DNA from: an uncultured Clostridia bacterium | GTDB taxonomy: Bacteria > Bacillota > Clostridia > Christensenellales > Borkfalkiaceae | NCBI GenBank assembly: GCA_947629675.1 | Contig: CANREM010000005.1 | Location: forward strand, 18,393-82,392 | Length of the DNA: 64,000 bases | Direction of reading: 5' to 3' | Notes under the pieces: model-generated | Databases searched by the model: none | Told to the model about the DNA's origin: nothing | What the model saw: only the letters and a program-made list of their open reading frames with translations | Shown here: positions 1 to 64,000 of the stretch, piece by piece | Layout of the letters: the number at the start of each line of letters is the position of its first letter | How positions within the stretch are numbered: position 1 is the stretch's first letter | Position numbers and translations under genes: made by a program

Positions 1-240
1 CACCAAACATAAGCGGAATTTGCATTTTTACCACTTTCAATATTTGGTGTATATGAAAAAAGTATACGCTTCTATTTGAACATAAAAAGTCGTACTCCCC
101 GATTTTTAAGAATTGTTTGGCATAATCAGTATACCACAGATTTTTGTTTCATGTCAAGAGTGAAGGGAATTTTCACGATTTCCGATATAAAAACCCCTGC
201 GCCAAACAAGGCAACCGACGGGTTCGCTTCCTAATCGGCA

Positions 241-275
241 CTATAAAAGCCTCGTGCCCAAAATGGCGCGAGGCT
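241..275 (-). terminator. Rho-independent terminator downstream of tRNA-Arg
   Basis: Hairpin agcctcgtgcc/ggcgcgaggct (248-275) is followed on the minus strand by a T-run (complement of ctataaaa, 241-248). Confidence 0.6.
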
Positions 276-279
276 CTTG

Positions 280-354
280 TGGTACTCCCGACGGGAATCG
301 AACCCATAACTAGCCCTTAGGAGGGGCTTGTTATATCCATTTAACTACGGAAGC
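280..354 (-). tRNA. tRNA-Arg (anticodon CCT)
   Basis: The reverse complement folds as a cloverleaf: acceptor GCTTCCG/CGGGAGT, anticodon stem AGCCC/GGGCT with loop CTCCTAA, T-loop TTCGATT, and an encoded CCA. Confidence 0.9.
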
Positions 355-581
355 GTTTGACGGGATCGTCTTATTTCCGGAAGTATTGCTTGATTTTATC
401 TTACATCATTTTCGAGGAAAATGCAAGCAATTCGCGGGCAAAAATTCACGTCCCGAAAAAAGCATTTTCTCTGGCGTGGGAAGCCTTCGGAAGAGGGGCG
501 TCAAACGCTTGAAAAAAATTTGCGATTGTGTTACAATAAACAAAAACACAGAGGCAAAACGAAAGAAATACAGGTTCGCAT

Positions 582-3518
582 ATGGGAAAGCTGCTTGGGA
601 TCGACGTCGGGTCGACCACGGTCAAACTGTGTCTGCTTGACGAAGACGGAAAAATTGCATATTCGAGCTACGTCCGGCATTTTTCACGCGTGAAGGAATG
701 CGTCCTCTCCGAACTCGGGAAGGTGCACAAATTTGCGGATAAATTCCGCGTCAGCGTTACCGGCTCTGCGGGACTGGGGCTTGCCGAGCGGGCTAATATC
801 GGTTTCGTGCAGGAAGTGCAGGCGGCGTATACCGCCATCCGCAAGCTCTATCCCGACGCGGATGCGGCGGTGGAACTCGGCGGCGAGGACGCGAAGATCA
901 TCTTCTTAACGGGCGGAACGGAGCAGCGCATGAACGGCAGCTGCGCGGGCGGAACGGGGGCGTTCATCGACCAGATGGCGACCCTTCTCGACATGTCTGT
1001 TTCGGACATGGATGCCCTGTCGCTTGCGGCGGAGCGCGTCTATCCCATCGCGTCGCGGTGCGGCGTGTTTGCAAAATCCGACATTCAGCCGCTCCTCAAC
1101 CAGGGGGCGAAAAAGGCGGATATTGCCGCCTCCATCTTCCGTGCAGTCGTCGATCAGACGGTCTCGGGCCTCGCACAGGGGAGGCGGATCAAGGGGAAAG
1201 TCCTCTTTCTCGGCGGTCCGCTCTACTTTTTGAAGGGACTTCGCAAGGCCTTCAAGGAGACTTTGGGGTTGGACGACGAGCATGCCGTTTTCCCCGAGAC
1301 CGCGCCCTGTTTCATGGCGATCGGGGCAGCCATGTCCGCGATCGGGGAGAAGGAAGAGCCTCTCGACGACATTGTTTCGCGCATCAAAAGCATCTCGGAT
1401 TCGGGCAACATCACCGTTGGGCGGCCGCTCTTTTCCTCGCGGGAGGAGTACGAGGCGTTCATCCGCCGTCACATGAGAAGCGACCTCGCATTCGAGAACA
1501 TCATGACCTATGAGGGGGATGCGTACCTCGGCATCGACTCGGGTTCGACGACGACCAAACTCATCCTCATCACCCCCGACAATAAAATTCTGTATTCGCA
1601 TTATCAGAGCAACAACGGCCAGCCTCTCGAGATCGTCACCTCCCGCCTCAAGGAAATTTACGCGCTCATGGGGGAGAGGATCGTCATCCGCGGTGCGTGT
1701 GTGACGGGCTACGGCGAGGACATGATGAAGGCCGCCTTAAAGCTCGATTTCGGCATCGTCGAGACGATGGCGCACTTTAAGGCCGCGCTTTACTTCAACC
1801 CCGATGTGGACTTTATCATCGATATCGGCGGGCAGGACATCAAGTGCTTCAAGGTGAAGAACCGCGCGATCGACTCCATCATGCTCAACGAGGCCTGCTC
1901 CTCGGGGTGCGGCTCCTTCATCCAGACGTTTGCAAAGGCGATGGGCATGGAGATCGACGAGTTCTCCCGCCTCGGCCTCTTTGCAAAGCATCCCGTGGAA
2001 CTCGGTTCCCGCTGTACGGTGTTCATGAACAGCTCGGTAAAACAGGCGCAAAAAGAGGGGGCGAGCGTGGAGGACATCTCCGCAGGCCTATCCTCTTCCA
2101 TCGTGAAGAACGCGATCTACAAGGTCATCCGTGCACGCTCTCCCGAAGAACTCGGCAGCCACATCGTCGTGCAAGGGGGGACTTTTTTGAACGACGCCGT
2201 CCTGCGCTCCTTCGAGATCGAGACGGGGAAAGAGGTCGTCCGCCCTGCAATCGCGGGGCTTATGGGGGCGTTCGGCGCGGCCCTGTATGCGAAGGAAAAT
2301 AGCAAAAATGAAACGCTTGTCTCGGACATGGTATCCCTCTCTGAGTTGGAGAAGTTCTCCTATGACAGCAGATCGACGACCTGCAAGGGTTGCACTTCGC
2401 GCTGCAGTATCAACATCCTCACCTTCTCCGACGGCAGAAGGTTCATCTCGGGGAACAAGTGCGAGCGCGGCGCGGGACTAAAAGTCCCCACAAAGCCGCT
2501 CGACCTTTACGCCTACAAATATAACTACCTTCTCTCCCTTCCGAACCCCGCAAAGCGTCCGCGGGCGAAGGTGGGGCTTCCCATGCAGCTCGTCATGTTC
2601 GAACAGCTCCCGCTTTGGGTGGGTTTCTTCGAGGCATGCGGGTTTGAAGTCGTCCTCTCGGAGAGGAGTTCGCGCGAACTCTACTTCCGCGGCCAGCACA
2701 CGGTGGCGAGCGACACCGTCTGTTACCCCGCAAAGCTCCTGCACGGGCACATCGAATCCCTCCTCGACAAGGGGGTGGACTTCATCTTCTATCCCTGCGA
2801 GAGCTATAATTTCGACGAACACGACAGCGTCAACCACTACAACTGTCCCGTTGTCGCCTACTATCCCGAACTTCTGAAGGCGAACAACGAACGGCTCACA
2901 AAGGACAATTTCATCACGCCCTATCTCGACCCCAACAGCGTGCATGCGACGGTGAACGCACTCCACCGCGCCCTCGCAAGGTTCGGCCTCTCCCGCGCCC
3001 TCATACGGCGGGCCTATGAGGCGGGGCTTGACAAGTTGTCGGCATACCATGTCGCGGTCAGGACGGAGGGAAAGCGCGTTTTGGCGGAGGCGGAGAGGCT
3101 TGGAAAACAGGTCGTCGTGCTTGCGGGAAGGCCGTACCACGCCGACCCCGAGATCAACCACGGCATCAACAAACTGCTCTCCTCGCTTGGCTTTGCCGTC
3201 CTTTCGGAGGACGCCGTCTTTGAGGACGCGCCCATCGTCGAAGTGAACGTTCTCAACCAGTGGACCTATCACGCCCGCCTCTACCGCGCGGCGCAGTTCT
3301 GTGCCAAAAAGAAAAATGTCAACCTCGTCCAGCTCGTCTCCTTCGGGTGCGGCATCGACGCCATCACGACGGACGAAGTGCGCGCCATCCTCGAGAGATG
3401 TGGCAAGTTGTATACGCAGATCAAGATCGACGAGATCAACAATTTGGGCGTCGTGAAGATCCGCCTTCGGTCGATGCTCGCCGCCATCTCGGAGCAGGCG
3501 GGGAGGGAGGCTCTATGA
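582..3518 (+). CDS. Acyl-CoA dehydratase activase (two BadF/BadG/BcrA/BcrD-type ATPase domains plus a C-terminal DUF2229-like region)
   Basis: 978-aa ORF. GIDVGSTTVK and GIDSGSTTTK actin-fold ATPase motifs occur twice. Family assigned by recall of CoA-substrate-specific enzyme activases. Confidence 0.8.
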   Translation: MGKLLGIDVGSTTVKLCLLDEDGKIAYSSYVRHFSRVKECVLSELGKVHKFADKFRVSVTGSAGLGLAERANIGFVQEVQAAYTAIRKLYPDADAAVELGGEDAKIIFLTGGTEQRMNGSCAGGTGAFIDQMATLLDMSVSDMDALSLAAERVYPIASRCGVFAKSDIQPLLNQGAKKADIAASIFRAVVDQTVSGLAQGRRIKGKVLFLGGPLYFLKGLRKAFKETLGLDDEHAVFPETAPCFMAIGAAMSAIGEKEEPLDDIVSRIKSISDSGNITVGRPLFSSREEYEAFIRRHMRSDLAFENIMTYEGDAYLGIDSGSTTTKLILITPDNKILYSHYQSNNGQPLEIVTSRLKEIYALMGERIVIRGACVTGYGEDMMKAALKLDFGIVETMAHFKAALYFNPDVDFIIDIGGQDIKCFKVKNRAIDSIMLNEACSSGCGSFIQTFAKAMGMEIDEFSRLGLFAKHPVELGSRCTVFMNSSVKQAQKEGASVEDISAGLSSSIVKNAIYKVIRARSPEELGSHIVVQGGTFLNDAVLRSFEIETGKEVVRPAIAGLMGAFGAALYAKENSKNETLVSDMVSLSELEKFSYDSRSTTCKGCTSRCSINILTFSDGRRFISGNKCERGAGLKVPTKPLDLYAYKYNYLLSLPNPAKRPRAKVGLPMQLVMFEQLPLWVGFFEACGFEVVLSERSSRELYFRGQHTVASDTVCYPAKLLHGHIESLLDKGVDFIFYPCESYNFDEHDSVNHYNCPVVAYYPELLKANNERLTKDNFITPYLDPNSVHATVNALHRALARFGLSRALIRRAYEAGLDKLSAYHVAVRTEGKRVLAEAERLGKQVVVLAGRPYHADPEINHGINKLLSSLGFAVLSEDAVFEDAPIVEVNVLNQWTYHARLYRAAQFCAKKKNVNLVQLVSFGCGIDAITTDEVRAILERCGKLYTQIKIDEINNLGVVKIRLRSMLAAISEQAGREAL

Positions 3519-4780
3519 AGAATAAAGACACCCGGGAGCGGGTGAGTTTTTGCGACGATTATCCCCGCTTCACAGATGAAATGAAGAGGAACTACACCAT
3601 CCTCGTGCCCGACATGCTCCCGTGGCATTTCGACCTTCTCACCTACATTTTGGAGAAAGAGGGGTACCATGTCGAGGTCTTGCACAATGAGGGAAGGCAG
3701 GTCATCGACGAGGGATTAAAGCATGTGCATAACGATACCTGTTTCCCCGCGCTCTGCGTCATCGGGCAGTATCTCGACGCTCTTAACAGCGGGAAGTATG
3801 ATGTAGACAAAACGGCCGTCCTCATCACCCAGACGGGCGGTGGCTGCCGTGCGAGCAACTACCTTCCCCTCATTAGGAAGGCCCTCAGGGCGGAATTTCC
3901 GCAAGTGCCCGTCCTCTCCCTCAACTTCTCAGGCCTCGAGAAGGGGAGCGGGCTGAAGATGACCCTGCCCCTTATCGTGAAGTTCGCCTATGCCATCTTC
4001 TACGGCGACCTCATCATGTCCTGCTTCAACCAAACCAAGCCCTACGAGCGGGAGGAAGAAGCATGCGCAAAGGTGCGTGCTGCCCTCTTCGAAAGCCTCC
4101 GCAAAGCCTTCGACGGGAGGGGATATAAGCACTTTAAGAGGAACATCGACGCCATTCTCGCCGCCTTTGCGGCCGTCCCCGTGACGGGAGAGAAAAAGAT
4201 CAAAGTGGGCATCGTCGGGGAGATCTATGTGAAATATTCCCCCCTCGGGAACTCCCATTTGGAGGAATTTCTTCTCTCCGAGGGGTGCGAACCCGTCGTG
4301 CCCGCGCTCATGGATTTCATCCTCTATTGCATCGTCAACAACCTCAATGATGCGAAGTATTATGGGAAAAGGAGCGTTGCGACGCTTGCCTTCCGCATCG
4401 CCTACAGGTGGGTGCTGGGCAAGCAAAGAAAGGCGATCGCCCGCATGAAAAAACAGGGGAGGTTCGAGCCGCTGCATGACTTCGAACATCTCCGCACATA
4501 CGCCGATAAGGTCATCGACCAGGGGGTGAAGATGGGCGAAGGATGGCTCATCCCCGCCGAAATGGCCGCCCTTGCCAAAAGCGGGACAAAGAATATCGTC
4601 TGCGCACAGCCCTTCGGGTGCCTGCCCAACCACATTGCGGGCAAGGGCGCGGCGAGACGGGTAAAGACGCTCTGCCCCGACGCAAACATCGTGCCCGTAG
4701 ATTACGACCCCTCGGCGACGAAAGTCAATCAGGAGAACAGGATAAAACTCATGCTCGCGAATGCGCGCGAGAACACTTAA
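3515..4780 (+). CDS. Acyl-CoA dehydratase activase-related protein (2-hydroxyacyl-CoA dehydratase-like)
   Basis: The ATG at 3515 overlaps the upstream stop (ATGA). The N-terminus MKNKDTRERVSFCDDYPRF and the usual partnership with the activase support the call. The first 85 codons of the tracked ORF overlap the upstream gene and were discarded. Confidence 0.7.
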   Translation: MKNKDTRERVSFCDDYPRFTDEMKRNYTILVPDMLPWHFDLLTYILEKEGYHVEVLHNEGRQVIDEGLKHVHNDTCFPALCVIGQYLDALNSGKYDVDKTAVLITQTGGGCRASNYLPLIRKALRAEFPQVPVLSLNFSGLEKGSGLKMTLPLIVKFAYAIFYGDLIMSCFNQTKPYEREEEACAKVRAALFESLRKAFDGRGYKHFKRNIDAILAAFAAVPVTGEKKIKVGIVGEIYVKYSPLGNSHLEEFLLSEGCEPVVPALMDFILYCIVNNLNDAKYYGKRSVATLAFRIAYRWVLGKQRKAIARMKKQGRFEPLHDFEHLRTYADKVIDQGVKMGEGWLIPAEMAALAKSGTKNIVCAQPFGCLPNHIAGKGAARRVKTLCPDANIVPVDYDPSATKVNQENRIKLMLANARENT

Positions 4781-4794
4781 AAATATAAAAATAA

Positions 4795-4828
4795 CCCCCG
4801 TACCGCGGACATGGTACGGGGATTTTTT
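4795..4828. terminator. Bidirectional terminator between convergent genes
   Basis: Hairpin cccccgtacc/ggtacgggg is flanked by an A-run on the left and a T-run on the right. Confidence 0.7.
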
Positions 4829-4840
4829 GTGAATTGCAAT

Positions 4841-5608
4841 TTATTCCTTGTTGAAAGAGGGGAGGTATTCGATGCCCCAATCATACGACTTGCAAAACTC
4901 TCCGCTATGCTCCGTCGGGATCCCCTGAAGGAAGTCCCAATAGTCGCATTGGATGCCCTCTTTGTTCAAAAAGAGGCACGCCCGCGCAAAGTCCACGCAG
5001 TTGAAATCGATCTGCTGCAGCGTCTTTCTCAGCCGCCACACGGCGTCGCGGTACAAAATTTTGCTCTTGTCAACGTCGAGATCCGGCCAGAGCTGGGAGA
5101 TGGCGTCCGTCATGGAGAGCGACCGCCCGTTGTAGGCAACAAGGAGCGCGAAGAGTTCCTTGGACTTGTTGGAGGAAAAGCGGACGGGGCTGTCTCCCAT
5201 GAACACTTCGAAGGAGCCGAACATGTGGACCTGGAGCTTGGGCGCGCCCTTCTCGAGGACGGAGAGGATGGCGTGCAGTTCGTCCGCATCGTACGGCTTA
5301 TACAAAAAGCCCACCGTGCGTGCGCGTACATCCGCATCGAGGTCGGAGGGCTTCACGCTCTGCCCCGTGACAAAGACGATGCGCGTCTCTTCGTTTGCAC
5401 GAACGATCTTCTTTGCCAGATCGAACCCGCTGATGTGCGGCATACTGATGTCGAGGAAGGCGGCCGAGACCTTGTTCTTTTGAATATAGTCGAGGATCTC
5501 CTGTTCGTCATCCTTGAAAAAGCGGTATTCGGCGTCCGTCTTTCCGATGACGTCGCCGAGGAAGGTATGATGGGCGGTGATCTCGTCGTCAACGATGATG
5601 ATCTTCAT
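4841..5608 (-). CDS. Response regulator (receiver domain plus winged-helix SARP/Trans_reg_C-like output)
   Basis: N-terminus MKIIIVDDE...FLDISMP...YKPY matches a CheY-like receiver. The C-terminal half resembles a winged-helix effector domain. Confidence 0.8.
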   Translation of the reverse strand: MKIIIVDDEITAHHTFLGDVIGKTDAEYRFFKDDEQEILDYIQKNKVSAAFLDISMPHISGFDLAKKIVRANEETRIVFVTGQSVKPSDLDADVRARTVGFLYKPYDADELHAILSVLEKGAPKLQVHMFGSFEVFMGDSPVRFSSNKSKELFALLVAYNGRSLSMTDAISQLWPDLDVDKSKILYRDAVWRLRKTLQQIDFNCVDFARACLFLNKEGIQCDYWDFLQGIPTEHSGEFCKSYDWGIEYLPSFNKE

Positions 5609-5617
5609 GGCTGTTCC

Positions 5618-7021
5618 TTACTCAATAATTTGAGAACTGATGGAGGGGGTGCTATTTTTGATAAAAATGCGGACGGTCGTCCCCTTGCCGGGGGAACTTA
5701 CGATCTCGGGCGTGACGCCCATGAGCATGGAGAGGCGTTCGGAGGAATTTCTGATCCCGCAGGAGGCGGGCTTGACCGCCGCGGGGTCGAAGCCGACGCC
5801 GTTGTCCGCGACGACGAGGAGGATGCCCTCTTCCTCTCTCCGGGTGGAGATGAGGATGAAGCCGTCCTCCTTTTCGTTCACCCGCGAGTACTTGATGGCA
5901 TTTTCGATATACGGCTGAAGGGAGAGGATGGGGACGGCAAAGTCGGTGCAGTCGATGTCATAGATGATGTGGAAGGCATTGCCGAGGCGCATGTTCTCGA
6001 GATCGACGAGGACCTGCACGTTGTCGAGTTCCTTCTCAAAGGGGATGAAGTCCACGTCTGTCGCCTCGATGTTGGTGCGAAGATGGCGGGCAAGGAGGGT
6101 GACTGCGCGGTCCCCTTCGTCCACGTTGTTGCGGTAGAGCGATTGGATGGCGGCAAGCACGTTGAAGATGAAGTGCGGCTTGATCTGCTCCTTGAGGGCG
6201 CGGGCCTTGATGCGCTCGTATTGCAGTTTATATTCGCTCGCCTTGAGCGCGGCGCGGTCCGTCCGCATGGCGAATGCGGCATAGATGGAAAGAAAGACGA
6301 GGATGACGGGGATGGCGTGGAAGGCGGATACCCCCGCGGAAGAGCTTCCCTGCACAAGGCACACTTCAAAGGTGAGGGCGGAGCCGACGACCGAATAGAA
6401 GAGAGCCTCGGTGGCGATGAAGGTCTTGTCCATCTGCTTTGCAAGCGGCATGCGGCGGTAGGTATATGCGGCCGCAGCGACAACGCCCACAAAGAAGAGC
6501 GCGGAGCCGATCATGGGAAGCCCGAAAAAGTAGAGCGAAGAGTACAGTGCGATGCAGACGAGGGACCACAGTCCCGAGATGATGAGAACGCGGCGGGGAA
6601 TGCCGACGGAGAAGGTGTAGTTCCAGAAGAGGAAGATGGCGAAGGCGGCGACTTCAAAGAAGAAGAAATGCAAAATGTCGCCGATCTCGAAGGACAGTCC
6701 GCCCCCGTGGCCGAACATGACGGCGAGAAAGTCCCGTCCCGTCAGGTGGAACCCGAGGAGGGCAACGGCGACAAAGACGGTGTGCCATGTGGAGTCCGAG
6801 ATGGTGATCGCGGAGACGACCTCGATGACGACAAAGAGGGCAAAAAAGCAAAGCGCGATGATGGCGAGAACTTCCACCGATTGAAGATAAAACTGCCCGA
6901 AGTCAAGCCCCGCCGCATGCGCAGCGGCGGCAACGATGCAACCCGTCAAAAGGAGGAGAGCGTCCGCGATCGCGGAAAAGATGCGGACGCGCTTTTTGTT
7001 TGCTTCGGCCTTCATATCCAA
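5618..7021 (-). CDS. Sensor histidine kinase, LytS/YehU-type
   Basis: Polytopic N-terminal half, then an HFIFN H-box-like segment and GHKL motifs (ENAIKYS, DNGVGF, GKGT). It lies 9 nt upstream of the response regulator gene. Confidence 0.8.
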   Translation of the reverse strand: MDMKAEANKKRVRIFSAIADALLLLTGCIVAAAAHAAGLDFGQFYLQSVEVLAIIALCFFALFVVIEVVSAITISDSTWHTVFVAVALLGFHLTGRDFLAVMFGHGGGLSFEIGDILHFFFFEVAAFAIFLFWNYTFSVGIPRRVLIISGLWSLVCIALYSSLYFFGLPMIGSALFFVGVVAAAAYTYRRMPLAKQMDKTFIATEALFYSVVGSALTFEVCLVQGSSSAGVSAFHAIPVILVFLSIYAAFAMRTDRAALKASEYKLQYERIKARALKEQIKPHFIFNVLAAIQSLYRNNVDEGDRAVTLLARHLRTNIEATDVDFIPFEKELDNVQVLVDLENMRLGNAFHIIYDIDCTDFAVPILSLQPYIENAIKYSRVNEKEDGFILISTRREEEGILLVVADNGVGFDPAAVKPASCGIRNSSERLSMLMGVTPEIVSSPGKGTTVRIFIKNSTPSISSQIIE

Positions 7022-7420
7022 TATTATAGGGAAGGAAAACGTTCCTTGTCAATCAAAGAAAAAAATTTTCGAAGAAATTTTTTCAAAACCCCCGAATTCA
7101 AGCACTTTTTTAGCACTTCGGTTGCTATAATCAAATCGTTCCTTCCCCGTGAAGGCTATCATCGGGGAGAGACAAAGACGCCGACAGCGCAAGGATGAGG
7201 AGGGCAAATTCGAGAATACGCTCTTCGGCCTCGCCGCCGAGTCGCCGTCGGATGAGAGAATAGTGCCTATAAATCGGGGAAGGCCGCGAAGTTTTTTCGT
7301 GGCCTTTCTCACGCCCTCTGCAAGTCGTGCCTTTTATGAAAATCATAAATAAATGGCATTTTTTTGTAAAAAAACGGCAAAAATCTTTTATTTCGATAAA
7401 ATTCGAAATGATGAACTTTC

Positions 7421-7798
7421 TCAAAAAATGTTTTCGAGCGCGGGGCTGTAAGTCGCGGGAAGGCAGACCGCGAGGTGCAGAAGGATCTCGATCTTGGGGA
7501 GGGCGAGCGCGTACTCCTTCTCGGCGACGAGGCGGACGGTCTCGGACATATAGTCGTCGATGCGCGTGATGTCGCTGTGAGGGATCCAGACGTGCAGCGT
7601 CTCCTTTTTCTTCTCCCACGAGACTTGCACCGCCTTTGCGTCCTCCCCGTTCGCCTGCATATTTTCCGTCTTATCGTACAGCGTCTCAAGTTCCTTCCGG
7701 AAGCTCGAGAATTCGTTTTTGACCGAGAGCCATTCCCCGACGCCCAGCCCCACGAGGAGGGAGAGGGCAACGGCGATGGCCGTGAGTGACTTTACCAT
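7421..7798 (-). CDS. DUF4363 family protein
   Basis: 125 aa with an N-terminal TM. Sequence pattern and its usual pairing with DUF421 genes (family recalled from memory). Confidence 0.6.
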   Translation of the reverse strand: MVKSLTAIAVALSLLVGLGVGEWLSVKNEFSSFRKELETLYDKTENMQANGEDAKAVQVSWEKKKETLHVWIPHSDITRIDDYMSETVRLVAEKEYALALPKIEILLHLAVCLPATYSPALENIF

Positions 7799-7810
7799 AT
7801 GTAAAGGGGC

Positions 7811-8554
7811 TTACCACGTCTTTCCGTCGGGGTACTCGACGCGGAGAGTCTTATATTTGCGCTTTTTCACCTGGAGATAAATTTTGCCCGTGCCGTCGGC
7901 GGTGAGGACGAGGACGTTTTTGAGTTTTCCGACCTTCTCATCTTGTAAAATTTTACGGAAGAACTGCTCGTCGAGGCCGATGAGCTGCAAATTCTTCTTG
8001 TCGAATTTTCCGTTGTCGATTATGACGAGGGGGAGGGAACATTCCTTTTCCTCGTAGTCCTTTTTGGGCAGGGCGGAGAACTGCCCGTTGGATTCATAGA
8101 GGGCGTAGTCGATGCTGTCGAGAGAAAAATAGCCGGCGTTCCGAAGGCTTTCGATGAGGTCGGAGACGTCGAGGTTGTTCTTCTTGAGCTGATAGTCGTC
8201 GATGCCGTCCTTGTTGATCACGAGGGAGGGCTTGCCGCTGATGAGGGATTTTAAGGGCTTCACCTTGAGGTCGAGTAGGGTGACGACTTCGTGCAAAACA
8301 TAGATGGCGACGACGGAGACGAGGCCGTAGAGGAGGGGGATGGAGGCGTCGGACATCGGGATGCAGGCAAGCTCGGCGATGAGGAGGGTGATGACGAGTT
8401 CGAAGGGCTGCATCTCGCCGATCTGCCGCTTCCCCATGAGCCGCATGATGATAAGAAGGACGACGAAGATGATCGCGGTGCGGATGATGACGAGTACCAT
8501 ATAACTGCATTTTTTGTGAAAGTCGCGGAAAATATGTAAAATTTGTTTGCGCAT
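7811..8554 (-). CDS. DUF421 (YetF-like) membrane protein
   Basis: The core MRLMGKRQIGEMQPFELVITLLIAE is typical of DUF421. The start is uncertain (ATG at 8554 or 8500). The tracked 294-aa ORF extends into the THF riboswitch region and is too long. Confidence 0.7.
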   Translation of the reverse strand: MRKQILHIFRDFHKKCSYMVLVIIRTAIIFVVLLIIMRLMGKRQIGEMQPFELVITLLIAELACIPMSDASIPLLYGLVSVVAIYVLHEVVTLLDLKVKPLKSLISGKPSLVINKDGIDDYQLKKNNLDVSDLIESLRNAGYFSLDSIDYALYESNGQFSALPKKDYEEKECSLPLVIIDNGKFDKKNLQLIGLDEQFFRKILQDEKVGKLKNVLVLTADGTGKIYLQVKKRKYKTLRVEYPDGKTW

Positions 8555-8580
8555 TTTTGTGCCGTGTGTTATCATTTTCG

Positions 8581-8680
8581 GGAAGAGTAGCCAAGGCGCG
8601 TCAAGTGCTGCGAAACGGGACGTTGTTCGCAGACGAAAGGGAACTCTCCCTGCGGTGCCTTCGGCGCGTCCGCTCGTCGT
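8581..8680 (+). promoter_or_regulatory. THF (tetrahydrofolate) riboswitch aptamer, class I
   Basis: GAGUAG-CCAAGG-CGCGUCAAGUG-CUGCGAA-ACGGGACGUUG-UUCGCAG-ACGAA...GCGGUG-CCUUCGG-CGCGUCCGCUC matches, helix by helix, the Eubacterium siraeum THF aptamer as I recall it. P2 and P3 carry compensatory substitutions. Confidence 0.85.
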
Positions 8681-8850
8681 CGCTCGTCGTCGCACGCCCC
8701 CCTTTCGCGCTTTTCTTTCGAAAAGCTGTATTTGGAGGCGGCTCCTCCTCTTCGCAAAAAAGCTTTCGCGGAAATCTTTTTTGCGAGAAACAGAGGTGGA
8801 GCGATCGACTTCCTTTACGTTTCCACATGGGAAAAGCGGCGAAACAACGG

Positions 8851-8868
8851 ACCTCCTCGAAAGGAGGT
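8851..8868 (+). promoter_or_regulatory. SD-sequestering hairpin (part of the riboswitch expression platform)
   Basis: acctcct-cgaa-aggaggt forms a perfect 7-bp stem. Its 3' arm is the AGGAGG ribosome-binding site for the ATG at 8875. Confidence 0.7.
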
Positions 8869-8874
8869 TTTTTC

Positions 8875-9564
8875 ATGTCCGAGACAAAAAACGAAGGCAC
8901 CATGTCCGAAGAACGGCCCTCAAAAAGCAAGAAGGGAAAGCTGTGGGAGCGCGTACTTTTCTCCGACCTTCTCGTGGATAAGTCGAAGGGGGTGCGCGTC
9001 GCCTACATCGGAGTTCTGGCCGCGCTTTGCATCGCCGTCAACATGTTCGAGATAAAGTTTGCGACCGTGCAGTTCTCCTTCACGCTCTTTGCGTCCGTCC
9101 TTTCGGGCATCCTTATCGGTCCCGTCTTTGGCTTTGCCGCCGTATTTTGGGGGGACGGGGTGGGGTATCTTGTGAACAGCGCGGGCTATCCCTACTATTG
9201 GTGGGTCGCGCTCTCCTGCGCCCTCATGGCGGCGATCGCGGGCCTCGTCATGAAGCTCCCCTTAAAGTTCCGCGGGAGCATGTATGTGAAACTTGTCATC
9301 ATCTGCGTTCTCACCCTGCTCCTCTGCTCTGCGGGAGTGAACAGCCTCGGCATGTATTACATCGGCCTCAGGATCTATATGCCGAAGGATGTCCTCGAGG
9401 CCGTGGCCTCACGCTTCGGCGGGAAGCTCAACTTCTGGACCTATCTTGTCATCCGCTTCTTCCTCCTCGGGCAGATCTGGAACAGCCTCGTAAACTATGC
9501 CCTGCTCTTTATCGTCCTTCCCGTCCTGCGTGCGATAAGGCCTTTGAAACTTGATATCAAATAG
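8875..9564 (+). CDS. folT: ECF transporter S component, probable folate-family (FolT-like)
   Basis: 229-aa polytopic protein with an AGGAGG RBS 7 nt upstream, directly downstream of a THF riboswitch. Substrate is inferred from the riboswitch. Confidence 0.75.
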   Translation: MSETKNEGTMSEERPSKSKKGKLWERVLFSDLLVDKSKGVRVAYIGVLAALCIAVNMFEIKFATVQFSFTLFASVLSGILIGPVFGFAAVFWGDGVGYLVNSAGYPYYWWVALSCALMAAIAGLVMKLPLKFRGSMYVKLVIICVLTLLLCSAGVNSLGMYYIGLRIYMPKDVLEAVASRFGGKLNFWTYLVIRFFLLGQIWNSLVNYALLFIVLPVLRAIRPLKLDIK

Positions 9565-9584
9565 AAATTTCCCCATACTATGTG

Positions 9585-9613
9585 TTGACTTTTCCGCGCA
9601 CGCGGTATATAAT
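9585..9613 (+). promoter_or_regulatory. Sigma-A-type promoter upstream of lgt
   Basis: TTGACT (9585-9590), 17-nt spacer, TATAAT (9608-9613). Confidence 0.6.
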
Positions 9614-9646
9614 AGACGCAGTATTTGAAATTTATAGGAGCAAGCT

Positions 9647-10726
9647 ATGCAATCGCTTTTGCTTGATAAAAATCCGCTCTTCGGACTGAATCCCGACGGC
9701 AAGGGGATCTACTTCTTCACGCTGCCCATCCAGTTCTATGCGATCGTCATCGTCAGCGGCATGATCATCGCGGCCGTTCTTTCCGCCCTTCTCATGAAGC
9801 GGAGGAATATGGACAACGGGTTCATCTACATCCTCTTCGTGGTCTGTATCCCGTCGGCGATCATCGGTGCGCGCCTCTTCTCCTGCCTCACCGACCCGGG
9901 GCTTGGCATCAAGGCCTTTTTCGACTTCCCGTGGGCGGGGCTTTCGATCACGGGCGGGGTTATCGGCGGCGTCCTTGCGGGATTTATCGTCTGCATGTGC
10001 TGCAAGGTGAACTTCCTGCGCGCGGCGGACTGCGTCGTCATCAACATCCTCTTTGCACAGGCTCTCGGCCGCTGGGGGAATTACTTCAACCAGGAAGTGT
10101 ACGGCGGCCTCATCACCGATCCCGCGCAGCAGTGGTTCCCCTGGGCGGTGTATATCAAGGACACGGGGGAATGGCACCACGCCTTTTTCTTCTATGAAAT
10201 GGTCCTCAATCTCATCGGCTGGGCGATCCTTTTCACCTTTACATGGTTCAGGAAAAAGAAGCCGAACGGCATCTCCACCTGCCTCTACTTCGTCTGGTAC
10301 GGCACGGTGCGCGCCGTCATGGAGCCTCTCCGCGATCAAAGCTTTATCCTGAATGCGGGCGGCGTGATGTGGTCGGAGCTTTTCGCCATCATGCTCTCGG
10401 GGTTCGGTGTCATCGCCATCCTCGTCTTGCTCCTTGTCAACTATAAGCGGGAGGACGCCTTCATCGGGAGCAGAAAGGGGGATCCTTGCGGCATCACGAA
10501 GTATCTCTCCTACAGCAAGAAGGCAAAGCCCTACTATTCCAAGATCAACATGCTCGGCGCGAACTATCCGCCCCGCCCGGAGGAGCCGAAGAAGAAAAAG
10601 AAGAGGGGCATGTCCGAGGACGAGGTGCAAAATTCGGCGTCCGAGGGGGAGAAGGACGAGAGGCCCGAGCGGCCGCGCCCCGCTTCCTTGGACATCAAAG
10701 ATCATGACAGAGAGGAGAAGAAATGA
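9647..10726 (+). CDS. lgt: Prolipoprotein diacylglyceryl transferase with a charged C-terminal extension
   Basis: The GRWGNYFNQEVYG motif and polytopic profile support Lgt. The last ~80 aa are K/E/R-rich. Confidence 0.9.
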   Translation: MQSLLLDKNPLFGLNPDGKGIYFFTLPIQFYAIVIVSGMIIAAVLSALLMKRRNMDNGFIYILFVVCIPSAIIGARLFSCLTDPGLGIKAFFDFPWAGLSITGGVIGGVLAGFIVCMCCKVNFLRAADCVVINILFAQALGRWGNYFNQEVYGGLITDPAQQWFPWAVYIKDTGEWHHAFFFYEMVLNLIGWAILFTFTWFRKKKPNGISTCLYFVWYGTVRAVMEPLRDQSFILNAGGVMWSELFAIMLSGFGVIAILVLLLVNYKREDAFIGSRKGDPCGITKYLSYSKKAKPYYSKINMLGANYPPRPEEPKKKKKRGMSEDEVQNSASEGEKDERPERPRPASLDIKDHDREEKK

Positions 10727-12150
10727 GAAATCTGACGCTCCTCACCGATCTCTATGAGATCACCATGGGACAGGGATATTTCAACGAAGGGCGGCATGAA
10801 AAACTTGCCGCATTCGACGTCTTTTTCCGCCCCAACAAACTCATCACCTACTCCGTCGCCGCCGGCATGGAGCAGGTCGCGGAGTATCTTGAAAATTTGC
10901 ATTTCACCGAGGACGACATTGCCTATCTTCGCTCCCTCGGCATTTTTTCGGAGGACTATCTCGCCTATCTTTCGAAGCTCCGCTTCCACGGGGACGTTCT
11001 CTCCGTCGAAGAGGGGGAGATCGTCTTTCCCTATGAGCCGATCCTCACCGTAAAGGCACCCATGATCGAGGCACAGCTCGTCGAGACAGCCATTCTGACC
11101 TTCGTCAACCACCAGACGCTCATCGCCACCAAGGCGGCAAAGATCGTCGATGCGGCGGGCGGGGGCGTGATGGAGTTCGGCCTCCGCCGCGCACAGGGGG
11201 CGGATGCGGGCATCTACGGCGCACGGGCGGCCATGATCGGCGGCTGTGTGGGGACTTCCAACGTGTATGCGGGGAAGCTCTTTAATGTGCCCGTTTCGGG
11301 GACGATGGCGCATAGCTGGGTGATGGACTTCGGAAGCGAGATCGAGGCCTTCCGCGCCTATGCGAGGAGTTTTCCCGACAACTGCCTCCTTCTCGTAGAC
11401 ACCTACGACACCTTGAAAAGCGGCGTCCCGAACGCCATTGAAGTATTCAAAGAGCTGCGTGCCGCGGGGCACGAGGGGAAGGGCATCCGCCTCGATTCGG
11501 GCGACCTTGCCTACCTTTCCAAACAGGCGAGGAAGATGCTCGACGATGCGGGGTTCCCCAATGCCATCATCTGTGCATCGGGCGATCTCGACGAATACTC
11601 CATCGCCTCCCTGAAGACGCAGGGGGCAAAGATCGATAGCTGGGGGGTGGGGACGAAGCTCATCACGAGCGCGGATCTTCCCGCACTCGGCGGGGTGTAT
11701 AAGCTCGCCGCCGTCTTTGAGGACGGGGCCGAGATCCCCAAGATCAAGCTCTCCGACACGACGGAGAAGATCACCAATCCCGGCATGAAGGAGCTGTACC
11801 GTATCTACGACAGGGGGACAGGCAAGGCGATCGCCGACTACATCGTGCGGGAAAACGAGCGCATCGATGAAGAAAAGCCGCTCGAACTCTTCCACCCCGT
11901 CGAGACGTGGAAGCGGATGACGGTGAAAAATTTCACGGCGAGAAATCTTCGCACCCCCCTCGTTCTGGGAGGGAAGTGTGTCCGCAAGGCCTTGCCCCTT
12001 GCTGCCTATTCCGAGAGATTCAAGGCGGAGAAGGCGCGCTTTTGGGAGGAGTATACGCGGCGGGATGTGCCGCATATCTATAAGGTGGACCTGTCGCCCG
12101 CGCTCTGCAAGCTGAAGGCGGACATGGTATGCCGCGAAAAGGGGAAATGA
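10723..12150 (+). CDS. pncB: Nicotinate phosphoribosyltransferase
   Basis: N-terminus LLTDLYEITMGQGYF, and GTMAHSWV; 475 aa. The start overlaps the lgt stop. Confidence 0.9.
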   Translation: MRNLTLLTDLYEITMGQGYFNEGRHEKLAAFDVFFRPNKLITYSVAAGMEQVAEYLENLHFTEDDIAYLRSLGIFSEDYLAYLSKLRFHGDVLSVEEGEIVFPYEPILTVKAPMIEAQLVETAILTFVNHQTLIATKAAKIVDAAGGGVMEFGLRRAQGADAGIYGARAAMIGGCVGTSNVYAGKLFNVPVSGTMAHSWVMDFGSEIEAFRAYARSFPDNCLLLVDTYDTLKSGVPNAIEVFKELRAAGHEGKGIRLDSGDLAYLSKQARKMLDDAGFPNAIICASGDLDEYSIASLKTQGAKIDSWGVGTKLITSADLPALGGVYKLAAVFEDGAEIPKIKLSDTTEKITNPGMKELYRIYDRGTGKAIADYIVRENERIDEEKPLELFHPVETWKRMTVKNFTARNLRTPLVLGGKCVRKALPLAAYSERFKAEKARFWEEYTRRDVPHIYKVDLSPALCKLKADMVCREKGK

Positions 12151-12626
12151 TGTTATATTCCGCAAGACGGGTAAAAAAACTCACTGCGCGGATGCAGCAG
12201 GAATATCTTGCCGCGCTCGCGGAAAAGGACGGCGAAATGGCCCGTCTCAAGGAGGAGAACAGGCTCCTCGGCGCACGCGTTCTGAAACTCGAAGAGGAGC
12301 GGGCGAGCGTTGCGGACGCCCTCATCTTTGCCGCAAAGGCGCGCGAGAAGCTCTCCGAAGAACAGAGGCGAGAGCGGGAGAATGAGGACCGCGAGCGCGT
12401 TCTCCTTGCCGAAAAGTGCCGGGAGCTTGCCAAAAGGCTCATGCAAAAATATCCCGATGAGGAGGCCAAAGCGTTTGCACGGTACACCGAGGCACTACGG
12501 GAGGAGCTTGGCATCGCCGCGGAGGAGGAGACGGGCTTCAACATGGACGACGTGATCGCTCCCAAGGAAGAGCTTGACCTCGGAAAACTTTGCCGCGATT
12601 TGGGCCTCATGGAGGAGGATGTATGA
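12147..12626 (+). CDS. Coiled-coil protein (possibly DivIVA-related)
   Basis: Heptad-rich charged sequence. ATGA overlap with the pncB stop. It sits upstream of lspA-rluD as divIVA does in Bacillus, but the DivIVA N-terminal motif is not seen. Confidence 0.45.
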   Translation: MMLYSARRVKKLTARMQQEYLAALAEKDGEMARLKEENRLLGARVLKLEEERASVADALIFAAKAREKLSEEQRRERENEDRERVLLAEKCRELAKRLMQKYPDEEAKAFARYTEALREELGIAAEEETGFNMDDVIAPKEELDLGKLCRDLGLMEEDV

Positions 12627-13207
12627 AATACGAAAAAATCAGACGCATAAAGCGCGTTCTCATCTGTATTTTGGTCGCACTTGTGCTGCTCTTTATCGAC
12701 CAGATCTCCAAGATCGTCGCACAGCTTCTCCTGGAGGGCAACGCCCCCGTCCGCCTCATCCCAGGGTGGTTCGAACTCACCTATGTTCTCAACGATTCCG
12801 TCGCATTCGGCATCGGGAACGGGAACACGACCTTCATCACGGTCATCATGGTGGCAACGCCAATTCTTGTCGCCGGCTTCATCGCGATCGCCCTCACCCT
12901 CTTCAAGAAAAACCAGCCCGCCGCGCTCTCCCTCTTCTGCATCGCATCGGGGGCAGTGGGGAACTTTTTGGACAGGCTGTTCGTGACGGACGCCGCGGGC
13001 AAGGCGGTCGTGCGCGACTTCATGTATATCCGCTTTTTCAACGTGTGCAACTTTGCCGATTTCTGTATCACCCTCGGCGCGGTCGCGCTCGTTGTCATCC
13101 TCCTCTTCATCGGCCCCTCGGCCGCCTTCCCCTTGAGGAAGAAATGGCGTCAGGAGCAGAAGCGGCAGGAGGCGGAGAAGGAAGCGAAAAAACATGCAAA
13201 GGCTTGA
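12623..13207 (+). CDS. lspA: Signal peptidase II (lipoprotein signal peptidase)
   Basis: GAVGNFLDRL and VRDFM...NFADF motifs and four TM segments. ATGA overlap with the upstream stop. Confidence 0.9.
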   Translation: MKYEKIRRIKRVLICILVALVLLFIDQISKIVAQLLLEGNAPVRLIPGWFELTYVLNDSVAFGIGNGNTTFITVIMVATPILVAGFIAIALTLFKKNQPAALSLFCIASGAVGNFLDRLFVTDAAGKAVVRDFMYIRFFNVCNFADFCITLGAVALVVILLFIGPSAAFPLRKKWRQEQKRQEAEKEAKKHAKA

Positions 13208-14105
13208 GTTCACCGCGGAGTGCAGTGCCCGCGCCGACCTCTTTTTGAGTGAGCGGACGCAGCTCACCCGTTCGGCGGTAAAAAAACTCGCCGATGCGGA
13301 CATGGTATGGCTCAACGGCGTCAACGCCAAGGCGGGAGCCGCCGTAAAGAGCGGGGACAAGGTGGAGATCCTCATCCCCGATCCCGTGCCCATCAAGGCT
13401 AAGGCGGAGGATATCCCCATCGACATCCTCTATGAGGACGACGACATCGCCGTCGTCAACAAGCCGCAGGGGATGACGGTGCATGCGGGCGCGGGGAACT
13501 TCGAGGGGACGCTCGTCAATGCCCTTCTCTATAGGTTGAGATCGCTCAGCGGCATCAACGGCGAGCTGCGCCCGGGCATCGTCCACCGCATTGACAAGGA
13601 GACATCGGGGCTGCTCGTCGTCGCCAAGAACGACGCCGCCCATCTCTCCCTCTCAAAGCAGATCGCCGAAAAGACGGCAAAGCGCGAATATCTCGCCCTG
13701 TTGGAGGGGGTCTTAAAGGAGGACAGCGGCACGATCGTCACGCAGATGGGGCGGGATCCCAAAAACAGGCTCCGCCAGGCGGTGCTTCCCGCGGGGGAAG
13801 GGCGGCGCGCGGAGACCGAGTTTTTTGTGGAGGAGCGGTTCAAAAACAACACGCTCGCCCGCTTTTCTCTGAGGACGGGCCGCACGCATCAGATCCGCGT
13901 GCATGCGAAGTACATCGGCCACCCCGTCGTCGGGGATAAAGTGTATGGATATGCGCGGCAGCGGTTCGCCCTCGAAGGGCAGCTCCTGCACGCCTTCCGC
14001 CTCACTCTCACGCACCCCAAGACGGGGGAGAGGATGACATTCGAGGCACCCATGCCCGAAACCTTCCTACATATTTTGGAGATCGTACGGAAGGAAAGTA
14101 AGTAA
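13194..14105 (+). CDS. rluD: RluA/RluD-family 23S rRNA pseudouridine synthase
   Basis: N-terminal S4-like domain, plus HRIDKETSGLLVVAK and RTGRTHQIRVH motifs. Confidence 0.9.
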   Translation: MQRLEFTAECSARADLFLSERTQLTRSAVKKLADADMVWLNGVNAKAGAAVKSGDKVEILIPDPVPIKAKAEDIPIDILYEDDDIAVVNKPQGMTVHAGAGNFEGTLVNALLYRLRSLSGINGELRPGIVHRIDKETSGLLVVAKNDAAHLSLSKQIAEKTAKREYLALLEGVLKEDSGTIVTQMGRDPKNRLRQAVLPAGEGRRAETEFFVEERFKNNTLARFSLRTGRTHQIRVHAKYIGHPVVGDKVYGYARQRFALEGQLLHAFRLTLTHPKTGERMTFEAPMPETFLHILEIVRKESK

Positions 14106-14131
14106 AAATTTTCTCTTTTCGGAGGTTTATC

Positions 14132-14437
14132 ATGGCAAAAAAGATCAAAGAGGAAAAACCCGGGAAGCGGATAAGATTTGCCGATTTTATCGCCTTTCTC
14201 GCCCTTCTTCTCTCCGCACTGCTCCTTCTCATCGGTCCCATTCTGCGCAAGTTCGCAGGATCCACGGGCGTCCGCATCGCGGACATCTCCTCGACCGTCG
14301 CCGAGGTCCTTCTCGTCCTCGCGGTCGCGCTTCCCGCATGGTATTTTGCGAGAAAGGGCGGCATCTTCGGGAAGGTCGTCTATTTCGTCTGCCTCGTCGT
14401 CTTTATCGTAGGGATCGTTCTCGGATACGTCTTATAA
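14132..14437 (+). CDS. Small membrane protein, unknown function
   Basis: 101 aa with three predicted TM helices and an upstream GGAGG. Confidence 0.5.
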   Translation: MAKKIKEEKPGKRIRFADFIAFLALLLSALLLLIGPILRKFAGSTGVRIADISSTVAEVLLVLAVALPAWYFARKGGIFGKVVYFVCLVVFIVGIVLGYVL

Positions 14438-14455
14438 CTTCTTAAGGAGAGAGCT

Positions 14456-15766
14456 ATGGCTCCCGTCATTGCGATCGTCGGAAGGCCGAATGTGGGGAAG
14501 AGTACCTTCTTCAACCGGGTCGCCGGCAGAAAAATTTCCATCACCGAAAACCGGCCGGGCGTCACGCGCGACCGTATCACCGTAGACGCCGAATGGCGGG
14601 GAAGGCCGTTCACCCTCATCGATACGGGGGGGATCGAACTCAAGAGCGAGGACACCATGTGGAAACAGATCGCCCTGCAGGCCTCCCTTGCGATCGATAC
14701 GGCGGACGTCATCCTTTTTCTCACAGACGGGAAGGAGGGGCTGACCTCCTCCGACTACGATGTCGCGGAGCTTCTCCGCCGCTCCCAAAAGCCCGTCCTT
14801 CTTGTCGTCAACAAGGTGGACGACTATTCCCCCGACAAGATCTTCGAGTTTTATTCCTTGGGTCTCGGGGAACCTTACCCCATCTCCTCCGAACACGGCA
14901 CGGGCATCGGCGATGTCCTCGACAGGGCGGTGGAGTTCTTTCCGAAGGGGGAAAGTTCGGACATGGGTGGCCTGAAGATCGCCGTCGTCGGGAAACCCAA
15001 TGCGGGGAAATCCTCCCTCGTCAATAAGATCTTGGGGCAGGAGCGCGTGATCGTCACCCCCATTGCGGGCACCACGCGCGATGCCATCGATACGAAATTC
15101 GAGCGGGACGGGAAGATCTACACCATCATCGACACGGCGGGCATCCGCAGAAAGCGTTCGGTGGAGGACGACGTCGAGTACTATTCCGTCCTGCGGGCCT
15201 TCGACGCCGTGCGGCGGGCGGATGTGTGCCTTCTCGTCGTGGATGCGGCGGAGGGCCTCACCGAACAGGACGTGAAGATCATCGGCTATGTTCACGAACA
15301 GGGCAAGCCTTCCCTTGTCGTCATGAACAAGTGGGACACCGTCGAAAAGGACACCCATACCATTCAGAAATTCGAGAAACAGCTCGCCGAGGACCTCAAA
15401 TTCATGAGCTATTTCAAGTCCGTCTACATCTCGGCAAAGACAGGCCAGCGGGTGGAAAAACTTCTCTCCCTCGCCGAAGAGGTGTATGCGCATGCCTGCT
15501 TCCGCGTCTCGACGGGGGCACTCAATGACCTTCTCATCGACGCCATGCGCATCAACGAGCCGCCGAGCTATCTCGGCAAACGTCTCAAGCTCTACTATGC
15601 CGCGCAGGTCTCCACCTGTCCGCCCCTCTTCGTTCTCAACGTCAACGACGACACCCTTCTGCACTTCTCCTATGAGCGGTACCTCGAAAATGTCATCCGC
15701 GAGGCGTATGATTTTTCGGGCACGCCGATCAGGATCAGGGCGCAGAGCAAGAAGGAGGGGGAATGA
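14456..15766 (+). CDS. der: Ribosome biogenesis GTPase Der (EngA)
   Basis: Two GTPase domains (GRPNVGKST and GKPNAGKSS), 436 aa. Confidence 0.95.
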   Translation: MAPVIAIVGRPNVGKSTFFNRVAGRKISITENRPGVTRDRITVDAEWRGRPFTLIDTGGIELKSEDTMWKQIALQASLAIDTADVILFLTDGKEGLTSSDYDVAELLRRSQKPVLLVVNKVDDYSPDKIFEFYSLGLGEPYPISSEHGTGIGDVLDRAVEFFPKGESSDMGGLKIAVVGKPNAGKSSLVNKILGQERVIVTPIAGTTRDAIDTKFERDGKIYTIIDTAGIRRKRSVEDDVEYYSVLRAFDAVRRADVCLLVVDAAEGLTEQDVKIIGYVHEQGKPSLVVMNKWDTVEKDTHTIQKFEKQLAEDLKFMSYFKSVYISAKTGQRVEKLLSLAEEVYAHACFRVSTGALNDLLIDAMRINEPPSYLGKRLKLYYAAQVSTCPPLFVLNVNDDTLLHFSYERYLENVIREAYDFSGTPIRIRAQSKKEGE

Positions 15767-16500
15767 AGGAGCTGGGCTTTGCACAACTGTGGTATTGGCT
15801 GCTCCTCATGGCCGTCCTCTGCTACTTCATCGGGTGCTTCAACTTCGCCGTCATTCTCGCCAAAGCGCGCCATAAGGATGTGAGAAGGATCGGGAGCGGC
15901 AACCCCGGCACCATGAACATCAGCCGCGAATTCGGCCTCAAAGTGGGGCTTGCGAACTTCTTGCTTGACGCCTGCAAGGGGGGCGTGCCCGCCCTCGTGT
16001 CCTACTTCATTTTCCGGAATTACGCCTTCGAGGGCACCCATGTCGCGATCTCGGACTTCACGCGCTACTTCTGCGGGCTGTTTGTCATCCTCGGTCACAT
16101 CTATCCCGTGACGATGCGGTTCAAGGGGGGGAAGGGCATCGCCTCCACCTTGGGGCTTTTCACCTTCTGCATCCCCTGCGAGAACGGCTGGTTCGCCTTC
16201 GGAACGGTGGGCGCGCTCATCGGGGTACTCATCTACATCGGTCTCACCGAGTGGGGTTCGATGGGGTCGCTCCTCGGCGTGACGGGCCTTTCCGTCTGGC
16301 AGGCCGTCATCTTCGTTCTCCGCTATGAAGGGGAGCTTTTGAGCGGGTGGACGGTCGCCATCTTCATGATCCTCCTCGCGCTCAACTTCCTCCCGTGGTT
16401 TGCGCACAGAAAGAACATCCTGCGCCTCTTCTCGGGGGAGGAACACCGCACGTCCGTCAAACGCCTCTACAAGGGCAAGCGCGGCATGAAGGATATGTAA
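15763..16500 (+). CDS. plsY: Glycerol-3-phosphate acyltransferase PlsY
   Basis: GSGNPGTMN and KGGKGIA motifs in a polytopic protein. ATGA overlap with the der stop. Confidence 0.9.
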   Translation: MKELGFAQLWYWLLLMAVLCYFIGCFNFAVILAKARHKDVRRIGSGNPGTMNISREFGLKVGLANFLLDACKGGVPALVSYFIFRNYAFEGTHVAISDFTRYFCGLFVILGHIYPVTMRFKGGKGIASTLGLFTFCIPCENGWFAFGTVGALIGVLIYIGLTEWGSMGSLLGVTGLSVWQAVIFVLRYEGELLSGWTVAIFMILLALNFLPWFAHRKNILRLFSGEEHRTSVKRLYKGKRGMKDM

Positions 16501-16518
16501 AAATTTGAAAACAGAAAG

Positions 16519-16550
16519 CGGGGGGGCGCAATTCATGCGCCCCGCCGCAT
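16519..16550. terminator. GC-rich palindromic hairpin (terminator after plsY); copy 1 of a duplicated hairpin
   Basis: gcggggggcgca-attcat-gcgccccgccgc. A near-identical copy lies at 17259-17290. Confidence 0.6.
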
Positions 16551-16627
16551 GTTATAATGAGAAAAATTTTTTCAAAATAGGTTGTTTTTTAGCTACAATT
16601 CGGATATAATAAGTATGAGGTGATATT

Positions 16628-16870
16628 ATGTTGATCAATACGAGCCAAGTTCTTTCGATTTCCGAGGCAAACCAAAACTTTTCGCGTGCGGCGCGGATCG
16701 CCGATAGAGAGGGCAGCGTTGTGATCTTTAAGAACAATAAGCCGCGCTATATGCTCGTGAACCTTCAGGACAATCCCGCCTTCGACCTTTCAGACGACGA
16801 AAAAATCGATGTGGTCGCCGGGCGCATTTTGGAGAAACACCGCAGAGCCTTCGAGGAGCTTGCAAAATGA
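16628..16870 (+). CDS. Type II antitoxin, Phd/YefM family
   Basis: 80 aa with N-terminus SISEANQNFSRAARIADREGSVVIFKNNKPRYMLV. Overlaps the doc start. Confidence 0.85.
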   Translation: MLINTSQVLSISEANQNFSRAARIADREGSVVIFKNNKPRYMLVNLQDNPAFDLSDDEKIDVVAGRILEKHRRAFEELAK

Positions 16871-17244
16871 TAAAGTTCAGCAAAGAAAAAGTGATGCTTC
16901 TTCATCGTCTGCTCATTGAACAGACGGGCGGCGAGGGCGGCATCCGTGATGTTGGCTTATTGGAATCCGCACTTGAAGCATGCTATGCGACCTTTGACGG
17001 CAGGGAATTGTTTCCCACCAAAGAAGAGAAAGCTGCGCGGCTCTGCGCGGGACTCATTTCCAATCATGCTTTTGTGGACGGGAACAAACGCATTGGGATT
17101 TATGTGCTTTTGACTTTTCTTGAAGTCAATGGGATCGCATTGGAAGTGACCGACGAGGAGCTTGTCGAAATCGGCTTATCTCTTGCGAGAGGCGAGATGA
17201 AATACGAAGAACTCCTTGCTTGGATCCTGTCACATGAAAATTAA
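16867..17244 (+). CDS. doc: Type II toxin, death-on-curing (Doc, Fic fold)
   Basis: HAFVDGNKRIG Fic/Doc motif, 125 aa. Confidence 0.9.
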   Translation: MIKFSKEKVMLLHRLLIEQTGGEGGIRDVGLLESALEACYATFDGRELFPTKEEKAARLCAGLISNHAFVDGNKRIGIYVLLTFLEVNGIALEVTDEELVEIGLSLARGEMKYEELLAWILSHEN

Positions 17245-17258
17245 ACGCTTTATAAACC

Positions 17259-17290
17259 CGGCGGGGCGCAATTCGTGCGCCCCGCCGCAT
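17259..17290. terminator. GC-rich palindromic hairpin; copy 2 (serves doc and the convergent gpmI)
   Basis: cggcggggcgca-attcgt-gcgccccgccg. Near-identical to 16519-16550. Confidence 0.6.
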
Positions 17291-17340
17291 TCGTTTAACA
17301 GCGGTTATTTTTACGATATTTTTGAGTGTCCTTCTTACTT

Positions 17341-18894
17341 TTATCTTTCGATCAGAGTTTTTCCCGTCATTTCGGGGGGGATGGGCAGACCCATCACGTC
17401 GAGAAGGGTGGGGGCGAGGTCGGCGAGGATGCCGTCCTTGCGGAGGGTCACGTCCCTGTATTTTTCGGAAATGAGTACGACGGGAACGGGGTTCGTGGTG
17501 TGTGCGGTGAAGGGGGAACCGTCCTCCGCGAGCATCCTGTCGGCGTTGCCGTGGTCGGCGGTGAGGAGGAGCGACCCGCCCATGGAGAGAATTTTATCCA
17601 CCACCTTCTGCACGCATTCATCGACGGTATGCACCGCCTTGACGGCCGCGGGAATGACCCCCGTGTGGCCAACCATATCGCAGTTTGCAAAGTTCAAGAT
17701 CATCACGTCGTATTCGCCCGTGGAAAGCTCTTGAAGAACGCGCTCGGTCACTTCGGGCGCACTCATCTCGGGCTGAAGGTCGTAGGTCGCCACCTTGGGG
17801 GAGTTGATGAGAACGCGCACCTCATTCTCGTTGGGTGCCTCCACGCCGCCGTTGAAGAAGAAGGTGACGTGCGCGTATTTCTCCGTCTCGGCGATGCGCA
17901 GCTGCTTTTTGCCGAGTTTAGAAAGATATTCGCCGAGGGTGTTGTCCATGCTCTGTTTGGGGAAGGCGATGGAAACATTCCGGAAGGCGGCGTCGTACAC
18001 CGTAAAACAGACGTAAGTGGGGTGCAAAAAGCCCGTCTTGCGCGCAAAGGCCGTCCCCTTGGGAACGACAAAATTTTCCTCGGTGAAGGCACGGGTGATC
18101 TGCCTCGCCCTGTCGGGACGGAAGTTGAAGAAGATGATGCTGTCGCCCTCCTCGACGAGGGCAACGGGCTTGCCGTTTTCACAGATGTTCGTGGGCAGGA
18201 CAAATTCGTCCGTAACGCCGCTTTTATAGCTCTCTTCAAGGGCATGGATGGGGTCTGCGTCGTGAAGCCCCGTCCCGAGCGTGAGCATGTCGTAGCTCTT
18301 TTCGAGGCGGTCCCAGTTGTTGTCGCGGTCCATCGAGTAGTACCTTCCCGAAAGGGAGGCGAGCTTCCCATAGCCGAGTTTCTGCATGAAATCGAGCAGT
18401 TCTTTCACATATCCCACGCCCGAAGTGGGGGAAACGTCGCGCCCGTCCATGAAGGCATGCACGAAGGTTTGGGGCACGCCCCGCCTTTTTGCCATCTCCA
18501 AAAGGGCGAAAAGATGGGTGATGTGGGAGTGAACGCCGCCGTCGGAGAGCAGCCCCCAGAGGTGCAACTTTTTGCCCGTTTGACGTGCGACGTCCATAGC
18601 ATGTCCAAGAGCGGGGTTTTCGAAAAAGTCTCCGTCCTCGATGGACTTGGTGATCTTGGTGAGGTCCTGATAGACGATCCTGCCCGCACCGATGTTGAGA
18701 TGCCCGACTTCCGAGTTGCCCATTTGCCCCGCGGGAAGCCCGACGGATAGCCCGCTCGCGCCCAGCGTTGCCGAGGGGTAATTCTTTCTGAGGGCGGTCA
18801 CATTCTTGCTGCCGTCCATAAAGATCGCATTGCCTTCGTGTTCGCGGCTCAGCCCGTAGCCGTCCATGATGACGATCGCATAAGGTGTCTTCAT
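17341..18894 (-). CDS. gpmI: 2,3-bisphosphoglycerate-independent phosphoglycerate mutase
   Basis: IVIMDGYG, SDGGVHSH and ADHGNAD motifs. Start chosen at MKTPYAIV (GAGAGGA RBS) rather than the tracked 18924. Confidence 0.9.
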   Translation of the reverse strand: MKTPYAIVIMDGYGLSREHEGNAIFMDGSKNVTALRKNYPSATLGASGLSVGLPAGQMGNSEVGHLNIGAGRIVYQDLTKITKSIEDGDFFENPALGHAMDVARQTGKKLHLWGLLSDGGVHSHITHLFALLEMAKRRGVPQTFVHAFMDGRDVSPTSGVGYVKELLDFMQKLGYGKLASLSGRYYSMDRDNNWDRLEKSYDMLTLGTGLHDADPIHALEESYKSGVTDEFVLPTNICENGKPVALVEEGDSIIFFNFRPDRARQITRAFTEENFVVPKGTAFARKTGFLHPTYVCFTVYDAAFRNVSIAFPKQSMDNTLGEYLSKLGKKQLRIAETEKYAHVTFFFNGGVEAPNENEVRVLINSPKVATYDLQPEMSAPEVTERVLQELSTGEYDVMILNFANCDMVGHTGVIPAAVKAVHTVDECVQKVVDKILSMGGSLLLTADHGNADRMLAEDGSPFTAHTTNPVPVVLISEKYRDVTLRKDGILADLAPTLLDVMGLPIPPEMTGKTLIER

Positions 18895-19012
18895 ATTGAT
18901 GTCCTCTCTCTGTTTTTTCGCCATACATTATATACAACTTTTCAAAAAATGGCAAGCGCGCAGCGATATTTCGGAATTTTTTTCCTCCCCGAAATAAAAT
19001 TTCCTCAATTGC

Positions 19013-19041
19013 TTGCAAGACACCCCTCGATTTGCTATAAT
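19013..19041 (+). promoter_or_regulatory. Sigma-A-type promoter for the LRR protein gene
   Basis: TTGCAA (19013-19018), 17-nt spacer, TATAAT (19036-19041). Confidence 0.55.
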
Positions 19042-19046
19042 GAAAA

Positions 19047-19132
19047 TGCGTCACAACTGCATAACCTATCCATAAAGATACAACGGCACAGGTGTATCCT
19101 TTTTCCCATATGGATAGGAAAAGTTGTGACGC
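19047..19132 (+). promoter_or_regulatory. Extended three-segment hairpin in the 5' leader
   Basis: gcgtcacaact/agttgtgacgc (11 bp), cctatccata/tatggatagg (10 bp) and gataca/tgtatc (6 bp) nest into one ~86-nt stem-loop. Confidence 0.5.
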
Positions 19133-19216
19133 AGACAATACGGGATACTCTTTGCGGGCGTCCGATATTGTCGGGCGTCCTTATTTTTTGCCCGCACAAT
19201 TCATAGGAGGATTTTT

Positions 19217-21052
19217 ATGAAAAAGAAGGCTTTGATTTTTGCGGCAGTTGCAGTTCCGCTCATTGTCGCAATCGTTTTGGTTGTGACGCTTGTCATCGTG
19301 CCACATGCCACAAACAAGTTTCGAATCGGCGTCGTAGACGATATTGCCCTCGGCGCAAACAAGGAAGAAGTGCGAGAAGTACTTGGCGACCCTTATCTTG
19401 AGGAAAAAACAAGATGGGGATATGGCGACAAAAAACTTTGCTCCTATCTCGATGATGCGCAGGATATTTCCGCGGCAATGGAAGAGGCTCTTTTGCGGGG
19501 CGATCTCGAACGTGTGGCGCGGCTCAACCGCCAATATGAGAATTTGATGGACGAGGTCGCCTCGAAGAAATTCTCCTATATCGAGGTCAACTTTGAGGAC
19601 GACGCTGTCGTCTCCGTTCTCCTCGATAAAGCCTACGCCCTCGAACCGGGCTTTAAGAAATTAGAAGAGGACAAATTAACTTACACGGGCGACGGATCTC
19701 GAGTTGTATTACCCTATTATATCGACTATACGCAAAATCCCGAGGGGGAAATGCGACAACTTGACTGCGAGCTGGGAGAGGGGGTAGCCTATTCCGGAAA
19801 AGAGCTATCCTGCGCTACAAAATTTACCGACGGCAGTTATTTTCACGCATATGTGAAGTCATATGAGGTCGAAGACGATTCATATATCGTTTGGGCGGAT
19901 GATTATAGCGATCATAAGGAACGAAAACCATACGGTTTTTCCGCACCCACTTCTCCCCTCGGGACTATCAGCGCAGACGGGACATGGAGTAGTAATATAA
20001 AATTTAAGAGTATTACAATTCCCGCGAATGTGACTTCAATCGGAGAGGGTGCGTTCAAGGGTTGCAGTGGACTGACAAGCATTGTGATTCCCGATAGCGT
20101 GACCTCGATCGGAAGGGGGGCGTTCGAGGATTGCAACAGGCTGATAAGTGTTATTTGGAATGCGGAAAATTGCACCGAAGCGGGTTCATACAATTATCCG
20201 ATTTTCCAGAATTGTACAAATCTGAACACTGTGACCTTCGGAGAGAATGTAAAGACAATTCCCGCATATGCGTTCTCTAGTTGTAAAGGCCTTACGAGCG
20301 TGACGATCGGGAGCGGCGTGACCTCGATCGGAAGGGGGGCGTTCTATGGTTGTAGCGGGTTGACGGGAGAGTTAAAAATTCCCGACGGCGTGACCTCGAT
20401 CGGAAGTTGGGCGTTCGATGGTTGCAGCGGGCTCGAAAGCGTCGTTTGGAATGCGGAAAATTGCACCGAAGCTGGTTCATCTAGTTCTCGGATTTTCAGA
20501 AATTGCACAAATTTGAGTAAAGCGGTCTTCGGAGAGAATGTAAAGACAATTCCCGCATATGCGTTCTCTAGTTGTAAAGGCCTTACGAGCGTGACGATCG
20601 GGAGCGGCGTGACCTCGATCGGAAGGGGGGCGTTCTATGGTTGTAGCGGGTTGACGGGAGAGTTAAAAATTCCCGACGGCGTGACCTCGATTGGAGAGGA
20701 TGCGTTCTATGATTGTAGCGGGCTGACTTCTGTCACGATCGGGAACGGCGTGACCTCGATCGGCGATTATGCATTCTCGCATTGCACAGGCCTTGAAAGC
20801 GTAACGATCGGAAGCGGCGTGACATCGATTGGAGGGTGTGCGTTCTATAATTGCAGCGGGCTGAAAATTTACTATCAAGGGACAGCCGAAACGTGGAAGA
20901 AGATTTCTATCAACAGTGACAACTCCAACCTCACTTATGCGACCCGCTATTATTTCACCGAGAACAAACCGACGGCGAATGAGTGGGCGGAATGGGACTA
21001 TTGGTGGCACTATGACGAAGAGACGGGCGAGCCGACGCCGTGGACAAAATAA
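19217..21052 (+). CDS. Leucine-rich-repeat (BspA-like) surface protein with an N-terminal membrane anchor
   Basis: 611 aa with repeated units of the form ..IP..VTSIG..AF..C..LTSV.I and an N-terminal TM. Confidence 0.8.
   Translation: MKKKALIFAAVAVPLIVAIVLVVTLVIVPHATNKFRIGVVDDIALGANKEEVREVLGDPYLEEKTRWGYGDKKLCSYLDDAQDISAAMEEALLRGDLERVARLNRQYENLMDEVASKKFSYIEVNFEDDAVVSVLLDKAYALEPGFKKLEEDKLTYTGDGSRVVLPYYIDYTQNPEGEMRQLDCELGEGVAYSGKELSCATKFTDGSYFHAYVKSYEVEDDSYIVWADDYSDHKERKPYGFSAPTSPLGTISADGTWSSNIKFKSITIPANVTSIGEGAFKGCSGLTSIVIPDSVTSIGRGAFEDCNRLISVIWNAENCTEAGSYNYPIFQNCTNLNTVTFGENVKTIPAYAFSSCKGLTSVTIGSGVTSIGRGAFYGCSGLTGELKIPDGVTSIGSWAFDGCSGLESVVWNAENCTEAGSSSSRIFRNCTNLSKAVFGENVKTIPAYAFSSCKGLTSVTIGSGVTSIGRGAFYGCSGLTGELKIPDGVTSIGEDAFYDCSGLTSVTIGNGVTSIGDYAFSHCTGLESVTIGSGVTSIGGCAFYNCSGLKIYYQGTAETWKKISINSDNSNLTYATRYYFTENKPTANEWAEWDYWWHYDEETGEPTPWTK
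20236..20691 (+). repeat. 165-bp identical direct repeat inside the LRR gene (20236-20400 and 20527-20691)
   Basis: By eye the two blocks are base-for-base identical with a 291-bp register, equal to 97 codons. Confidence 0.8.
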
Positions 21053-21094
21053 AAACAATAAAGCATTCCCGCGAGGAAAAAGGGGCGTACCATG

Positions 21095-21440
21095 TCCGAA
21101 CCCGACATAAGCCTTTTTCCCCCCCCATCGGGGGGAAGGTGTCACGGCAAAGCCGTGACGAATGAGGGGCATATCGGTAGTCAACCCTCATCAGTCACCT
21201 GCGGTGACAGCTTCCCCCGTGGACGGGGGAAGCCCTACCCCTTTTTAAGGGGGAGGGTGGCGAACGAAAGTGAGACAGGTGGGGGTGTCTCGCTGTCCCC
21301 GTAGGGGAAAGTACCCGCGAAGCGGGGGAAAGGGTTAACCCCTCTGCCACTCGCAAGCTCGTGACATCTCCCCTTGCAGGGGCGACAAGTGGCCCTCATC
21401 AGTCACCTGCGGTGACAGCTTCCCCCTTATGAAGGGGGAA
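21095..21440. repeat. Array of short GC-rich hairpins (REP-like intergenic element) with a 34-bp direct repeat
   Basis: At least 11 consecutive 5-9-bp stems (for example ttcccccc/ggggggaa, gtcacgg/ccgtgac, cttccccc/gggggaag). ccctcatcagtcacctgcggtgacagcttccccc occurs at 21185-21218 and 21393-21426. Confidence 0.75.
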
Positions 21441-21609
21441 GCCTTATAATATAGTGATACTTCGACTTCGCTACGCTACGCTCAGTATGACGATTGTAAA
21501 AACGCGGCGGGATGCAATGGGCAGCCCGCCGCTTTCTATACGCAATTTATCCGCGTTCTTCTTACTACTTAGCGAAATTGGCGATCGTGTTCGATCGTTC
21601 TATTCCTTC

Positions 21610-22356
21610 TTACTTATCATAATTGACGATCGTGGCGAAGTCGGGGGCTTTCAAAGAGGCACCGCCGATGAGGCCGCCGTCGATCTCGGGCTGGGCCATG
21701 AGGCCCTTGCAGTTCTTGGCATTCATGGAGCCGCCGTACTGGATGCGCATCCTGCCCACGTTCTTGCCCGAGTAGACCTTCTTCATGCGCTTCCGGATGA
21801 AGCCGATGGTCTCGTTCGCCTGTTCGTCGGTGGCCGTTCTGCCCGTGCCGATCGCCCAGATCGGCTCGTAGGCGACGACGATTTTCGAAAAATCCTCAAT
21901 GCCCGCGAAGTCCTTCTCGATCTGTGCGGAGAGCACCTTCTCCGTAAGCCCGCCTTCGCGCTCCTCGAGGCTCTCCCCGATGCACACGATGGGGGTGAGG
22001 CCCGCGGCAAGGGCGGCGAGGGTGCGTTTATTGACCGTTTCGTCCGTCTCGCCGAAGTACTGCCTGCGTTCGCTGTGCCCGATGATGACGTACTGTACGC
22101 CGTACTCTTTGAGCATGCTCGCCGAGATCTCGCCCGTAAAGGCACCTTTTTCGGCAAAATGCACGTTCTGCGCACCCAGCCTGATCTTCGAGCCGTGGAT
22201 GGCCTTCTTGACGGCGGGGATGTCGATGGCGGGAACGCACACGACGACGTCGCACTTTGCATCCTTCACGAGGGGCTTCAATGCCTTGACAAGTTCCACG
22301 CCCTCGCTGGCGGTGTTGTTCATCTTCCAATTTCCTGCAATAATGGGTCTGCGCAT
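21610..22356 (-). CDS. tpiA: Triose-phosphate isomerase
   Basis: N-terminus IIAGNWKMN, plus GHSERR and YEPIWAIGTG. Start at MRRPIIAG with an AAGGAGA RBS. Confidence 0.95.
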   Translation of the reverse strand: MRRPIIAGNWKMNNTASEGVELVKALKPLVKDAKCDVVVCVPAIDIPAVKKAIHGSKIRLGAQNVHFAEKGAFTGEISASMLKEYGVQYVIIGHSERRQYFGETDETVNKRTLAALAAGLTPIVCIGESLEEREGGLTEKVLSAQIEKDFAGIEDFSKIVVAYEPIWAIGTGRTATDEQANETIGFIRKRMKKVYSGKNVGRMRIQYGGSMNAKNCKGLMAQPEIDGGLIGGASLKAPDFATIVNYDK

Positions 22357-22521
22357 AAATTTTCTCCTTGCATAAAATTCCCCTGTATCATACCACGAAC
22401 GCACGCAAATTGCAAATGTTTTGCACCCTTTTTCATGTCCGGAAAAAAGAAATGCCCCGCAGGACGCAGGGCATTCGCTCAAAACTTTCGGATAGATAAT
22501 TTCCTCATTCGGATAATTTCC

Positions 22522-22836
22522 TCATTCCTCGGTCGGAACTTCCTCAGAAGGTTCCTCGGCGGGAACTTCTTCGGGGATTTCTTCGGGAACTTCCTCACGG
22601 GCCTTCTCTTCCTTCATGGCGTCGAGGATGAATCTCCTCAAAAGCAGCCAGATGCCGAGGGCGGCGAGGCCGAAGATGATGAAGAGCAGCCCGATCCACC
22701 ACACGGAGGTTGCGAGGCAGAACACGAGGATGGAGAGGAGGAGGGATAGTCCCGTCACGGTGGGCAGGATGATGGTAAACAGTAATAGGAACAGTTTATA
22801 AGTTTCGTAAAGGCTACGGGGTTTCTTCATGGCCAT
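22522..22836 (-). CDS. Small membrane protein with an acidic EEVPEE-repeat tail
   Basis: 104 aa with two TM helices. It lies between pgk and tpiA on the same strand. Confidence 0.5.
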   Translation of the reverse strand: MAMKKPRSLYETYKLFLLLFTIILPTVTGLSLLLSILVFCLATSVWWIGLLFIIFGLAALGIWLLLRRFILDAMKEEKAREEVPEEIPEEVPAEEPSEEVPTEE

Positions 22837-22857
22837 TCTCCTTTCGTCTTGCGAAAA

Positions 22858-24162
22858 TTATTTTTCGTTGAGGCAGGCGATGCCCGGAAGGGTCTTTCCT
22901 TCGAAGAGTTCGAGGGAAGCACCGCCGCCCGTCGAGATGTGCGTGACCTTATCCGCAAAGCCGTACTGCGTGCATGCCGCGGCAGAGTCGCCGCCGCCGA
23001 CGATCGTCGTGGCTCCTTCGGCATCCGCGAGTGCCTGTGCGACCGCGACCGTGCCTGCCGCGAGGGTGGGATTTTCGAACACGCCCATGGGGCCGTTCCA
23101 GATGACAGTCTTCGCGCCCTTGATCTTTTGCGCAAAGAGGGCGCGCGTCTTTTCGCCGATGTCGAGGCCCATCATGTCCGCGGGGATGGCGTTCGAGGGG
23201 ACCGTCCTGACTTCTACGGGAGCGTCGATGGGGTCGGGGAAGGCCTTCGTCACAACGGTGTCAACGGGGAGAAGCAGTTCCTTTCCCGCCGCCTTCGCCT
23301 TCTCGATCATCTCCGTGCAGTAGCCGAGCTTTTCGTCGTCCACGAGGGAGGTGCCGATCTCGCAGCCCTGCGCCTTGAGGAAGGTGTACGCCATGCCGCC
23401 GCCGATGATGAGGGTATCGCATTTCTCCAAGAGATTGGAGATGACGCCCAGCTTATCCGCGACCTTCGCCCCGCCCAAAATGGCGACGAAGGGGCGCACG
23501 GGATGCTCGAGACTGTCCGCCATCACGGTGAGTTCCTTCTCGATGAGGAAGCCGCAGACGGCCGTTTTCACGAGGCCGTATTCGACGATCGCAGCGGTGG
23601 AGGCATGGGAGCGGTGGGCCGTTCCGAATGCGTCGTTCACATAGATGTCGCAGTAGGCGGCGAGCTTTTTGCAGAACTCGAGGTCTCTCTTCTCCTCCTC
23701 CCAGTGGAAACGGAGATTCTCGAGGAGAACGGCTTCGCCCTCACGGAGCGCGGCGACCTTCGCCTGTGCATCGGGGCCGACGACGTCGTGCGCAAACACG
23801 ACTTTTCCGCCGAGCAGCTCGTTGAGACGGGCGGCGACGGGGGCAAGGGTGAGCTTCTTCGGCTCATCCTTTTTCGCCTTCTCGATGATGGCCTCGGCAG
23901 TCGTTTCGCCCGCTTCCACCTTCGCCTTGTCCTTCTTGTTGAGCTTCACTTCCTCCGAGAAGATGGAGTGGGGTTTGCCCATGTGGGAGCAGAGGACGAC
24001 CTTCGCGCCGTGACCGAGAAGATATTGAATGGTGGGAAGGGCACCTTGGATCCTGTTCTCGTCGGTGATCTTGCCGTCCTTCATGGGGACGTTGAAATCG
24101 CAGCGGACGAGGACGCGCTTGCCCTTCCAATCCTTGATGTCTTTGACAGTGAGCTTGTTCAT
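22858..24162 (-). CDS. pgk: Phosphoglycerate kinase (with a ~35-aa lysine-rich insertion)
   Basis: RCDFNVP, SHMGKP and the C-terminal STGGGASLE motif. 434 aa against the usual ~395. Confidence 0.95.
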
Positions 24163-24299
24163 GATACTTTCGAACCTCCGAAATTGACGATTTTACCCTA
24201 CTATTTTACCGCTGCAGGAAGCATTTGTCAACATTTTCCATGCGAAATTATGCCCCGCTCCGAAATTAAAAATCAGGAAAAAAATTATGATAAAGGGGG

Positions 24300-24670
24300 G
24301 GAGGTGGTGTGTCATCGCGTCCGTCGATTTTCCTGTCATTCCGAGACCCCGCAGGGGCCGAGAGAATCCCCTCCATGAAAACATGGACTTTGATAAACAG
24401 TGCTCCGTTCTAATTATGTCATGTTGAGCTTGTCGAAACATCACCTTATTATTAGGACTTCGTACTTCGGGATTCTTCGGCTTTGCCTCGGAATGACGCC
24501 GTCGGCTACTTCGGGGCAAAGCCCCTCGTGCCGTGCTTAGTAAACAATAGTGCGCGCGGGACGCCTTCGGCTCGGTATGACGCGTTTGACACTTGCGCCC
24601 TCCCGAGGAGGAGCCATGCCGCTTCTCAATTATGTCATGTTGAGCTTGTCGAAACATCACCTTATTTCTT
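24300..24670. repeat. Intergenic repeat cluster containing a 39-bp direct repeat
   Basis: aattatgtcatgttgagcttgtcgaaacatcaccttatt occurs at 24412-24450 and 24628-24666. Inverted gtcattccgag/ctcggaatgac segments lie at ~24337 and ~24487. Confidence 0.7.
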
Positions 24671-24869
24671 TTCCTGTTTCCTTTTCGAACCACACGGCGA
24701 CGGTGGCGCACTGGCCGTTCGGAAACTTCATCGAGATCTCATCTTCCCGAAGGCGGCAGACGGCGACAAAGTTCTCCTTCAAAAGGGGAAGGATCTCGCG
24801 CGCGAGCTGCCTCCCTTCGATGTGTTTTTCTCTTCGTGCCTCTTCATGATTTTCTCGTTCGCTGTTCAT
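24657..24869 (-). CDS. Hypothetical small protein (divergent from the XRE regulator)
   Basis: 70-aa ORF preceded by AAAGGAGGAAAATT. Its 3' end runs into the 39-bp repeat, so coding status is uncertain. Confidence 0.35.
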   Translation of the reverse strand: MNSERENHEEARREKHIEGRQLAREILPLLKENFVAVCRLREDEISMKFPNGQCATVAVWFEKETGKEIR

Positions 24870-24971
24870 AATTTTCCTCCTTTTGACAATAGTATAACCC
24901 TACAACGCGTATATTGGCAAGGGAAATGTGCGTGTTGGGAGGATAATATTTTGTCGAATAGGGGGAAGTTT

Positions 24972-25412
24972 ATGGAAATCATGTCGAAACTTTCGGAGAG
25001 GCTCAAAGAACTCATGTTTGACTGCGGACAGATCAAGTCGGAAGCACTTGCGGCGAGGCTGGATGTTTCGGGGCCGACTGTGCGCAGATGGCTGAATGCG
25101 CAGGCGGATATCAACCTTGAAAACGCCGTGAAACTCGCTGACTTTTTTGAATGCTCCATCGATTATCTGGCAGGCATGTCCGAGGTTGACCATAAGGTAA
25201 CGCCCCGTCCGCTCCCGCCTTTCTATGAGAATTTACGCAAGGTGATGGCAGAGTGCGCCGTGACGCGCTATCGGCTTTCAAAGGACGTCGTTGCGGATGT
25301 ATTTTTTACAAAATGGGCGCATGGGGTCGAACCTCTTCTTTGCACGGTGTGCAAGATCGCGCAGTATCTGGGCGTCTCCGTCGATTATCTCATCGGCAGG
25401 ACGGATTACTAA
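24972..25412 (+). CDS. XRE-family transcriptional regulator with two HTH domains
   Basis: LAARLDVSGPTVRRWL...ADFFECSIDYLAG, and a second ...IAQYLGVSVDYLIG. The ATG at 24972 follows a GGGGGAAG RBS. Confidence 0.8.
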   Translation: MEIMSKLSERLKELMFDCGQIKSEALAARLDVSGPTVRRWLNAQADINLENAVKLADFFECSIDYLAGMSEVDHKVTPRPLPPFYENLRKVMAECAVTRYRLSKDVVADVFFTKWAHGVEPLLCTVCKIAQYLGVSVDYLIGRTDY

Positions 25413-25488
25413 AATTTCCAATTTTCGCTCTATACATTATAAATAAAGAAAAAGTGTCAAAAATTTGCGATATGTGCGCGTAAAACGT

Positions 25489-25517
25489 TTGACAAAGGCC
25501 TGACGGTTTGTTAAAAT
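25489..25517 (+). promoter_or_regulatory. str operon promoter
   Basis: TTGACA (25489-25494), 17-nt spacer, TAAAAT (25512-25517). Confidence 0.6.
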
Positions 25518-25650
25518 GTACGGTGTGCCTTGAAGAAGGCGTCTTTTTTCGTGTGCCCGCGAAGGGGAGCGGAAAAAGCAGATCAATCAGCACTTCGGAT
25601 CGTTTGATTTGAAGATATTCCGAAATAAGAACAAGGAGGTAAAAACAGTA

Positions 25651-26022
25651 ATGCCCACGATCAACCAGCTCATCAAGAAAGGCAGAGAGCGCGAGGCCTT
25701 CAAGTCCAAGTGCCCCATTCTCGACCGTTGCCCGCAAAAGCGCGGCGTGTGCCTCTCGGTGACGACGACTTCCCCCAAGAAGCCCAATTCCGCGCTTCGT
25801 AAGATCGCGAGAGTCAGGCTGACCAACAAGCAGGAAGGTACCGTTTACATTCCCGGCGAAGGTCACAACCTGCAGGAGCACAGCTCCGTGCTCATCCGCG
25901 GCGGAAGAGTCAAGGATCTGCCCGGCGTCCGCTACCACATCATCCGCGGCGCGCTGGATACGGCAGGCGTTGCAAAGCGCAAACAGGCGCGCAGCAAGTA
26001 CGGCGCAAAACGCCCCAAGTGA
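25651..26022 (+). CDS. rpsL: 30S ribosomal protein S12
   Basis: [12 protein letters not shown]...[20 protein letters not shown]. Confidence 0.97.
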
Positions 26023-26029
26023 TGCCATA

Positions 26030-26300
26030 GGCGTCATCCTGCCCCGCGCGAAGTTTCTATTTGTAGACTAAGCGCGGCACGAGCGCGTAGCGCGATGTAG
26101 CGGAGCGTAAAGCTCCGTCCCGTCACGAAAGATCTTCGTGAACACAACTCCCTACTTATTTCGGAATTTCTTTTGAGGGACCCGAGGAAAGTAGGCAGTA
26201 TTCCCCGCTTGCGGGGGAGAAGGTTCGCTACTTTGCAAAAAAGCAAGCGATAGCTTAATTGAAGGGGAGACCCCCGCGGCATGATGCCGCAAAAAATCAA
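26030..26300. repeat. Hairpin-rich insertion in the rpsL-rpsG spacer
   Basis: The ~295-nt spacer contains stems such as tcacgaa/ttcgtga, ccccgc/gcgggg and gcggagc/gctccgt, in the same style as the arrays at 21.1 and 24.4 kb. Confidence 0.55.
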
Positions 26301-26317
26301 ACAAGGAGGATTGAAAA

Positions 26318-26788
26318 ATGCCGAGAAGAGGCAATATTCCCAAGAGAGACGTCCTTCCCGACCCCCTGTATGGGAGCAAGGTCGTCACCAAGCTCATCAA
26401 CCAGATCATGCTCGACGGCGAAAAGAGCGTCGCGCAGAAGATCGTCTACGACGCCTTCAAGCTCATGGGCGAAAAGATGAATATGGAACCCATGGAAATT
26501 TTCACGCAGGCTCTTGCCAATATCACCCCCATGGTCGAGGTCAAGGCAAGACGTGTCGGCGGTGCGAACTATCAGGTCCCCATCGAGATCAGACCCGAAC
26601 GCCGTCAGACGCTCGCCATCCGCTGGCTCGTTCTCAACACGAGAAAGCGTTCCGAGCGCGAGACCTATAAAAAGCTCGCGGCCGAACTTATGGACGCCTA
26701 CAACAACACGGGCGGTTCCGTGAAAAAGAAGGAAGATACGCACAGGATGGCAGAGGCGAACAAGGCGTTCGCGCATTTCCGTTTCTGA
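26318..26788 (+). CDS. rpsG: 30S ribosomal protein S7
   Basis: [20 protein letters not shown]..., 156 aa. Confidence 0.97.
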
Positions 26789-26812
26789 TCGTCCGAAAAT
26801 TAGAGGCAAACA

Positions 26813-28891
<2,079 letters not shown>

Positions 28892-28946
28892 CACGCCCGC
28901 ATACGCGCCGAACAGGAAAAAAATGCAAAAATTTCCCGTATTTTTC

Positions 28947-28975
28947 TTGCAAAAATTTTCCTGATAGGCTATAAT
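28947..28975 (+). promoter_or_regulatory. Internal promoter upstream of tuf
   Basis: TTGCAA (28947-28952), 17-nt spacer, TATAAT (28970-28975). Confidence 0.55.
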
Positions 28976-29088
28976 AGGGTTTGACAAGCGAACCAGCTGA
29001 ATATCGAAATGATAGATAGCTGCGCTTCCGCCCCGGAAAAGGCGGAAAAAGTTATCAAAAAATAAAAATCTTTGGAGGAAAACTCAAA

Positions 29089-30309
29089 ATGGCAAAGGCA
29101 AAATTCGACAGAAGCAAGCCCCATGTCAACATCGGCACCATCGGCCACGTTGACCACGGCAAGACCACTTTGACCGCAGCTATCACCATGGTTATGGCTT
29201 GCAAGGGTCAGGCAAAGAAGATGCGCTACGACGAGATCGATAAGGCGCCCGAAGAAAAGGCACGCGGTATCACCATCAACACCGCGCACGTCGAGTACGA
29301 GACGGACAAGCGCCACTATGCGCACGTCGACTGCCCCGGTCACGCAGACTATGTCAAGAACATGATCACGGGCGCTGCCCAGATGGACGGCGCGATCCTC
29401 GTCGTCGCTGCGACCGACGGTCCCATGCCCCAGACCCGTGAGCACATCCTGCTCGCCCGTCAGGTCGGCGTCCCTTATATCATCGTGTTCCTGAACAAGA
29501 CCGATCAGCTCGACGATCCCGAACTTCTCGAGCTCGTCGAAATGGAAGTCAGGGAACTCCTTTCGAGCTACGACTTCCCCGGCGACGATCTTCCCATCAT
29601 CAAGGGTTCCGCCCTCAAGGCTCTCGAGAAGGCCACGAGCGGCTGCTCCGATGCGGAGATCCTTGCAGCTCCCGAATGCCAGTGCATTCTCGAACTCATG
29701 GACGCTGTCGACAGCTATATCCCCACGCCCGCACGCGACGACCAGAAGCCTTTCCTTCTTCCCGTCGAGGACGTGTTCACCATCTCCGGCCGCGGCACCG
29801 TTGCTACGGGCAGAGTTGAGAGGGGTGTCGCCCACGTCGGCGATCCCGCCGAGATCGTCGGCCTCATCGAGAAGCCGAGAACGACGGTTATCACCGGTCT
29901 CGAAATGTTCCACAAGCAGCTCGACGAAGCTATGGCCGGCGACAATGTCGGCGCGCTCCTCCGCGGTATCAACCGTACGGACGTCGAGAAGGGACAGGTC
30001 ATCGCAAAGCCCGGTACCGTTCCCACCGCTATGAAGTTTGAGGCGCAGGTCTACGTCCTTACCAAGGACGAGGGCGGCCGTCACACCGCATTCTTCAATC
30101 ACTATCGCCCCCAGTTCTTCATCAGAACGACGGACGTCACGGGTGCCATCGAGCTTCCCGCAGGCGTTGAAATGGTCATGCCCGGCGACCACGTCACCAT
30201 GACCGTCGAACTCATCAAGCCCGTCGCGATCGAGGAAGGTCTCCGTTTCGCTATCCGTGAAGGCGGCAGAACGGTCGGCTCCGGCGCAGTGTCGAAGATC
30301 CTCAAGTAA
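29089..30309 (+). CDS. tuf: Elongation factor Tu
   Basis: [24 protein letters not shown] and DCPGHADY, 406 aa. Confidence 0.97.
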
Positions 30310-30361
30310 GTTCATCGAAACGCAAAAAGCACACCCGAGGGTGTGTGTCATAGGGAAAAAC

Positions 30362-30396
30362 AAGGGAGACGACGAGCGTCTCCCTTAAGTTTTTTC
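30362..30396 (+). terminator. Rho-independent terminator after tuf
   Basis: aagggagacg-acga-gcgtctccctt followed by a T-run. Confidence 0.75.
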
Positions 30397-30473
30397 GAAA
30401 TAAGGTATATCACACTACGCTTATTTCATAAGCGGTATGCCTATCCCGTAAGTTCTTCTTGCATATCACTCCT

Positions 30474-30929
30474 TTAATCGAACATATAACTCGGATTTTC
30501 GATCTCGTCCCAGATGTCCTTCAAGAGCCGTCCGTCAATGTTTGCCTTTCCCGTAAATTCCTCGCGGGTGTCGTATAACTGATATTCTCCGTCGTGCCCG
30601 ATGCAAATTTTTCCTTGCGTAAACATGACGCCATACAAAATTCCTTTGTAAATGAAAGACATCTCACTGTAAAAATACAGCCCGTTGACGAAGTCCTCAA
30701 AGGTCGCCTTGAAGGGTTTCCCTTGCTTATACTGTTCTCTTGCCCGCCAAACGGGAACGAGCATGGGATAGCTGATCCCCTGCTCTTGTCCCATTTTTTC
30801 CTCATCCTTGCACATTTCCCAGCCGCAGTGCGGACATCTTCCGTTTCCGAATTCGTCGAAAAAGGCAGGCTTTCCACAGACAGTGCAAATGCCGGGGATA
30901 TCTTCTTTGTATGGATTTTTTTTGCTCAT
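30474..30929 (-). CDS. Cysteine-rich (CPCC-type zinc-ribbon) protein, putative immunity protein
   Basis: N-terminus CTVCGKPAFFDEFGNGRCPHCGWEMC. It lies 12 nt downstream of a toxin-like ORF in a visibly lower-G+C segment. Confidence 0.45.
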   Translation of the reverse strand: MSKKNPYKEDIPGICTVCGKPAFFDEFGNGRCPHCGWEMCKDEEKMGQEQGISYPMLVPVWRAREQYKQGKPFKATFEDFVNGLYFYSEMSFIYKGILYGVMFTQGKICIGHDGEYQLYDTREEFTGKANIDGRLLKDIWDEIENPSYMFD

Positions 30930-30941
30930 AATTTTCCTCTC

Positions 30942-31256
30942 TCAGTGAAAATTCGGGTCGGGCGGGATATCATGCCCTTCATAACGCTCACCTTTTCCGC
31001 TACTCCAGTCCCATGGATGATCATGCGGGAAGGGGATATCACCCTTGGGATTTTGATGAAAATAATCACGGTTGCGAATCGCTTTTCCCTCGTAATCGTA
31101 CCACCTGCTTTGTTTCTTTTTTCCGCCTACATACAAATCACACCGCGAATTCGGTTTGCCCGTGGGCTTCAAACTTCGTCTTTGCGTTTCGACATACGTT
31201 CCGCCGCTTGTCGCTCCTCCGCCGCCCATAAAATCTCCTTTGTTTTTGGAATTCAA
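30942..31256 (-). CDS. Orphan polymorphic-toxin C-terminal-domain-like protein
   Basis: 104 aa with a Gly-rich N-terminus, then KPNSRCDLYVGGKKKQSRWYDYEGKAIRNRDYFHQ...FPHDHPWDW. This resembles C-terminal toxin modules of LXG/Rhs-type proteins, recalled from memory only. Confidence 0.35.
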   Translation of the reverse strand: MNSKNKGDFMGGGGATSGGTYVETQRRSLKPTGKPNSRCDLYVGGKKKQSRWYDYEGKAIRNRDYFHQNPKGDIPFPHDHPWDWSSGKGERYEGHDIPPDPNFH

Positions 31257-31412
31257 ATACGCGCCGCATTCTTGATTATATTATATCACAGGTGTTTGCG
31301 GGGAGCACGCTATGTGACAAATTTTTGTAAAAAAAAGAACGACCGTTTTGCCCTCGACCACGTATAAGGGCGGTGCACTTATGATTCCATTGCGTTTGCA
31401 CAAACTTACGAT

Positions 31413-32216
31413 ATGAAAAAGGGGAAATTGCGGGAGGGGGTAAGGCGGGCGCATGCGTTCTACGCGACGCTCGCAGAGCATAAGTTCACGACGATCGCGG
31501 GCACGCTCGCCTTCTTCTTGGTACTTTCCCTCGTTCCCTTTCTCTTCTGGCTCACCCTGCTCTTTGGCAATTCTCTCCCCGCGGAGGACGTCCTCGAGCT
31601 GGAACTTCTCGGCTGGGCGCGCGACGTCCTCCTCTTCCTCAAGGAGAATGCAGAGGGGGCTTTGGGCGGTGTGAGCATCTTTTTTCTTGCGACGACGCTC
31701 TGGTCGAGCAGCAGCTTTTTTTATCATCTCCGAAGAAGCGGCGAGATCGTCTATGACGCAAAACGCACCAAGCATGGCTGGAAGGTCCGCCTCGCGGCCA
31801 TCGGGTTTACTCTCCTTTTACTCCTCTTCTTTGCCGCGGCCGCCGCCGTCCTCCTTGCGGGCGTGTACGCCGTGCGCTTCCTCTCGCCGTGGCTCGCCTA
31901 TCCCTCCGAATACATCCTCCTCTTTCTTTTGGGCTTCTTCTCCGCATGGATCTTGAATGCCTATGTCAGCCCCTTCGCGCTCTCCGCCTCCGAGACGGTC
32001 GCAGGGAGCCTCATCACCGCCGCTCTCTGGCTGGGGGCCTCGGCGATCTTCTTTGTCTATCTTCGCTTTTCGGGCGGGGAAAGGCTGTACGGCGCGCTCT
32101 CCCTCGTCGTCGCATGCCTCCTCTTCGTGTATTGGATGATGATCTGTTTCACGGTGGGCATGGTGTTCAACCGCATCCGCATCGGGAGGAAAAAACTTCC
32201 CCTGAAACGTCTCTGA
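31413..32216 (+). CDS. YihY/BrkB (virulence factor BrkB) family membrane protein
   Basis: AGTLAFFLVLSLVPFLF plus six TM segments, 267 aa. Confidence 0.8.
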   Translation: MKKGKLREGVRRAHAFYATLAEHKFTTIAGTLAFFLVLSLVPFLFWLTLLFGNSLPAEDVLELELLGWARDVLLFLKENAEGALGGVSIFFLATTLWSSSSFFYHLRRSGEIVYDAKRTKHGWKVRLAAIGFTLLLLLFFAAAAAVLLAGVYAVRFLSPWLAYPSEYILLFLLGFFSAWILNAYVSPFALSASETVAGSLITAALWLGASAIFFVYLRFSGGERLYGALSLVVACLLFVYWMMICFTVGMVFNRIRIGRKKLPLKRL

Positions 32217-32443
32217 AGGATGCTCGATCCCTTAAAAAGGAGGGGAAAACCTTCCTCGACATGCTCCGCATAAATTATATTTTGTACGCGCGGGCGCGCG
32301 ACATGGGTGGAAGAGCGGGAAAAGTTGGGAAAAATCGGGGGGATTTTTTCGTTCGGGGGTACCATGTTTGCGGTCGAAGGGTGCAAAACGCCGTTTTTTG
32401 CAAAAAAAATGTGCTTTTTCATGAAATTTTTTTCGCAAAAATA

Positions 32444-32472
32444 TTTACATTTGCGCGAAGATAGTGTAAAAT
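32444..32472 (+). promoter_or_regulatory. Sigma-A-type promoter
   Basis: TTTACA (32444-32449), 17-nt spacer, TAAAAT (32467-32472). Confidence 0.5.
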
Positions 32473-32512
32473 AGGAAATGAGATAAAATTGCTTCATGAG
32501 GAGAGGTGAGTT

Positions 32513-34180
32513 ATGTCCGATATGAACAACAACAACGCACTCATTTTAGAGGGCATCTACAAGGGGCTTACGGCCAAGGTCGACGAGGCGAAAGAGAGCG
32601 TTCTCAAGGAATTGCAATTCAATTCCGCACAGAGCGGCTCCGCATCCGACGCGATCCTTAGCGCGATCCGCGAACAGCTGGAGCCTGTCCTTCTCGAGAT
32701 CCAATATTTAGAGCAGCAGCTCAGCGCGATCAACGAGAAGAACACCGCGGATATCCAGGCTGCGCAGGCCGCAGTCACCGAGACGCTCGGCAAGAAGATC
32801 GACGATCTCCGCGAGGAACTTCTCTCCGCGGAAGAGCCTGTCGCCGGGGAAGTGCCCAGTGAGTTCGATTACGACACACTCGCCGAGAAGATCGCAGCGG
32901 TGCTTCCGGAAGCCGATGCGGACGCGATCGCAGAGAAAGTTCTCTCCGCCATCCCCGTCCCGGACGAGACCGCCATTGCGGATAAAGTCAACGAAGGGCT
33001 TGACTACGAACTCATCGCAAACCGCGTTGTCGAGATCCTCGAACAGCGTTGGACGATCGAAGAGGTCGAGGAGCCGGTCGCCGAAGAGGAGCCTGTCGAT
33101 GAGGAAGTTGTCGAAGAGGAACCCGTTGAGGAACCTGTCGCCGAAGAGGAGCCTGTCGAGGAGCCTGTCGCCGAAGAGGAACCTGCCGAACCTTTCGATT
33201 ATGAATTCGTCGCCAATCGCGTGGTCGATCTTCTGAAGGAACAGGGCCTGCTCGTCGCCGTTGTCGACGAAGAACCCGTCGCCGAAGAGGAATCCGAAGA
33301 AGAAGTTCCCGCAGAGGAACCTTTCGATTATGACGGGGTCGCGACCCGCGTCGTGGATATGCTGAAGGAAGAGGGCCTCGTCGTGACGCCCGCTCCCGTC
33401 GAGGAACCCGTCGAAGAGCCTGTTGAAGAGCCTGTCGTCGAGGAACCCGTTGAAGAACCCGTTGAGGAACCCGTCGAAGAGCCTGTCGTCGAGGAACCTG
33501 TTGAGGAACCTGTTGAGGAACCTGTTGAGGAACCGGTCGAAGAGCCTGTCGTCGAGGAACCCGCAGAGCCGGAGCCTGTCGAGGAACCCGTTGAAGAACC
33601 CGCCGTCGAGGAGCTTGCGGTCGCAGCCGTCGTCGAGGAAGCCGAGGAACCCGAGCCTGTCGAGGCTGTGGAAGGCCCCGCACCCGAGATGACGACCCGC
33701 CTGAAGAGGAGCTTCACCGCGAAGATCATCGAGAGCGAAGAGAGCGTCAAGCAATTCTACAGCGACCTCAAGAACGCACTTCTCTGCTACCCGCAGATGA
33801 CGTCGCAGGTCAACTGGTCGAACGACCGCTTCGCCTTCAACAACGAGACGGTGGCAAAGATCGGTGTGCGCGGCAAGACGCTCTGCCTGTATCTCGCCCT
33901 CGATCCCGAGGAATTCCCCGAATCCGTCTATCATCAGAAATTCGCGGGCAACACCAAGATGTATGAGCGCACCCCGCTCATGATGAAGGTCAAGAGCAAC
34001 GTCGCGCTCAAGCGTTCCCTCCGCCTCATCGAATTGCTTGCCGAACGGCTGGGCGTCGTGAAGGAAGAGATCGAACCTGTGGATTATGTTTCCCAATATG
34101 CGTTCAGGAGCGAGGAAGAACTCCTGCGCGAAGGCCTCATCAAGACGGGGCTTATGGAGAAGTCCGACCTCAATTTCTAA
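32513..34180 (+). CDS. Acidic repeat protein (EEPV repeats) with a conserved-looking C-terminal domain
   Basis: 555 aa: N-terminal coiled region, a long (V/A)EEPVEEPV tract, then a ~170-aa non-repetitive C-terminal domain. Confidence 0.6.
   Translation: MSDMNNNNALILEGIYKGLTAKVDEAKESVLKELQFNSAQSGSASDAILSAIREQLEPVLLEIQYLEQQLSAINEKNTADIQAAQAAVTETLGKKIDDLREELLSAEEPVAGEVPSEFDYDTLAEKIAAVLPEADADAIAEKVLSAIPVPDETAIADKVNEGLDYELIANRVVEILEQRWTIEEVEEPVAEEEPVDEEVVEEEPVEEPVAEEEPVEEPVAEEEPAEPFDYEFVANRVVDLLKEQGLLVAVVDEEPVAEEESEEEVPAEEPFDYDGVATRVVDMLKEEGLVVTPAPVEEPVEEPVEEPVVEEPVEEPVEEPVEEPVVEEPVEEPVEEPVEEPVEEPVVEEPAEPEPVEEPVEEPAVEELAVAAVVEEAEEPEPVEAVEGPAPEMTTRLKRSFTAKIIESEESVKQFYSDLKNALLCYPQMTSQVNWSNDRFAFNNETVAKIGVRGKTLCLYLALDPEEFPESVYHQKFAGNTKMYERTPLMMKVKSNVALKRSLRLIELLAERLGVVKEEIEPVDYVSQYAFRSEEELLREGLIKTGLMEKSDLNF
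33040..33620 (+). repeat. 12-bp-periodic tandem repeat encoding the EEPV tract
   Basis: Repeated gaggaacc(c/t)gt(c/t)ga(a/g)ga(a/g)cc units. Confidence 0.8.
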
Positions 34181-34270
34181 CCGATATTGATTAGAAAGTT
34201 CGGATTCAGACAAGGAATGCGGGGAGCCGGCTTTCGGCTCTCCGCTTTATCATATCATAAGGAGTATCAT

Positions 34271-36319
34271 TTGAAGGAACAGAGAAAGGGCAACCGGTCA
34301 AAAGAGAAGGACGCGAAAGCGATCGAAAGCGCGATTCTCAGCGGTTTGGAAGCATACAGCCGCGAGAATAAGACCAAAAAAAGGAGCCTCGGCGAGGAGC
34401 GCACCCGCGAGGCCATGCAGGAGGCGGGGCTGAAGGTCCGCCGCCCCTCCCGTGCAAAGGGGAAGGGCACGCGGATCCTTTTGACGAAGGCACCCGCACC
34501 CCAAATGGGATCTCCCGAAAAGAGGGCGCAAAGTCCCGCCAAAGAGGGGAGTGCGAAGCCCTCGCAAAAGACCGTGACGGCAACGTTTGCCACACCCATG
34601 TCCGCGAATGGCAGGAAGCTTTCCGCGAAAAAGCAGCCGGGCGGCAAGCCGGAAAAGGGCAAGAAGCCCGTCCGCATCCTCTTCTTCGGCGGCGTCGGCG
34701 AGATCGGCAAGAACATGACCGCCATCGAATACGGGAATGACATCATCGTCATCGATGCGGGCATCATCTTCCCCACGGAGGACATGCCGGGGATCGACCT
34801 TGTCTTTCCGGAGATTACCTACCTCACGAGCAATAAAAAGAAGATCCGCGGCGTTTTTTTGACGCACGGGCACGAGGACCACATCGGCGGCGTTCCCTAT
34901 CTCATGAAGGAACTTCTCCCCGATACGCCCGTCTACGGGACGAAGCTCACCCTCGCCCTCGCCGACAATAAGCTCCGCGAGCATCACTTGAATCACGTCA
35001 GTCTCATCACGGTCAGGCCGAAGGACCGCATCAAAGCGGGGGCGTTTTTTGTCAATATCGTCAACGTGAACCACTCGATCGCGGGGGCGACCGCCCTCGC
35101 CGTGGAGACGCCCTACGGCATCATCTTCCACAGCGGCGATTTCAAGATCGACCTCACGCCCGTTGCGGGCAGTCCCATCGACCTTGCCGAGATCGCCGAG
35201 TACGGAAAGCGCGGCGTGCTTCTATACCTCGGGGAGTCCACCAACATCGAGCGGCCGGGCTACACCATGAGCGAAAAGGTGGTGGGGACGACGCTCGAGC
35301 ATCTCTTTGCCGAGCATTCCGACCGCCGCATCATCATCGCGACGTTCGCATCCAACGTCCACCGTCTGCAACAGATCGTGGACATCGCGGCAAAGTTCCG
35401 CCGCAAGGTCGCCCTCTCGGGGCGGAGCATGCTCTCCGTCGTGGAGGCGGCCGCCAAGATCGGGGAGATCACCATTCCCGAGGGCATGCTCGTCGATGTC
35501 GAGAAGATCAAAAATTACTACGACCGTGAGATCGTCATCGTCTCCACAGGCTCCCAGGGGGAACCCATGTCCGCGCTCACCCGTATGGCGGCGGGCGAAT
35601 TCAACAAAGTGACGATCGGGGGGAACGATACGATCATCATCTCGGCAAGCCCCATTCCGGGGAACGAGCGCATGATCTGGGGGGTCATCAACAACCTCAC
35701 GCGGCTGGGGGCGAAGGTCGTCTATGAGAGCCTCGAGAAGATCCACGTCTCCGGGCACGCCTGCGAGGAGGAACACAAGATCATCCACGCGCTCTTGAAA
35801 CCCAAGTTCTTCATCCCCATCCACGGCGAATACCGCCACCTCAAGCGGCATGCGGCACTTGCGGAGGAGCTTGGCATGCCGGAGAGCTGCATCTTCATCC
35901 CCGCGATCGGAAACAGCGTCGAAGTCACGGACGAGGCCTTGAAGCAGGGGGAGAACTTCCCCGCGGGGGCACGCCTCATCGACGGAAGCGGCTTCGAGGA
36001 TCTCTCGACGAGCGAAGTTCTCAAGGACCGCGTGCGCATGGCGGAGGAGGGGATCTTCCTCATCGGGCTGACCGTCTCGGGCGGGGCCATCGTGGGCGAC
36101 GCCGTCGTCGGGAGCCGCGGCTTCGTCTTTGCGGATGAGAAGGAGGAGCGCGAAACGGTGACGGAGCTGAAAAACGTCGCCGAGCGCGCCGTGCAGGGCG
36201 TTCCCGTCAGCGCGGGCATCTCCGAGATCGAGAGTGCCGTCCGCCGCGCCGTCAAGAATTATATCTTCAAACGCACCAAACAGTCCCCGCTGATCATTCC
36301 CGTCATCAACGAGATCTGA
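34271..36319 (+). CDS. rnj: Ribonuclease J with a ~130-aa lysine-rich N-terminal extension
   Basis: GGVGEIGKNM and THGHEDHIGG metallo-beta-lactamase/beta-CASP motifs. The start is proposed at TTG 34271, preceded by AAGGAG with a 6-nt spacer, and is uncertain. Confidence 0.85.
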   Translation: MKEQRKGNRSKEKDAKAIESAILSGLEAYSRENKTKKRSLGEERTREAMQEAGLKVRRPSRAKGKGTRILLTKAPAPQMGSPEKRAQSPAKEGSAKPSQKTVTATFATPMSANGRKLSAKKQPGGKPEKGKKPVRILFFGGVGEIGKNMTAIEYGNDIIVIDAGIIFPTEDMPGIDLVFPEITYLTSNKKKIRGVFLTHGHEDHIGGVPYLMKELLPDTPVYGTKLTLALADNKLREHHLNHVSLITVRPKDRIKAGAFFVNIVNVNHSIAGATALAVETPYGIIFHSGDFKIDLTPVAGSPIDLAEIAEYGKRGVLLYLGESTNIERPGYTMSEKVVGTTLEHLFAEHSDRRIIIATFASNVHRLQQIVDIAAKFRRKVALSGRSMLSVVEAAAKIGEITIPEGMLVDVEKIKNYYDREIVIVSTGSQGEPMSALTRMAAGEFNKVTIGGNDTIIISASPIPGNERMIWGVINNLTRLGAKVVYESLEKIHVSGHACEEEHKIIHALLKPKFFIPIHGEYRHLKRHAALAEELGMPESCIFIPAIGNSVEVTDEALKQGENFPAGARLIDGSGFEDLSTSEVLKDRVRMAEEGIFLIGLTVSGGAIVGDAVVGSRGFVFADEKEERETVTELKNVAERAVQGVPVSAGISEIESAVRRAVKNYIFKRTKQSPLIIPVINEI

Positions 36320-36341
36320 AACAAACGGATAGGAGGAAGTT

Positions 36342-36971
36342 ATGAAAAAGAGCCTTACCGTCGTGTGCGCCCTGCTCGGCGTCTGCACGGTCATCGCGAT
36401 CGTCGTAGCGATACTCGGATTTGTATACGACATCCTTGCGCTCGGCATCATCGGATGCATCGCGGCGGTCGTCTCGCTGTGGTTCTTCGCGGGCATGCTA
36501 TACCGCGACGTCGTCTACAACCGCGTCGTGGCGTGCTTTGACGCAAAGGATTTCGCAAAGGCGCGCGAGATCCTCGACAGGGCGGAGCGCAACCAATTTT
36601 TCTACCCCATTGTCCGCGTGCTCGTCTTTCAGCTCGGCCTTCGCACCGCGATCGGCCTCGACGACACCACCGACGCCGTCCGCTATATCGAATCTCTCCG
36701 CTCGCTCGGGGGAAACGAGGGGGGCGAATGGCGGTACAAGACTGCCTACTTTCTCGTCATGATCAACCTCGATTGGGGAGATATTTCGGCGGCGCGGGCG
36801 GAATATTCGGACTTCTCGGACGCCTGCGAAAATTTGGATAACTTTCAGGAACAGCTGGGGATCTTAGACGCCGTATTCGCCCATATCGACGGCGAAGAGG
36901 CGGAACTTCCCGAGGCGGCGGAGCGTTCCGAATACCCCGTCGTACACCGCGTCCTTCAAAAGTATTGCTGA
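36342..36971 (+). CDS. Hypothetical membrane-anchored protein
   Basis: 209 aa with two N-terminal TM helices and a helical C-terminal part. Confidence 0.5.
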   Translation: MKKSLTVVCALLGVCTVIAIVVAILGFVYDILALGIIGCIAAVVSLWFFAGMLYRDVVYNRVVACFDAKDFAKAREILDRAERNQFFYPIVRVLVFQLGLRTAIGLDDTTDAVRYIESLRSLGGNEGGEWRYKTAYFLVMINLDWGDISAARAEYSDFSDACENLDNFQEQLGILDAVFAHIDGEEAELPEAAERSEYPVVHRVLQKYC

Positions 36972-37552
36972 TGAACGAGGCTTTTTTGCGGCTTCAGGCT
37001 CTTCGTGCGGCCGCCCTCGATGTGCGCGACCCCACCGTCTGTGACGAGACGCTCTGCCGGCTTTTGGAGCTTGCAAAGGGGGCGGAGCGCGTCCTCGAGA
37101 TCGGGGCGGCGGAGTGCCTCACTTCCATCGCCATCCATCTTGCAACGGGCGCGGAGGTGACATCCATCGAGCTGGACGCGCTCAGGGCGCAACGTGCGCG
37201 GGAGAACATCGCGGCCTTCGGGGCGGGAAAGGGCGTCCGCCTTTTGGAGGGGGATGCGGGGGAAATTCTTCCCTGCCTCGAGGGGACCTTCGACCTCATC
37301 TTTTTGGACGGCCCGAAGGCACAATACAGACGGTATTTTGCGGACTGTAAGCGGCTATTGCGGCGCGGCGGCGTGCTTGTTTCGGACGACGTCCTCTTTC
37401 TCGGACGGGAGAAGGAGAAGGTGCCGAAAAAGCGCAGGATGCTCTTCGAACACATTGGGGAGTACCTTGCGATGCTCGGGAACGACCCCGACTTCGAGAC
37501 GCAGATCTCAGAGATCGGCGAGGGCCTCGCCGTGAGCAGAAAATTATTATAA
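36965..37552 (+). CDS. Class I SAM-dependent O-methyltransferase (YrrM/TrmR-like)
   Basis: VLEIGAAECLTS (motif I) and IFLDGPKAQY. Synteny with the U32 peptidase matches Bacillus yrrM-yrrN-yrrO. Confidence 0.7.
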   Translation: MLMNEAFLRLQALRAAALDVRDPTVCDETLCRLLELAKGAERVLEIGAAECLTSIAIHLATGAEVTSIELDALRAQRARENIAAFGAGKGVRLLEGDAGEILPCLEGTFDLIFLDGPKAQYRRYFADCKRLLRRGGVLVSDDVLFLGREKEKVPKKRRMLFEHIGEYLAMLGNDPDFETQISEIGEGLAVSRKLL

Positions 37553-37603
37553 AAAAGGAATGCCGCCCGCCGCTCTCTCGGCGGGCGAAAAAAGTTGAAC
37601 GCC

Positions 37604-39118
37604 ATGAGTCTGGAACTTCTCGCCCCTGCGGGGAATTTGAAAAAATTGAAGCTCGCCATCCGCTTCGGTGCGGACGCCGTCTATCTCGGCGGCAAGGATT
37701 TTTCCCTTCGCACCTTCGCCGACAATTTCACCGAAAAGGAGCTTGAAGAGGGCATTGCCTATGCCCATGTCCGGGGGAAGCGGGTCTATGTCGCCGTCAA
37801 CATCTTTGCGCGGAATGCCGATTTTCCTGCGATAGAGCGGTATTTGAAGTTCCTCGAAGAGGCAGGAGCAGACGGCGTTCTCATCTCCGATTTAGGCGTT
37901 TTCCGCCTTGCAAGAAGGGTCGCGCCCACCCTTCCCATCCACATCTCGACGCAGGCGAACACCCTGAACGCGGAGGCGGCGGCGATGTGGCAGGAACTCG
38001 GGGCGAGACGCGTCGTACTCGGCCGCGAACTCTCCTTAAAAGAGATCGGAGAGATCCACCGCGCCCTCCCCGGGTTGGAGCTGGAGGCGTTCGTCCACGG
38101 CGCGATGTGCATCTCTTATAGCGGCAGGTGCTACCTCTCCGACTATCTGGAGGGGAGAAGCTCCAACCGCGGCGCGTGTGCCCAACCCTGCCGCGACGCA
38201 TACGAAGTAAGACGCGTCAAGGGAGGCGAAGTGCTTTCCCTCGAAGAGGATGGAAAGGGGGTCTATCTTCTCAACAGCAAGGACCTCAATATGGCAAGGC
38301 ATCTCCGCGAGCTTGCTGCCGCGGGGGTTTGCTCCTTCAAGATCGAGGGCCGCATGAAGAGCGAGAGCTACCTCGCCACCACGGTCAATTCCTACCGCCG
38401 CATCTTGGACATGGGGTGGTCGGAATCGCTCGGTGAGGAGCTTGAGAGCATTACACACAGGCAATATACGACCGCCTACGCCTTCGGGCAAAATGCGGAT
38501 ACCGTCTCTTCGGACGGCTCGCAAGTCGCGGGGACGTGCGACTTCATCGCCATCGTCCAAGGCTTTCGAAACGGCAGGGCGGAGGTGGAGATGCGCGGCC
38601 GTTTCCGCGAGGGGGACGTCTTGGAAGTACTCTCTCCCGACGAAAATTTCGGGAAACGGGTGACGGTTTCGGATCTTCGGAGTGCGGACGGCGAACTTTG
38701 TCCCGACGCCAAGCTCGTTCAGGCGAAATATTCCTTCCGATGCCCGCTTTTGCTGCAGGAGGGGGACATTTTGCGCCGCAGAAACGTGCATGAGATGATG
38801 CTGCAGCCCGCTCCCTTTGCCAAGATCAAGGCGGGGAAGAAGAGCTTCGAGATCAGGTTGAACGACGAAAAACGCCGCGCCGTCAAGGTGGGGGACGTCA
38901 TCGAATTTACCGAGACGGAGAGCGGCGAAAAACTGCGTGTGCGCGTCGGAAGTTTGCAAACATTCACAACATATGGCGAATTATGCCGCGCCCTTCCGTT
39001 GGAGCAGTGCGGCTACGAGGCGGGTGAAAAAGCCTCTCCGCACGATATGGACGCCTATTATCCCCCCGAAAAACAGAAAGAATACGGCTTCCTTGCGATC
39101 GGGATCAAGCTCATATAG
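37604..39118 (+). CDS. Peptidase U32 family protein (TrhP-like) fused to a C-terminal ASCH domain
   Basis: N-terminus ELLAPAGN...GADAVY and the U32 signature E.F.HGAMC.SYSGRC. The last ~110 aa (FAKIKAGKKSFEIRLNDEKRRAVKVGDVIEF...) resemble an ASCH fold. Confidence 0.75.
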   Translation: MSLELLAPAGNLKKLKLAIRFGADAVYLGGKDFSLRTFADNFTEKELEEGIAYAHVRGKRVYVAVNIFARNADFPAIERYLKFLEEAGADGVLISDLGVFRLARRVAPTLPIHISTQANTLNAEAAAMWQELGARRVVLGRELSLKEIGEIHRALPGLELEAFVHGAMCISYSGRCYLSDYLEGRSSNRGACAQPCRDAYEVRRVKGGEVLSLEEDGKGVYLLNSKDLNMARHLRELAAAGVCSFKIEGRMKSESYLATTVNSYRRILDMGWSESLGEELESITHRQYTTAYAFGQNADTVSSDGSQVAGTCDFIAIVQGFRNGRAEVEMRGRFREGDVLEVLSPDENFGKRVTVSDLRSADGELCPDAKLVQAKYSFRCPLLLQEGDILRRRNVHEMMLQPAPFAKIKAGKKSFEIRLNDEKRRAVKVGDVIEFTETESGEKLRVRVGSLQTFTTYGELCRALPLEQCGYEAGEKASPHDMDAYYPPEKQKEYGFLAIGIKLI

Positions 39119-39199
39119 TCATTTTGTAGAGAGAAAAGCGCGACGCTTTGGCGGCGCGCTCTTTGCATATCGTAGAAGCGGCTTCGCATACGATAGGGT

Positions 39200-39889
39200 A
39201 TGCGGGTGCGTTTGAAACGCGCGGGAGCGACCTTTCTCGCCGCGCTCCTTCTGTTTGTCATCGTCGTCGGGATCTTTTTAGCCATCTTTCAATGTAAGGG
39301 CAGAAAGACGGCCACCGTCTCCCTCGGCCAAAAATATTACTTTCTCGTCCGCGACTGCGATACCCTCACCGCGGGGGTGGTCGCGGGGGACAGCTACCTC
39401 GCGGGCGGGGCGGGGTATCTTCTCGAAGAGGAGGACGCCGTCGTCCTCGCTTGCTACTATAAAAAGACGGATGCGACCTTCGTCGAGGGTACCATGTCCG
39501 CGAATGGGGTGGAAGTTCGTGTTCTCGAAAAGGAGGCAAAGGACTTCTTTTTAGACGGAAAGAAGGCGGAGGAGAAGGACCTTGTCGAGGCAAATGCAAG
39601 GACGCTCGACGAGATCTCCCGCATTCTTTATGACGCCGCCAACGGGCTGGAGCGTTCCTCCGTGACGCAGGAGGGCGCGCGGGCCGCCGTGACGGGGGCG
39701 GTAAAATCGCTCGGCGGGCTTTTGACGCAGAACGGGGAGGGCCACTTCGCGCTCTGGAACGTCGCCCTTCGCCGCGCCATGCGAAGGGGAAGAGAGATCG
39801 CCGCGGGCATCCTCTTCTCAAAAGATATACGGTATTTGCAGATCGAACTCTGCCTCGACGTCCTCTCGATCAAGCAGTATTTTGCATGA
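39200..39889 (+). CDS. Hypothetical membrane-anchored protein
   Basis: 229 aa with an N-terminal TM and no recognised motif. Confidence 0.5.
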   Translation: MRVRLKRAGATFLAALLLFVIVVGIFLAIFQCKGRKTATVSLGQKYYFLVRDCDTLTAGVVAGDSYLAGGAGYLLEEEDAVVLACYYKKTDATFVEGTMSANGVEVRVLEKEAKDFFLDGKKAEEKDLVEANARTLDEISRILYDAANGLERSSVTQEGARAAVTGAVKSLGGLLTQNGEGHFALWNVALRRAMRRGREIAAGILFSKDIRYLQIELCLDVLSIKQYFA

Positions 39890-39991
39890 TGCGGGCGGGA
39901 AATTTCTTTTTGCGTGAAATTTGAAAAAAACTGCGAAAACGCTTGCTTTTTTGCGGAAACTTTTTTATAATGAATGAGCAATGCAAAGCAT

Positions 39992-40067
39992 GCTACTGTG
40001 GCTCAGTCGGTAGAGCGATTGATTCGTAATCAATAGGTCGCCGGTTCAAGTCCGGCCAGTAGCTCCA
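39992..40067 (+). tRNA. tRNA-Thr (anticodon CGT); integration target
   Basis: Cloverleaf: GCTACTG acceptor, GGCTCAGTCGGTAGAGC D-arm, ATTGA-TTCGTAA-TCAAT anticodon arm, GCCGG-TTCAAGT-CCGGC T-arm, encoded CCA. Confidence 0.95.
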
Positions 40068-40070
40068 AAA
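40023..40070 (+). repeat. attL core (3' 45 nt of tRNA-Thr plus 3 nt)
   Basis: ttcgtaatcaataggtcgccggttcaagtccggccagtagctccaaaa is identical to 58228-58275. Confidence 0.9.
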
Positions 40071-40122
40071 GAAATCGGGCAAAATAGGCGAATAGTAGCC
40101 GGTTTTGCCCGATTTCTTCTTT
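40071..40122 (+). terminator. Rho-independent terminator after tRNA-Thr (supplied by the element arm)
   Basis: gaaatcgggcaaaa/ttttgcccgatttc is a 14-bp stem followed by ttcttt. Confidence 0.7.
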
Positions 40123-41106
40123 ACCTCGAAGGTCGAGGCAAAAGGCGTCGGAAAGGTTTTCCCCAAATTTCCCCAAAACGTGAATACCGATTTTGCAAAG
40201 CTCGGTGCCGAACGGTGCCGAGCTTTTCCTTCCGCGAGCGCGGCGGGGGCGACGACGGCGGGCGGCCGCGACGCCTGCGACCGCTCAGCCGGGTGGATGC
40301 GCATCTTCGATCGCCGCCAAAGCCGCATAGACGGAAACGCACGAGCGTGCAGAAAGACGGCCCGTCACGGGCGGCCGTGCCGGTGGCTCATTTAATGGAA
40401 GTTGCTTGGTTGACGTTCAGTCCGCGCGGCGGTGGAGATGCCGACTGACTGTGGCGGGCGTAGACGCATTGCGGCAAGCCAGACGCAGGCAGGCGGCATA
40501 CTACCGCCGCGCGGTGTAGTTCGCGACATCCATTTTTCGAAAATTCGCCTGCTTGCATGGCGAATTTTCGCGAGCTTTTAAATTTTCCCACCTTCTTAAA
40601 TTTAAGTCGTCATTTCTATATGCGACGACTTCCTCATTCTTCCCGAAAATCCACCTGAACGGAGTGAATGGTGAATTTTCGGGCGAGTAAGTTCACACTC
40701 GAGTGTAAGCGTCAGGAGCTTCTGATTTCAAGCCGGCCTCAAGGGCGGCTTCCTTCTTGAAGAGCTTCCAATGACGGCGGTGCCTCGGCACCGCGACCTT
40801 TTTCTCTCGAGGTGAGTGCCCACGCTGGGCACGAGCCGTGATAAGATCTTCATATAAATGTTCTTATATAGAATTCATATCTACTGTGCTACTTTTCGGA
40901 CCGCTACCGTATTACATTTCGGACATGCTTTGTGCTATTTCGCGGACGGCGAAAGTCCGAAATTTATTACGGTGAACGGAGCAAAGGAAACAGCCGCCCG
41001 GGAGAAGCCCGAGCGGCCGTTTTACTGTACTATTTTAAGAGAGGCGATGCTCCTCTCTCTTACTTTTGGTCGGTATTCAGTTCGCCTTGGGGTTACGTGA
41101 AGGGGA
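40123..41106. other. ~1-kb coding-free, hairpin-dense segment (candidate replication origin, packaging region or large structured RNA)
   Basis: No convincing ORF. At least eight stems of 6-14 bp, for example cgaaaattcgcc/ggcgaattttcg (~40537-40570), cccgaaaatccacc/ggtgaattttcggg (~40641-40683) and ccgcgcggcggt/accgccgcgcgg (~40423-40515). There is a very G+C-rich core at 40190-40530. Confidence 0.6.
40158..40180 (+). repeat. 23-bp direct repeat, left copy (candidate integrase arm-type site)
   Basis: tttccccaaatttccccaaaacg is identical to 58107-58129. It contains an internal ccccaaa duplication. Confidence 0.7.
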
Positions 41107-42216
41107 TCATGGCGACCTCCTTCGGCCTATGCCTGGATAGCAATCGCAGGCCTTTCCCGTGCCGATCATGAAGCCGGTGTCGTGGCACTTCTGGCAGCTG
41201 AACACGGGTTTGAGATCTTCCTTCGAGATGCCGAGCTTCCGCATGCGGCGAGAGATCTGGACGGCGAGAGATTTCTTCTTCGCTTCGAGCTTTGCAACTT
41301 CTTTGAGATCTCCTTTCACTTCGGCGCGTGCGATCTCGGGATCGAGTTTCGCATGCTGCGCGTGAAGGTCGTGGTACTTTGGATCTCCCTCGAGGAGTTC
41401 TTGGAATTGTTCTGCCCGGGCGTTTGCTTTGGCCTGCCGTGCCGCATAGAAGCGTTCTCTCTCGGCGCGTTGGTCGGCGGCGTTCGAGGGATCCTTCCCG
41501 GTTTTCCGAGATGCTTCATGCACGGCCTTCTCTTCTTCCTTCTTGTAGGCTTTGTAAGCAGCGCGGAGGAGCTTCTCATTGACTTTATACGAGCTTCTCC
41601 AATGCCCGTTGACGCCTTTGCAGTCCTCGGGCCTGAAGATGAGATCCATTGAGAAGAGGAGCTTGATCGCCTTCTGAACGCTTGCCGGGCAAAGATCGAC
41701 GAGCTTTGCGATTCCTCGGACGGAGCCGTGGAACGCTCCGTCGCCTTTTTCGTTGGTGCAATGCGTGATAAAGAGGCTCAGGACCTTCTTCGCTGCGTCG
41801 GTGAGGTATTCCTCGCGCTCAGAGCCTTTTATGTGGAACTTTGTTGTAAGTATGAAGAAATACATGCGGATATAGCCTCTCTCAAAGACGCGATCATTCG
41901 TTTTATAGGCGGCCCGGGCGGGATCGCTCTTATCCTGCTCGAAGAGGCCCTCGGCGCGGAGATCTTTCATAGCCGATGCTATTGTTGATTTTACATAGCC
42001 GAGTTTATTTCCAAAGCCTTGAAAAGAAAGGTGGACGGCCGCATCTGGATCGTCCTTTGTCCTTGAGAACGAATAAATATAGCCTCTTACCGCTACGAGA
42101 GACGTTCTTACGTGCTTTCCGTTTACTTTTTTCCTGAAAAAAGCATACGGAATGCGGATACATCCGCTCTGAGCGCGTTCTACGGGGTCTTTTTGTTCTA
42201 TGTACTGCTGTTGCAT
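41107..42216 (-). CDS. Replication-initiation/helicase-loader-like protein (wHTH domains plus a DnaI/DnaC-N-like zinc module)
   Basis: 369 aa. The C-terminal coiled segment ends in CQKCHDTGFMIGTGKACDCY, which resembles the N-terminal Zn module of clostridial DnaC/DnaI-like loaders. GCGGAGGA RBS. Confidence 0.5.
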   Translation of the reverse strand: MQQQYIEQKDPVERAQSGCIRIPYAFFRKKVNGKHVRTSLVAVRGYIYSFSRTKDDPDAAVHLSFQGFGNKLGYVKSTIASAMKDLRAEGLFEQDKSDPARAAYKTNDRVFERGYIRMYFFILTTKFHIKGSEREEYLTDAAKKVLSLFITHCTNEKGDGAFHGSVRGIAKLVDLCPASVQKAIKLLFSMDLIFRPEDCKGVNGHWRSSYKVNEKLLRAAYKAYKKEEEKAVHEASRKTGKDPSNAADQRAERERFYAARQAKANARAEQFQELLEGDPKYHDLHAQHAKLDPEIARAEVKGDLKEVAKLEAKKKSLAVQISRRMRKLGISKEDLKPVFSCQKCHDTGFMIGTGKACDCYPGIGRRRSP

Positions 42217-42236
42217 GAGGATCCTCCGCTTGGATC

Positions 42237-42458
42237 TTATTTGACGAGATAGAGTTTCCCGTGTTCTACGGCCACGAGGCCGAGGGGGATGAGCTTTTTA
42301 TCGAGGTTATAGCGCACGGTGGATCTTGTGCATCCGACGGTGCGTGCGATGAGGTTATAATCGAGGCGACGCCTTTTGCCGCCCTTGAGGCTTTCTTTCA
42401 GAAAGCGATAGATCTTGCTGGCGGTGCTTTCGATGAGGAGCGCGTTCTGATCTGTCAT
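42237..42458 (-). CDS. Small winged-helix DNA-binding protein
   Basis: 73 aa containing LIARTVGCTRSTVRYNL (HTH-like). ATGA overlap with the upstream ATPase stop. Confidence 0.5.
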   Translation of the reverse strand: MTDQNALLIESTASKIYRFLKESLKGGKRRRLDYNLIARTVGCTRSTVRYNLDKKLIPLGLVAVEHGKLYLVK

Positions 42459-44710
42459 TTTTGCCCTCCTTTCTCCGAGTTCTCTTCAGGAGGCTCGGAT
42501 TCGAGATAGTATTTATCAAGTTTTTGGAAGTGGTAGGATCCTTCCTGCCTGTGTTCGCTCATCTTGGCATGCGTGGTGGCAAAGCAAGGGACGTCATCTA
42601 TGCCGGTGGGCGATTTGAGGGTCTTCTCGTTGTAGCTGTCCTGCCATGCGTCGGTCTGGAATACGTTCGCATAGTTCTTTCGGTTGGACATGAACAGGCT
42701 GAACTGCTCGAGCGCGACGTCTTTGGTGCCCGCCTGCACGGTCCCTTTGACCTTGTAGCCTCCAAAGACGGAGACGGCGCGCTGATAGTGATCGTAGATC
42801 TTTTTCCGGACGACGTTCTGAAGGAACCATAGAAGCAGCGTCTGATCGCCGCGGTTGAATGCTGCCTCATCGAAGAGCTTCCCGAGGAGCTTCTCGGAGA
42901 GTAGATAGATCGCTTCTTCGATGGCAAAGAAGGGCAAGAGGATCTTTTGCTTTCCCTTCTCGCGGAGGACGATGATGTCGCCGAGTTCGACGAGATCCGC
43001 ATTGAGGCTCGAGGCGCGCTGTTCGTCGGCGATGATGCGTAAAAAGGCATTATAGGCGACGGTCGCGCTGTGTCCTCTCATCTTGATGTCGAGGTTGAAG
43101 AGATCGTTGAGGATGTTTGCTTCCTCATCCTCGACCTTCTTCCCGGCGCGGTCGAACTGATTCCCGCGCTCCTTGCCGAATTCCGTGAACGCTGCGACGC
43201 CGTATTCGAAGGCGTCCTTGTATTTGTCTTGAGGATCCACCTTCTTGCCCGGGCGGAACATGTCGAAGTGAACGATGTGTGCCATGCGCGATCTGTCGAT
43301 CGGAGAGGGGTCTTTTCGGTAAAAATCATCGTCCCATTGGATCTCGTTTCCGCGGTCCTGCAGATCGTCATCCATTCTGATCGGGAAATTCGAGAGAAGC
43401 ATCGAGGGCGTGAGCTGCAGCCTGTAGAGCTGCGAGAAGTCATGGATAGCGTCGTAGATTGTTTCTTTTCCGAGGCCGCGGTCGTAGACTGTGGGCCAGC
43501 GTTTTGTGTCATATCCGAAAAGGATGTTGTCGAATCGGATCCCGTATTTTCGGGAAAGCATTTTGCGGTGTATTCTGACTTGATATGGATCGTTTTGATA
43601 GGCTTTGTGGGCCTCACAGATCTTGTCGGCCCATTTTCGCACGTGTGCGAGATTATAGAGTTCATGCTTCTTTGCGCCGCGCTGTATGACCTTTTCGAGC
43701 GTGATCCAAGGGAAATTCGGGAACTTGAGCTGTATCTCGCGCATCGCCTTTTTGCACATGTTTCTGAAGAGTTTATCGTAGGTGATCGCGGTAGACGCGA
43801 GAAAGGTCGTTTTTCCGGAGCGCATCGGGGCTGTGACAATGAAGAAGATCGGCCGCTCCTCGAGGAATTTTCGGAACGATTTCTCCTGCTTCTCGAGGCG
43901 GCTGAAACCGATGCTCTTTCGCCAGCGTGTGAAGATCCAGAGGCCAAAGGGGATCCAGATCCAAATGGGGAGGAATCTCACGGCGACGGTGACGTCGTAG
44001 ACAAGCTTGATGAGCTGTACGCCGATAGACGTGACGTCGGCATGAGACGCATAGTGGAAGAGCCAAGCGACGAATTCAAGCCCCACCGTAAAGCCGTTGA
44101 AAAAGAATACGGCGATAAGGATGAGGGCCTTTTTATAGGCATGTTCTCCAAAGAAGCGGAAAAAGCGTTTGACAAACCTTTTTGCCGGCATGTAGGCTCT
44201 GTCGTAGAACCTCATGAAGCATCTGAGCGGTTTCGATTGTCCGGCATAGCGGTTATTTTGCGCCTTCACTTGCGAGCTGATCGCCAGCCCCACCGGGACG
44301 GCGACAAGTCCTCCGAGCAGGATGATCGCTACGCTCGAATAGAGCAGGATCCTGCCGATGAGCCTCAGATACGCCAGCATGTTGGCGGGCGATATGAGTG
44401 TGAGGCCGATATTTTTGAATACGTTGACGAATTCGCTCCATACCTGCGGGATCTCCGTCGTCATGGCGGAAGAAAATTGCGACGACGTGGAAGTTGTCGC
44501 GCCTGCGATGGATCCTATTTCATGGAATACATCGCGGAGGGATTCGAAGAAACGTATGTAGATCTGAGGGACCCGGACGGATCCAAGGACGATGATTTCT
44601 GCGAGGATCGCGAGTGCCATGGCGTGGAATACCTTCGGCCGCCACGCCGGATAAAATGGCATTGCATGCGCTGCATGTTGTTCTTTTTTTCGTGACTTGA
44701 GATGCTTCAT
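42455..44710 (-). CDS. Polytopic-membrane P-loop NTPase (candidate assembly/DNA-translocation ATPase, distantly Zot/pI-like)
   Basis: ~290-aa N-terminal region with about six TM helices, then Walker A FFIVTAPMRSGKTT, a candidate Walker B VAAFTEFGKERG, and a following RIIADEQRASSLNADLVEL segment. The ATG at 44710 overlaps the stop of the 30-aa ORF. Confidence 0.6.
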   Translation of the reverse strand: MKHLKSRKKEQHAAHAMPFYPAWRPKVFHAMALAILAEIIVLGSVRVPQIYIRFFESLRDVFHEIGSIAGATTSTSSQFSSAMTTEIPQVWSEFVNVFKNIGLTLISPANMLAYLRLIGRILLYSSVAIILLGGLVAVPVGLAISSQVKAQNNRYAGQSKPLRCFMRFYDRAYMPAKRFVKRFFRFFGEHAYKKALILIAVFFFNGFTVGLEFVAWLFHYASHADVTSIGVQLIKLVYDVTVAVRFLPIWIWIPFGLWIFTRWRKSIGFSRLEKQEKSFRKFLEERPIFFIVTAPMRSGKTTFLASTAITYDKLFRNMCKKAMREIQLKFPNFPWITLEKVIQRGAKKHELYNLAHVRKWADKICEAHKAYQNDPYQVRIHRKMLSRKYGIRFDNILFGYDTKRWPTVYDRGLGKETIYDAIHDFSQLYRLQLTPSMLLSNFPIRMDDDLQDRGNEIQWDDDFYRKDPSPIDRSRMAHIVHFDMFRPGKKVDPQDKYKDAFEYGVAAFTEFGKERGNQFDRAGKKVEDEEANILNDLFNLDIKMRGHSATVAYNAFLRIIADEQRASSLNADLVELGDIIVLREKGKQKILLPFFAIEEAIYLLSEKLLGKLFDEAAFNRGDQTLLLWFLQNVVRKKIYDHYQRAVSVFGGYKVKGTVQAGTKDVALEQFSLFMSNRKNYANVFQTDAWQDSYNEKTLKSPTGIDDVPCFATTHAKMSEHRQEGSYHFQKLDKYYLESEPPEENSEKGGQK

Positions 44711-44799
44711 GCGCCCACTGCTCCTTGGCACGAAAAGACGATATATCCGATGAGGATGATGAGGCCGAGCGTGCCGAGGATCTTGAGCGCGAGCTTCAT
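44707..44799 (-). CDS. 30-aa hydrophobic peptide (not in the ORF track)
   Basis: MKLALKILGTLGLIILIGYIVFSCQGAVGA. AAAGGAGAAAAA RBS, and its stop overlaps the ATPase ATG (ATGA). Confidence 0.6.
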   Translation of the reverse strand: MKLALKILGTLGLIILIGYIVFSCQGAVGA

Positions 44800-44809
44800 T
44801 TTTTCTCCT

Positions 44810-45127
44810 TTAGGCAAAAAATTCTTCGCAGAACTCTTTGAACTGCTTTATCGTTCGACAAGCTTTCTGACAGACGGCTTGTCCGTTATATGCGGTGAAC
44901 TGATAGTAGTTTTCGCTCGAGCGGATGAGGGCGATGAAGGCTTCGAGCTTCGAGTTTTGCTTTGGGATCCTTACGATCTGTGTCAGTGCCTTTGGATCCG
45001 TTCGGCTGTAGGATGGCTCGAAGATCTTCACGCCGTCATCTTTCATGTTCATTTTGATGAATATCACGCCGCCCTTCACGGTGCGCCTCTCGAAGCCCGG
45101 CGGCGTATAATAGCTTTGGATCTTCAT
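44810..45127 (-). CDS. Hypothetical soluble 105-aa protein
   Basis: ORF abutting the upstream stop (tga-g-atg). No TM and no recognised motif. Confidence 0.5.
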   Translation of the reverse strand: MKIQSYYTPPGFERRTVKGGVIFIKMNMKDDGVKIFEPSYSRTDPKALTQIVRIPKQNSKLEAFIALIRSSENYYQFTAYNGQAVCQKACRTIKQFKEFCEEFFA

Positions 45128-45128
45128 C

Positions 45129-45704
45129 TCAAAAATAGATACGGTCTTGGGAAAGTTCCAGCCCGGTGAGCTGATGGGGCGTCACGCGGATCTGAATGCT
45201 GTATTTGATCGCTTCGTTGTAAGACGTTACGGTTAGGATATAGAGAGGGACCTCCGGATCGGGAGGATCGCTCAAAAGGTTTATCTCTTCGTCCGGATAG
45301 AGCATGGAAAGGATCTCCTCGATCGTGTTATCCGCGCTGAATAATGTCTTGAGCGTAAAGCTGCTTTCAGATTTTTGGATCTCAAAGAGAGATTCGACGC
45401 CCTTCTCACCGCTCCAGCGTTTGATCGCCGTCCCGACGGTATATTCGAGATCTACTTCCGGATTCGGAGTGATCGCGACGGTATAGTCGCGTTTCTTCGT
45501 CTCGAATGGATACTTTACCTTGAATGTCTCTTCTGTATCTTCTTCGACTTTGACTTCTGCCTCGGACCCCATGATCGATTCACCGTCATAGACGATGTAG
45601 AATGTCTTAAAATCTTCGTTGAAGTGATCGGTGAAGTGCCAGATGAAGAGGACGGCTGCCGTTACGACGAGCAGCGTTGCAAGCACTGCAAAAAATTTCT
45701 TCAT
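45129..45704 (-). CDS. N-terminally anchored membrane protein, unknown function
   Basis: 191 aa. MKKFFAVLATLLVVTAAVLFIW is the TM. AGGAG RBS. Confidence 0.6.
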   Translation of the reverse strand: MKKFFAVLATLLVVTAAVLFIWHFTDHFNEDFKTFYIVYDGESIMGSEAEVKVEEDTEETFKVKYPFETKKRDYTVAITPNPEVDLEYTVGTAIKRWSGEKGVESLFEIQKSESSFTLKTLFSADNTIEEILSMLYPDEEINLLSDPPDPEVPLYILTVTSYNEAIKYSIQIRVTPHQLTGLELSQDRIYF

Positions 45705-45722
45705 ATCGGTCTCCTGTGGCTT

Positions 45723-46673
45723 TTATGCAGGTTTGTCGGTGTCCCATACCGCTCTGAGCGTCCCGCTTCCATAGATGGTGATGCTTGTCCCGGCGGCGTA
45801 AGTCTTTTCCCCTGATGCCCAATGAAGGAAAGTGTGACCGCTCCATTGCGGCGCGTTCGGGAGAGTGATTTTTTGGCCTTCCTTTGCGGACATGGGTGCC
45901 ACTTTTTCGCTCCCAGTATAGCTTCCGAGGTCAAAGGTCACGGTGTAAGTGGCAAGAGGGATCGGATCGAGCGATTTGATCTTCTGTATCTGGATCCCGT
46001 TTTTGTATGTCGTGTCCGGGGTCTTGAAGATCTTCAGCGAGATCCTGTAGATGCCGTCATATTTCTCCTTGAGGGAGATCTCTTTTTCTGCCGCTTCGAA
46101 GGCGGTGTTGCTTCCGAGAAGCTCGGTATAACCGAGAGAGCCTTCTTCGGATCTTCCTTTTTCGATGTGGAATTTGTCGCCGGCATAGAGTTCGAGGTCA
46201 ACTTGATAGACACTATAGTCGGAGGTCGAAGCTGCAAGATCCTGCTCGAGCAGAAAGACGCCCGGCGCATTCTGGATCTCCTCGAGCGTGCCTTTTCCTT
46301 CTCCTACGATGTACCATAGATTCGGATCGTCGTAGACGGTGCGGCCGTAAAGTGTAAGGTCCTTTTTGAGCTTTGTCGTGAACTTATAAGGCGTCGTATA
46401 GCCTTTGTCTGTGTACCACCCGTCGACGGCGGTATCCTCGGTTAGCTCTGGTTCGAAGGGATCCTCGATCCTCTCCCCATAGAGGTAAGCCTTTTCCTCT
46501 GTCTTTGTCTTTTTGCCGTCGAGGACCCATGTTACACTCACGCGCTCCGGAAGCGATGTGTTGCGCTTCACGAGCCTTACGATCAGGGCGGTGATGAGCG
46601 AGAGTAGGATGACGGCGATAAGTACGATCAAAACGATGCGGATCGCTTTACTTTTCTTCTCACTCTTGGACAT
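45723..46673 (-). CDS. N-anchored surface protein with a CBM-like beta domain and one Listeria-Bacteroides (InlB B-type) repeat
   Basis: TM near the N-terminus. WYIVGEGKGTL...LELYAGDKFHI parallels the C-terminal domain of the 568-aa protein. The C-terminus is TYTVTFDLGSY...GHTFLHW. Start at 46673 with a GGAGG RBS. Confidence 0.65.
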   Translation of the reverse strand: MSKSEKKSKAIRIVLIVLIAVILLSLITALIVRLVKRNTSLPERVSVTWVLDGKKTKTEEKAYLYGERIEDPFEPELTEDTAVDGWYTDKGYTTPYKFTTKLKKDLTLYGRTVYDDPNLWYIVGEGKGTLEEIQNAPGVFLLEQDLAASTSDYSVYQVDLELYAGDKFHIEKGRSEEGSLGYTELLGSNTAFEAAEKEISLKEKYDGIYRISLKIFKTPDTTYKNGIQIQKIKSLDPIPLATYTVTFDLGSYTGSEKVAPMSAKEGQKITLPNAPQWSGHTFLHWASGEKTYAAGTSITIYGSGTLRAVWDTDKPA

Positions 46674-46887
46674 GGATACCTCCGATGACGTCAACGTTTG
46701 CTTTTTCTGCTATTTCGGCCGTCAGGGCCGCGGCATCTTCAGCTTTCTCTTTCGGCTTGAACTTTGAAAGATCCGTGCCGCCTTTCGTGATGAAGCTGAA
46801 GGCGAGCGCGAGGGCGAGAAGGACGGCGATGACGATCGCCGTGATCCCGACCCAGCGTGGGAAAGTTTTGCTTTTTTTCGCTGCCAT
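46660..46887 (-). CDS. 75-aa single-TM protein
   Basis: MAAKKSKTFPRWVGITAIVIAVLLALALAFSFI... with an acidic tail. AAGAGG RBS. Confidence 0.55.
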   Translation of the reverse strand: MAAKKSKTFPRWVGITAIVIAVLLALALAFSFITKGGTDLSKFKPKEKAEDAAALTAEIAEKANVDVIGGIHVQE

Positions 46888-47027
46888 TTCGTGACCTCTT
46901 TTTTATTTTTCACACCGGGAATGGTGTTCGGCTCTGTCAGCCGAGCGGAGTTTTCCCTCCGCTCGACCTTCGAGATGTCGCTCCCCGGCCGTGATGGGCG
47001 GCCAATGCGGAGTAGGGAGCATATTTT

Positions 47028-47264
47028 TTATTTTTGCCTGCGCTTCGATGTCGGAAAGTTGCATCCGGCCGGCGGCAATCTTAGGGCATAATAAGTGCAT
47101 GATTTTTTGTGAGAGATCTGTCCGGGTGAGGCGTTGACCCCGCCTGCAGAAAGGAGCATGTAGGCATCCGTTTCGGCGTCGTGTCTCAAGATCGGAAAGC
47201 CTGTCGGAAGGCATTTGATCTCGTCTGCCGTGAGGGCGTATAAAAGTATGGATACGGGTTTCAT
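47028..47264 (-). CDS. Hypothetical 78-aa protein (uncertain)
   Basis: ATGA overlap with the upstream stop suggests coupling. The C-terminal half has poor composition, and an overlapping alternative frame (46903-47214) reads more naturally. Confidence 0.3.
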   Translation of the reverse strand: MKPVSILLYALTADEIKCLPTGFPILRHDAETDAYMLLSAGGVNASPGQISHKKSCTYYALRLPPAGCNFPTSKRRQK

Positions 47265-47758
47265 ACGGCTTCGCCCTCCGCCTTCAACACTTTCTCGATC
47301 TCCGCTTTGGTGCAGTCATTCAGCTGTGCTAAGATCTTGATCTGTTTTTTCTTGTCGGCCGATGTTCGATAGCGTCGTGCGATCTCTTGCCCGGACATGC
47401 GGTCGCTTTGTTCGGCCGCCGGGCACTTTTTGACGATCTCGCTGTATGTCAAAAGGTGTTTTTTCGTCTTATCGGAAAGCTCGAGCGTGAACGGTTCTTC
47501 TCCGTCGATCGCTTTCTCGATCTCCTTCTTAAGCGACACACATTTCTTTTTCATGCTGTTCTGCATGACTATGAGCGCGGCGGCGAAATCTTTCATCTGA
47601 AGCGTGAGCTTTGATTCTTCTCGTACGAGTTCTTCGTAAAAGAGAGCATCATCAAGCTCTTCTTTTGCGATCTCCCCGAGCGCGGCGGCATAGCCTTCCA
47701 CGCGCTCGAGGATCCTTTGCACTCGTATGATACGGTTGATCCTTTCTTCATCCATCAT
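47261..47758 (-). CDS. Hypothetical protein with a C-terminal HTH-like segment
   Basis: ~165 aa. GQEIARRYRTSADKKKQIKILAQLNDCTKAEIEKVL. AAGGAG lies 9 nt upstream of the ATG at 47758. Confidence 0.55.
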   Translation of the reverse strand: MMDEERINRIIRVQRILERVEGYAAALGEIAKEELDDALFYEELVREESKLTLQMKDFAAALIVMQNSMKKKCVSLKKEIEKAIDGEEPFTLELSDKTKKHLLTYSEIVKKCPAAEQSDRMSGQEIARRYRTSADKKKQIKILAQLNDCTKAEIEKVLKAEGEAV

Positions 47759-47781
47759 TTTTGACATCTCCTTGTTATATG

Positions 47782-49740
47782 TTATTTTTTGAGCTTCCCG
47801 GCCGCGAGACGCTTGAAGAGCGCGTCAAAGAGCCTGTATAGGAGGTAAACGCCGACGACGACCGCGATGATGATGAGCAGGACGGCCCACCAAGGGAGGC
47901 CGGCTTTCGGCTGTTGATAAGTGGGGAAGGACGCATCCTGAAAGACGTCGATGGGGCTTTGCGCTACGGGGATCACTGTTTTTTGCATCCCTCTCGTGAA
48001 GGTGAGATCGATCACTCTGAAGTCGAGGTTGACGGTCTCTTGGAAAAAGTAGGCGTTATAATCGTCCCAATAGAGGAAGTGATTGCTTGCGCCCCACCGG
48101 CCGACATGTGCCTCGAGCGCGTCCTGTGCGATGTAGTCGCTTACTTGATAGCGGAAAAGATAGACGCTGCAGCCTTCGGGGTTCTCGAGGGTGACCTTCG
48201 TCGCATCGTCATAGAACTTTTTGAGACCTTCCACATCCCCTTGATCGACGTAGAGCGTCTCTGAGATGGCTTCTGTTTCGCCTTTCAGATCCGTCTCTTC
48301 CACTTTGTGGATCGCGTTCACCGCGGGGAACGCGCTTTCTGAGATCTTCTTCTTATCTTTTTTCGGGAACTTCAGGCCGATAAAATCTTTGTATGCTTCT
48401 TCGAGCGTGACGTTCGCAAGGTTCCATGATTTATCGATGCCCCATGTGACTTCGGTGTACTCATCGTCTACTTGTGAGAACAGCACGCTGCTATATTTGT
48501 CCTGAACGAGCTTGCCGCCGAGCCTTGCCGTTCTCGCGAGAAGTTCGGTTTGGATCTCCTCCGCGGTGACGGTGTAATTGTGAGCGGTCTCCTCGCCGGC
48601 TCCGGCATAAAAGAGGAGCTGCAGATCGTCGATCTCGACGCCATAGCTGTTTTTATGGACGCCACCCGCGTTCCAGACATCAGTGTCGATGCTTGAATGT
48701 GCGTTCTCGCCGAGATAGCTATAGCCGCATCCGACGCCTCCGCCGAATGCCATGCTCTCCATATTTGAGTTGAAATTTCCGAGTATGACATATTTGAGTT
48801 CATCAACATGTTCGGACATCTTGACGCCGAGATAGGGCTTGATCGCCTCATAGATCTCATAGTTTCCCGTCACGAGAGCCGGTGCGGTCACGGCGTTCAG
48901 CCAGCGGGCATGAACGGCACTCATATCGCCGTATATGCGCATATATTGGTTGGGCACAGCAAAGTAGACGCTGTGCAGGCTGTCCTTCATGAAGTCGTTT
49001 TTGCCGTTATAGCCTTTCGGCCTGAACTGCGTGGGCGTCACGTTTAAGGTGATGACTTCTTTCTCCTCGGTATAGCTTTGGAGAGTACTCTTTTCGGCGT
49101 CGTCGTAGCCGGCCGCATAACCGGAAAAGTAGAAGCTCTTTCCCACCGGAACGGTTGTCGCATTCAGATTCCCGCGCATGAGAAGGTTGAGATCGCCGAC
49201 ATAGTACTCTCGTTCCGCTTTTCTATAGACGGCCTCGATGACGTCATCGCGCTCCTTTTTTGTGAAGCGGATCTTATACTTGAGAAGAAGGCCCTCATAT
49301 CCCGCCTGCGTCGTTTCGCTCAAGAATTCGAGCTGGTAGATCTCGAAAGCTTTCTCCTTGTTGGATCCGGCGCGCATGCTGATCGTGTTGCGGATGTCAT
49401 CACGCTGGATGGCGAGGGCCTGCGGATTGTAGACGTAGATATAGAGGCCGTAGTCGTCTTGCTCGTTTGAATATCTGCTATGGCCGAATTCTACGAGCGT
49501 GAGAAGGGAGAGCTGTCCGTCTTGGTCGTAGGGATAGTCGTCGAGCGAAAATGGTACGCCGCCGATCGTAGCCCCCTTGAGGTCGTCCACGATTTCCGTC
49601 TCGTCATACATCGAAGCGACGGAGCCTGTAGCCGCATATGCCGTGTATTGAAGCCCTGTAAGGGCGGAAATCGCCAAAATCAGCGTAACAAATAGCAATG
49701 AAAGGCTTATTTTGATTATTTTCGAAATACGCTCGGTCAT
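47782..49740 (-). CDS. Type I membrane protein (signal peptide, ~590-aa ectodomain, C-terminal TM anchor); candidate receptor-binding/spike or pIII-like protein
   Basis: N-terminus ISLSLLFVTLILAISALTGLQYTAYA-A is signal-like. The C-terminus is LPWWAVLLIIIAVVVGVYLLY followed by a basic tail. Start at ATG 49740 with an AGAGG RBS. Confidence 0.65.
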   Translation of the reverse strand: MTERISKIIKISLSLLFVTLILAISALTGLQYTAYAATGSVASMYDETEIVDDLKGATIGGVPFSLDDYPYDQDGQLSLLTLVEFGHSRYSNEQDDYGLYIYVYNPQALAIQRDDIRNTISMRAGSNKEKAFEIYQLEFLSETTQAGYEGLLLKYKIRFTKKERDDVIEAVYRKAEREYYVGDLNLLMRGNLNATTVPVGKSFYFSGYAAGYDDAEKSTLQSYTEEKEVITLNVTPTQFRPKGYNGKNDFMKDSLHSVYFAVPNQYMRIYGDMSAVHARWLNAVTAPALVTGNYEIYEAIKPYLGVKMSEHVDELKYVILGNFNSNMESMAFGGGVGCGYSYLGENAHSSIDTDVWNAGGVHKNSYGVEIDDLQLLFYAGAGEETAHNYTVTAEEIQTELLARTARLGGKLVQDKYSSVLFSQVDDEYTEVTWGIDKSWNLANVTLEEAYKDFIGLKFPKKDKKKISESAFPAVNAIHKVEETDLKGETEAISETLYVDQGDVEGLKKFYDDATKVTLENPEGCSVYLFRYQVSDYIAQDALEAHVGRWGASNHFLYWDDYNAYFFQETVNLDFRVIDLTFTRGMQKTVIPVAQSPIDVFQDASFPTYQQPKAGLPWWAVLLIIIAVVVGVYLLYRLFDALFKRLAAGKLKK

Positions 49741-49764
49741 GTGTTTACCTCTGCAGGCCTTCAA

Positions 49765-50940
49765 TTAAAAGGCTTGTGAATCTGTGGAAATTGAGAAATC
49801 TGTTGCGGCGATCTCAAGTCCTGTAGTCAAAAAGTCGACATTGCTATTTGTTGCGGTTACGAGTTGAACGACATTCCCTTTGTAGACATAGTGAAGCTTC
49901 ATGACCATCTCTCCATCTTTAGACGTAGATTCAACCGCATTTATAAATAGGCGCAGGAATTTACCTTTGAACGTGTCATCATACTGCTCGGGATATAGTT
50001 TCCCGGTTGATTCCGGAGCATTATTTTTGTCCCAGAGAAAGTATTCTGTCGGCGTTCCTATTTGGAGCGCGATTTGGTTGCCAGTCAGTGGCAAATCGAG
50101 TCCTTCGTGCAGTTTTGAAATGTAATACCCGAGCTGAAACTGATCTTTCGAATATTGTCCTTCAAGCTGTGCCTGTAATGTCTTCTGCAAGTTGACGTCC
50201 ATCCTTATTGAATAGCCGTTGAGGTAATACTCTCCCCGGACTGTGCCGACGCCGTAGGTCGTCTGTATAGAAAAGTTTAATTGCTTCTTGAATGTGATCT
50301 CAATGTTTTCGCGCGCGTCACCTGTCGATTTGACGTGCCTGATATTTATCGTGGAAGGGCGTGCGATATAATCTAATTTGCACGTCTTTGCGAGCTTCGG
50401 GTTCGATTCCGGCGTTGCAGTCAGGACGATTTGCTCGCCGAATGCCTCGTTGCATGTGACGACGACCTGCTTTTCCGACTCTTGGAGGGAGATGTATGTT
50501 TCCACGTTCTTGCCTGTCGCCCACTCGGAAGAGGGATTCGCAAATGAAAGGCTCCATGAAATCCTTGGATTTGTTACGAATTCCGGGGTTATCGTCGCCG
50601 TGATCGTCACCGCCGATTCAATGGATGCGGTGTCGAGGCCATAGTCGCCGAAGTCCTCACGCGCGATGGGAGTGATCCGCAAAGCCATCTTTCTCACAGG
50701 CTCCGCCTCGTCCTCCGCTTCATCCTCCTCTTCAGGCGTAACGACCAAATTGCCCATGTCCTCCTCGGTCTGCTCGTTCTTTGAGAACCAATTCGAGGGC
50801 TTTGCTTTGTCCTTTGCAAAGAGCTGCAGCGATCCGAGGACAAGTGCGGCCGCCATGAGGACGATGACGATCCATACGATCGTCCACTTTATCGTGTCGG
50901 CGCGTTTATGTTTTTGGAATGAATCTTGTCTTTTTTTCAT
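49765..50940 (-). CDS. N-anchored membrane protein, paralog A
   Basis: 391 aa. It shares LQLFAK(D/G)KAKPSNW, SEWA(T/S)GK(N/E)V and AFGEQ blocks with the product of 53047-54219. Confidence 0.65.
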   Translation of the reverse strand: MKKRQDSFQKHKRADTIKWTIVWIVIVLMAAALVLGSLQLFAKDKAKPSNWFSKNEQTEEDMGNLVVTPEEEDEAEDEAEPVRKMALRITPIAREDFGDYGLDTASIESAVTITATITPEFVTNPRISWSLSFANPSSEWATGKNVETYISLQESEKQVVVTCNEAFGEQIVLTATPESNPKLAKTCKLDYIARPSTINIRHVKSTGDARENIEITFKKQLNFSIQTTYGVGTVRGEYYLNGYSIRMDVNLQKTLQAQLEGQYSKDQFQLGYYISKLHEGLDLPLTGNQIALQIGTPTEYFLWDKNNAPESTGKLYPEQYDDTFKGKFLRLFINAVESTSKDGEMVMKLHYVYKGNVVQLVTATNSNVDFLTTGLEIAATDFSISTDSQAF

Positions 50941-50988
50941 CTTTCACCTTACCTTATAAGATTTTTTTGGTTTCGATTTGATGCCGCG

Positions 50989-51153
50989 TCAGGGGCGACC
51001 TCCCCATTCTTCGAAGGGAGCGATGCCTGTCTCTTTTTCCAAGCTGTCGAGGCGTGAGAGGATCTTCGAGATCTTGCGCTGCGTGATGAAGCTATGCACG
51101 GCGAGGAGGAGGGCCGCGACGCCGGCTACGATGAACAGGATGAGTTCCGTCAT
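50989..51153 (-). CDS. 54-aa single-TM protein (not in the ORF track)
   Basis: MTELILFIVAGVAALLLAVHSFITQRKISKILSRLDSLEKETGIAPFEEWGGRP. ATGA overlap with the upstream small ORF. Confidence 0.55.
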   Translation of the reverse strand: MTELILFIVAGVAALLLAVHSFITQRKISKILSRLDSLEKETGIAPFEEWGGRP

Positions 51154-51326
51154 GTGTCTGCCTCCCAGCTCTCTGACTTGTGCTGCTCAAAGTACCGCAG
51201 GGCCGCTCGGACCGTGTAAGGTTCCCGGCGGCGTGCAATGCTCATCGCGATAGCGCATGCAGCCACTACGATCGCGGCTGCAAAGAGAATGAATGCTACG
51301 ATCGTTAGGATCAACGCTGTATTCAT
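51150..51326 (-). CDS. 58-aa single-TM protein (not in the ORF track)
   Basis: MNTALILTIVAFILFAAAIVVAACAIAMSIARRREPYTVRAALRYFEQHKSESWEADT. Its ATG overlaps the stop of the 568-aa gene (ATGA), and GGAGG lies upstream. Confidence 0.55.
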   Translation of the reverse strand: MNTALILTIVAFILFAAAIVVAACAIAMSIARRREPYTVRAALRYFEQHKSESWEADT

Positions 51327-53029
51327 TCATATACCTCCTTCCTTTTCGCCTGCTCGAGCGTGACATCGCGGAGCTTCAGAAGCTCTGCCGCTGCGATCGC
51401 GCTCGGCCCATCATCGCCCTGATCTCCCGCATACGGGGAGATGGATCTCACCTTGGTAATGTCGAGGTGCGACGTTTCACCACCCAACGTCATGAAGGTG
51501 TAGAGCTTGATCTTATAGACGCCGTCCTGGCCGGACTTCAACACGATGTTGTGGTCGTTGCCGTCATCGTCCTCGAAATAGTCCCAGCCGCTCCAGAGGT
51601 CGTTTCGGCCAAATGCGACCGTCCAATCGGTGTTGTATGTTATCTTGAACTGATCGCCCGCATAGAGCGTCAGCTCTATGGTGAAGAGGTTGTCCGCATC
51701 TTCAGTGTTATCTCTCTTCATGAGGAGCTTGTTATGCGTCCACGCGTTGCTCCTGAGCGTTCCGTTGCCTGCACCCAGCACATACCATGTCCGGTTGTCG
51801 AGTAGGCTGTTTTTCGTCCATTTTGCGGTGTATTTGACGCTGGCCGTAACGGCGATATGTTCGCCCGCCTGCTTATAGACGCTGCCGACCTTCCATCCGT
51901 GGAAGGTATAGCCCGTCCATGTGGGCGGAGTGGGAAGGTCTACGCCCTCGCCCTGCCGCACCGTTATGGGCGCGACCGTTTCCCGGCCCGTGTACTCACC
52001 GAGATCGAAGGTGACCGTGTACTTGATGATCTCCGTCCACTCAGCAGTGGCCGTCACCGTCTCGGTGGGGGTGAACCGCTCGTGAGGTTGCTTGAGATCC
52101 CCGGCGATACGCCAGCCGTCGAAGGTGTGATCTTCCCATTCGGGAGCCTCGGGGAGTTCGAAGTCTGAACCTTGCTGAACCGTGACGGCTGCGACGGTCT
52201 CTTCGCCGTCATAGTCGCCGAGGTCGAAGGTGACCGTGTATTTGACGATCTCTGTCCACTCGGCGGTGGCCGTCACCGTCTCGGTGGGGGTGAACCGCTC
52301 GTGAGGTTGCTTGAGATCCCCGGCGATACGCCAGCCGTCGAAGGTGTGATCTTCCCATTCGGGAGCCTCGGGGAGTTCGAAGTCTGAACCTTGCTGAACC
52401 GTGACGGCTGCGACGGTCTCTTCGCCGTCATAGTCGCCGAGGTCGAAGGTGACCGTGTATTTGACGATCTCTGTCCACTCGGCGGTAGCCGTCACCGTCT
52501 CGGTGGGGGTGAACCGCTCGTGAGGTTGCTTGAGATCTTCGCCGATGCGCCAGCCGTCGAAGGTGTGATCTTTCCATTCTGGGGCCTCCGGGAGTTCGAA
52601 GTCAGAACCTTGCTGAACCGTGACGGCTTCGACGGGTTCCCCGCCGTCATAATCACCGAGGTCGAAGGTGACGGTGAAGTTCACGACCGGAAGGACACCC
52701 TCCCATACGGCTAACGCCGTGACGTCTTTCGTCACGGTGTAGTTATCCCCGGCATCGGCCATGTCGCCGCCGATGCGCCAACATGTGAAGGTGTGATCTT
52801 TCCATTCTGGAGCCTCCGGGAGTTCGATCTCCTCGCCTTCTTTGACTTTGATAGGATCGATGCTTTCATCTCCGTCATACTCGGCGAGGTCGAAGTTCAC
52901 CGTGCATGTCTTGTTTGAGAGCTTTTTGAAGAGGCCCGTGCAGAGGCCTGCGATCAAAAGGGCGACTGCGATGAGGACGATCACCATGATCACCACGCCG
53001 ACCTTGCTCTTGGAATGCGATCTGCTCAT
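51323..53029 (-). CDS. N-anchored surface protein with ~6 Listeria-Bacteroides (InlB B-type) repeats and a C-terminal CBM-like domain
   Basis: Repeats of ..YTVTFDLGDYDG.E.V..V.VQQGSDFELPEAPEW.DHTFDGWRI.... Start at ATG 53029 with an AAGAGGA RBS. Confidence 0.7.
   Translation of the reverse strand: MSRSHSKSKVGVVIMVIVLIAVALLIAGLCTGLFKKLSNKTCTVNFDLAEYDGDESIDPIKVKEGEEIELPEAPEWKDHTFTCWRIGGDMADAGDNYTVTKDVTALAVWEGVLPVVNFTVTFDLGDYDGGEPVEAVTVQQGSDFELPEAPEWKDHTFDGWRIGEDLKQPHERFTPTETVTATAEWTEIVKYTVTFDLGDYDGEETVAAVTVQQGSDFELPEAPEWEDHTFDGWRIAGDLKQPHERFTPTETVTATAEWTEIVKYTVTFDLGDYDGEETVAAVTVQQGSDFELPEAPEWEDHTFDGWRIAGDLKQPHERFTPTETVTATAEWTEIIKYTVTFDLGEYTGRETVAPITVRQGEGVDLPTPPTWTGYTFHGWKVGSVYKQAGEHIAVTASVKYTAKWTKNSLLDNRTWYVLGAGNGTLRSNAWTHNKLLMKRDNTEDADNLFTIELTLYAGDQFKITYNTDWTVAFGRNDLWSGWDYFEDDDGNDHNIVLKSGQDGVYKIKLYTFMTLGGETSHLDITKVRSISPYAGDQGDDGPSAIAAAELLKLRDVTLEQAKRKEVYE
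51900..52860 (-). repeat. 219-bp (73-codon) tandem repeat array; the central copies are near-identical
   Basis: The unit starting cgggagcctcgggg recurs at 52141 and 52360. By eye, 52045-52545 is essentially two perfect copies, with diverged copies on both sides. Confidence 0.8.
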
Positions 53030-53046
53030 TTTTTCCTCTTTGAGAA

Positions 53047-54219
53047 TCAAATAAAATCTATATCACCGGTCCCGATATTTACGCTGCTTGCAAAAGTGCC
53101 GAAAGAACTGTCGTTGAGAAATATGCTTACTTCTTTTTCTTGTTTCTTTCCATTGACTGTTGTCTCGATCTTATATCTCCATGCACCTTGTATCGGGCAA
53201 ATCTGCCTGAAGTTTTGCTTAAAGGCTGCCCAATCTGTGGGGGGTACTGTGAGGATGAAAAGCTTCGTGAAGTCAAAGCCGTTAAGTGTGGCGATTTTAC
53301 CAGATCCTTCATCGGTATGAACATTGTCATAGATCACTGATCCAGTATAGACTGCTCCGCCGCCTTCAAATAGATTGTTACTCATTGCTTTGAAACTAAC
53401 TTTTACATCTGTTACCGTTGCCTCTTTGGTATACGTTTGCGTGAGCGGCGTGGTCACTGTGAACACATAGTTGCCTTTCTTGCTGCCGTCGGGCGTATAA
53501 TAATCCAATAACTCTTGGTATGTCTTTGTATACCCGGGGAAGTTTACGCGTGACTGTTTATCTCTTCCGTTTCCATTCAGCTCCCACGTGAGATTTGCGT
53601 CTGGATATGAGGAATTCGTGTAGACGATCTTTGCCGTCGGATAGGATTCTTCATCATACCGTTGCACATAGTTCACGGTGCGAGGGGCACTCTTCACGGA
53701 GGCATTTGTCTTGATCTGCGCCGTAAGCTGAAGCTGCTCGCCGAATGCTTGCAAGCAGGAGAGTGTCGCCGAGAGGGTATCCTCGCCCACTTGAATTGTT
53801 ACATATTCGGAAACTTCTTTGCCTGACGCCCATTCACTTTGAGGATCCTTCCAAACGAGCTGCCAATCGAGCTTGCCATCTTCCGCAGGTTTGCCGTCGT
53901 CGGTTCCGACTGTCGCCGTGACCTGCATCGCTGTCTCTGCTATGGACATGATGCCGTATTGAGCGTAAAGCTTTCGAGGAATGATGCTCGTGGTGAGTTG
54001 GATCTTGGCATTGTCTTTTTCGGGTGCTTCGATCTCGAGGCCGCCTTCTGCTTCGCCGGTGGGCGTCTGATCGCCCCAGTTCGAGGGTTTCGCCTTGCCC
54101 TTTGCAAAAAGCTGAAGCAAGCCGAGAGTGAGCGCAAAGACCATAAGGAAGAGAATGACGTAAATGGTGATCCGCATTATGCGATTCGCTTTTGCGTCTC
54201 TGTTCGAGCTGTTTTTCAT
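53047..54219 (-). CDS. N-anchored membrane protein, paralog B
   Basis: 390 aa, paralogous to the product of 49765-50940. AGGAG RBS. Confidence 0.65.
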   Translation of the reverse strand: MKNSSNRDAKANRIMRITIYVILFLMVFALTLGLLQLFAKGKAKPSNWGDQTPTGEAEGGLEIEAPEKDNAKIQLTTSIIPRKLYAQYGIMSIAETAMQVTATVGTDDGKPAEDGKLDWQLVWKDPQSEWASGKEVSEYVTIQVGEDTLSATLSCLQAFGEQLQLTAQIKTNASVKSAPRTVNYVQRYDEESYPTAKIVYTNSSYPDANLTWELNGNGRDKQSRVNFPGYTKTYQELLDYYTPDGSKKGNYVFTVTTPLTQTYTKEATVTDVKVSFKAMSNNLFEGGGAVYTGSVIYDNVHTDEGSGKIATLNGFDFTKLFILTVPPTDWAAFKQNFRQICPIQGAWRYKIETTVNGKKQEKEVSIFLNDSSFGTFASSVNIGTGDIDFI

Positions 54220-54369
54220 GTATAATCTCCTGCGTTTAATGACCGCCGTCTATTTTTTCTTTGAATTCTCCCGCTCCCTTTGGGGCCGCCTGCGCGGCCC
54301 CTCCGGGAAATAAGGAGGAATTTATGGATGCCGAGGTGGAACTTCTCGGCGCGGAGGCTATGATACATG

Positions 54370-54678
54370 CTATCTCTTCTCGAGGGGGATCACCTCATCG
54401 TTGAAAAGGATCTCCGTACTCGTGAGATGCACGTTGTCGTTCAGGATCAAGTAGATCGTCTCGATGACGTTCCCGATCTCCTGCACGGTGGATGAAGGGC
54501 AGCCGATCGCAGCTTTGATAATGTTGCGGTGGGAGATCTCAATATCGCCAAGGCGGTGATATAGTTTCTTCAAGGGGAGCAGCAGTTTTTGCAGCTCCTC
54601 TTTTTCGCTGTCTTCAAGGATGAGATCCTTCTTCCATTGTTTGACCCGTCTTTCCTTTATCACTCTCTGAGGATACAT
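54370..54678 (-). CDS. Hypothetical 102-aa protein (early gene of the long operon)
   Basis: ORF with a GGGAGA RBS. No recognised motif. Confidence 0.5.
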   Translation of the reverse strand: MYPQRVIKERRVKQWKKDLILEDSEKEELQKLLLPLKKLYHRLGDIEISHRNIIKAAIGCPSSTVQEIGNVIETIYLILNDNVHLTSTEILFNDEVIPLEKR

Positions 54679-54715
54679 GTTGAATTCTCCCTTTCCTTTA
54701 TCATTCTCTGAGGTG

Positions 54716-54895
54716 TCATCGACGAATTACCTCATCCGTCTTTGTGATATCGCCTTTTACAAGAAGTTCGAGTAGCGCAAGCAAAGCGTGTTTATTTTGA
54801 TAGCAACCTTTCTTTATTCTGACGTAAAGCTCTTCTCGCGTCTGCCTGAGTTCCCCGTCGGTAACACTCCATTTTGCTTTTATATTTTCCTGCAT
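54716..54895 (-). CDS. 59-aa protein, candidate Cro/antirepressor-position gene (not in the ORF track)
   Basis: MQENIKAKWSVTDGELRQTREELYVRIKKGCYQNKHALLALLELLVKGDITKTDEVIRR. GGAGGAGAGAA RBS. It is the first gene divergent from the XRE repressor. Confidence 0.5.
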   Translation of the reverse strand: MQENIKAKWSVTDGELRQTREELYVRIKKGCYQNKHALLALLELLVKGDITKTDEVIRR

Positions 54896-55070
54896 TTCTC
54901 TCCTCCTCTTTGAAGCGATATGTGGATCTCAGCGACAGTGAATTTTTGCTCTATTTGCAACTGCAAACAGTATATCATAAACTGTTTGCAACTGTCAATA
55001 GATTTTGTAAATTTATTTTTTGTGTGGGTAAAAATTATTGCTAAAATTTAATTAAGTAGAGGTGTTTACA
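54896..55070. promoter_or_regulatory. Divergent promoter/operator region (genetic switch)
   Basis: TTTGCAACTG occurs at 54954-54963 and 54985-54994. The inverted repeat GCAAACAGT/ACTGTTTGC lies at 54963-54971 and 54981-54989. AT-rich. Confidence 0.6.
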
Positions 55071-55481
55071 ATGGTTAACGAGAAATTGAACGCTTTGATT
55101 AAATTAGCGCAAGGAGATCGAAGTCAAAATCAATTCGCCTTGCACTGTGGCGTGAACTCTTCGACTATAACGCAAGTTCTTCATGGTAGACATAATCCCT
55201 CACCCGAGTTTTTGAAAAAAATCGCGGATAGGGCATATAATGGTGTCACTTTTGAGATGCTTCTTGAAGCATCATTTTCCGCTTTTTCAGACGAACCATT
55301 TTCCCTAAGGCCAAACGGAGTTGTAGAGTCACCCGATCTCTCCTTAGATGAGCGTGAACTCATAGATGCTTTTCGTTTGATGCGTCCCGCGCAACAAGCC
55401 CTTCTATTAAAGACCGCTCAAATGTGGAGTACAACTTCATTTGGATTCGAAGAGCAACCATATCGTAAAAATGATAGCTAA
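55071..55481 (+). CDS. XRE-family repressor (CI-like position)
   Basis: N-terminal HTH QNQFALHCGVNSSTITQVLHG. AGAGG RBS upstream of ATG 55071. Confidence 0.75.
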   Translation: MVNEKLNALIKLAQGDRSQNQFALHCGVNSSTITQVLHGRHNPSPEFLKKIADRAYNGVTFEMLLEASFSAFSDEPFSLRPNGVVESPDLSLDERELIDAFRLMRPAQQALLLKTAQMWSTTSFGFEEQPYRKNDS

Positions 55482-55495
55482 TTGGAGGGGAGCAG

Positions 55496-55930
55496 ATGGC
55501 AAAATTATCTTCTATCACCGATGACGTTTTGAACGTTATTGATTCGATTAAGAATTCTATTGCAAAAAATAATTCCGATGATTCATTACTCCCAATTCGA
55601 TTGGATGCGTATTTTTCATGGAAAAAATCTTGTTGCGACGAATGCCATTTTGTTGATGTTGATATTGAGAATGAGTATGGATATCCTCCTTTCCATGCCA
55701 AAGGCAATTTATTGATCCAGGATACCCTTTATTATTTTCGCAACGACACTGTTTTATCGCGTAAATTTAATCCTTTCAAAATGAGAATTAGATTTAATTA
55801 TTTTAATCCACCCAAAAATGCAGCCCCTGAACTTGTTGGAATTTGGTATCGATATTTAGACGAAATGGGGTACTTCAATTCTTTCAAGTATTTCTTAGAA
55901 AATATTTATCTGACAAAGTATGTGGATTAA
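55496..55930 (+). CDS. Hypothetical 144-aa protein co-transcribed with the repressor (lysogeny cargo)
   Basis: Strong GGAGGGGAGCAG RBS. Low G+C, Cys/His cluster CCDECH, no recognised family. Confidence 0.55.
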   Translation: MAKLSSITDDVLNVIDSIKNSIAKNNSDDSLLPIRLDAYFSWKKSCCDECHFVDVDIENEYGYPPFHAKGNLLIQDTLYYFRNDTVLSRKFNPFKMRIRFNYFNPPKNAAPELVGIWYRYLDEMGYFNSFKYFLENIYLTKYVD

Positions 55931-55979
55931 TGCTATAAAAAGGAAATCTCCCGCCGTGTGAGGCGGGAGAAAAAAGTTT

Positions 55980-56387
55980 TCAAATTCGGTCGAGAAGTTC
56001 TTCTGGTTTAATCGCGGGGACCTTGCTTCCGACGAAATCTTTGATATTCCGCGTAACAATGAATTCGGCGCGGATGCGTTTTGCGGTCACGCTTTGCAAG
56101 GCGTCCTCGTAGTCTTTGAGGGGAAGGAGCGTCGCTTTTTTGAGATCGTCTTCTTTGAGATCTGCAACGTCGAAGATAAGGGTGAGTTGAGATAAGATCT
56201 CCCGGACGCGATCCGCATCAAGCTCCTTTCGCATGATATAGACGATATTGGGAATTGATAAGGCGGAGATACTGCCAAGCAGCTTTTTTACTTCGCAGAG
56301 CTTGAAGATCTTCGTGGCAGACTCCACATATGGCTGTCTGTTCATAAGGACGTCGAGCAAAACGTTCGTATCAATCAATATTCGCAT
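55980..56387 (-). CDS. PIN-domain toxin (VapC-like)
   Basis: MRILIDTNVLLD... N-terminus with conserved acidic residues. It overlaps the antitoxin 3' end. Confidence 0.8.
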   Translation of the reverse strand: MRILIDTNVLLDVLMNRQPYVESATKIFKLCEVKKLLGSISALSIPNIVYIMRKELDADRVREILSQLTLIFDVADLKEDDLKKATLLPLKDYEDALQSVTAKRIRAEFIVTRNIKDFVGSKVPAIKPEELLDRI

Positions 56388-56604
56388 GTTTTTTCGCCCT
56401 CTCCTCACGCATGGCGCGTTCATCGTAATTTCCCTTTACAACGCCAACGAGCGAGTCGGTGAGGAAAGAGACGGTTTTTTCATGCGAAATAAGCCGTGCC
56501 ACCTCTTTGCCATTGCGTAGGATCACGACGTCGCCCCCTGTTTGAACATATTGCAGATATTTCCCGAAATTGTTCTGCATTTCGGTCGCAGTTACCGTGG
56601 TCAT
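56371..56604 (-). CDS. Phd/YefM-type antitoxin
   Basis: TVTATEMQNNFGKYLQYVQTGGDVVILRNGKEVARLI. Confidence 0.8.
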   Translation of the reverse strand: MTTVTATEMQNNFGKYLQYVQTGGDVVILRNGKEVARLISHEKTVSFLTDSLVGVVKGNYDERAMREERAKKHANID

Positions 56605-56763
56605 AGTATAGTACCTCCAAACATATTACCTAACTATAGTATATCCTATTTTAGGGAAAGTGTCAACATATTAGCCAATTTTTGTCGTCAAAAATTGACT
56701 AAATTTTGGAGTCTAATTCTGTTTTATACTTTTTCCAAGAAAATTTTCTCAAGGAGAATGTAT

Positions 56764-57039
56764 ATGGCAAAAGAAGAAATATTTAGAGAAAAAGTGATTG
56801 AGCTTTACATGAAGGCGGCCGAACTAATTGCATTGTTGGATCCGCCAACTGAGTTTCAGAGGCTCATGCTCTACCAAGATGGTGCCGATGAGCCGACGGT
56901 GAGCGGAGAAATTGGGACGCATGAAGTACAAATGCTAAAAAAAAGATATTTGAACGAACAAAGATTTCTGGGCGTTTTGGATCCACTTCTACAAAAGTCA
57001 TGGAGAACTCAGTGGAAGAGAAAATATTCCCGGGCATGA
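56764..57039 (+). CDS. Hypothetical 91-aa protein upstream of the integrase (excisionase-position gene)
   Basis: AAGGAGA RBS. Its stop overlaps the integrase ATG (ATGA). No recognised Xis motif. Confidence 0.45.
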   Translation: MAKEEIFREKVIELYMKAAELIALLDPPTEFQRLMLYQDGADEPTVSGEIGTHEVQMLKKRYLNEQRFLGVLDPLLQKSWRTQWKRKYSRA

Positions 57040-58106
57040 AAGAAGAGGCGGATAATGAGGCAAAATCGGTATTTTTGGAATTTTCAAATAAGGAGTTATC
57101 AAAAATGCCGAAATTTTTTAGATCGGAATTCAGACTGCAGGGAGGCGAGGTCGCACACGCAAGAAAAAAGAAAAATGGAACATTTGAGATCAGATACCGA
57201 AGAAATGGGATCAATCTCTCAGTAAGTGCGAAATCTTTGGAGCTTGCCAAAGAGCGTTTTATTAAAAAGCTTTGTGAGCTGCAAGATGAAGGAGGGCTCG
57301 GCGACGTCACCTTTAAGGACTATGCCGAGCAATGGCTGGAGATCGTTAAGAAACCGCAAATAAAGGATGATACGCTTCACAACTACCGACGGATGCTTTG
57401 CCTTTACGTCTACGACCGCATGGGGGAGAAGCTTCTGAAGGAGATCCGGCCACTTGACGTTCAGAAGCTCTTGAATGAGATCCTGGAGTGTGGGCTTGAA
57501 CGCACGGCGGCCAACGTCTATGTCATCATCAAAGCGATCTTCGAATTTGCTGTGGCCGATGACATCATCGCAAAGTCCCCGATGCGGCTCATCAAGAAGC
57601 CGAGGCATGAGATGAAGCACGGCGTCGCGCTGTCTGTCGAAGAGGAGCGCGCCTTCGTGCGGGCATGTGCCGAGGGAAGTTCACCGTGCAGGTATGCGTA
57701 TTTGCTGTTGCTCTTTACGGGGATTCGCCGCTCAGAGCTTGCCTCGGCGGAGATCTCGCCGGATTGGGTCACGGTGGTAACATCCAAAACGCGCAAGGGT
57801 GCGGGCGTGAAAAAGCGAAAGATCCCCGTGTCACCGATGTTGCGCCCCTTCATGCCATACATGACGAAAGAGAACCTCAGCGTAAGCCCCGATCTCTTGA
57901 CGAGGGGGATCGCTGCGTTTCTTCCCGGCCACCACCTTCACGATCTGCGGCATACGTTCATAACGCGTTGTCAGGAGTGTGGGATCTCGCGTGAACTCGC
58001 GTCTCTTTGGGCAGGACATCGTCCCGATAATACCGTTACGAGCAATGTCTATACGCATTTAGGTGAGAGATTTCAGCTTGAGGAGATCAAGAAATTAAAA
58101 TATTGA
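57036..58106 (+). CDS. int: Tyrosine-type site-specific integrase
   Basis: N-terminal SAM-like domain, and a C-terminal catalytic region with LLFTGIRRSE...HDLRHTF...WAGH....VTSNVYTH (the R-H-R-H-Y pattern). Confidence 0.9.
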   Translation: MKEEADNEAKSVFLEFSNKELSKMPKFFRSEFRLQGGEVAHARKKKNGTFEIRYRRNGINLSVSAKSLELAKERFIKKLCELQDEGGLGDVTFKDYAEQWLEIVKKPQIKDDTLHNYRRMLCLYVYDRMGEKLLKEIRPLDVQKLLNEILECGLERTAANVYVIIKAIFEFAVADDIIAKSPMRLIKKPRHEMKHGVALSVEEERAFVRACAEGSSPCRYAYLLLLFTGIRRSELASAEISPDWVTVVTSKTRKGAGVKKRKIPVSPMLRPFMPYMTKENLSVSPDLLTRGIAAFLPGHHLHDLRHTFITRCQECGISRELASLWAGHRPDNTVTSNVYTHLGERFQLEEIKKLKY

Positions 58107-58129
58107 TTTCCCCAAATTTCCCCAAAACG
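58107..58129 (+). repeat. 23-bp direct repeat, right copy
   Basis: Identical to 40158-40180. It begins immediately after the integrase stop codon. Confidence 0.7.
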
Positions 58130-58227
58130 GGGTGATTTCTTCGATACACAAAGCAAATTCGTGCATAAAACAGATCTATTTTGCTGTATAAAATGGAAGC
58201 TCCTGCATAAACGGATCTTTAATCGGG

Positions 58228-58275
58228 TTCGTAATCAATAGGTCGCCGGTTCAAGTCCGGCCAGTAGCTCCAAAA
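58228..58275 (+). repeat. attR core (duplicate of the tRNA-Thr 3' part)
   Basis: Identical to 40023-40070. It lacks the tRNA 5' half, so it is not a functional tRNA. Confidence 0.9.
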
Positions 58276-58321
58276 AATGAGGCGGGTTTTGACCCGCTTC
58301 GTTTTTTGTATACAGTTGCTA

Positions 58322-58455
58322 CTTGAACCGTCCGGACCTATTGATTTTGCAAGACGGGGTCCCCGAAAAATGATCGGGAAAAAGTGATGCTCGTAATGAA
58401 AACGCACGGCGATCATTTTTTGGGGAGGGAAGAGGTCGCCGGTTCAAGTCCGGCC
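58322..58455 (+). repeat. ~134-bp direct repeat, copy 1 (att arm plus truncated tRNA-Thr T-arm core)
   Basis: It matches 61108-61241 with about 6 substitutions and 2 single-base indels. It ends in aggtcgccggttcaagtccggcc, which equals tRNA positions 40035-40057. Confidence 0.85.
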
Positions 58456-58486
58456 ATTCTATTTGTGCCTCCGGTTCCCCAATCGA

Positions 58487-58515
58487 TTGACTTAAATGTC
58501 GAAAAAAAGTATAAT
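58487..58515 (+). promoter_or_regulatory. Sigma-A-type promoter for the 365-aa gene
   Basis: TTGACT (58487-58492), 17-nt spacer, TATAAT (58510-58515). Confidence 0.6.
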
Positions 58516-58576
58516 ATTTTACGATAGGGAAAAAACCACGGATTTTAATATATCAAATGAAAAGGAGTAGAACTAT

Positions 58577-59674
58577 ATGGGAAACACGGAGAATAGGAAT
58601 GAGAAAGTAAAAAAATTTTTGGAAGCACTATATCAAAAAGCCATAAGCCCAGATTTCCAACCAGATGAGAAGCATTATGAACAATCAATGGATAAACTTT
58701 TTGAGACAACCGCTTGGGGGTTCCGGGAAATACTTTTAGTAGTTGTAGTTGGGATGAAGCTGGAATCTTCATTTCGAGCATCCACAGGACTATACAGTTG
58801 CAATCCCAGGGCAATTTATGAAGGACCGATTAAGGAGTTTCTCATTGAAAAAGATATTCCACATCGGAAATCCGGTCCGCTTAATGTAGCTAAGGCCACT
58901 GTCGGGCTGGATTCGACCTGGGCAGCGCAACGACGACCTTCCGATGTAGCAGAAGCAGTAGTTAGTCTTGTTAAATTTTTGGAATCTGCCAGTGATACAA
59001 TAATAGCTATTGAGAATGTTGGTGTTTCGCTTTTACGACGCTTGATTGCTCAAGCACAGTATCTTGCAGAACTTGCTGTGGATATTAATCCATGTGAGGA
59101 CCCGGTTCATCTCTACGATCTTTGTCACGAATTGATAATAAAAGCACCGGATGCCGGAAATACCCCGCAAAAAATCGCTGCTTTATTATTAAAATGCTAT
59201 CATGACTCTTTTCATACGGGGATTAACGTAACAGGCAGTGAAGACCGCGCATCAGTGACAAGTACCACAAGCAAAAAGCCTGGAGATATCAATGAAGAAT
59301 GTGTGGGGGAAATTTATAAGGTTTATGAAGTGACAGTTAAGCCTTTTGACCTGGCGCGCATCAGAGACTCTTTTGATTGTATTTCGATATACAATGATAA
59401 TAATGCTTCAGATATCCATGAGATAACCGTGATTTGCCGATACGAAGATTGTCCGTCGGGCATGGTGGGAAGCGGATTGCATACTTATCTTGGTCGGTAT
59501 GATTATCAGAATATCGTGTATTACTTCTGGGATATATACGAGTGGATAGCAATTATTCTTCAACATATGACACCGGAAGGAAGAGGAGCCTTCTATGTAC
59601 TTCTAAATGATTATGTCAATGAGACAAATACGGCGACAACGGTCAAACGGCTTTGGAGAGAACTTCATATGTAA
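58577..59674 (+). CDS. Putative type II restriction endonuclease (cognate of the adjacent C5-MTase)
   Basis: 365 aa, convergent with a Dcm-type MTase. A possible PD-(D/E)XK-like stretch is KKPGDINEE...YEVTVK. The assignment rests mainly on context. Confidence 0.45.
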   Translation: MGNTENRNEKVKKFLEALYQKAISPDFQPDEKHYEQSMDKLFETTAWGFREILLVVVVGMKLESSFRASTGLYSCNPRAIYEGPIKEFLIEKDIPHRKSGPLNVAKATVGLDSTWAAQRRPSDVAEAVVSLVKFLESASDTIIAIENVGVSLLRRLIAQAQYLAELAVDINPCEDPVHLYDLCHELIIKAPDAGNTPQKIAALLLKCYHDSFHTGINVTGSEDRASVTSTTSKKPGDINEECVGEIYKVYEVTVKPFDLARIRDSFDCISIYNDNNASDIHEITVICRYEDCPSGMVGSGLHTYLGRYDYQNIVYYFWDIYEWIAIILQHMTPEGRGAFYVLLNDYVNETNTATTVKRLWRELHM

Positions 59675-59706
59675 CAAAAGAGCCATCAAAAGATGGTTCT
59701 TTTTAT
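59675..59706. terminator. Bidirectional terminator between the convergent genes
   Basis: agagccatc-aaaa-gatggttct, flanked by an A-run and a T-run. Confidence 0.7.
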
Positions 59707-60773
59707 TAATAATTTTTATATAAGTATTTTATCGTGGCTCTTGCAACGACTTCCGCCAATTTGCTTGGTACGGCATTGCCTATCTGGGTGTATATTTTAC
59801 CTTTATTTCCGCAGAAAATATAATCGTCCGGGAAGGTTTGAATTCTCGCAGCTTCTCTGATCGTTATTCGTCTGAGACGCTTGGGTGCTTCTTTGAATTC
59901 TGGGATCATTGTCCCATTCATTAAACCCTTGTGATAGTCAGATACCCAGTCGCTCGTTGCATCACCGTATAAGTAATCTTCATCAAGGAAGGGGGTTTTA
60001 TTTCCGCCCATTGAAGCCGGAAGAGTATTCGCATAGCCATCTATATCAATAGGTCTACCTTGTCCATTGAAATACATGCCCGCATAGGGGGATTTGCGCA
60101 TAATCGGATGGGTTGCAAATGTGATTTTTGCCGTGCAGGTGTTTGGATTTGTTTTAGTGCCGGCTCTTCCAAGGGAAAAGAGCAAATCGCGTATAATCGG
60201 GGCTTTTTTGCGCTGACACTCTATGAGATAACTCATGTGGTATTTGAAAAAAGGATCGGTATTTTCTTTTATTCCGATGAAGAAAACGCGCTCGCGCTTT
60301 TGCGACACGCCATATTCAGTGGAATCCAATATAAACGGAACGCAGTCATATCCCATTTCTCTTGCTCTTTCCAAATATTTTTTTCGAACAGATCCCCATT
60401 TTTCCAACACACCGAGTGCTTTTACATTTTCCATTACGAAAGCGCGTGGTCTTACACGTTCGACTACATCAAGGAATGTAAAAATTAATTTACTACGGGC
60501 ATCATTGGGATCCATTTTCCCCGCGACAGAGAATCCTTGACAAGGGGGGCCGCCGAAAACCATGTCGGCACCTTGATAGGCATCGACTTGATCAATAACC
60601 TTGCAAATGTCATCATTTATCATAACTCCAGCTTGGTGATTTGCGTTGTATGTGGCTGCGGCTTCAGGCATTAGTTCGTTTGCAAATAATATCCGAAAAC
60701 CGGCTCTTTCAAATCCGATATCCATCCCGCCGGCACCCGAAAAAAGTGAAACCGCGGTTAGCTCTTTAGTCAT
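59706..60773 (-). CDS. dcm: DNA (cytosine-5)-methyltransferase
   Basis: Motif I SLFSGAGGMDIGF, motif IV GGPPCQGFS, ENVKAL, QKRERVFFIG; 355 aa. Confidence 0.95.
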   Translation of the reverse strand: MTKELTAVSLFSGAGGMDIGFERAGFRILFANELMPEAAATYNANHQAGVMINDDICKVIDQVDAYQGADMVFGGPPCQGFSVAGKMDPNDARSKLIFTFLDVVERVRPRAFVMENVKALGVLEKWGSVRKKYLERAREMGYDCVPFILDSTEYGVSQKRERVFFIGIKENTDPFFKYHMSYLIECQRKKAPIIRDLLFSLGRAGTKTNPNTCTAKITFATHPIMRKSPYAGMYFNGQGRPIDIDGYANTLPASMGGNKTPFLDEDYLYGDATSDWVSDYHKGLMNGTMIPEFKEAPKRLRRITIREAARIQTFPDDYIFCGNKGKIYTQIGNAVPSKLAEVVARATIKYLYKNY

Positions 60774-60955
60774 TTTTGTTCTCCCTCATCATGATGAATA
60801 TGCAGTATTAATGAGCTGTTTTCGGAATCAAGATAAATATCAAACTTTGTCTCACCTTTTTTGGCATCCATGTTTGATAGCACGGCTTTTGGAAGCCTAA
60901 TTCGCATATCTTGTTGTAATAAATATGTGTCAAGATAAATCTTTGTATCCTTCAT
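60770..60955 (-). CDS. AbrB/SpoVT-like small DNA-binding protein (candidate controller)
   Basis: 61 aa with MRIRLPKAVLSNMDAKKGETKFDIYL, a swapped-hairpin-like motif. Its stop overlaps the MTase ATG (ATGA). Confidence 0.5.
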   Translation of the reverse strand: MKDTKIYLDTYLLQQDMRIRLPKAVLSNMDAKKGETKFDIYLDSENSSLILHIHHDEGEQK

Positions 60956-61107
60956 TTGTCAACCTCTTCTTAAATATTTGTCTCTATCTTACTCTAATTT
61001 TAGTCCAAAGTCAAGCTAATTTTAGACTAAAATAAGATTCTACTTTACCGAAGAGCTTAATATTCATGCGTATCGATTATGAACTTTTTTTGCGTTATTT
61101 GTTGTCG

Positions 61108-61261
61108 CTTGAACCGTCCAGACCTATTGATTTTGCAAGACGGGGGTCCCCGAAAAATGATTGGGAAAAAGTGATGATCGTAATGAAACGCGCAGCAATC
61201 ATTTTTTGGGGAGGGAAGAGGTCGCCGGTTCAAGTCCGGCCGGTAGCTCCAAAAGAAATCG
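61108..61261 (+). repeat. ~134-bp direct repeat, copy 2, plus the tRNA-Thr 3' end and original downstream flank
   Basis: 61219-61261 matches tRNA and flank positions 40035-40077 with one mismatch. It is followed by a terminator-like cgcgagg...ccccgcg plus T-run. Confidence 0.85.
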
Positions 61262-61303
61262 CGAGGAAACATCCCCGCGTTTTTTTTACAATTTTCGCAT
61301 TTG

Positions 61304-61633
61304 CTATTGCAGGCAGAGCTTATATTCCTCGCCCCAGGTAGACATGGCGTCGAGAATGGGGCGGAGCGAGCTTCCGATGGGGGAGAGGGAATACTCCACG
61401 CGGGGCGGGACCTCGGCAAAGACTTCCCGCTCGATCAGCCCGTCCTCCTCGAGTGCGCGCAAGTTGTCCGTCAGCACCTTTTTGCTGATCGCGGGGATCG
61501 TCCTCAAAAAGTCCGTGAACCGTTGTCTCCCGTTATACATCAGATTTCGGATAATGAGAAGTTTCCACTTGTTGCCGATGAGCCGCACCGTGGTCGCAAC
61601 AGGGCAATCGGGCAGTTCCTCTCTTGTCAGCAT
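61304..61633 (-). CDS. HxlR-family transcriptional regulator
   Basis: CPVATTVRLIGNKWKLLIIRNL...PPRVEYSLSPIG. Start at MLTREEL with a GGGAGGA RBS. Confidence 0.85.
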   Translation of the reverse strand: MLTREELPDCPVATTVRLIGNKWKLLIIRNLMYNGRQRFTDFLRTIPAISKKVLTDNLRALEEDGLIEREVFAEVPPRVEYSLSPIGSSLRPILDAMSTWGEEYKLCLQ

Positions 61634-61821
61634 GCTCTTGTCCTCCCGTATTTTCTGATAAAAGTATAGCACAAGCGTGCTACGTTGTCAATGGTTCAAA
61701 AAAGAAACTTTGTCTCAAAATTATTATCTGATAATCAAATTGTAACACTCTTGCATTTCTTCCTCGCATCTGCTAAGATGTTCTTACGATCGAAATCATA
61801 AATTATTTTGGAGGAACAATT

Positions 61822-62175
61822 ATGGCAAATTTTGAAAGAGTTAATGTGAAAGAGGGGGCACGGACGGAGCTGCACGACGCATTGCATCTCACGGGTGCGG
61901 AAGTGAGCATCAACACCCTTCCTGCGGGGGCGAGCGTGCCCTTTGTGCATGCACACAGGCAGAATGAGGAGATCTACGGCGTTCTCGCGGGTGCGGGAAA
62001 GGCGGAGATCGACGGGGAGTGCGTCGCACTCGGCGCGGGCGATTGGCTGCGTATCTCTCCTGCAGCGAAGCGGAGATTTTTTGCGGCGGAAAACAGTCCC
62101 GTCACCTATGTCTGCATCCAGGTGAAAGAGGGATCGCTCGGAGCCTATACGGCTGAGGACGCCGTCATCGAATAG
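61822..62175 (+). CDS. Cupin domain protein
   Basis: 117 aa with HAHRQNEEIYGVLAG...GDWLRI cupin motifs. Confidence 0.75.
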   Translation: MANFERVNVKEGARTELHDALHLTGAEVSINTLPAGASVPFVHAHRQNEEIYGVLAGAGKAEIDGECVALGAGDWLRISPAAKRRFFAAENSPVTYVCIQVKEGSLGAYTAEDAVIE

Positions 62176-62263
62176 GTAAAAAACGCAACTTGACGCAAAA
62201 CGACGGGGGCATGTCCGAGATATGCCCCTGAAATTCATATAAACTTGCATGTTCGGAGAAAGT

Positions 62264-63040
62264 ATGAAGCAAGAGGAAAGACGCAAATTTCTCATCGAAT
62301 ATCTGCTCCGCGAACGCGGCGAAGAGCAAGAAGTACCGCAGGGGGAAGTTTCCGAAAAACGCCTCTTGCGCGCGCTTTTCAACGTGCGGGAGCCTCAAGA
62401 GGCGAGCGAGGGATTTTTGCGGGTGCAGGACGAATATCTCTCGGAAGAACTGCGGCGAAAAGGTATCACGGATCTTGCCGACCTTGTGCCCATTCAGCCC
62501 GACATCTATCTATGGAAGGGGGACATCACGACGCTCAGATGCGACGGGATCGTCAATGCCGCCAATTCGGGGATGCTCGGCTGTTTTTGCCCCAACCACG
62601 GCTGTATCGACAACGCTATCCATACCTTTGCGGGCGTCGAACTTCGGCAAGCGTGCGCGGATATTATGAGGGCGCAGGGACACGCCGAATCCACGGGCGG
62701 GGCTAAAATAACCAAAGCCTACAATTTGCCCTGCAAATATATTCTTCACACCGTCGGTCCCATTGTCTATGGGAATCTCACCGAAAAGCACGAGCGGCTG
62801 CTCGAAAGTTGTTACCGCTCCTGCCTAGCTCTTGCCGATAAAAACGGGCTTGAAAGCCTTGCGTTTTGCTGTATTTCAACGGGCGAATTTCACTTTCCGA
62901 ACGAGCGCGCCGCAGCGATCGCCGTTCGTTCGGTGCGGGAGTACAAGCAGGAAACGGCAAGCAAGATCAAGGTAATTTTCAATGTGTTCAAGGAGCAGGA
63001 TCATGAAATTTACGCAAGACTTCTCGGCGCAAACGAGTAG
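62264..63040 (+). CDS. Macrodomain protein (protein-ADP-ribose hydrolase, SirTM-associated type)
   Basis: GDITTLRCDGIVNAANSGMLG and CISTGEFHFP macro motifs, with the N-terminal helical extension typical of the SirTM-linked class. Confidence 0.8.
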   Translation: MKQEERRKFLIEYLLRERGEEQEVPQGEVSEKRLLRALFNVREPQEASEGFLRVQDEYLSEELRRKGITDLADLVPIQPDIYLWKGDITTLRCDGIVNAANSGMLGCFCPNHGCIDNAIHTFAGVELRQACADIMRAQGHAESTGGAKITKAYNLPCKYILHTVGPIVYGNLTEKHERLLESCYRSCLALADKNGLESLAFCCISTGEFHFPNERAAAIAVRSVREYKQETASKIKVIFNVFKEQDHEIYARLLGANE

Positions 63041-63851
63041 ATTGAGAGAAGCACTGCAAAATGCCGACGCGGTCGTCATCGGTGCGGGCGCAGGGCTTTC
63101 AGCCTCGGCGGGATTCACCTATTCGGGGGAACGTTTTGAGCAGTATTTTTTGGACTTCGAAGAAAAATACGGCTTTCACGATATGTATTCGGGCGGGTTT
63201 TATCCCTATCAAACGCCCGAAGAACATTGGGCATATTGGTCGAGATACATCCTCATCAACCGATATACGGATCCGCCCAAACCCGTCTATCAAAATCTTT
63301 TTGAGCTTGTAAAAGAAAAGGACTATTTTGTCATTACCACCAACGTGGATCATTGCTTTCAAAAGGCGGGTTTCGATAAGAAGCGGCTCTTTTACACGCA
63401 GGGGGACTACGGGCTGTTCCAATGCTCTACGCCTTGCCATAATAAGACGTATGACAATGAGGAACTTATCCGCCGCATGGTAGCTGAGCAGCGGGATATG
63501 CGCATCCCCACCGAACTCATTCCGCATTGTCCCATTTGCGGAAAGCCTATGACGATGAACTTGCGCGCCGACGACAAGTTTGTGCAGGACGATGGTTGGG
63601 ACACCGCTTGCGAGCGTTACGAGAAATTTATCCGCTCCCACAGACGTGGGAAAGTTCTCTATCTCGAACTCGGCGTAGGATACAATACGCCCGTTATCAT
63701 CAAGTATCCCTTTTGGAAATTTACGGCGGAAAACAAAAATGCGACATATGCCTGCATCAATATGGGAGGGCTTTTCTGCCCGGGAGAGCTTGAGAAGCGG
63801 GCGATCCCGATCGGGGAGGACATCGGCACAGCTCTTGACATGCTTTATTAA
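63003..63851 (+). CDS. Class M sirtuin (SirTM, ADP-ribosylating Sir2-family protein)
   Basis: VVIGAGAGLSASAGFTYSGERF, TTNVDHCFQKAGF, YTQGDYGLFQCS and CPICGKPM. It overlaps the 3' end of the macrodomain gene. AAGGAGCAGG RBS. Confidence 0.8.
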   Translation: MKFTQDFSAQTSRLREALQNADAVVIGAGAGLSASAGFTYSGERFEQYFLDFEEKYGFHDMYSGGFYPYQTPEEHWAYWSRYILINRYTDPPKPVYQNLFELVKEKDYFVITTNVDHCFQKAGFDKKRLFYTQGDYGLFQCSTPCHNKTYDNEELIRRMVAEQRDMRIPTELIPHCPICGKPMTMNLRADDKFVQDDGWDTACERYEKFIRSHRRGKVLYLELGVGYNTPVIIKYPFWKFTAENKNATYACINMGGLFCPGELEKRAIPIGEDIGTALDMLY

Positions 63852-64000
63852 ATTCTCAAATTATTTTGCAGGTCGGATCTTTGGAAAGCCTCGGCTCAGG
63901 AGGATTGAACAAGGAAATTTCATAAAAAATACTCTCAAAAAAGTTGCAATCGCGGGGGAGGGGTGCTATAATATTAGCCGAAATTTGTAGGATTTAAGGA

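Follow-up and report, generated by a model that had tools for sequence, protein, structure and literature searches.

What is an 18.2-kb segment that sits in a tRNA-Thr gene like a temperate element, yet shows none of the genes expected of a tailed phage or a conjugative element, and how could it spread? We addressed this question in a window of 64,000 nucleotides (the whole stretch of DNA analysed; all coordinates refer to it) from an uncultured Clostridia bacterium. A sequence-only reading had described an element at 40023-58275 with no recognisable capsid, terminase, tail or conjugation genes, and had proposed a non-tailed phage lineage resembling Inoviridae or Plasmaviridae/pleolipovirus-like layouts, possibly an undescribed group.

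The integrated element and its genes

We first looked at whether the element was intact. A tRNA-Thr(CGT) gene was found by ARAGORN and Rfam, and an exact 48-nt direct repeat of its 3' part bracketed the element. The description given by the sequence-only reading was confirmed, with a few corrections indicated below. The features of the element are as follows.

39992-40067 (+): tRNA-Thr (CGT), the integration target (Rfam tRNA, 74 bits).
40023-40070 (+): attL, the 48-nt core, 3' part of the tRNA.
40071-41106: structured non-coding region and candidate origin, with a hairpin at 40071-40116, four copies of the CGAAAATTCGCC palindrome, three copies of the CTACnGTnnTACnTTTCGGAC motif and a 23-nt repeat at 40158-40180.
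41107-42216 (-): 369-aa replication initiator-like protein with a wHTH domain (Pfam HTH_36, phrog_8102/678) and a C-terminal domain like the N-terminal part of DnaC/DnaI-type loaders (NCBIfam PRK06835 N-terminal part, 6.7e-12); no HUH motif family was detected.
42237-42458 (-): 73-aa small wHTH protein (weak HTH_20 hit); 4-nt overlap with the ATPase gene.
42455-44731 (-): ATPase with a polytopic N-terminal membrane domain and a divergent P-loop NTPase; public gene callers give 751 aa from 44710, whereas the ORF (758 aa) runs to 44731.
44707-44799 (-): 30-aa hydrophobic peptide overlapping the ATPase start, supported by a gene call and its translation; its position matches the ~50-aa TM peptide family found upstream of the ATPase in 25 loci.
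44810-45127 (-): 105-aa soluble protein, no known family in Pfam, PHROGs or NCBIfam.
45129-45704 (-): 191-aa N-anchored protein, member of a conserved family (78 loci), no PDB relative.
45723-46694 (-): 316/323-aa N-anchored protein with a Listeria-Bacteroides (Flg_new) repeat (Pfam, 1e-16).
46660-46887 (-): 75-aa single-TM peptide.
47028-47264 (-): 78-aa ORF called by public gene callers, coding status uncertain.
47261-47767 (-): 165/168-aa soluble helical protein, no known family in Pfam, PHROGs or NCBIfam.
47782-49764 (-): 652/660-aa type-I membrane protein with a signal-like N-terminus and a C-terminal anchor.
49765-50940 (-): 391-aa N-anchored protein, paralogue of 53047-54219, of a conserved family (72 loci, often duplicated) with a Big_2-like sequence motif in the ectodomain.
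50989-51326 (-): two single-TM peptides (54 aa at 50989-51153; 58 aa at 51150-51326).
51323-53050 (-): 568/575-aa N-anchored protein with five Flg_new repeats (Pfam, 8e-35), encoded by 219-nt tandem repeats.
53047-54219 (-): 390-aa N-anchored protein, paralogue of 49765-50940.
54216-54895 (-): three small soluble ORFs at the operon start (50, 102 and 59 aa), candidate regulators with no known family in the libraries searched.
54896-55061: divergent control region, with a leftward promoter-like site at 54998-54969 and TTTGCAACTG repeats around it.
55062-55481 (+): XRE-family repressor candidate (Pfam HTH_3 and PHROG repressor families).
55496-55930 (+): 144-aa protein with no function assigned from Pfam, PHROGs or NCBIfam, predicted to be co-transcribed with the XRE gene.
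55980-56604 (-): type II toxin-antitoxin pair, PIN toxin (55980-56423; PIN_3, 2e-22) and PhdYeFM antitoxin (56371-56604; 7e-11).
57000-58106 (+): tyrosine integrase (phrog_1, 3e-47; Pfam Phage_int_SAM_3, Phage_int_M and Phage_integrase).
58107-58129 (+): 23-nt repeat identical to 40158-40180, candidate integrase arm site.
58228-58275 (+): attR, the second copy of the 48-nt core.

Just inside each end, the 23-nt exact repeat had been missed by the sequence-only reading; none is expected by chance, and these repeats are likely integrase arm sites. The PIN/PhdYeFM pair had not been mentioned either. In the control region, the strong promoter-like site (TTGACA-18-TGnTATACT), located on the minus strand, faces the XRE gene.

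The minus-strand operon runs over 13.8 kb from 54895 to 41107. Eight of its 18 gene junctions are 4-nt overlaps, and all but one of the rest are gaps of 1-48 nt. Hydropathy confirmed the membrane topology that had been described, namely the single-TM peptides of 30, 54, 58 and 75 aa, the 652/660-aa protein with its N-terminal signal-like segment and C-terminal anchor, and the 751/758-aa protein in which about 4 N-terminal TM segments are followed by a Walker A motif (APMRSGKT). However, there are five N-anchored proteins and not four (191, 316/323, 390, 391 and 568/575 aa), and the 50-, 59- and 102-aa products at the operon start are not membrane proteins. Downstream of the operon, the ~1-kb non-coding stretch 40107-41106, next to the initiator gene, folds as single-stranded DNA with z = -12.2 against shuffles and holds several repeated palindromes.

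We then searched all ORFs against Pfam, PHROGs and NCBIfam and found no capsid, terminase, tail, lysis, relaxase or T4SS gene. A degraded tailed prophage is therefore very unlikely, since no remnant of any tailed-phage gene was found, all ORFs are intact and tightly coupled and the att repeats are perfect; the integration next to a tRNA and the repressor/integrase pair are merely features shared with ordinary prophages.

A family of elements in gut Clostridia

To know whether the element was an orphan, we built a profile of the ATPase. It found 1,201 clusters (50% identity), 616 of them at E<1e-30, and relatives at 347 loci among 185,579 GTDB species genomes, nearly all from gut Clostridia/Christensenellaceae, including the isolate Pumilibacter intestinalis. 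At least 160 further loci were found in metagenomes. The element thus belongs to a large, so far unannotated family of 12-18-kb circular mobile elements.

Comparison of the loci showed that the membrane-protein/ATPase cassette, co-directional and with conserved membrane topology, is the conserved part of the family. The type-I membrane protein is the second most conserved family gene (115 of 165 loci), always upstream of the ATPase and on the same strand; its 55-member profile found no Pfam or PDB relative. In contrast, the replication and integration modules are exchanged around the cassette. A G2P-type HUH Rep of the inovirus/plectrovirus Pfam family lies next to the ATPase in 89 of 161 loci, a RepB-OBD+SF3 Rep was found in 24 loci, and a wHTH initiator in 5. 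The non-HUH Rep type of the present element lies downstream of the ATPase in 4 other loci. The absence of an HUH Rep, which the sequence-only reading had held against canonical inoviruses, is thus a peculiarity of this small clade and not of the family. For integration, an IS30-like rve DDE integrase, homologous to plectrovirus SpV1 ORF3, was found in 72 loci and a tyrosine integrase in 12.

Two relatives assemble as circles, one of 13.0 kb with a 141-bp terminal overlap and one of 14.5 kb with a 55-bp overlap, and a 14,040-bp unit is repeated in perfect tandem in the family loci L014/L015. Together with the module swapping, the inovirus/plectrovirus-type Reps, the DDE integrase and the patchy distribution of the relatives, these circles make a fixed chromosomal surface-protein island that merely looks mobile unlikely, and we consider this reading largely refuted.

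The ATPase was studied in more detail. In an alignment of 64 sequences, K307, E517, N524, D543 and R572 are invariant and T308 is nearly invariant; the Walker A Lys and the Walker B-like Glu are invariant. The AlphaFold (AF2) model is confident (pLDDT 90) but matches no solved structure, and no relative was found in Pfam, PHROGs, NCBIfam, PDB or by Foldseek. It matches no FtsK, HerA, VirB4, VirD4 or terminase structure, the best HerA hit having an E of 0.55 and a TM of 0.13-0.21. The only significant structural match is to one unnamed 269-aa viral protein in BFVD (E 5.7e-4). Every membership test for Inoviridae (Zot/pI), Plasmaviridae (L2 proteins) and Pleolipoviridae (VP8) was negative, which also makes a canonical inovirus or plasmavirus very unlikely. 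The interpretation of the sequence-only reading is therefore supported only in part: the element is an intact tRNA-integrated one without detected hallmark genes of tailed phages or conjugative elements, but membership of these viral groups is not supported and its viral nature is unproven.

Possible modes of transmission

We then considered how such an element could be transmitted. The gene order in typical relatives (Rep, small soluble proteins, N-anchored proteins, a type-I membrane protein, TM peptides, then the ATPase) parallels that of Ff phage. The layout also parallels that of the L2 plasmavirus as described by ICTV, about 12 kb, circular, with all ORFs on one strand, overlapping reading frames and tRNA integration (PMC12662186). 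However, nothing shows particles, packaging or even excision for this copy, and contigs from four other samples show it integrated at the same site. Viral catalogues hardly contain the family, with 2 contigs in IMG/VR and 1 record in INPHARED, which is a chromosomal fragment, although this absence is biased because such catalogues require known viral markers. No protein resembles a known coat, spike or morphogenesis protein by sequence. Moreover, an enveloped particle has to cross a Gram-positive wall, and no wall hydrolase is encoded.

An unconventional integrative conjugative element, although less likely, remains a real rival. In this view the polytopic ATPase would be a new kind of DNA translocase or coupling protein, the N-anchored Ig-like/Flg_new proteins and the type-I protein would form a mating bridge or adhesin layer, and in most relatives the HUH Rep would double as the relaxase. 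All cassette proteins are membrane or surface proteins with adhesin-type domains, and Ig-like and Flg_new ectodomains are equally typical of adhesins used in cell-cell contact. An HUH Rep lies directly next to the ATPase in most loci, and HUH/Rep-type relaxases are used by Gram-positive ICEs of the ICEBs1/Tn916 type. The absence of detected lysis genes, the presence of the family in genomes rather than in viral catalogues, and the combination of integrase, toxin-antitoxin and repressor, which is also the ICE layout, point in the same direction. In contrast, no relaxase, T4CP, VirB4, VirB6, VirB8/TcpC or wall hydrolase family was hit in any ORF, the confident ATPase model matches no FtsK, HerA, VirB4 or VirD4 structure, and no plasmid among the 72,556 PLSDB records carries the ATPase. 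Finally, the present element and its clade have no detected HUH protein and yet keep the whole cassette, which is hard to reconcile with relaxase-dependent ssDNA transfer.

Another reading, which we find rather doubtful, is an integrative rolling-circle/theta plasmid-like element (IME type), whose cassette would be cargo or a host-interaction device (surface remodelling, adhesion, exclusion or a small secretion system driven by the ATPase) and whose spread would depend on helper phages, helper ICEs or transformation. Indeed, circular forms with Rep and integrase are what an integrative plasmid needs, the surface proteins carry repeat expansions typical of host-interaction proteins, and no structural homology to any virion protein was found. 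However, the cassette and not the replicon is the invariant part of the family across more than 1,000 divergent lineages, with fixed gene order and strand, a pattern of a transmission or morphogenesis module rather than of cargo. It takes up about 70% of a 13-kb genome, leaving no room for other functions, and it lies under the control of the candidate repressor, as inferred from sequence.

Altogether, the analysis establishes the integration between exact att cores, the integrase with its candidate arm sites, the repressor candidate facing the promoter-like site, the addiction module, the compact operon of membrane proteins, ATPase, wHTH protein and initiator-like protein next to a highly structured region, the conserved cassette with exchanged modules and the circular relatives, whereas the mechanism is inferred. 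Our best, though tentative, reading is a temperate, non-lytic, capsid-less virus-like element. The repressor would keep the operon silent; on derepression, the integrase would excise a circle through the att cores and the initiator would replicate it from the structured region. The ectodomain proteins and the type-I protein would be inserted into the cytoplasmic membrane, and the membrane-embedded ATPase would power assembly and export of the DNA as a capsid-less, non-lytic particle. This could be a membrane-derived vesicle or a filament studded with the ectodomain proteins, which would then act as receptor-binding and entry proteins. In this view, the element would do functionally what plasmaviruses, pleolipoviruses and inoviruses do, with proteins that have no detectable relationship to theirs.

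Layout of the element and its surroundings

We first looked at whether an intact element was indeed present at the tRNA-Thr gene, and the following features were found (positions are those of the window):

39992-40067, tRNA-Thr(CGT), placed by both ARAGORN and Rfam
40023-40070 and 58228-58275, an exact direct repeat of 48 nt corresponding to the 3' end of the tRNA
40107-41106, non-coding DNA with repeated palindromes and iteron-like motifs
40158-40180 and 58107-58129, an exact 23-nt repeat (TTTCCCCAAATTTCCCCAAAACG, itself a 10-nt tandem), about 90-120 nt inside each end
54895 down to 41107, minus strand, a run of ORFs
54998-54969, minus strand, a near-consensus promoter-like site (TTGACA-18-TATACT with a TG extension)
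55062-55481, an XRE-type HTH protein
55980-56604, a PIN/PhdYeFM toxin-antitoxin pair
57000-58106, a tyrosine integrase

The integrase matched phrog_1 (3e-47) and the Pfam families Phage_int_SAM_3, Phage_int_M and Phage_integrase, and the element thus has the tyrosine integrase adjacent to a direct repeat of the tRNA 3' end that characterizes tRNA-integrating tyrosine-recombinase islands. The toxin-antitoxin pair has the adjacent, overlapping genes of the type II VapC/PIN with Phd/YefM systems (PIN_3, 2.1e-22; PhdYeFM_antitox, 7e-11; overlap at 56371-56423). The promoter-like site faces the XRE gene and lies among repeated TTTGCAACTG motifs. The 23-nt repeat, of which no occurrence is expected by chance, is read here as a pair of candidate arm-type binding sites of the integrase. 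When folded as single-stranded DNA, the non-coding stretch reached −232.6 kcal/mol, compared with −167.4±5.4 for shuffled sequences (z = −12.2). In the minus-strand run, eight of the 18 gene junctions are 4-nt overlaps and all but one of the others are gaps of 1-48 nt. Hydropathy analysis confirmed the membrane character of the operon products, and the genes publicly called on identical contigs agreed with the ORF set. The sequence-only reading had described a temperate element at tRNA-Thr, with a compact operon of mostly membrane-associated products and without recognizable capsid, terminase, tail or conjugation genes; apart from small corrections, this observation was confirmed.

Only a few of the proteins were recognized by Pfam, PHROGs and NCBIfam. 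These are the integrase, the XRE protein, the PIN/Phd pair, two N-anchored proteins with Flg_new repeats, a weak wHTH and an initiator-like protein. The latter matched HTH_36 and phrog_8102/678, and its C-terminus resembles the N-terminal part of the DnaC/DnaI-type loader PRK06835 (6.7e-12). In contrast, nothing among the ORFs scanned resembled a capsid, portal, terminase, tail, lysin, holin, relaxase, coupling protein, VirB4 or FtsK. The 568/575-aa surface protein contains Flg_new repeats encoded by 219-nt tandem repeats (51879-52907), and since two 144-nt stretches one repeat unit (219 nt) apart are 100% identical, recent expansion or ongoing variation in repeat number is suggested. Inspection of the anchored proteins revealed neither type IV pilin-like N-termini nor LPXTG sorting signals.

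The window element was found at more than 99.97% identity in several other ENA assemblies, at the same tRNA site, and no circular or empty-site form of it was found. In one of these samples (contig L088, positions 14722-15289, compared with 39400-39989 of the window) the sequence beyond the tRNA-Thr differs, a membrane transporter-like ORF replacing a gene for a 229-aa protein. We considered recent transposition, but as the element, its site and the right flank are the same, this is probably a strain-level rearrangement upstream of the tRNA. The apparent loss of the XRE gene in two samples was a gene-calling artefact, the DNA being identical.

The same tRNA-Thr seems to have received a second insertion. 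The T-arm core GGTCGCCGGTTCAAGTCCGGCCA occurs four times, at 40036, 58241, 58434 and, with one mismatch, 61220. The third and fourth copies share about 60 nt and bracket a 2.8-kb islet of low GC content (0.40-0.42; 58390-61269), which holds a 365-aa ORF that could not be annotated (58577-59674) and a C5 DNA methylase (59706-60773). It looks like an integrase-less island, possibly a restriction-modification system, accreted in tandem. The chromosomal part of the window also contains a THF (tetrahydrofolate) riboswitch (8581-8677, 66.6 bits) and tandem repeats: units of 291 nt and 69 nt at about 20.1-20.9 kb (20087-20866), and short GAGGAACC(C/T)GT(C/T)-type units at about 33.1-33.6 kb (33065-33612), consistent with a low-complexity acidic, proline-rich linker.

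Relatives of the element in gut Clostridia

A word-indexed search with the 751/758-aa ATPase of the operon gave only 14 relatives and suggested an orphan. This was a sensitivity artefact; indeed, an exhaustive profile search found 1,201 clusters at 50% identity, of which 616 had E<1e-30, nearly all of them 700-800 aa long. In GTDB contigs, with one genome per species, 347 loci encode a relative, and the named hosts are overwhelmingly gut Clostridia (Christensenellaceae/Christensenella and 'Clostridiales' MAGs), including the cultured Pumilibacter intestinalis CLA-AA-M10, in which the element lies in NZ_CALPCH010000018.1 at about 16.5-38.4 kb. At least 160 more loci came from metagenome contigs. 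Full-text literature searches found no description of this family, although the literature covered was incomplete and a prior description cannot be excluded.

We then clustered the ORFs of 165 loci, in 161 of which the ATPase was recovered. On the same strand and in a conserved order upstream of the ATPase lie the family of the 652-aa type-I membrane protein (115 loci), the 191-aa N-anchored family (78 loci), the 390-aa N-anchored family (72 loci, 106 copies), further N-anchored families and a TM peptide of about 50 aa. Membrane topology is conserved within each family. Several families of small, very basic (Lys/Arg-rich) soluble proteins flank the ATPase gene in many relatives (for example at 1844-2200 of locus L058 and 9265-9738 of locus L111) and are candidate DNA-condensing or nucleoprotein components; the window has a non-homologous 105-aa ORF at that position.

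The modules around this cassette vary. A Rep of Pfam family REP_ORF2-G2P is found directly downstream of the ATPase in 89 loci (51.6 bits against a cutoff of 27.8 in locus L001, and also found in loci L002 and L003), a RepB-type origin-binding domain fused to an SF3 helicase is present in 24 loci, and the wHTH initiator of the window is present in 5. For integration, an IS30-like rve DDE integrase is present in 72 loci and tyrosine integrases in 12. A soluble family of about 145 aa (cluster c6, for example at 5664-6077 of locus L040) co-occurs with the G2P-type HUH Rep (30 of 43 loci) but never with the SF3-helicase Rep (0 of 19) or the wHTH initiator (0 of 3), and may be a replication accessory or ssDNA-binding protein.

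Two relatives are whole contigs whose ends overlap exactly, by 141 bp in L060 (a 13.0-kb circle) and by 55 bp in L094 (a 14.5-kb circle), and each carries the cassette, a Rep and an rve integrase. In a Christensenellaceae MAG (CAJUSA010000004.1, loci L014/L015), a 14,040-bp unit running from the regulators to the rve integrase is repeated head-to-tail at 100% identity, which is either a true tandem prophage array or a circular element mis-assembled into a chromosomal contig.

We also looked for the family in the catalogues of mobile elements. IMG/VR gave only two relatives, INPHARED one and PLSDB none. The INPHARED record (MT835493.1, locus L001), labelled 'UNVERIFIED: Bacteriophage sp.' and coming from a human faecal study, was considered as evidence of packaging and rejected, since it is a bacterial chromosomal fragment (NrdD, thioredoxin reductase-like, UmuC-like) carrying an integrated relative and a DndC-like PAPS reductase/DUF4007 cluster. 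These results show that current catalogues miss the family, but say nothing either way about virions.

The hallmark ATPase and comparison with known systems

The ATPase has about four N-terminal TM segments followed by a P-loop domain. In an alignment of 64 sequences, K307 (the Walker A lysine), E517 (after a hydrophobic strand, in ITExGKERGN), N524, D543 and R572 are invariant, and T308 is nearly so. No Pfam, PHROG or NCBIfam model matched it or 64 diverse relatives, except for sporadic weak matches to generic P-loop families, and sequence and profile searches of PDB were empty. A first AlphaFold2 model built from 14 sequences was poor (pLDDT 69) and its Foldseek result meaningless, whereas the model built on 64 sequences is confident (pLDDT 90.1, pTM 0.83). 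Even so, Foldseek against PDB returned nothing below E = 0.3, the top rows being weak matches to AAA+ proteins and to HerA. Against BFVD there was a single significant match, to an unnamed 269-aa viral protein, A0A894JLK1 (E 5.7e-4, TM 0.55 normalized to the target). Profiles of the 652-aa, 390-aa and 191-aa families and of the c6 family found nothing credible in PDB, and member-by-member scans of the 652-aa and c6 families found nothing credible in Pfam; the 390-aa family shows a Big_2-like sequence motif.

We next asked whether the element belongs to a known group. For tailed phages (Caudoviricetes), Pfam and PHROGs searches of all ORFs of 50 aa or more gave no large terminase, portal, HK97-type major capsid or tail family.

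The Tubulavirales (Inoviridae, Paulinoviridae, Plectroviridae) share with the family a gene-order logic (Rep, small proteins, a type-I membrane adsorption-like protein, small TM proteins, then a membrane ATPase, as in the M13 annotation), a structured intergenic region and a chronic, non-lytic lifestyle, which is inferred here. Most relatives carry a Rep of REP_ORF2-G2P, a family named after plectrovirus ORF2 and inovirus gpII, and the profile of the rve integrase present in 72 loci matched plectrovirus SpV1 ORF3 (1.7e-29). However, the defining pI/Zot ATPase, an N-terminal P-loop domain followed by a TM segment, is absent: neither the window protein nor any of 64 family members matched Zot, and hhalign with M13 pI and Propionibacterium phage B5 Orf8 aligned only 13-15 Walker A columns, with a probability below 10%, although single-sequence templates limit the sensitivity of this and the other hhalign comparisons. 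Moreover, the topology is reversed, the membrane domain being N-terminal and polytopic, and genomes are 2-3 times larger, with several large N-anchored proteins. The window element has no HUH Rep, its own Rep matching only HTH_36 and O-like initiator families, and it uses a tyrosine integrase instead of the IS30-like DDE transposase of Plectroviridae. Tubulavirales have a small single-TM major coat protein and a filamentous ssDNA virion; in the window element four TM peptides of 30-75 aa are present, none of which matched a coat family in PHROGs. SpV1 ORF1 (715 aa), considered as a possible homologue of the ATPase, is instead a signal-plus-anchor protein with no similarity, its topology being the same as that of the 652-aa protein.

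With Plasmaviridae (Acholeplasma virus L2), the points in common are a temperate habit with integration in a tRNA gene by its own recombinase, a roughly 12-kb circular genome with virtually all ORFs on one strand and overlapping, coupled reading frames, the lack of capsid genes, large signal-peptide protein(s) (envelope proteins in L2) and small membrane proteins, non-lytic release (inferred here) and a Bacillota-lineage host (PMC12662186; L13696 annotation). Plasmaviridae share no proteins with other viruses except the integrase, and profiles of 16 of our clusters against the six-frame translation of L2 gave nothing significant, with no match better than E = 0.02 (about 8 bits); the same profiles found nothing in phage B5. 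The ATPase profile gave nothing relevant with L2 ORF1 by hhalign, and no comparable polytopic ATPase is annotated in L2. L2 has a dsDNA genome and an enveloped virion and replicates with host DnaA from two origins, whereas most relatives here use HUH Reps, and its host is wall-less, whereas most hosts here are walled Clostridia.

In Pleolipoviridae (for example HRPV-1), a conserved block of membrane proteins, with a type-I spike carrying a signal peptide and C-terminal anchor, small membrane proteins and a P-loop ATPase, is likewise combined with different replication modules and, within one family, different genome types; they are non-lytic and integrative members exist (FJ685651 annotation; PMC5867852; PMC7547991). 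Their hosts, however, are archaeal and VP8 is a soluble 343-aa ATPase, with which hhalign aligned only 22 columns around Walker A (probability 0.4%). No similarity was detected for the other proteins, the VP4 spike and the membrane protein VP3 being compared without structures.

Gram-positive ICEs and AICEs (Tn916/ICEBs1-type T4SS; actinomycete FtsK-like TraB elements) have in common with the element and its relatives the integrase, repressor and toxin-antitoxin architecture, membrane-anchored proteins (for transfer, in the ICEs) and a membrane ATPase, HUH/Rep-type initiators that can serve as relaxases, and a non-lytic habit, which is inferred here. Nevertheless, Pfam, NCBIfam and PHROGs gave no relaxase, VirB4, T4CP, VirB6, VirB8/TcpC-like protein, CHAP/lysozyme hydrolase or FtsK_SpoIIIE domain (the latter also absent from 64 relatives of the ATPase), and the modelled ATPase fold matched none of their solved ATPases, the best HerA/FtsK-superfamily match having E 0.55.

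Possible modes of transmission

Taken together, what these data establish is an intact, tRNA-integrating element, under the control of a candidate repressor, that belongs to a large family whose invariant part is a membrane-protein/ATPase cassette, whose replicon and integrase are interchangeable and whose members exist as 13-14.5-kb circles. That the cassette is the transmission machinery is an inference from sequence, as are excision, particles and DNA export. A conserved structural or morphogenetic module with swapped replication modules is the pattern seen in virus families such as Pleolipoviridae (PMC5867852; PMC7547991). The cassette fills most of a 13-kb genome, no lysis genes were found and the layout parallels both Ff phages and plasmavirus L2, three points that argue for a non-lytic, capsid-less, membrane-assembled particle. 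We favour this reading, but only tentatively. The proposal of the sequence-only reading, that the gene layout resembles Inoviridae or plasmavirus- and pleolipovirus-like viruses and may represent an undescribed group, was only partly supported.

The main alternative is an unconventional conjugation-like system, which adhesin-type ectodomains and the Rep adjacent to the ATPase would fit. It is a real rival that we consider less likely, and three things count against it: no T4SS or FtsK-like component was found, the ATPase model does not fold like any known DNA translocase and the clade of the window keeps the cassette without any HUH protein. An integrative plasmid whose cassette is cargo appears somewhat less likely still, as it fits poorly with the cassette being the conserved core.

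In the favoured view the element would work like known capsid-less temperate viruses, from which it differs by the negative results for Zot/pI, L2 proteins and VP8. There is also a substantial chance, although less than even, that it is something categorically new. The polytopic ATPase and its co-conserved membrane proteins would then constitute a previously unknown DNA-export or virion-morphogenesis machine, defining a new high-rank lineage of capsid-less, non-lytic bacterial viruses or an entirely new mode of horizontal DNA transfer, widespread in human and animal gut Clostridia and invisible to current virus, plasmid and ICE callers.

Gut Clostridia such as Christensenellaceae are health-associated and poorly tractable, and their mobile elements are largely unknown. 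With more than 1,000 divergent ATPase lineages, this family carries none of the markers on which virus, plasmid or ICE detection tools rely and is thus missed or mislabelled in current catalogues, and the cultured carrier P. intestinalis CLA-AA-M10 makes the question of its spread directly testable. Whatever its mode of spread, the hallmark ATPase is confidently predicted to be a new fold variant with no characterized relative. If the element is a virus, it extends capsid-less membrane viruses, known from archaea and wall-less Mollicutes, to walled gut bacteria and would supply a new hallmark gene for finding them; if it is a transfer system, it is a new route of gene flow in the gut.

Follow-up and report, generated by a model that had tools for sequence, protein, structure and literature searches.

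The gene studied here lies in a 64,000 nucleotide stretch of DNA (referred to below as the window) from an uncultured Clostridia bacterium. Its product had been described in an earlier note, made from the sequence alone, as a polytopic membrane P-loop ATPase resembling the Zot/pI assembly ATPases but with the domain order reversed. Two questions follow: to which ATPase family does this protein belong, and what may it do for the DNA that carries it?

The element carrying the ATPase gene

A tRNA-Thr(CGT) gene was found in the window, and its last 25 nt (40043-40067) recur as an exact copy for which 0 matches were expected by chance (Table 1). These repeats set the limits of an element at approximately 40068-58272 (18.2 kb), inserted in tRNA-Thr. 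The repeats, the tyrosine integrase gene adjoining the right end and the circular forms of two relatives (loci L003 and L060) are the marks of site-specific integration. Contigs with an identical flanking gene either carried the element or broke at the tRNA.

Most of the element is a long block of genes on the minus strand, from which an HTH_3 regulator is read divergently; a promoter-like site was found on the minus strand at 54998-54969. The block encodes a series of membrane-anchored proteins, among them a 660-aa protein of cluster c1 which had no Pfam or PHROG match, followed by the ATPase and by a 369-aa HTH_36 protein, which is the replication module of this element. The cluster of that initiator (c28) is the second to seventh called ORF downstream of the ATPase in the window and in loci L001 and L008, and was also found in L070. 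The ATPase holds the single Walker A motif among the ORFs of the element within the window, in agreement with the claim that it is the only NTPase of the block.

Table 1 Features of the element and of the ATPase gene in the window
Feature	Position	Strand	Basis
tRNA-Thr(CGT); last 25 nt form the left attachment repeat	39992..40067	+	
369-aa replication-initiator-like protein, HTH_36, C-terminal CxxC...CxC motif	41107..42216	-	Pfam HTH_36, PHROG replication-initiation families
73-aa HTH gene	42237..42458	-	ATG overlaps ATPase stop; weak Pfam HTH_20 match, E 0.0018
Membrane-embedded P-loop ATPase gene, 751 aa (P0001)	42455..44710	-	ORF list; exact database protein
Helix ending H547, then strand ending D562-E-Q564-R565 (residues 539-565)	43016..43096	-	Alignment, model
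Walker-B-like strand and next motif, residues 504-517 (GVAAFTEFGKERGN)	43160..43201	-	Alignment, model
Walker A / P-loop, residues 294-301 (APMRSGKT)	43808..43831	-	Alignment
Predicted membrane domain, residues 1-265, four TM helices, N-in/C-in	43916..44710	-	Family hydropathy, loop charges, AF2 helices
30-aa single-TM micropeptide gene (MKLALKILGTLGLIILIGYIVFSCQGAVGA)	44707..44799	-	Stop overlaps ATPase start (ATGA); AAGGAG ribosome-binding site upstream
105-aa; 191-aa N-anchored c5; 323-aa N-anchored Flg_new; 75-aa TM; 168-aa proteins	44810..47767	-	ORFs, Pfam, TM
660-aa protein, signal peptide and C-terminal TM anchor (cluster c1)	47782..49764	-	TM segments 12-42, 619-651
N-anchored surface protein, c4 paralogue	49765-50940	-	TM and cluster data
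575-aa N-anchored surface protein, five Flg_new repeats	51323-53050	-	Pfam, TM data
N-anchored surface protein, c4 paralogue	53047-54219	-	TM and cluster data
HTH_3 (Cro/CI-type) regulator, divergent from structural block	55062..55481	+	Domain match
Tyrosine integrase adjoining the right end of the element	57000..58106	+	Pfam Phage_int_M, Phage_int_SAM_3, Phage_integrase
Right attachment repeat, exact 25-nt copy of tRNA-Thr 3' end	58248..58272	+	

The ATPase gene and its neighbours

The ATPase ORF is open from a GTG (42455-44731, minus strand), and translation from the conserved start, an ATG at 44710, gives a protein of 751 aa. This ATG overlaps the TGA of the micropeptide gene (...GGC GCATGAAG), and the 73-aa HTH gene in turn begins with an ATG that overlaps the TGA of the ATPase gene (...CAA AAATGACA). 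The overlaps bear out the proposed coupling of the gene to a 30-aa hydrophobic peptide upstream and an HTH gene downstream. A homologous micropeptide was present in 60 of 86 related loci, with the consensus MKTFKRILKVLLGIVVLLVIGYFIYTGKQV in which GY is at least 90% conserved, and in locus L091 it is annotated as a gene. The micropeptide would most likely act in a complex with the ATPase.

All motif strings quoted in the earlier note were found in the ORF: FFIVTAPMRSGKTT at residues 289-302, VAAFTEFGKERG at residues 505-516, and MRGHSATV...RIIADEQRASSLNADLVEL starting at residue 544. Comparison of 147 full-length relatives with 25-81% identity revealed that K300, Y400, E510, N517 and R565 are invariant, and that T301, K513, E514, R515, H547, D562 and Q564 are conserved in at least 90%. 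FFIVTAPMRSGKTT agrees with the Walker A pattern G/AxxxxGK[ST] following a beta-strand. Further on, the hydrophobic strand 504-508 leads into T509-E510, which supplies the acidic catalytic residue of ASCE P-loop NTPases; the Thr sits at the usual place of the Walker B Asp, directly before the invariant Glu. Residues 539-565 are a candidate for the sensor-1 / arginine position. Judged by its motifs and the order of its secondary structure, the protein is a P-loop ATPase of the ASCE type, and it is presumably catalytically active.

Membrane domain and structure model

Family-averaged hydropathy placed four TM segments at residues ~28-47, 115-146, 195-222 and 236-261, in addition to amphipathic helices, and not the about six hydrophobic helices counted previously. 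All four precede the ATPase domain and no TM helix follows it; the description of a polytopic membrane ATPase with the membrane domain first was correct. Polar residues conserved in this domain are R53, D60, N205, E212, K235 and D239. The loop charges are +5, -1.4, +5.2, -0.6 and +3.2, which by the positive-inside rule suggests that the N-terminus and the ATPase are both cytoplasmic.

An AlphaFold2 model built from the 147 sequences reached a pLDDT of 92.5 and a pTM of 0.88; it replaced a model from 14 sequences, for which pLDDT was 69 and Foldseek matches were meaningless. In the new model, strand 289-293 and helix 300-329 flank the Walker A motif in a beta1/P-loop/helix arrangement, and parallel strands come later, with beta-strands at 504-508 and 557-563. 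The ATPase domain is interrupted by two large insertions, and its C-terminal part is helical.

Comparison with known ATPase families

No entry of Pfam, NCBIfam, PHROG, PADLOC or PDB matched the ATPase family, and in the absence of a PADLOC match the idea of a defence-system gene was dropped. The kinship with Zot/pI could not be upheld. PF05707 (Zot) matched neither the window protein (E <= 10), nor 66 members of the family (E <= 1), nor the family consensus with or without its insertions (E <= 10). Alignment of the family profile by hhalign to a profile of 36 pI sequences gave a probability of 10.3% over 54 columns around Walker A only, less than the 15.9% obtained with an unrelated SF3 helicase as control. 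Of the 50 matches that Foldseek listed for PDB and the 50 for BFVD, none bore a Zot or pI name, many BFVD rows being unnamed and the query multi-domain. The pattern on which the proposal had been built, a Walker B strand, a helix with a His and a strand with a Gln, does exist; this layout is generic among ASCE-type ATPases.

It is conceivable, yet in our judgement very unlikely, that the protein is a true Zot/pI member which has diverged extremely and been rearranged, that the elements are Gram-positive inoviruses and that the 30-aa peptide is their coat protein. The order of motifs (Walker A, hhhhxE strand, His-ended helix, Q-ended strand) does parallel M13 gI LLVLDEC...FLHARKLGWDIIFLVQD, the genomes are small, HUH Reps of the G2P/microvirus type occur, and a pIII-like signal/C-anchored protein is found with a tiny hydrophobic peptide. 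Besides the failed searches, however, four TM helices in reversed domain order speak against it, and the non-HUH initiator of some elements, including that of the window, is hard to square with an obligate ssDNA rolling-circle phage. A link to plectroviruses (Spiroplasma SpV1), prompted by the Pfam name REP_ORF2-G2P and an IS30-like integrase, was dropped; ORF1 (715 aa) of SpV1-R8A2B is a signal/C-anchored membrane protein and not an ATPase, no SpV1 protein fits the family HMM, and the Rep of the family that bears this Pfam name is closest to the VP4-type Reps of microviruses.

Confident matches to T4 coupling proteins, ABC or housekeeping ATPases, named in the earlier note as evidence against its proposal, were looked for with Pfam and Foldseek, and none was found. 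Neither FtsK_SpoIIIE nor TraG/VirD4 nor TrwB matched in Pfam (66 members and consensus) or appeared among the 50 PDB chains listed by Foldseek. The best HerA chain in that list was 8yhx_A (E 1.3, TM 0.13-0.17), with no FtsK chain listed; ABC_tran matched none of the 66 members, and one ABC exporter chain was listed at E 4.5. The weak PDB matches were all ASCE proteins (AAA+, Rho, RecA, HerA). The sole significant structural match among those listed was to a viral protein in BFVD, A0A894JLK1 (E 4e-5).

About half of the top 50 PDB matches were classical AAA chains (proteasome Rpt, katanin, FIGNL1, spastin, Cdc48, Pex1/6, ATAD1, NSF, FtsHi). This raises the alternative that the ATPase, like FtsH, Msp1 or Bcs1, is an AAA-like enzyme anchored in the membrane that translocates or remodels proteins; it would insert, extract or assemble membrane proteins of the element, or exclude competitors, and move no DNA. 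In keeping with it, the co-conserved partners are all membrane proteins, and the motif TDEQRPESLGADARE after the sensor strand, as we read it, resembles the AAA second region of homology. However, the SRH-like RPxxLxADxR motif is kept only in part, its second Arg being missing from the window protein; the AAA matches all had E > 0.2 and low TM-scores, PF00004 (AAA) matched only 1 of the 66 members (E 0.024), and the enrichment may mirror the composition of PDB, which is rich in AAA cryo-EM chains. We give this alternative little credence.

HMM, hhalign and Foldseek comparisons together detected no homology to pI, L2 ORF3, HRPV-1 VP8 or HerA/FtsK. The hhalign comparisons with the single sequences of M13 gI, HRPV-1 VP8 and L2 ORF3 were uninformative because the template Neff was 1. 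HMMs of the ATPase and of 16 neighbour clusters gave only noise against the proteins of M13, L2, HRPV-1 and SpV1.

Distribution and organization of related elements

The ATPase family comprises 1201 clusters at 50% identity, with 347 loci among GTDB species genomes, mostly of gut Clostridia. Relatives are located in small integrative or circular elements of ~8.7-18 kb, and not mostly outside mobile elements, which the earlier note had held would count against it; L003 and L060 are closed circles of 8710 bp and 13013 bp, respectively. Across 86 loci the gene order is conserved: N-anchored proteins, the signal/C-anchored c1 protein, micropeptide and ATPase, then the replication and integration genes. 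The most constant partner of the ATPase is c1, found in 65 of 87 loci, every time upstream and on the same strand. By contrast, replication is served by Rep_1, a microvirus/G2P-like HUH Rep, Rep_OBD with an SF3 helicase, or the HTH_36 initiator, and integration by a tyrosine recombinase, an IS30-like DDE enzyme or an rve enzyme. The ATPase and the exported membrane-anchored proteins form a constant module around which replication and integration modules are swapped freely. We conclude that the elements are a large, previously undescribed group in gut Clostridia with the ATPase as signature gene. Literature searches on the family, on plectrovirus- or plasmavirus-like elements in Christensenellales and on BFVD accession A0A894JLK1 found nothing.

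Tailed-phage structural proteins, relaxase, VirB4 and T4 coupling protein had no match among the cluster representatives and window proteins scanned. The ATPase gene was absent from the 72,556 sequenced plasmids of PLSDB, and was found on only 2 of 2.9 million IMG/VR contigs; the elements could be no viruses, or the pipelines could be blind to them.

That scarcity in IMG/VR would suit a conjugation-type DNA translocase, a membrane-anchored motor pumping element DNA into a recipient in the manner of Streptomyces TraB or the FtsK-like TcpA/coupling proteins, with the surface proteins as mating adhesins. An N-terminal TM region with a C-terminal ATPase is the layout of coupling proteins and FtsK, the elements are small and integrative, many have HUH Reps that might double as nickases, and the window copy carries adhesin-like Flg_new repeats. 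We nevertheless regard conjugation as unlikely. The absence from PLSDB plasmids argues against it, as does the lack of matches to FtsK_SpoIIIE, TraG/VirD4 and TrwB in Pfam and among the PDB chains listed. The proteins scanned included no relaxase and no partner of the VirB4 or VirB6 kind, and Pfam and PHROG revealed no HUH nickase in the window element. To our knowledge, moreover, neither a large C-anchored protein with a cleaved signal nor a 30-aa TM peptide is a feature of Gram-positive conjugation modules.

Proposed function

From gene context, we propose that the elements are a new group, virus-like, temperate and non-tailed, and that the ATPase is their motor for assembly/egress, a reading to which we assign a probability of about one half. 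A motor for DNA export, assembly or packaging, as suggested in the earlier note, is still our best guess from context. The four-helix domain would sit in the cytoplasmic membrane with the ATPase facing the cytoplasm, and ATP hydrolysis would power the assembly and release of element DNA, the presumed substrate, either across the membrane or at it, to yield an extracellular particle. Such a particle would be made of the element's membrane proteins and might be filamentous, pleomorphic/enveloped or membrane-containing. A comparable role is played by pI in inoviruses, and is presumed for plasmavirus L2 ORF3 and pleolipovirus VP8.

Several lines of evidence point to this virus-like motor. The protein has invariant K300, E510 and R565, a near-invariant T301, a high-confidence model and a predicted cytoplasmic ATPase. 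Its context is that of mobile DNA (tRNA-Thr repeats, integrase, CI-like regulator, replication initiator, circles L003 and L060), and synteny is conserved in 86 loci. Conjugation and tailed-phage proteins were absent among those scanned, as were PLSDB copies, and the BFVD match is viral. Module swapping is a pattern known from pleolipoviruses (PMC3384331) and from IME1 (bioRxiv 10.64898/2026.09.15.751708).

Other observations weigh against the virus-like reading: the elements are known from genes alone and all but missing from IMG/VR, no capsid or coat protein was recognised in them, no homology to known morphogenesis or packaging ATPases was detected, the other conserved element proteins showed no likeness to those of M13, L2, SpV1 or HRPV-1, and the Walker B Asp is replaced by Thr. 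Budding would also be mechanically awkward, since many of the hosts are presumably walled monoderms.

More tentatively, and with less confidence than in the motor itself, we suggest that the ATPase and the micropeptide may be hallmark genes of an unrecognised, widespread lineage of capsid-less temperate viruses (enveloped, pleomorphic or filamentous) in gut Clostridia. Such a lineage would correspond, in bacteria, to the pleolipoviruses and plasmaviruses, and present virus-detection pipelines would fail to see it; its membrane-integrated motor would belong to a new class with no relation to the pI or FtsK type.

Sampling of non-tailed viruses with chronic release is very poor, since these viruses have no hallmark genes by which to recognise them, and inoviruses were reportedly recognised as pervasive only after pI served as a marker. 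The ATPase family, with its many clusters, could in the same way mark this entire group of elements among Christensenellales-like gut Clostridia. Human and animal health has been linked to these bacteria, and we know of almost no phages that infect them. The ATPase would also widen the small set of membrane-associated motors moving DNA or virion components across membranes, by one with a four-TM domain upstream of a highly derived P-loop core and a dedicated micropeptide. The cultured carrier Pumilibacter intestinalis CLA-AA-M10 (locus L020, contig NZ_CALPCH010000018.1) makes its function directly testable.

Comparison with known systems

Streptomyces TraB, TcpA and T4 coupling proteins share with the window ATPase an N-terminal TM region, a cytoplasmic ATPase and an association with small rolling-circle or integrative elements. 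The present elements differ from those with FtsK/SpoIIIE-type translocases in that no FtsK_SpoIIIE or TraG/VirD4 profile match, no listed fold match, no other conjugation genes and no PLSDB plasmid copies were found.

Dehalococcoides IME1 is integrated or episomal, is without tailed-phage hallmarks and consists of three modules, for integration/regulation, for membrane proteins with an ATPase, and for replication; it has been put forward as a new lineage of viruses, either budding or filamentous (bioRxiv 10.64898/2026.09.15.751708). Unlike the Clostridia elements, it is 21-28 kb in size, resides in Chloroflexota, has a recognisably pI-like ATPase and is backed by virome and EM data.

Pleolipoviruses have a conserved gene cluster joined to differing replication modules and genome types (PMC3384331). 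In HRPV-1 (FJ685651), the VP8-like NTPase is encoded by the last gene in a cluster of a membrane protein, a spike with signal peptide and C-terminal anchor, and small ORFs. It is, however, soluble, 343 aa long and from a virus of archaeal hosts, and no similarity to the ATPase family was found.

ORF3 of the plasmavirus L2 (Acholeplasma phage L2, L13696) is like the window ATPase in having Walker A and B behind a hydrophobic N-terminal stretch. Its gene directly follows those for the envelope proteins and a small 2-TM ORF, with the integrase downstream; the phage itself integrates, buds and has no capsid. In contrast to the window ATPase, the protein has only 312 aa and a canonical DE Walker B, with no detectable similarity to the family; it is without a Pfam family, and its role is presumed.

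The pI protein of inoviruses has one TM helix after the ATPase domain, whereas four precede it in the window ATPase, which also has a 200-aa insertion between Walker A and the acidic strand; that strand reads hhhhTE in place of hhhhDE, and neither sequence and profile searches nor the fold matches listed showed similarity beyond the P-loop. Both are nevertheless membrane-anchored P-loop ATPases in which Walker A, the acidic strand, the His-helix and the Q-strand come in a similar order, each is the sole NTPase of an element that is small and either chronic or temperate, and each is encoded beside tiny hydrophobic proteins and an adsorption-type protein with signal peptide and C-terminal anchor.

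The ATPase gene and its neighbours

The gene of the membrane-embedded P-loop ATPase P0001 was located by an ORF scan on the minus strand, and the start common to the database copies gives a protein of 751 aa, in which all motif strings quoted in the earlier note were found. The upstream junction of the gene is GCATGAAG and the downstream junction AAATGACA; the stop of the gene for a 30-aa hydrophobic peptide (the micropeptide), itself preceded by AAGGAG, overlaps the ATPase start, and the start of the gene for a 73-aa HTH protein overlaps the ATPase stop. The coupling to both neighbours proposed earlier is thus borne out by stop/start overlaps at both junctions. Walker A was absent from all other ORFs of the window element, in agreement with the claim that the ATPase is the sole NTPase of the block.

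Conservation and predicted structure

With a limit of E 1e-3, an exhaustive profile search recovered 1201 cluster representatives (clustering at 50% identity), of which 616 reach E up to 1e-30, versus only 14 relatives in a word-indexed search; nearly all representatives are 700-790 aa long and match end to end. Across 147 full-length members, K300, Y400, E510, N517 and R565 are invariant, and T301, R316, F330, P331, F333, N441, R445, D447, G454, D483, R486, G504, K513-R515, N532, N535, D536, K543, H547, D562 and Q564 are at least 90% conserved, as are the polar residues R53, N205, K235 and D239 of the membrane domain.

AlphaFold2 with the 147-member alignment gave a model with pLDDT 92.5 and pTM 0.88 (pLDDT just 69 with 14 sequences). 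In this model, nine helices within residues 24-284 are followed by strand 289-293, the P-loop, a 30-residue helix, a helical and hairpin insertion (~330-437), strand 438-440 and a second insertion; strand 504-508 terminates in T509-E510, H547 closes a helix, the next strand (557-563) terminates in D-E-Q-R, and the C-terminal part comprises a long strand (578-590), two long helices and a final beta-hairpin region. From conservation and strand order we assign hhhhTE510 as the putative Walker-B/catalytic strand, because E510 is invariant and E563 is not, and D562/Q564/R565 as the putative sensor-1/arginine position. Family-averaged hydropathy revealed four TM segments (~28-47, 115-146, 195-222 and 236-261), which corrects the previous count of about six hydrophobic helices to four TM segments plus amphipathic helices. 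The loop charges of the membrane domain are, in order, +5, -1.4, +5.2, -0.6 and +3.2; therefore, the N-terminus and the ATPase domain are placed in the cytoplasm.

Relationship to known ATPase families

P0001, family members and the consensus had no match in Pfam, PHROGs, NCBIfam, PADLOC or PDB sequences beyond ~20-25 P-loop residues. A resemblance to the inovirus morphogenesis ATPases Zot/pI had been proposed. PF05707 matched none of 66 members, nor the consensus with or without insertions, and hhalign of the family against a pI profile (36 homologues of M13 gene I, each carrying PF05707) aligned 54 columns around Walker A with a probability of 10.3%. Because controls with an unrelated SF3-helicase domain scored higher (15.9% for the family, 42.5% for Zot), the Zot signal is, by profile comparison, no stronger than generic P-loop background. 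Foldseek with the pLDDT 92.5 model matched PDB chains at E 0.13 at best, none within 1e-3; those listed were weak matches to ASCE proteins, among them Rho, RecA, HerA and many classical AAA chains. BFVD yielded one significant match, the unnamed 269-aa viral protein A0A894JLK1 (E 4e-5, probability 1.0, TM 0.56 on target), and none of the 50 BFVD matches listed was a Zot- or pI-named entry. The motif order pointed out earlier (acidic strand, His-ended helix, Q-ended strand) is present, but it is the general ASCE layout and not specific to Zot; the data thus do not support placing P0001 in the Zot family. A true but rearranged pI homologue is improbable. We give as little credence to an AAA-like protein translocase, the sole grounds for which are the sub-threshold Foldseek matches and an SRH-like motif.

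The window element

The last 25 nt of tRNA-Thr(CGT) are repeated exactly at the right end and once more with one mismatch, where chance predicts no repeats. Genes for a PIN protein and for an HTH_3 regulator lie inward of the integrase, and all genes from ~54.2 kb down to 41.1 kb are on the minus strand. From the repeats, the integrase and the gene layout, the element therefore extends over about 40068-58272 (18.2 kb). By its EF-G cluster, the host is a member of the Clostridia near Candidatus Gallimonas.

Features of the window element and the adjacent islet
Feature	Position	Strand	Remarks
Third tRNA-Thr end copy	61227-61251		one mismatch
C5 cytosine methylase	59706-60773	-	second islet
365-aa protein	58577-59674	+	second islet; weak type II restriction-enzyme match
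Exact 25-nt repeat	58248-58272		
Tyrosine integrase	57000-58106		directly inside right repeat
PIN-domain protein	55980-56423	-	between regulator and integrase
144-aa ORF	55496-55930	+	between regulator and integrase
Candidate promoter-like site	54998-54969		consensus scan only; faces minus-strand block, divergent from regulator
Two c4 paralogues, Flg_new-repeat protein		-	block start; all N-terminally anchored
Flg_new coding repeats	51879-52907		in 575-aa protein
c1 protein		-	660 aa; signal peptide, C-terminal anchor; after c4/Flg_new proteins
Several small proteins		-	after c1
Second Flg_new protein	45723-46694		
c5 protein		-	N-anchored; after small proteins
105-aa protein	44810-45127		
Micropeptide	44707-44799	-	after c5
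ATPase (P0001)	42455-44731	-	ORF; ATG at 44710; after micropeptide
HTH protein		-	after ATPase
Initiator-like protein		-	block end; 369 aa; HTH_36, PHROG replication initiation
tRNA-Thr(CGT)	39992-40067		

The PIN protein and the adjacent 144-aa ORF may be a toxin-antitoxin pair or accessory cargo. The Flg_new (Listeria-Bacteroides repeat) domains of the 575-aa N-anchored surface protein are encoded by five tandem repeats of 219 nt with identities of up to 100%; most relatives are without Flg_new proteins, which are accessory to the core module. The segment 58273-61251, between the second and third repeats, resembles a tandem insertion of an R-M islet into the attachment site that the element uses.

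Relatives and their modules

The ATPase gene was found at 347 loci in the GTDB species set, nearly all in gut Clostridia MAGs (Christensenellaceae, Christensenella, 'Acidiphilium sp. CAG:727', Ca. Pelethenecus, Scatosoma, Coproplasma) and one in cultured Pumilibacter intestinalis. PLSDB held no copy, INPHARED one unannotated contig and IMG/VR two contigs. Locus L003 is a closed circle of 8710 bp encoding a tyrosine integrase, an HNH protein, an HTH_3 regulator, two small proteins, an N-anchored protein, c1, micropeptide, ATPase and Rep_1; L060, also closed (13013 bp), pairs an IS30-like integrase with a Rep_OBD plus SF3-helicase Rep. Two ATPase copies lie ~14 kb apart on one contig and two head-to-tail elements on another (L014/L015, CAJUSA010000004.1; L043), and tandem integration therefore seems common. 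A literature search found no description of the family or its elements; the family marks a large, seemingly undescribed group of elements.

Clustering of neighbours (crude gene calls, 86 loci) revealed a constant block, running from N-anchored proteins (c6/c4/c5) through c1 (65/87 loci), small basic proteins and the micropeptide to the ATPase. Replication and integration modules vary and are placed downstream or upstream of it: microvirus/G2P-like HUH Rep (39 loci), Rep_OBD plus S3H (17), HTH_36 initiator (5) or Rep_1 (L003), and IS30-like DDE enzyme (43), rve enzyme (9) or tyrosine recombinase (7). At 60 of the 86 loci, a peptide of 26-47 aa is encoded up to or across the ATPase start, with consensus MKTFKRILKVLLGIVVLLVIGYFIYTGKQV and its GY at least 90% conserved; the micropeptide is a genuine conserved partner of the ATPase. 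The conserved membrane proteins had no match in Pfam or PHROGs, nor to proteins of M13, L2, SpV1 or HRPV-1.

Very basic proteins of 95-160 aa (clusters c8/c14/c15/c18/c21; e.g. L057 1844-2200, L041 9265-9738) stand beside the ATPase in most relatives and may be DNA-binding or condensing; one such protein in L060 has 110 aa and net charge +18, one of the clusters shows weak MazF/PemK-like similarity, and the window has a 105-aa protein of different composition at the equivalent position. A secreted GDSL/SGNH hydrolase (c17) lies within the membrane-protein module at 9 loci (e.g. L051 6907-7653) and might serve entry or exit as an esterase of surface glycans or the cell wall. In many relatives, genes for Zn-ribbon/nuclease-like, SprT-like, DnaJ-domain and DUF932 proteins (c9, c12, c24, c27) recur downstream of the ATPase gene and opposite to it in strand; these are typical mobile-element accessory genes.

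Comparison with known systems

Pleolipoviruses share the pattern of constant membrane proteins and one ATPase with interchangeable replication and integration modules, their constant cluster being VP3, VP4, ORF6, ORF7 and VP8 (PMC3384331). The same pattern is found in the IME1 elements of Dehalococcoides, which are present in viromes and for which a viral nature, budding or filamentous, was proposed (bioRxiv 10.64898/2026.09.15.751708). ORF3 of plasmavirus L2 is a close architectural analogue, with a hydrophobic N-terminal part followed by Walker A and B; its gene follows the envelope genes and a 2-TM ORF and precedes that of the integrase. On these three likenesses, we therefore favour P0001 as a putative assembly/egress ATPase of virus-like particles of unspecified morphology, with a probability of about 0.5 from gene context; DNA binding, ATP hydrolysis and particle formation are likewise predicted from context. 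A conjugation-type translocase is an alternative that we consider unlikely.

In L2 ORF3 (L090, 2278-3216) the motifs follow one another as in Zot: Walker A (ALPGGGKS), then Walker B (LILDEF), then an LLRHQG...YLLSQ segment. The protein matched no Pfam family and is apparently a membrane-associated ATPase, unannotated as such, of the sole classified enveloped plasmavirus. In SpV1-R8A2B (L087), ORF2 (7492..232) has GKLGTGKT, near-identical to the M13 pI Walker A GKLGSGKT, and ORF1 is a 715-aa signal/C-anchored membrane protein.

Membrane-associated NTPases are already known as a kind of protein from morphogenetic modules of small non-tailed elements; what sets this family apart is that no homologue was detected among characterised proteins, together with its distinct architecture and dedicated micropeptide.
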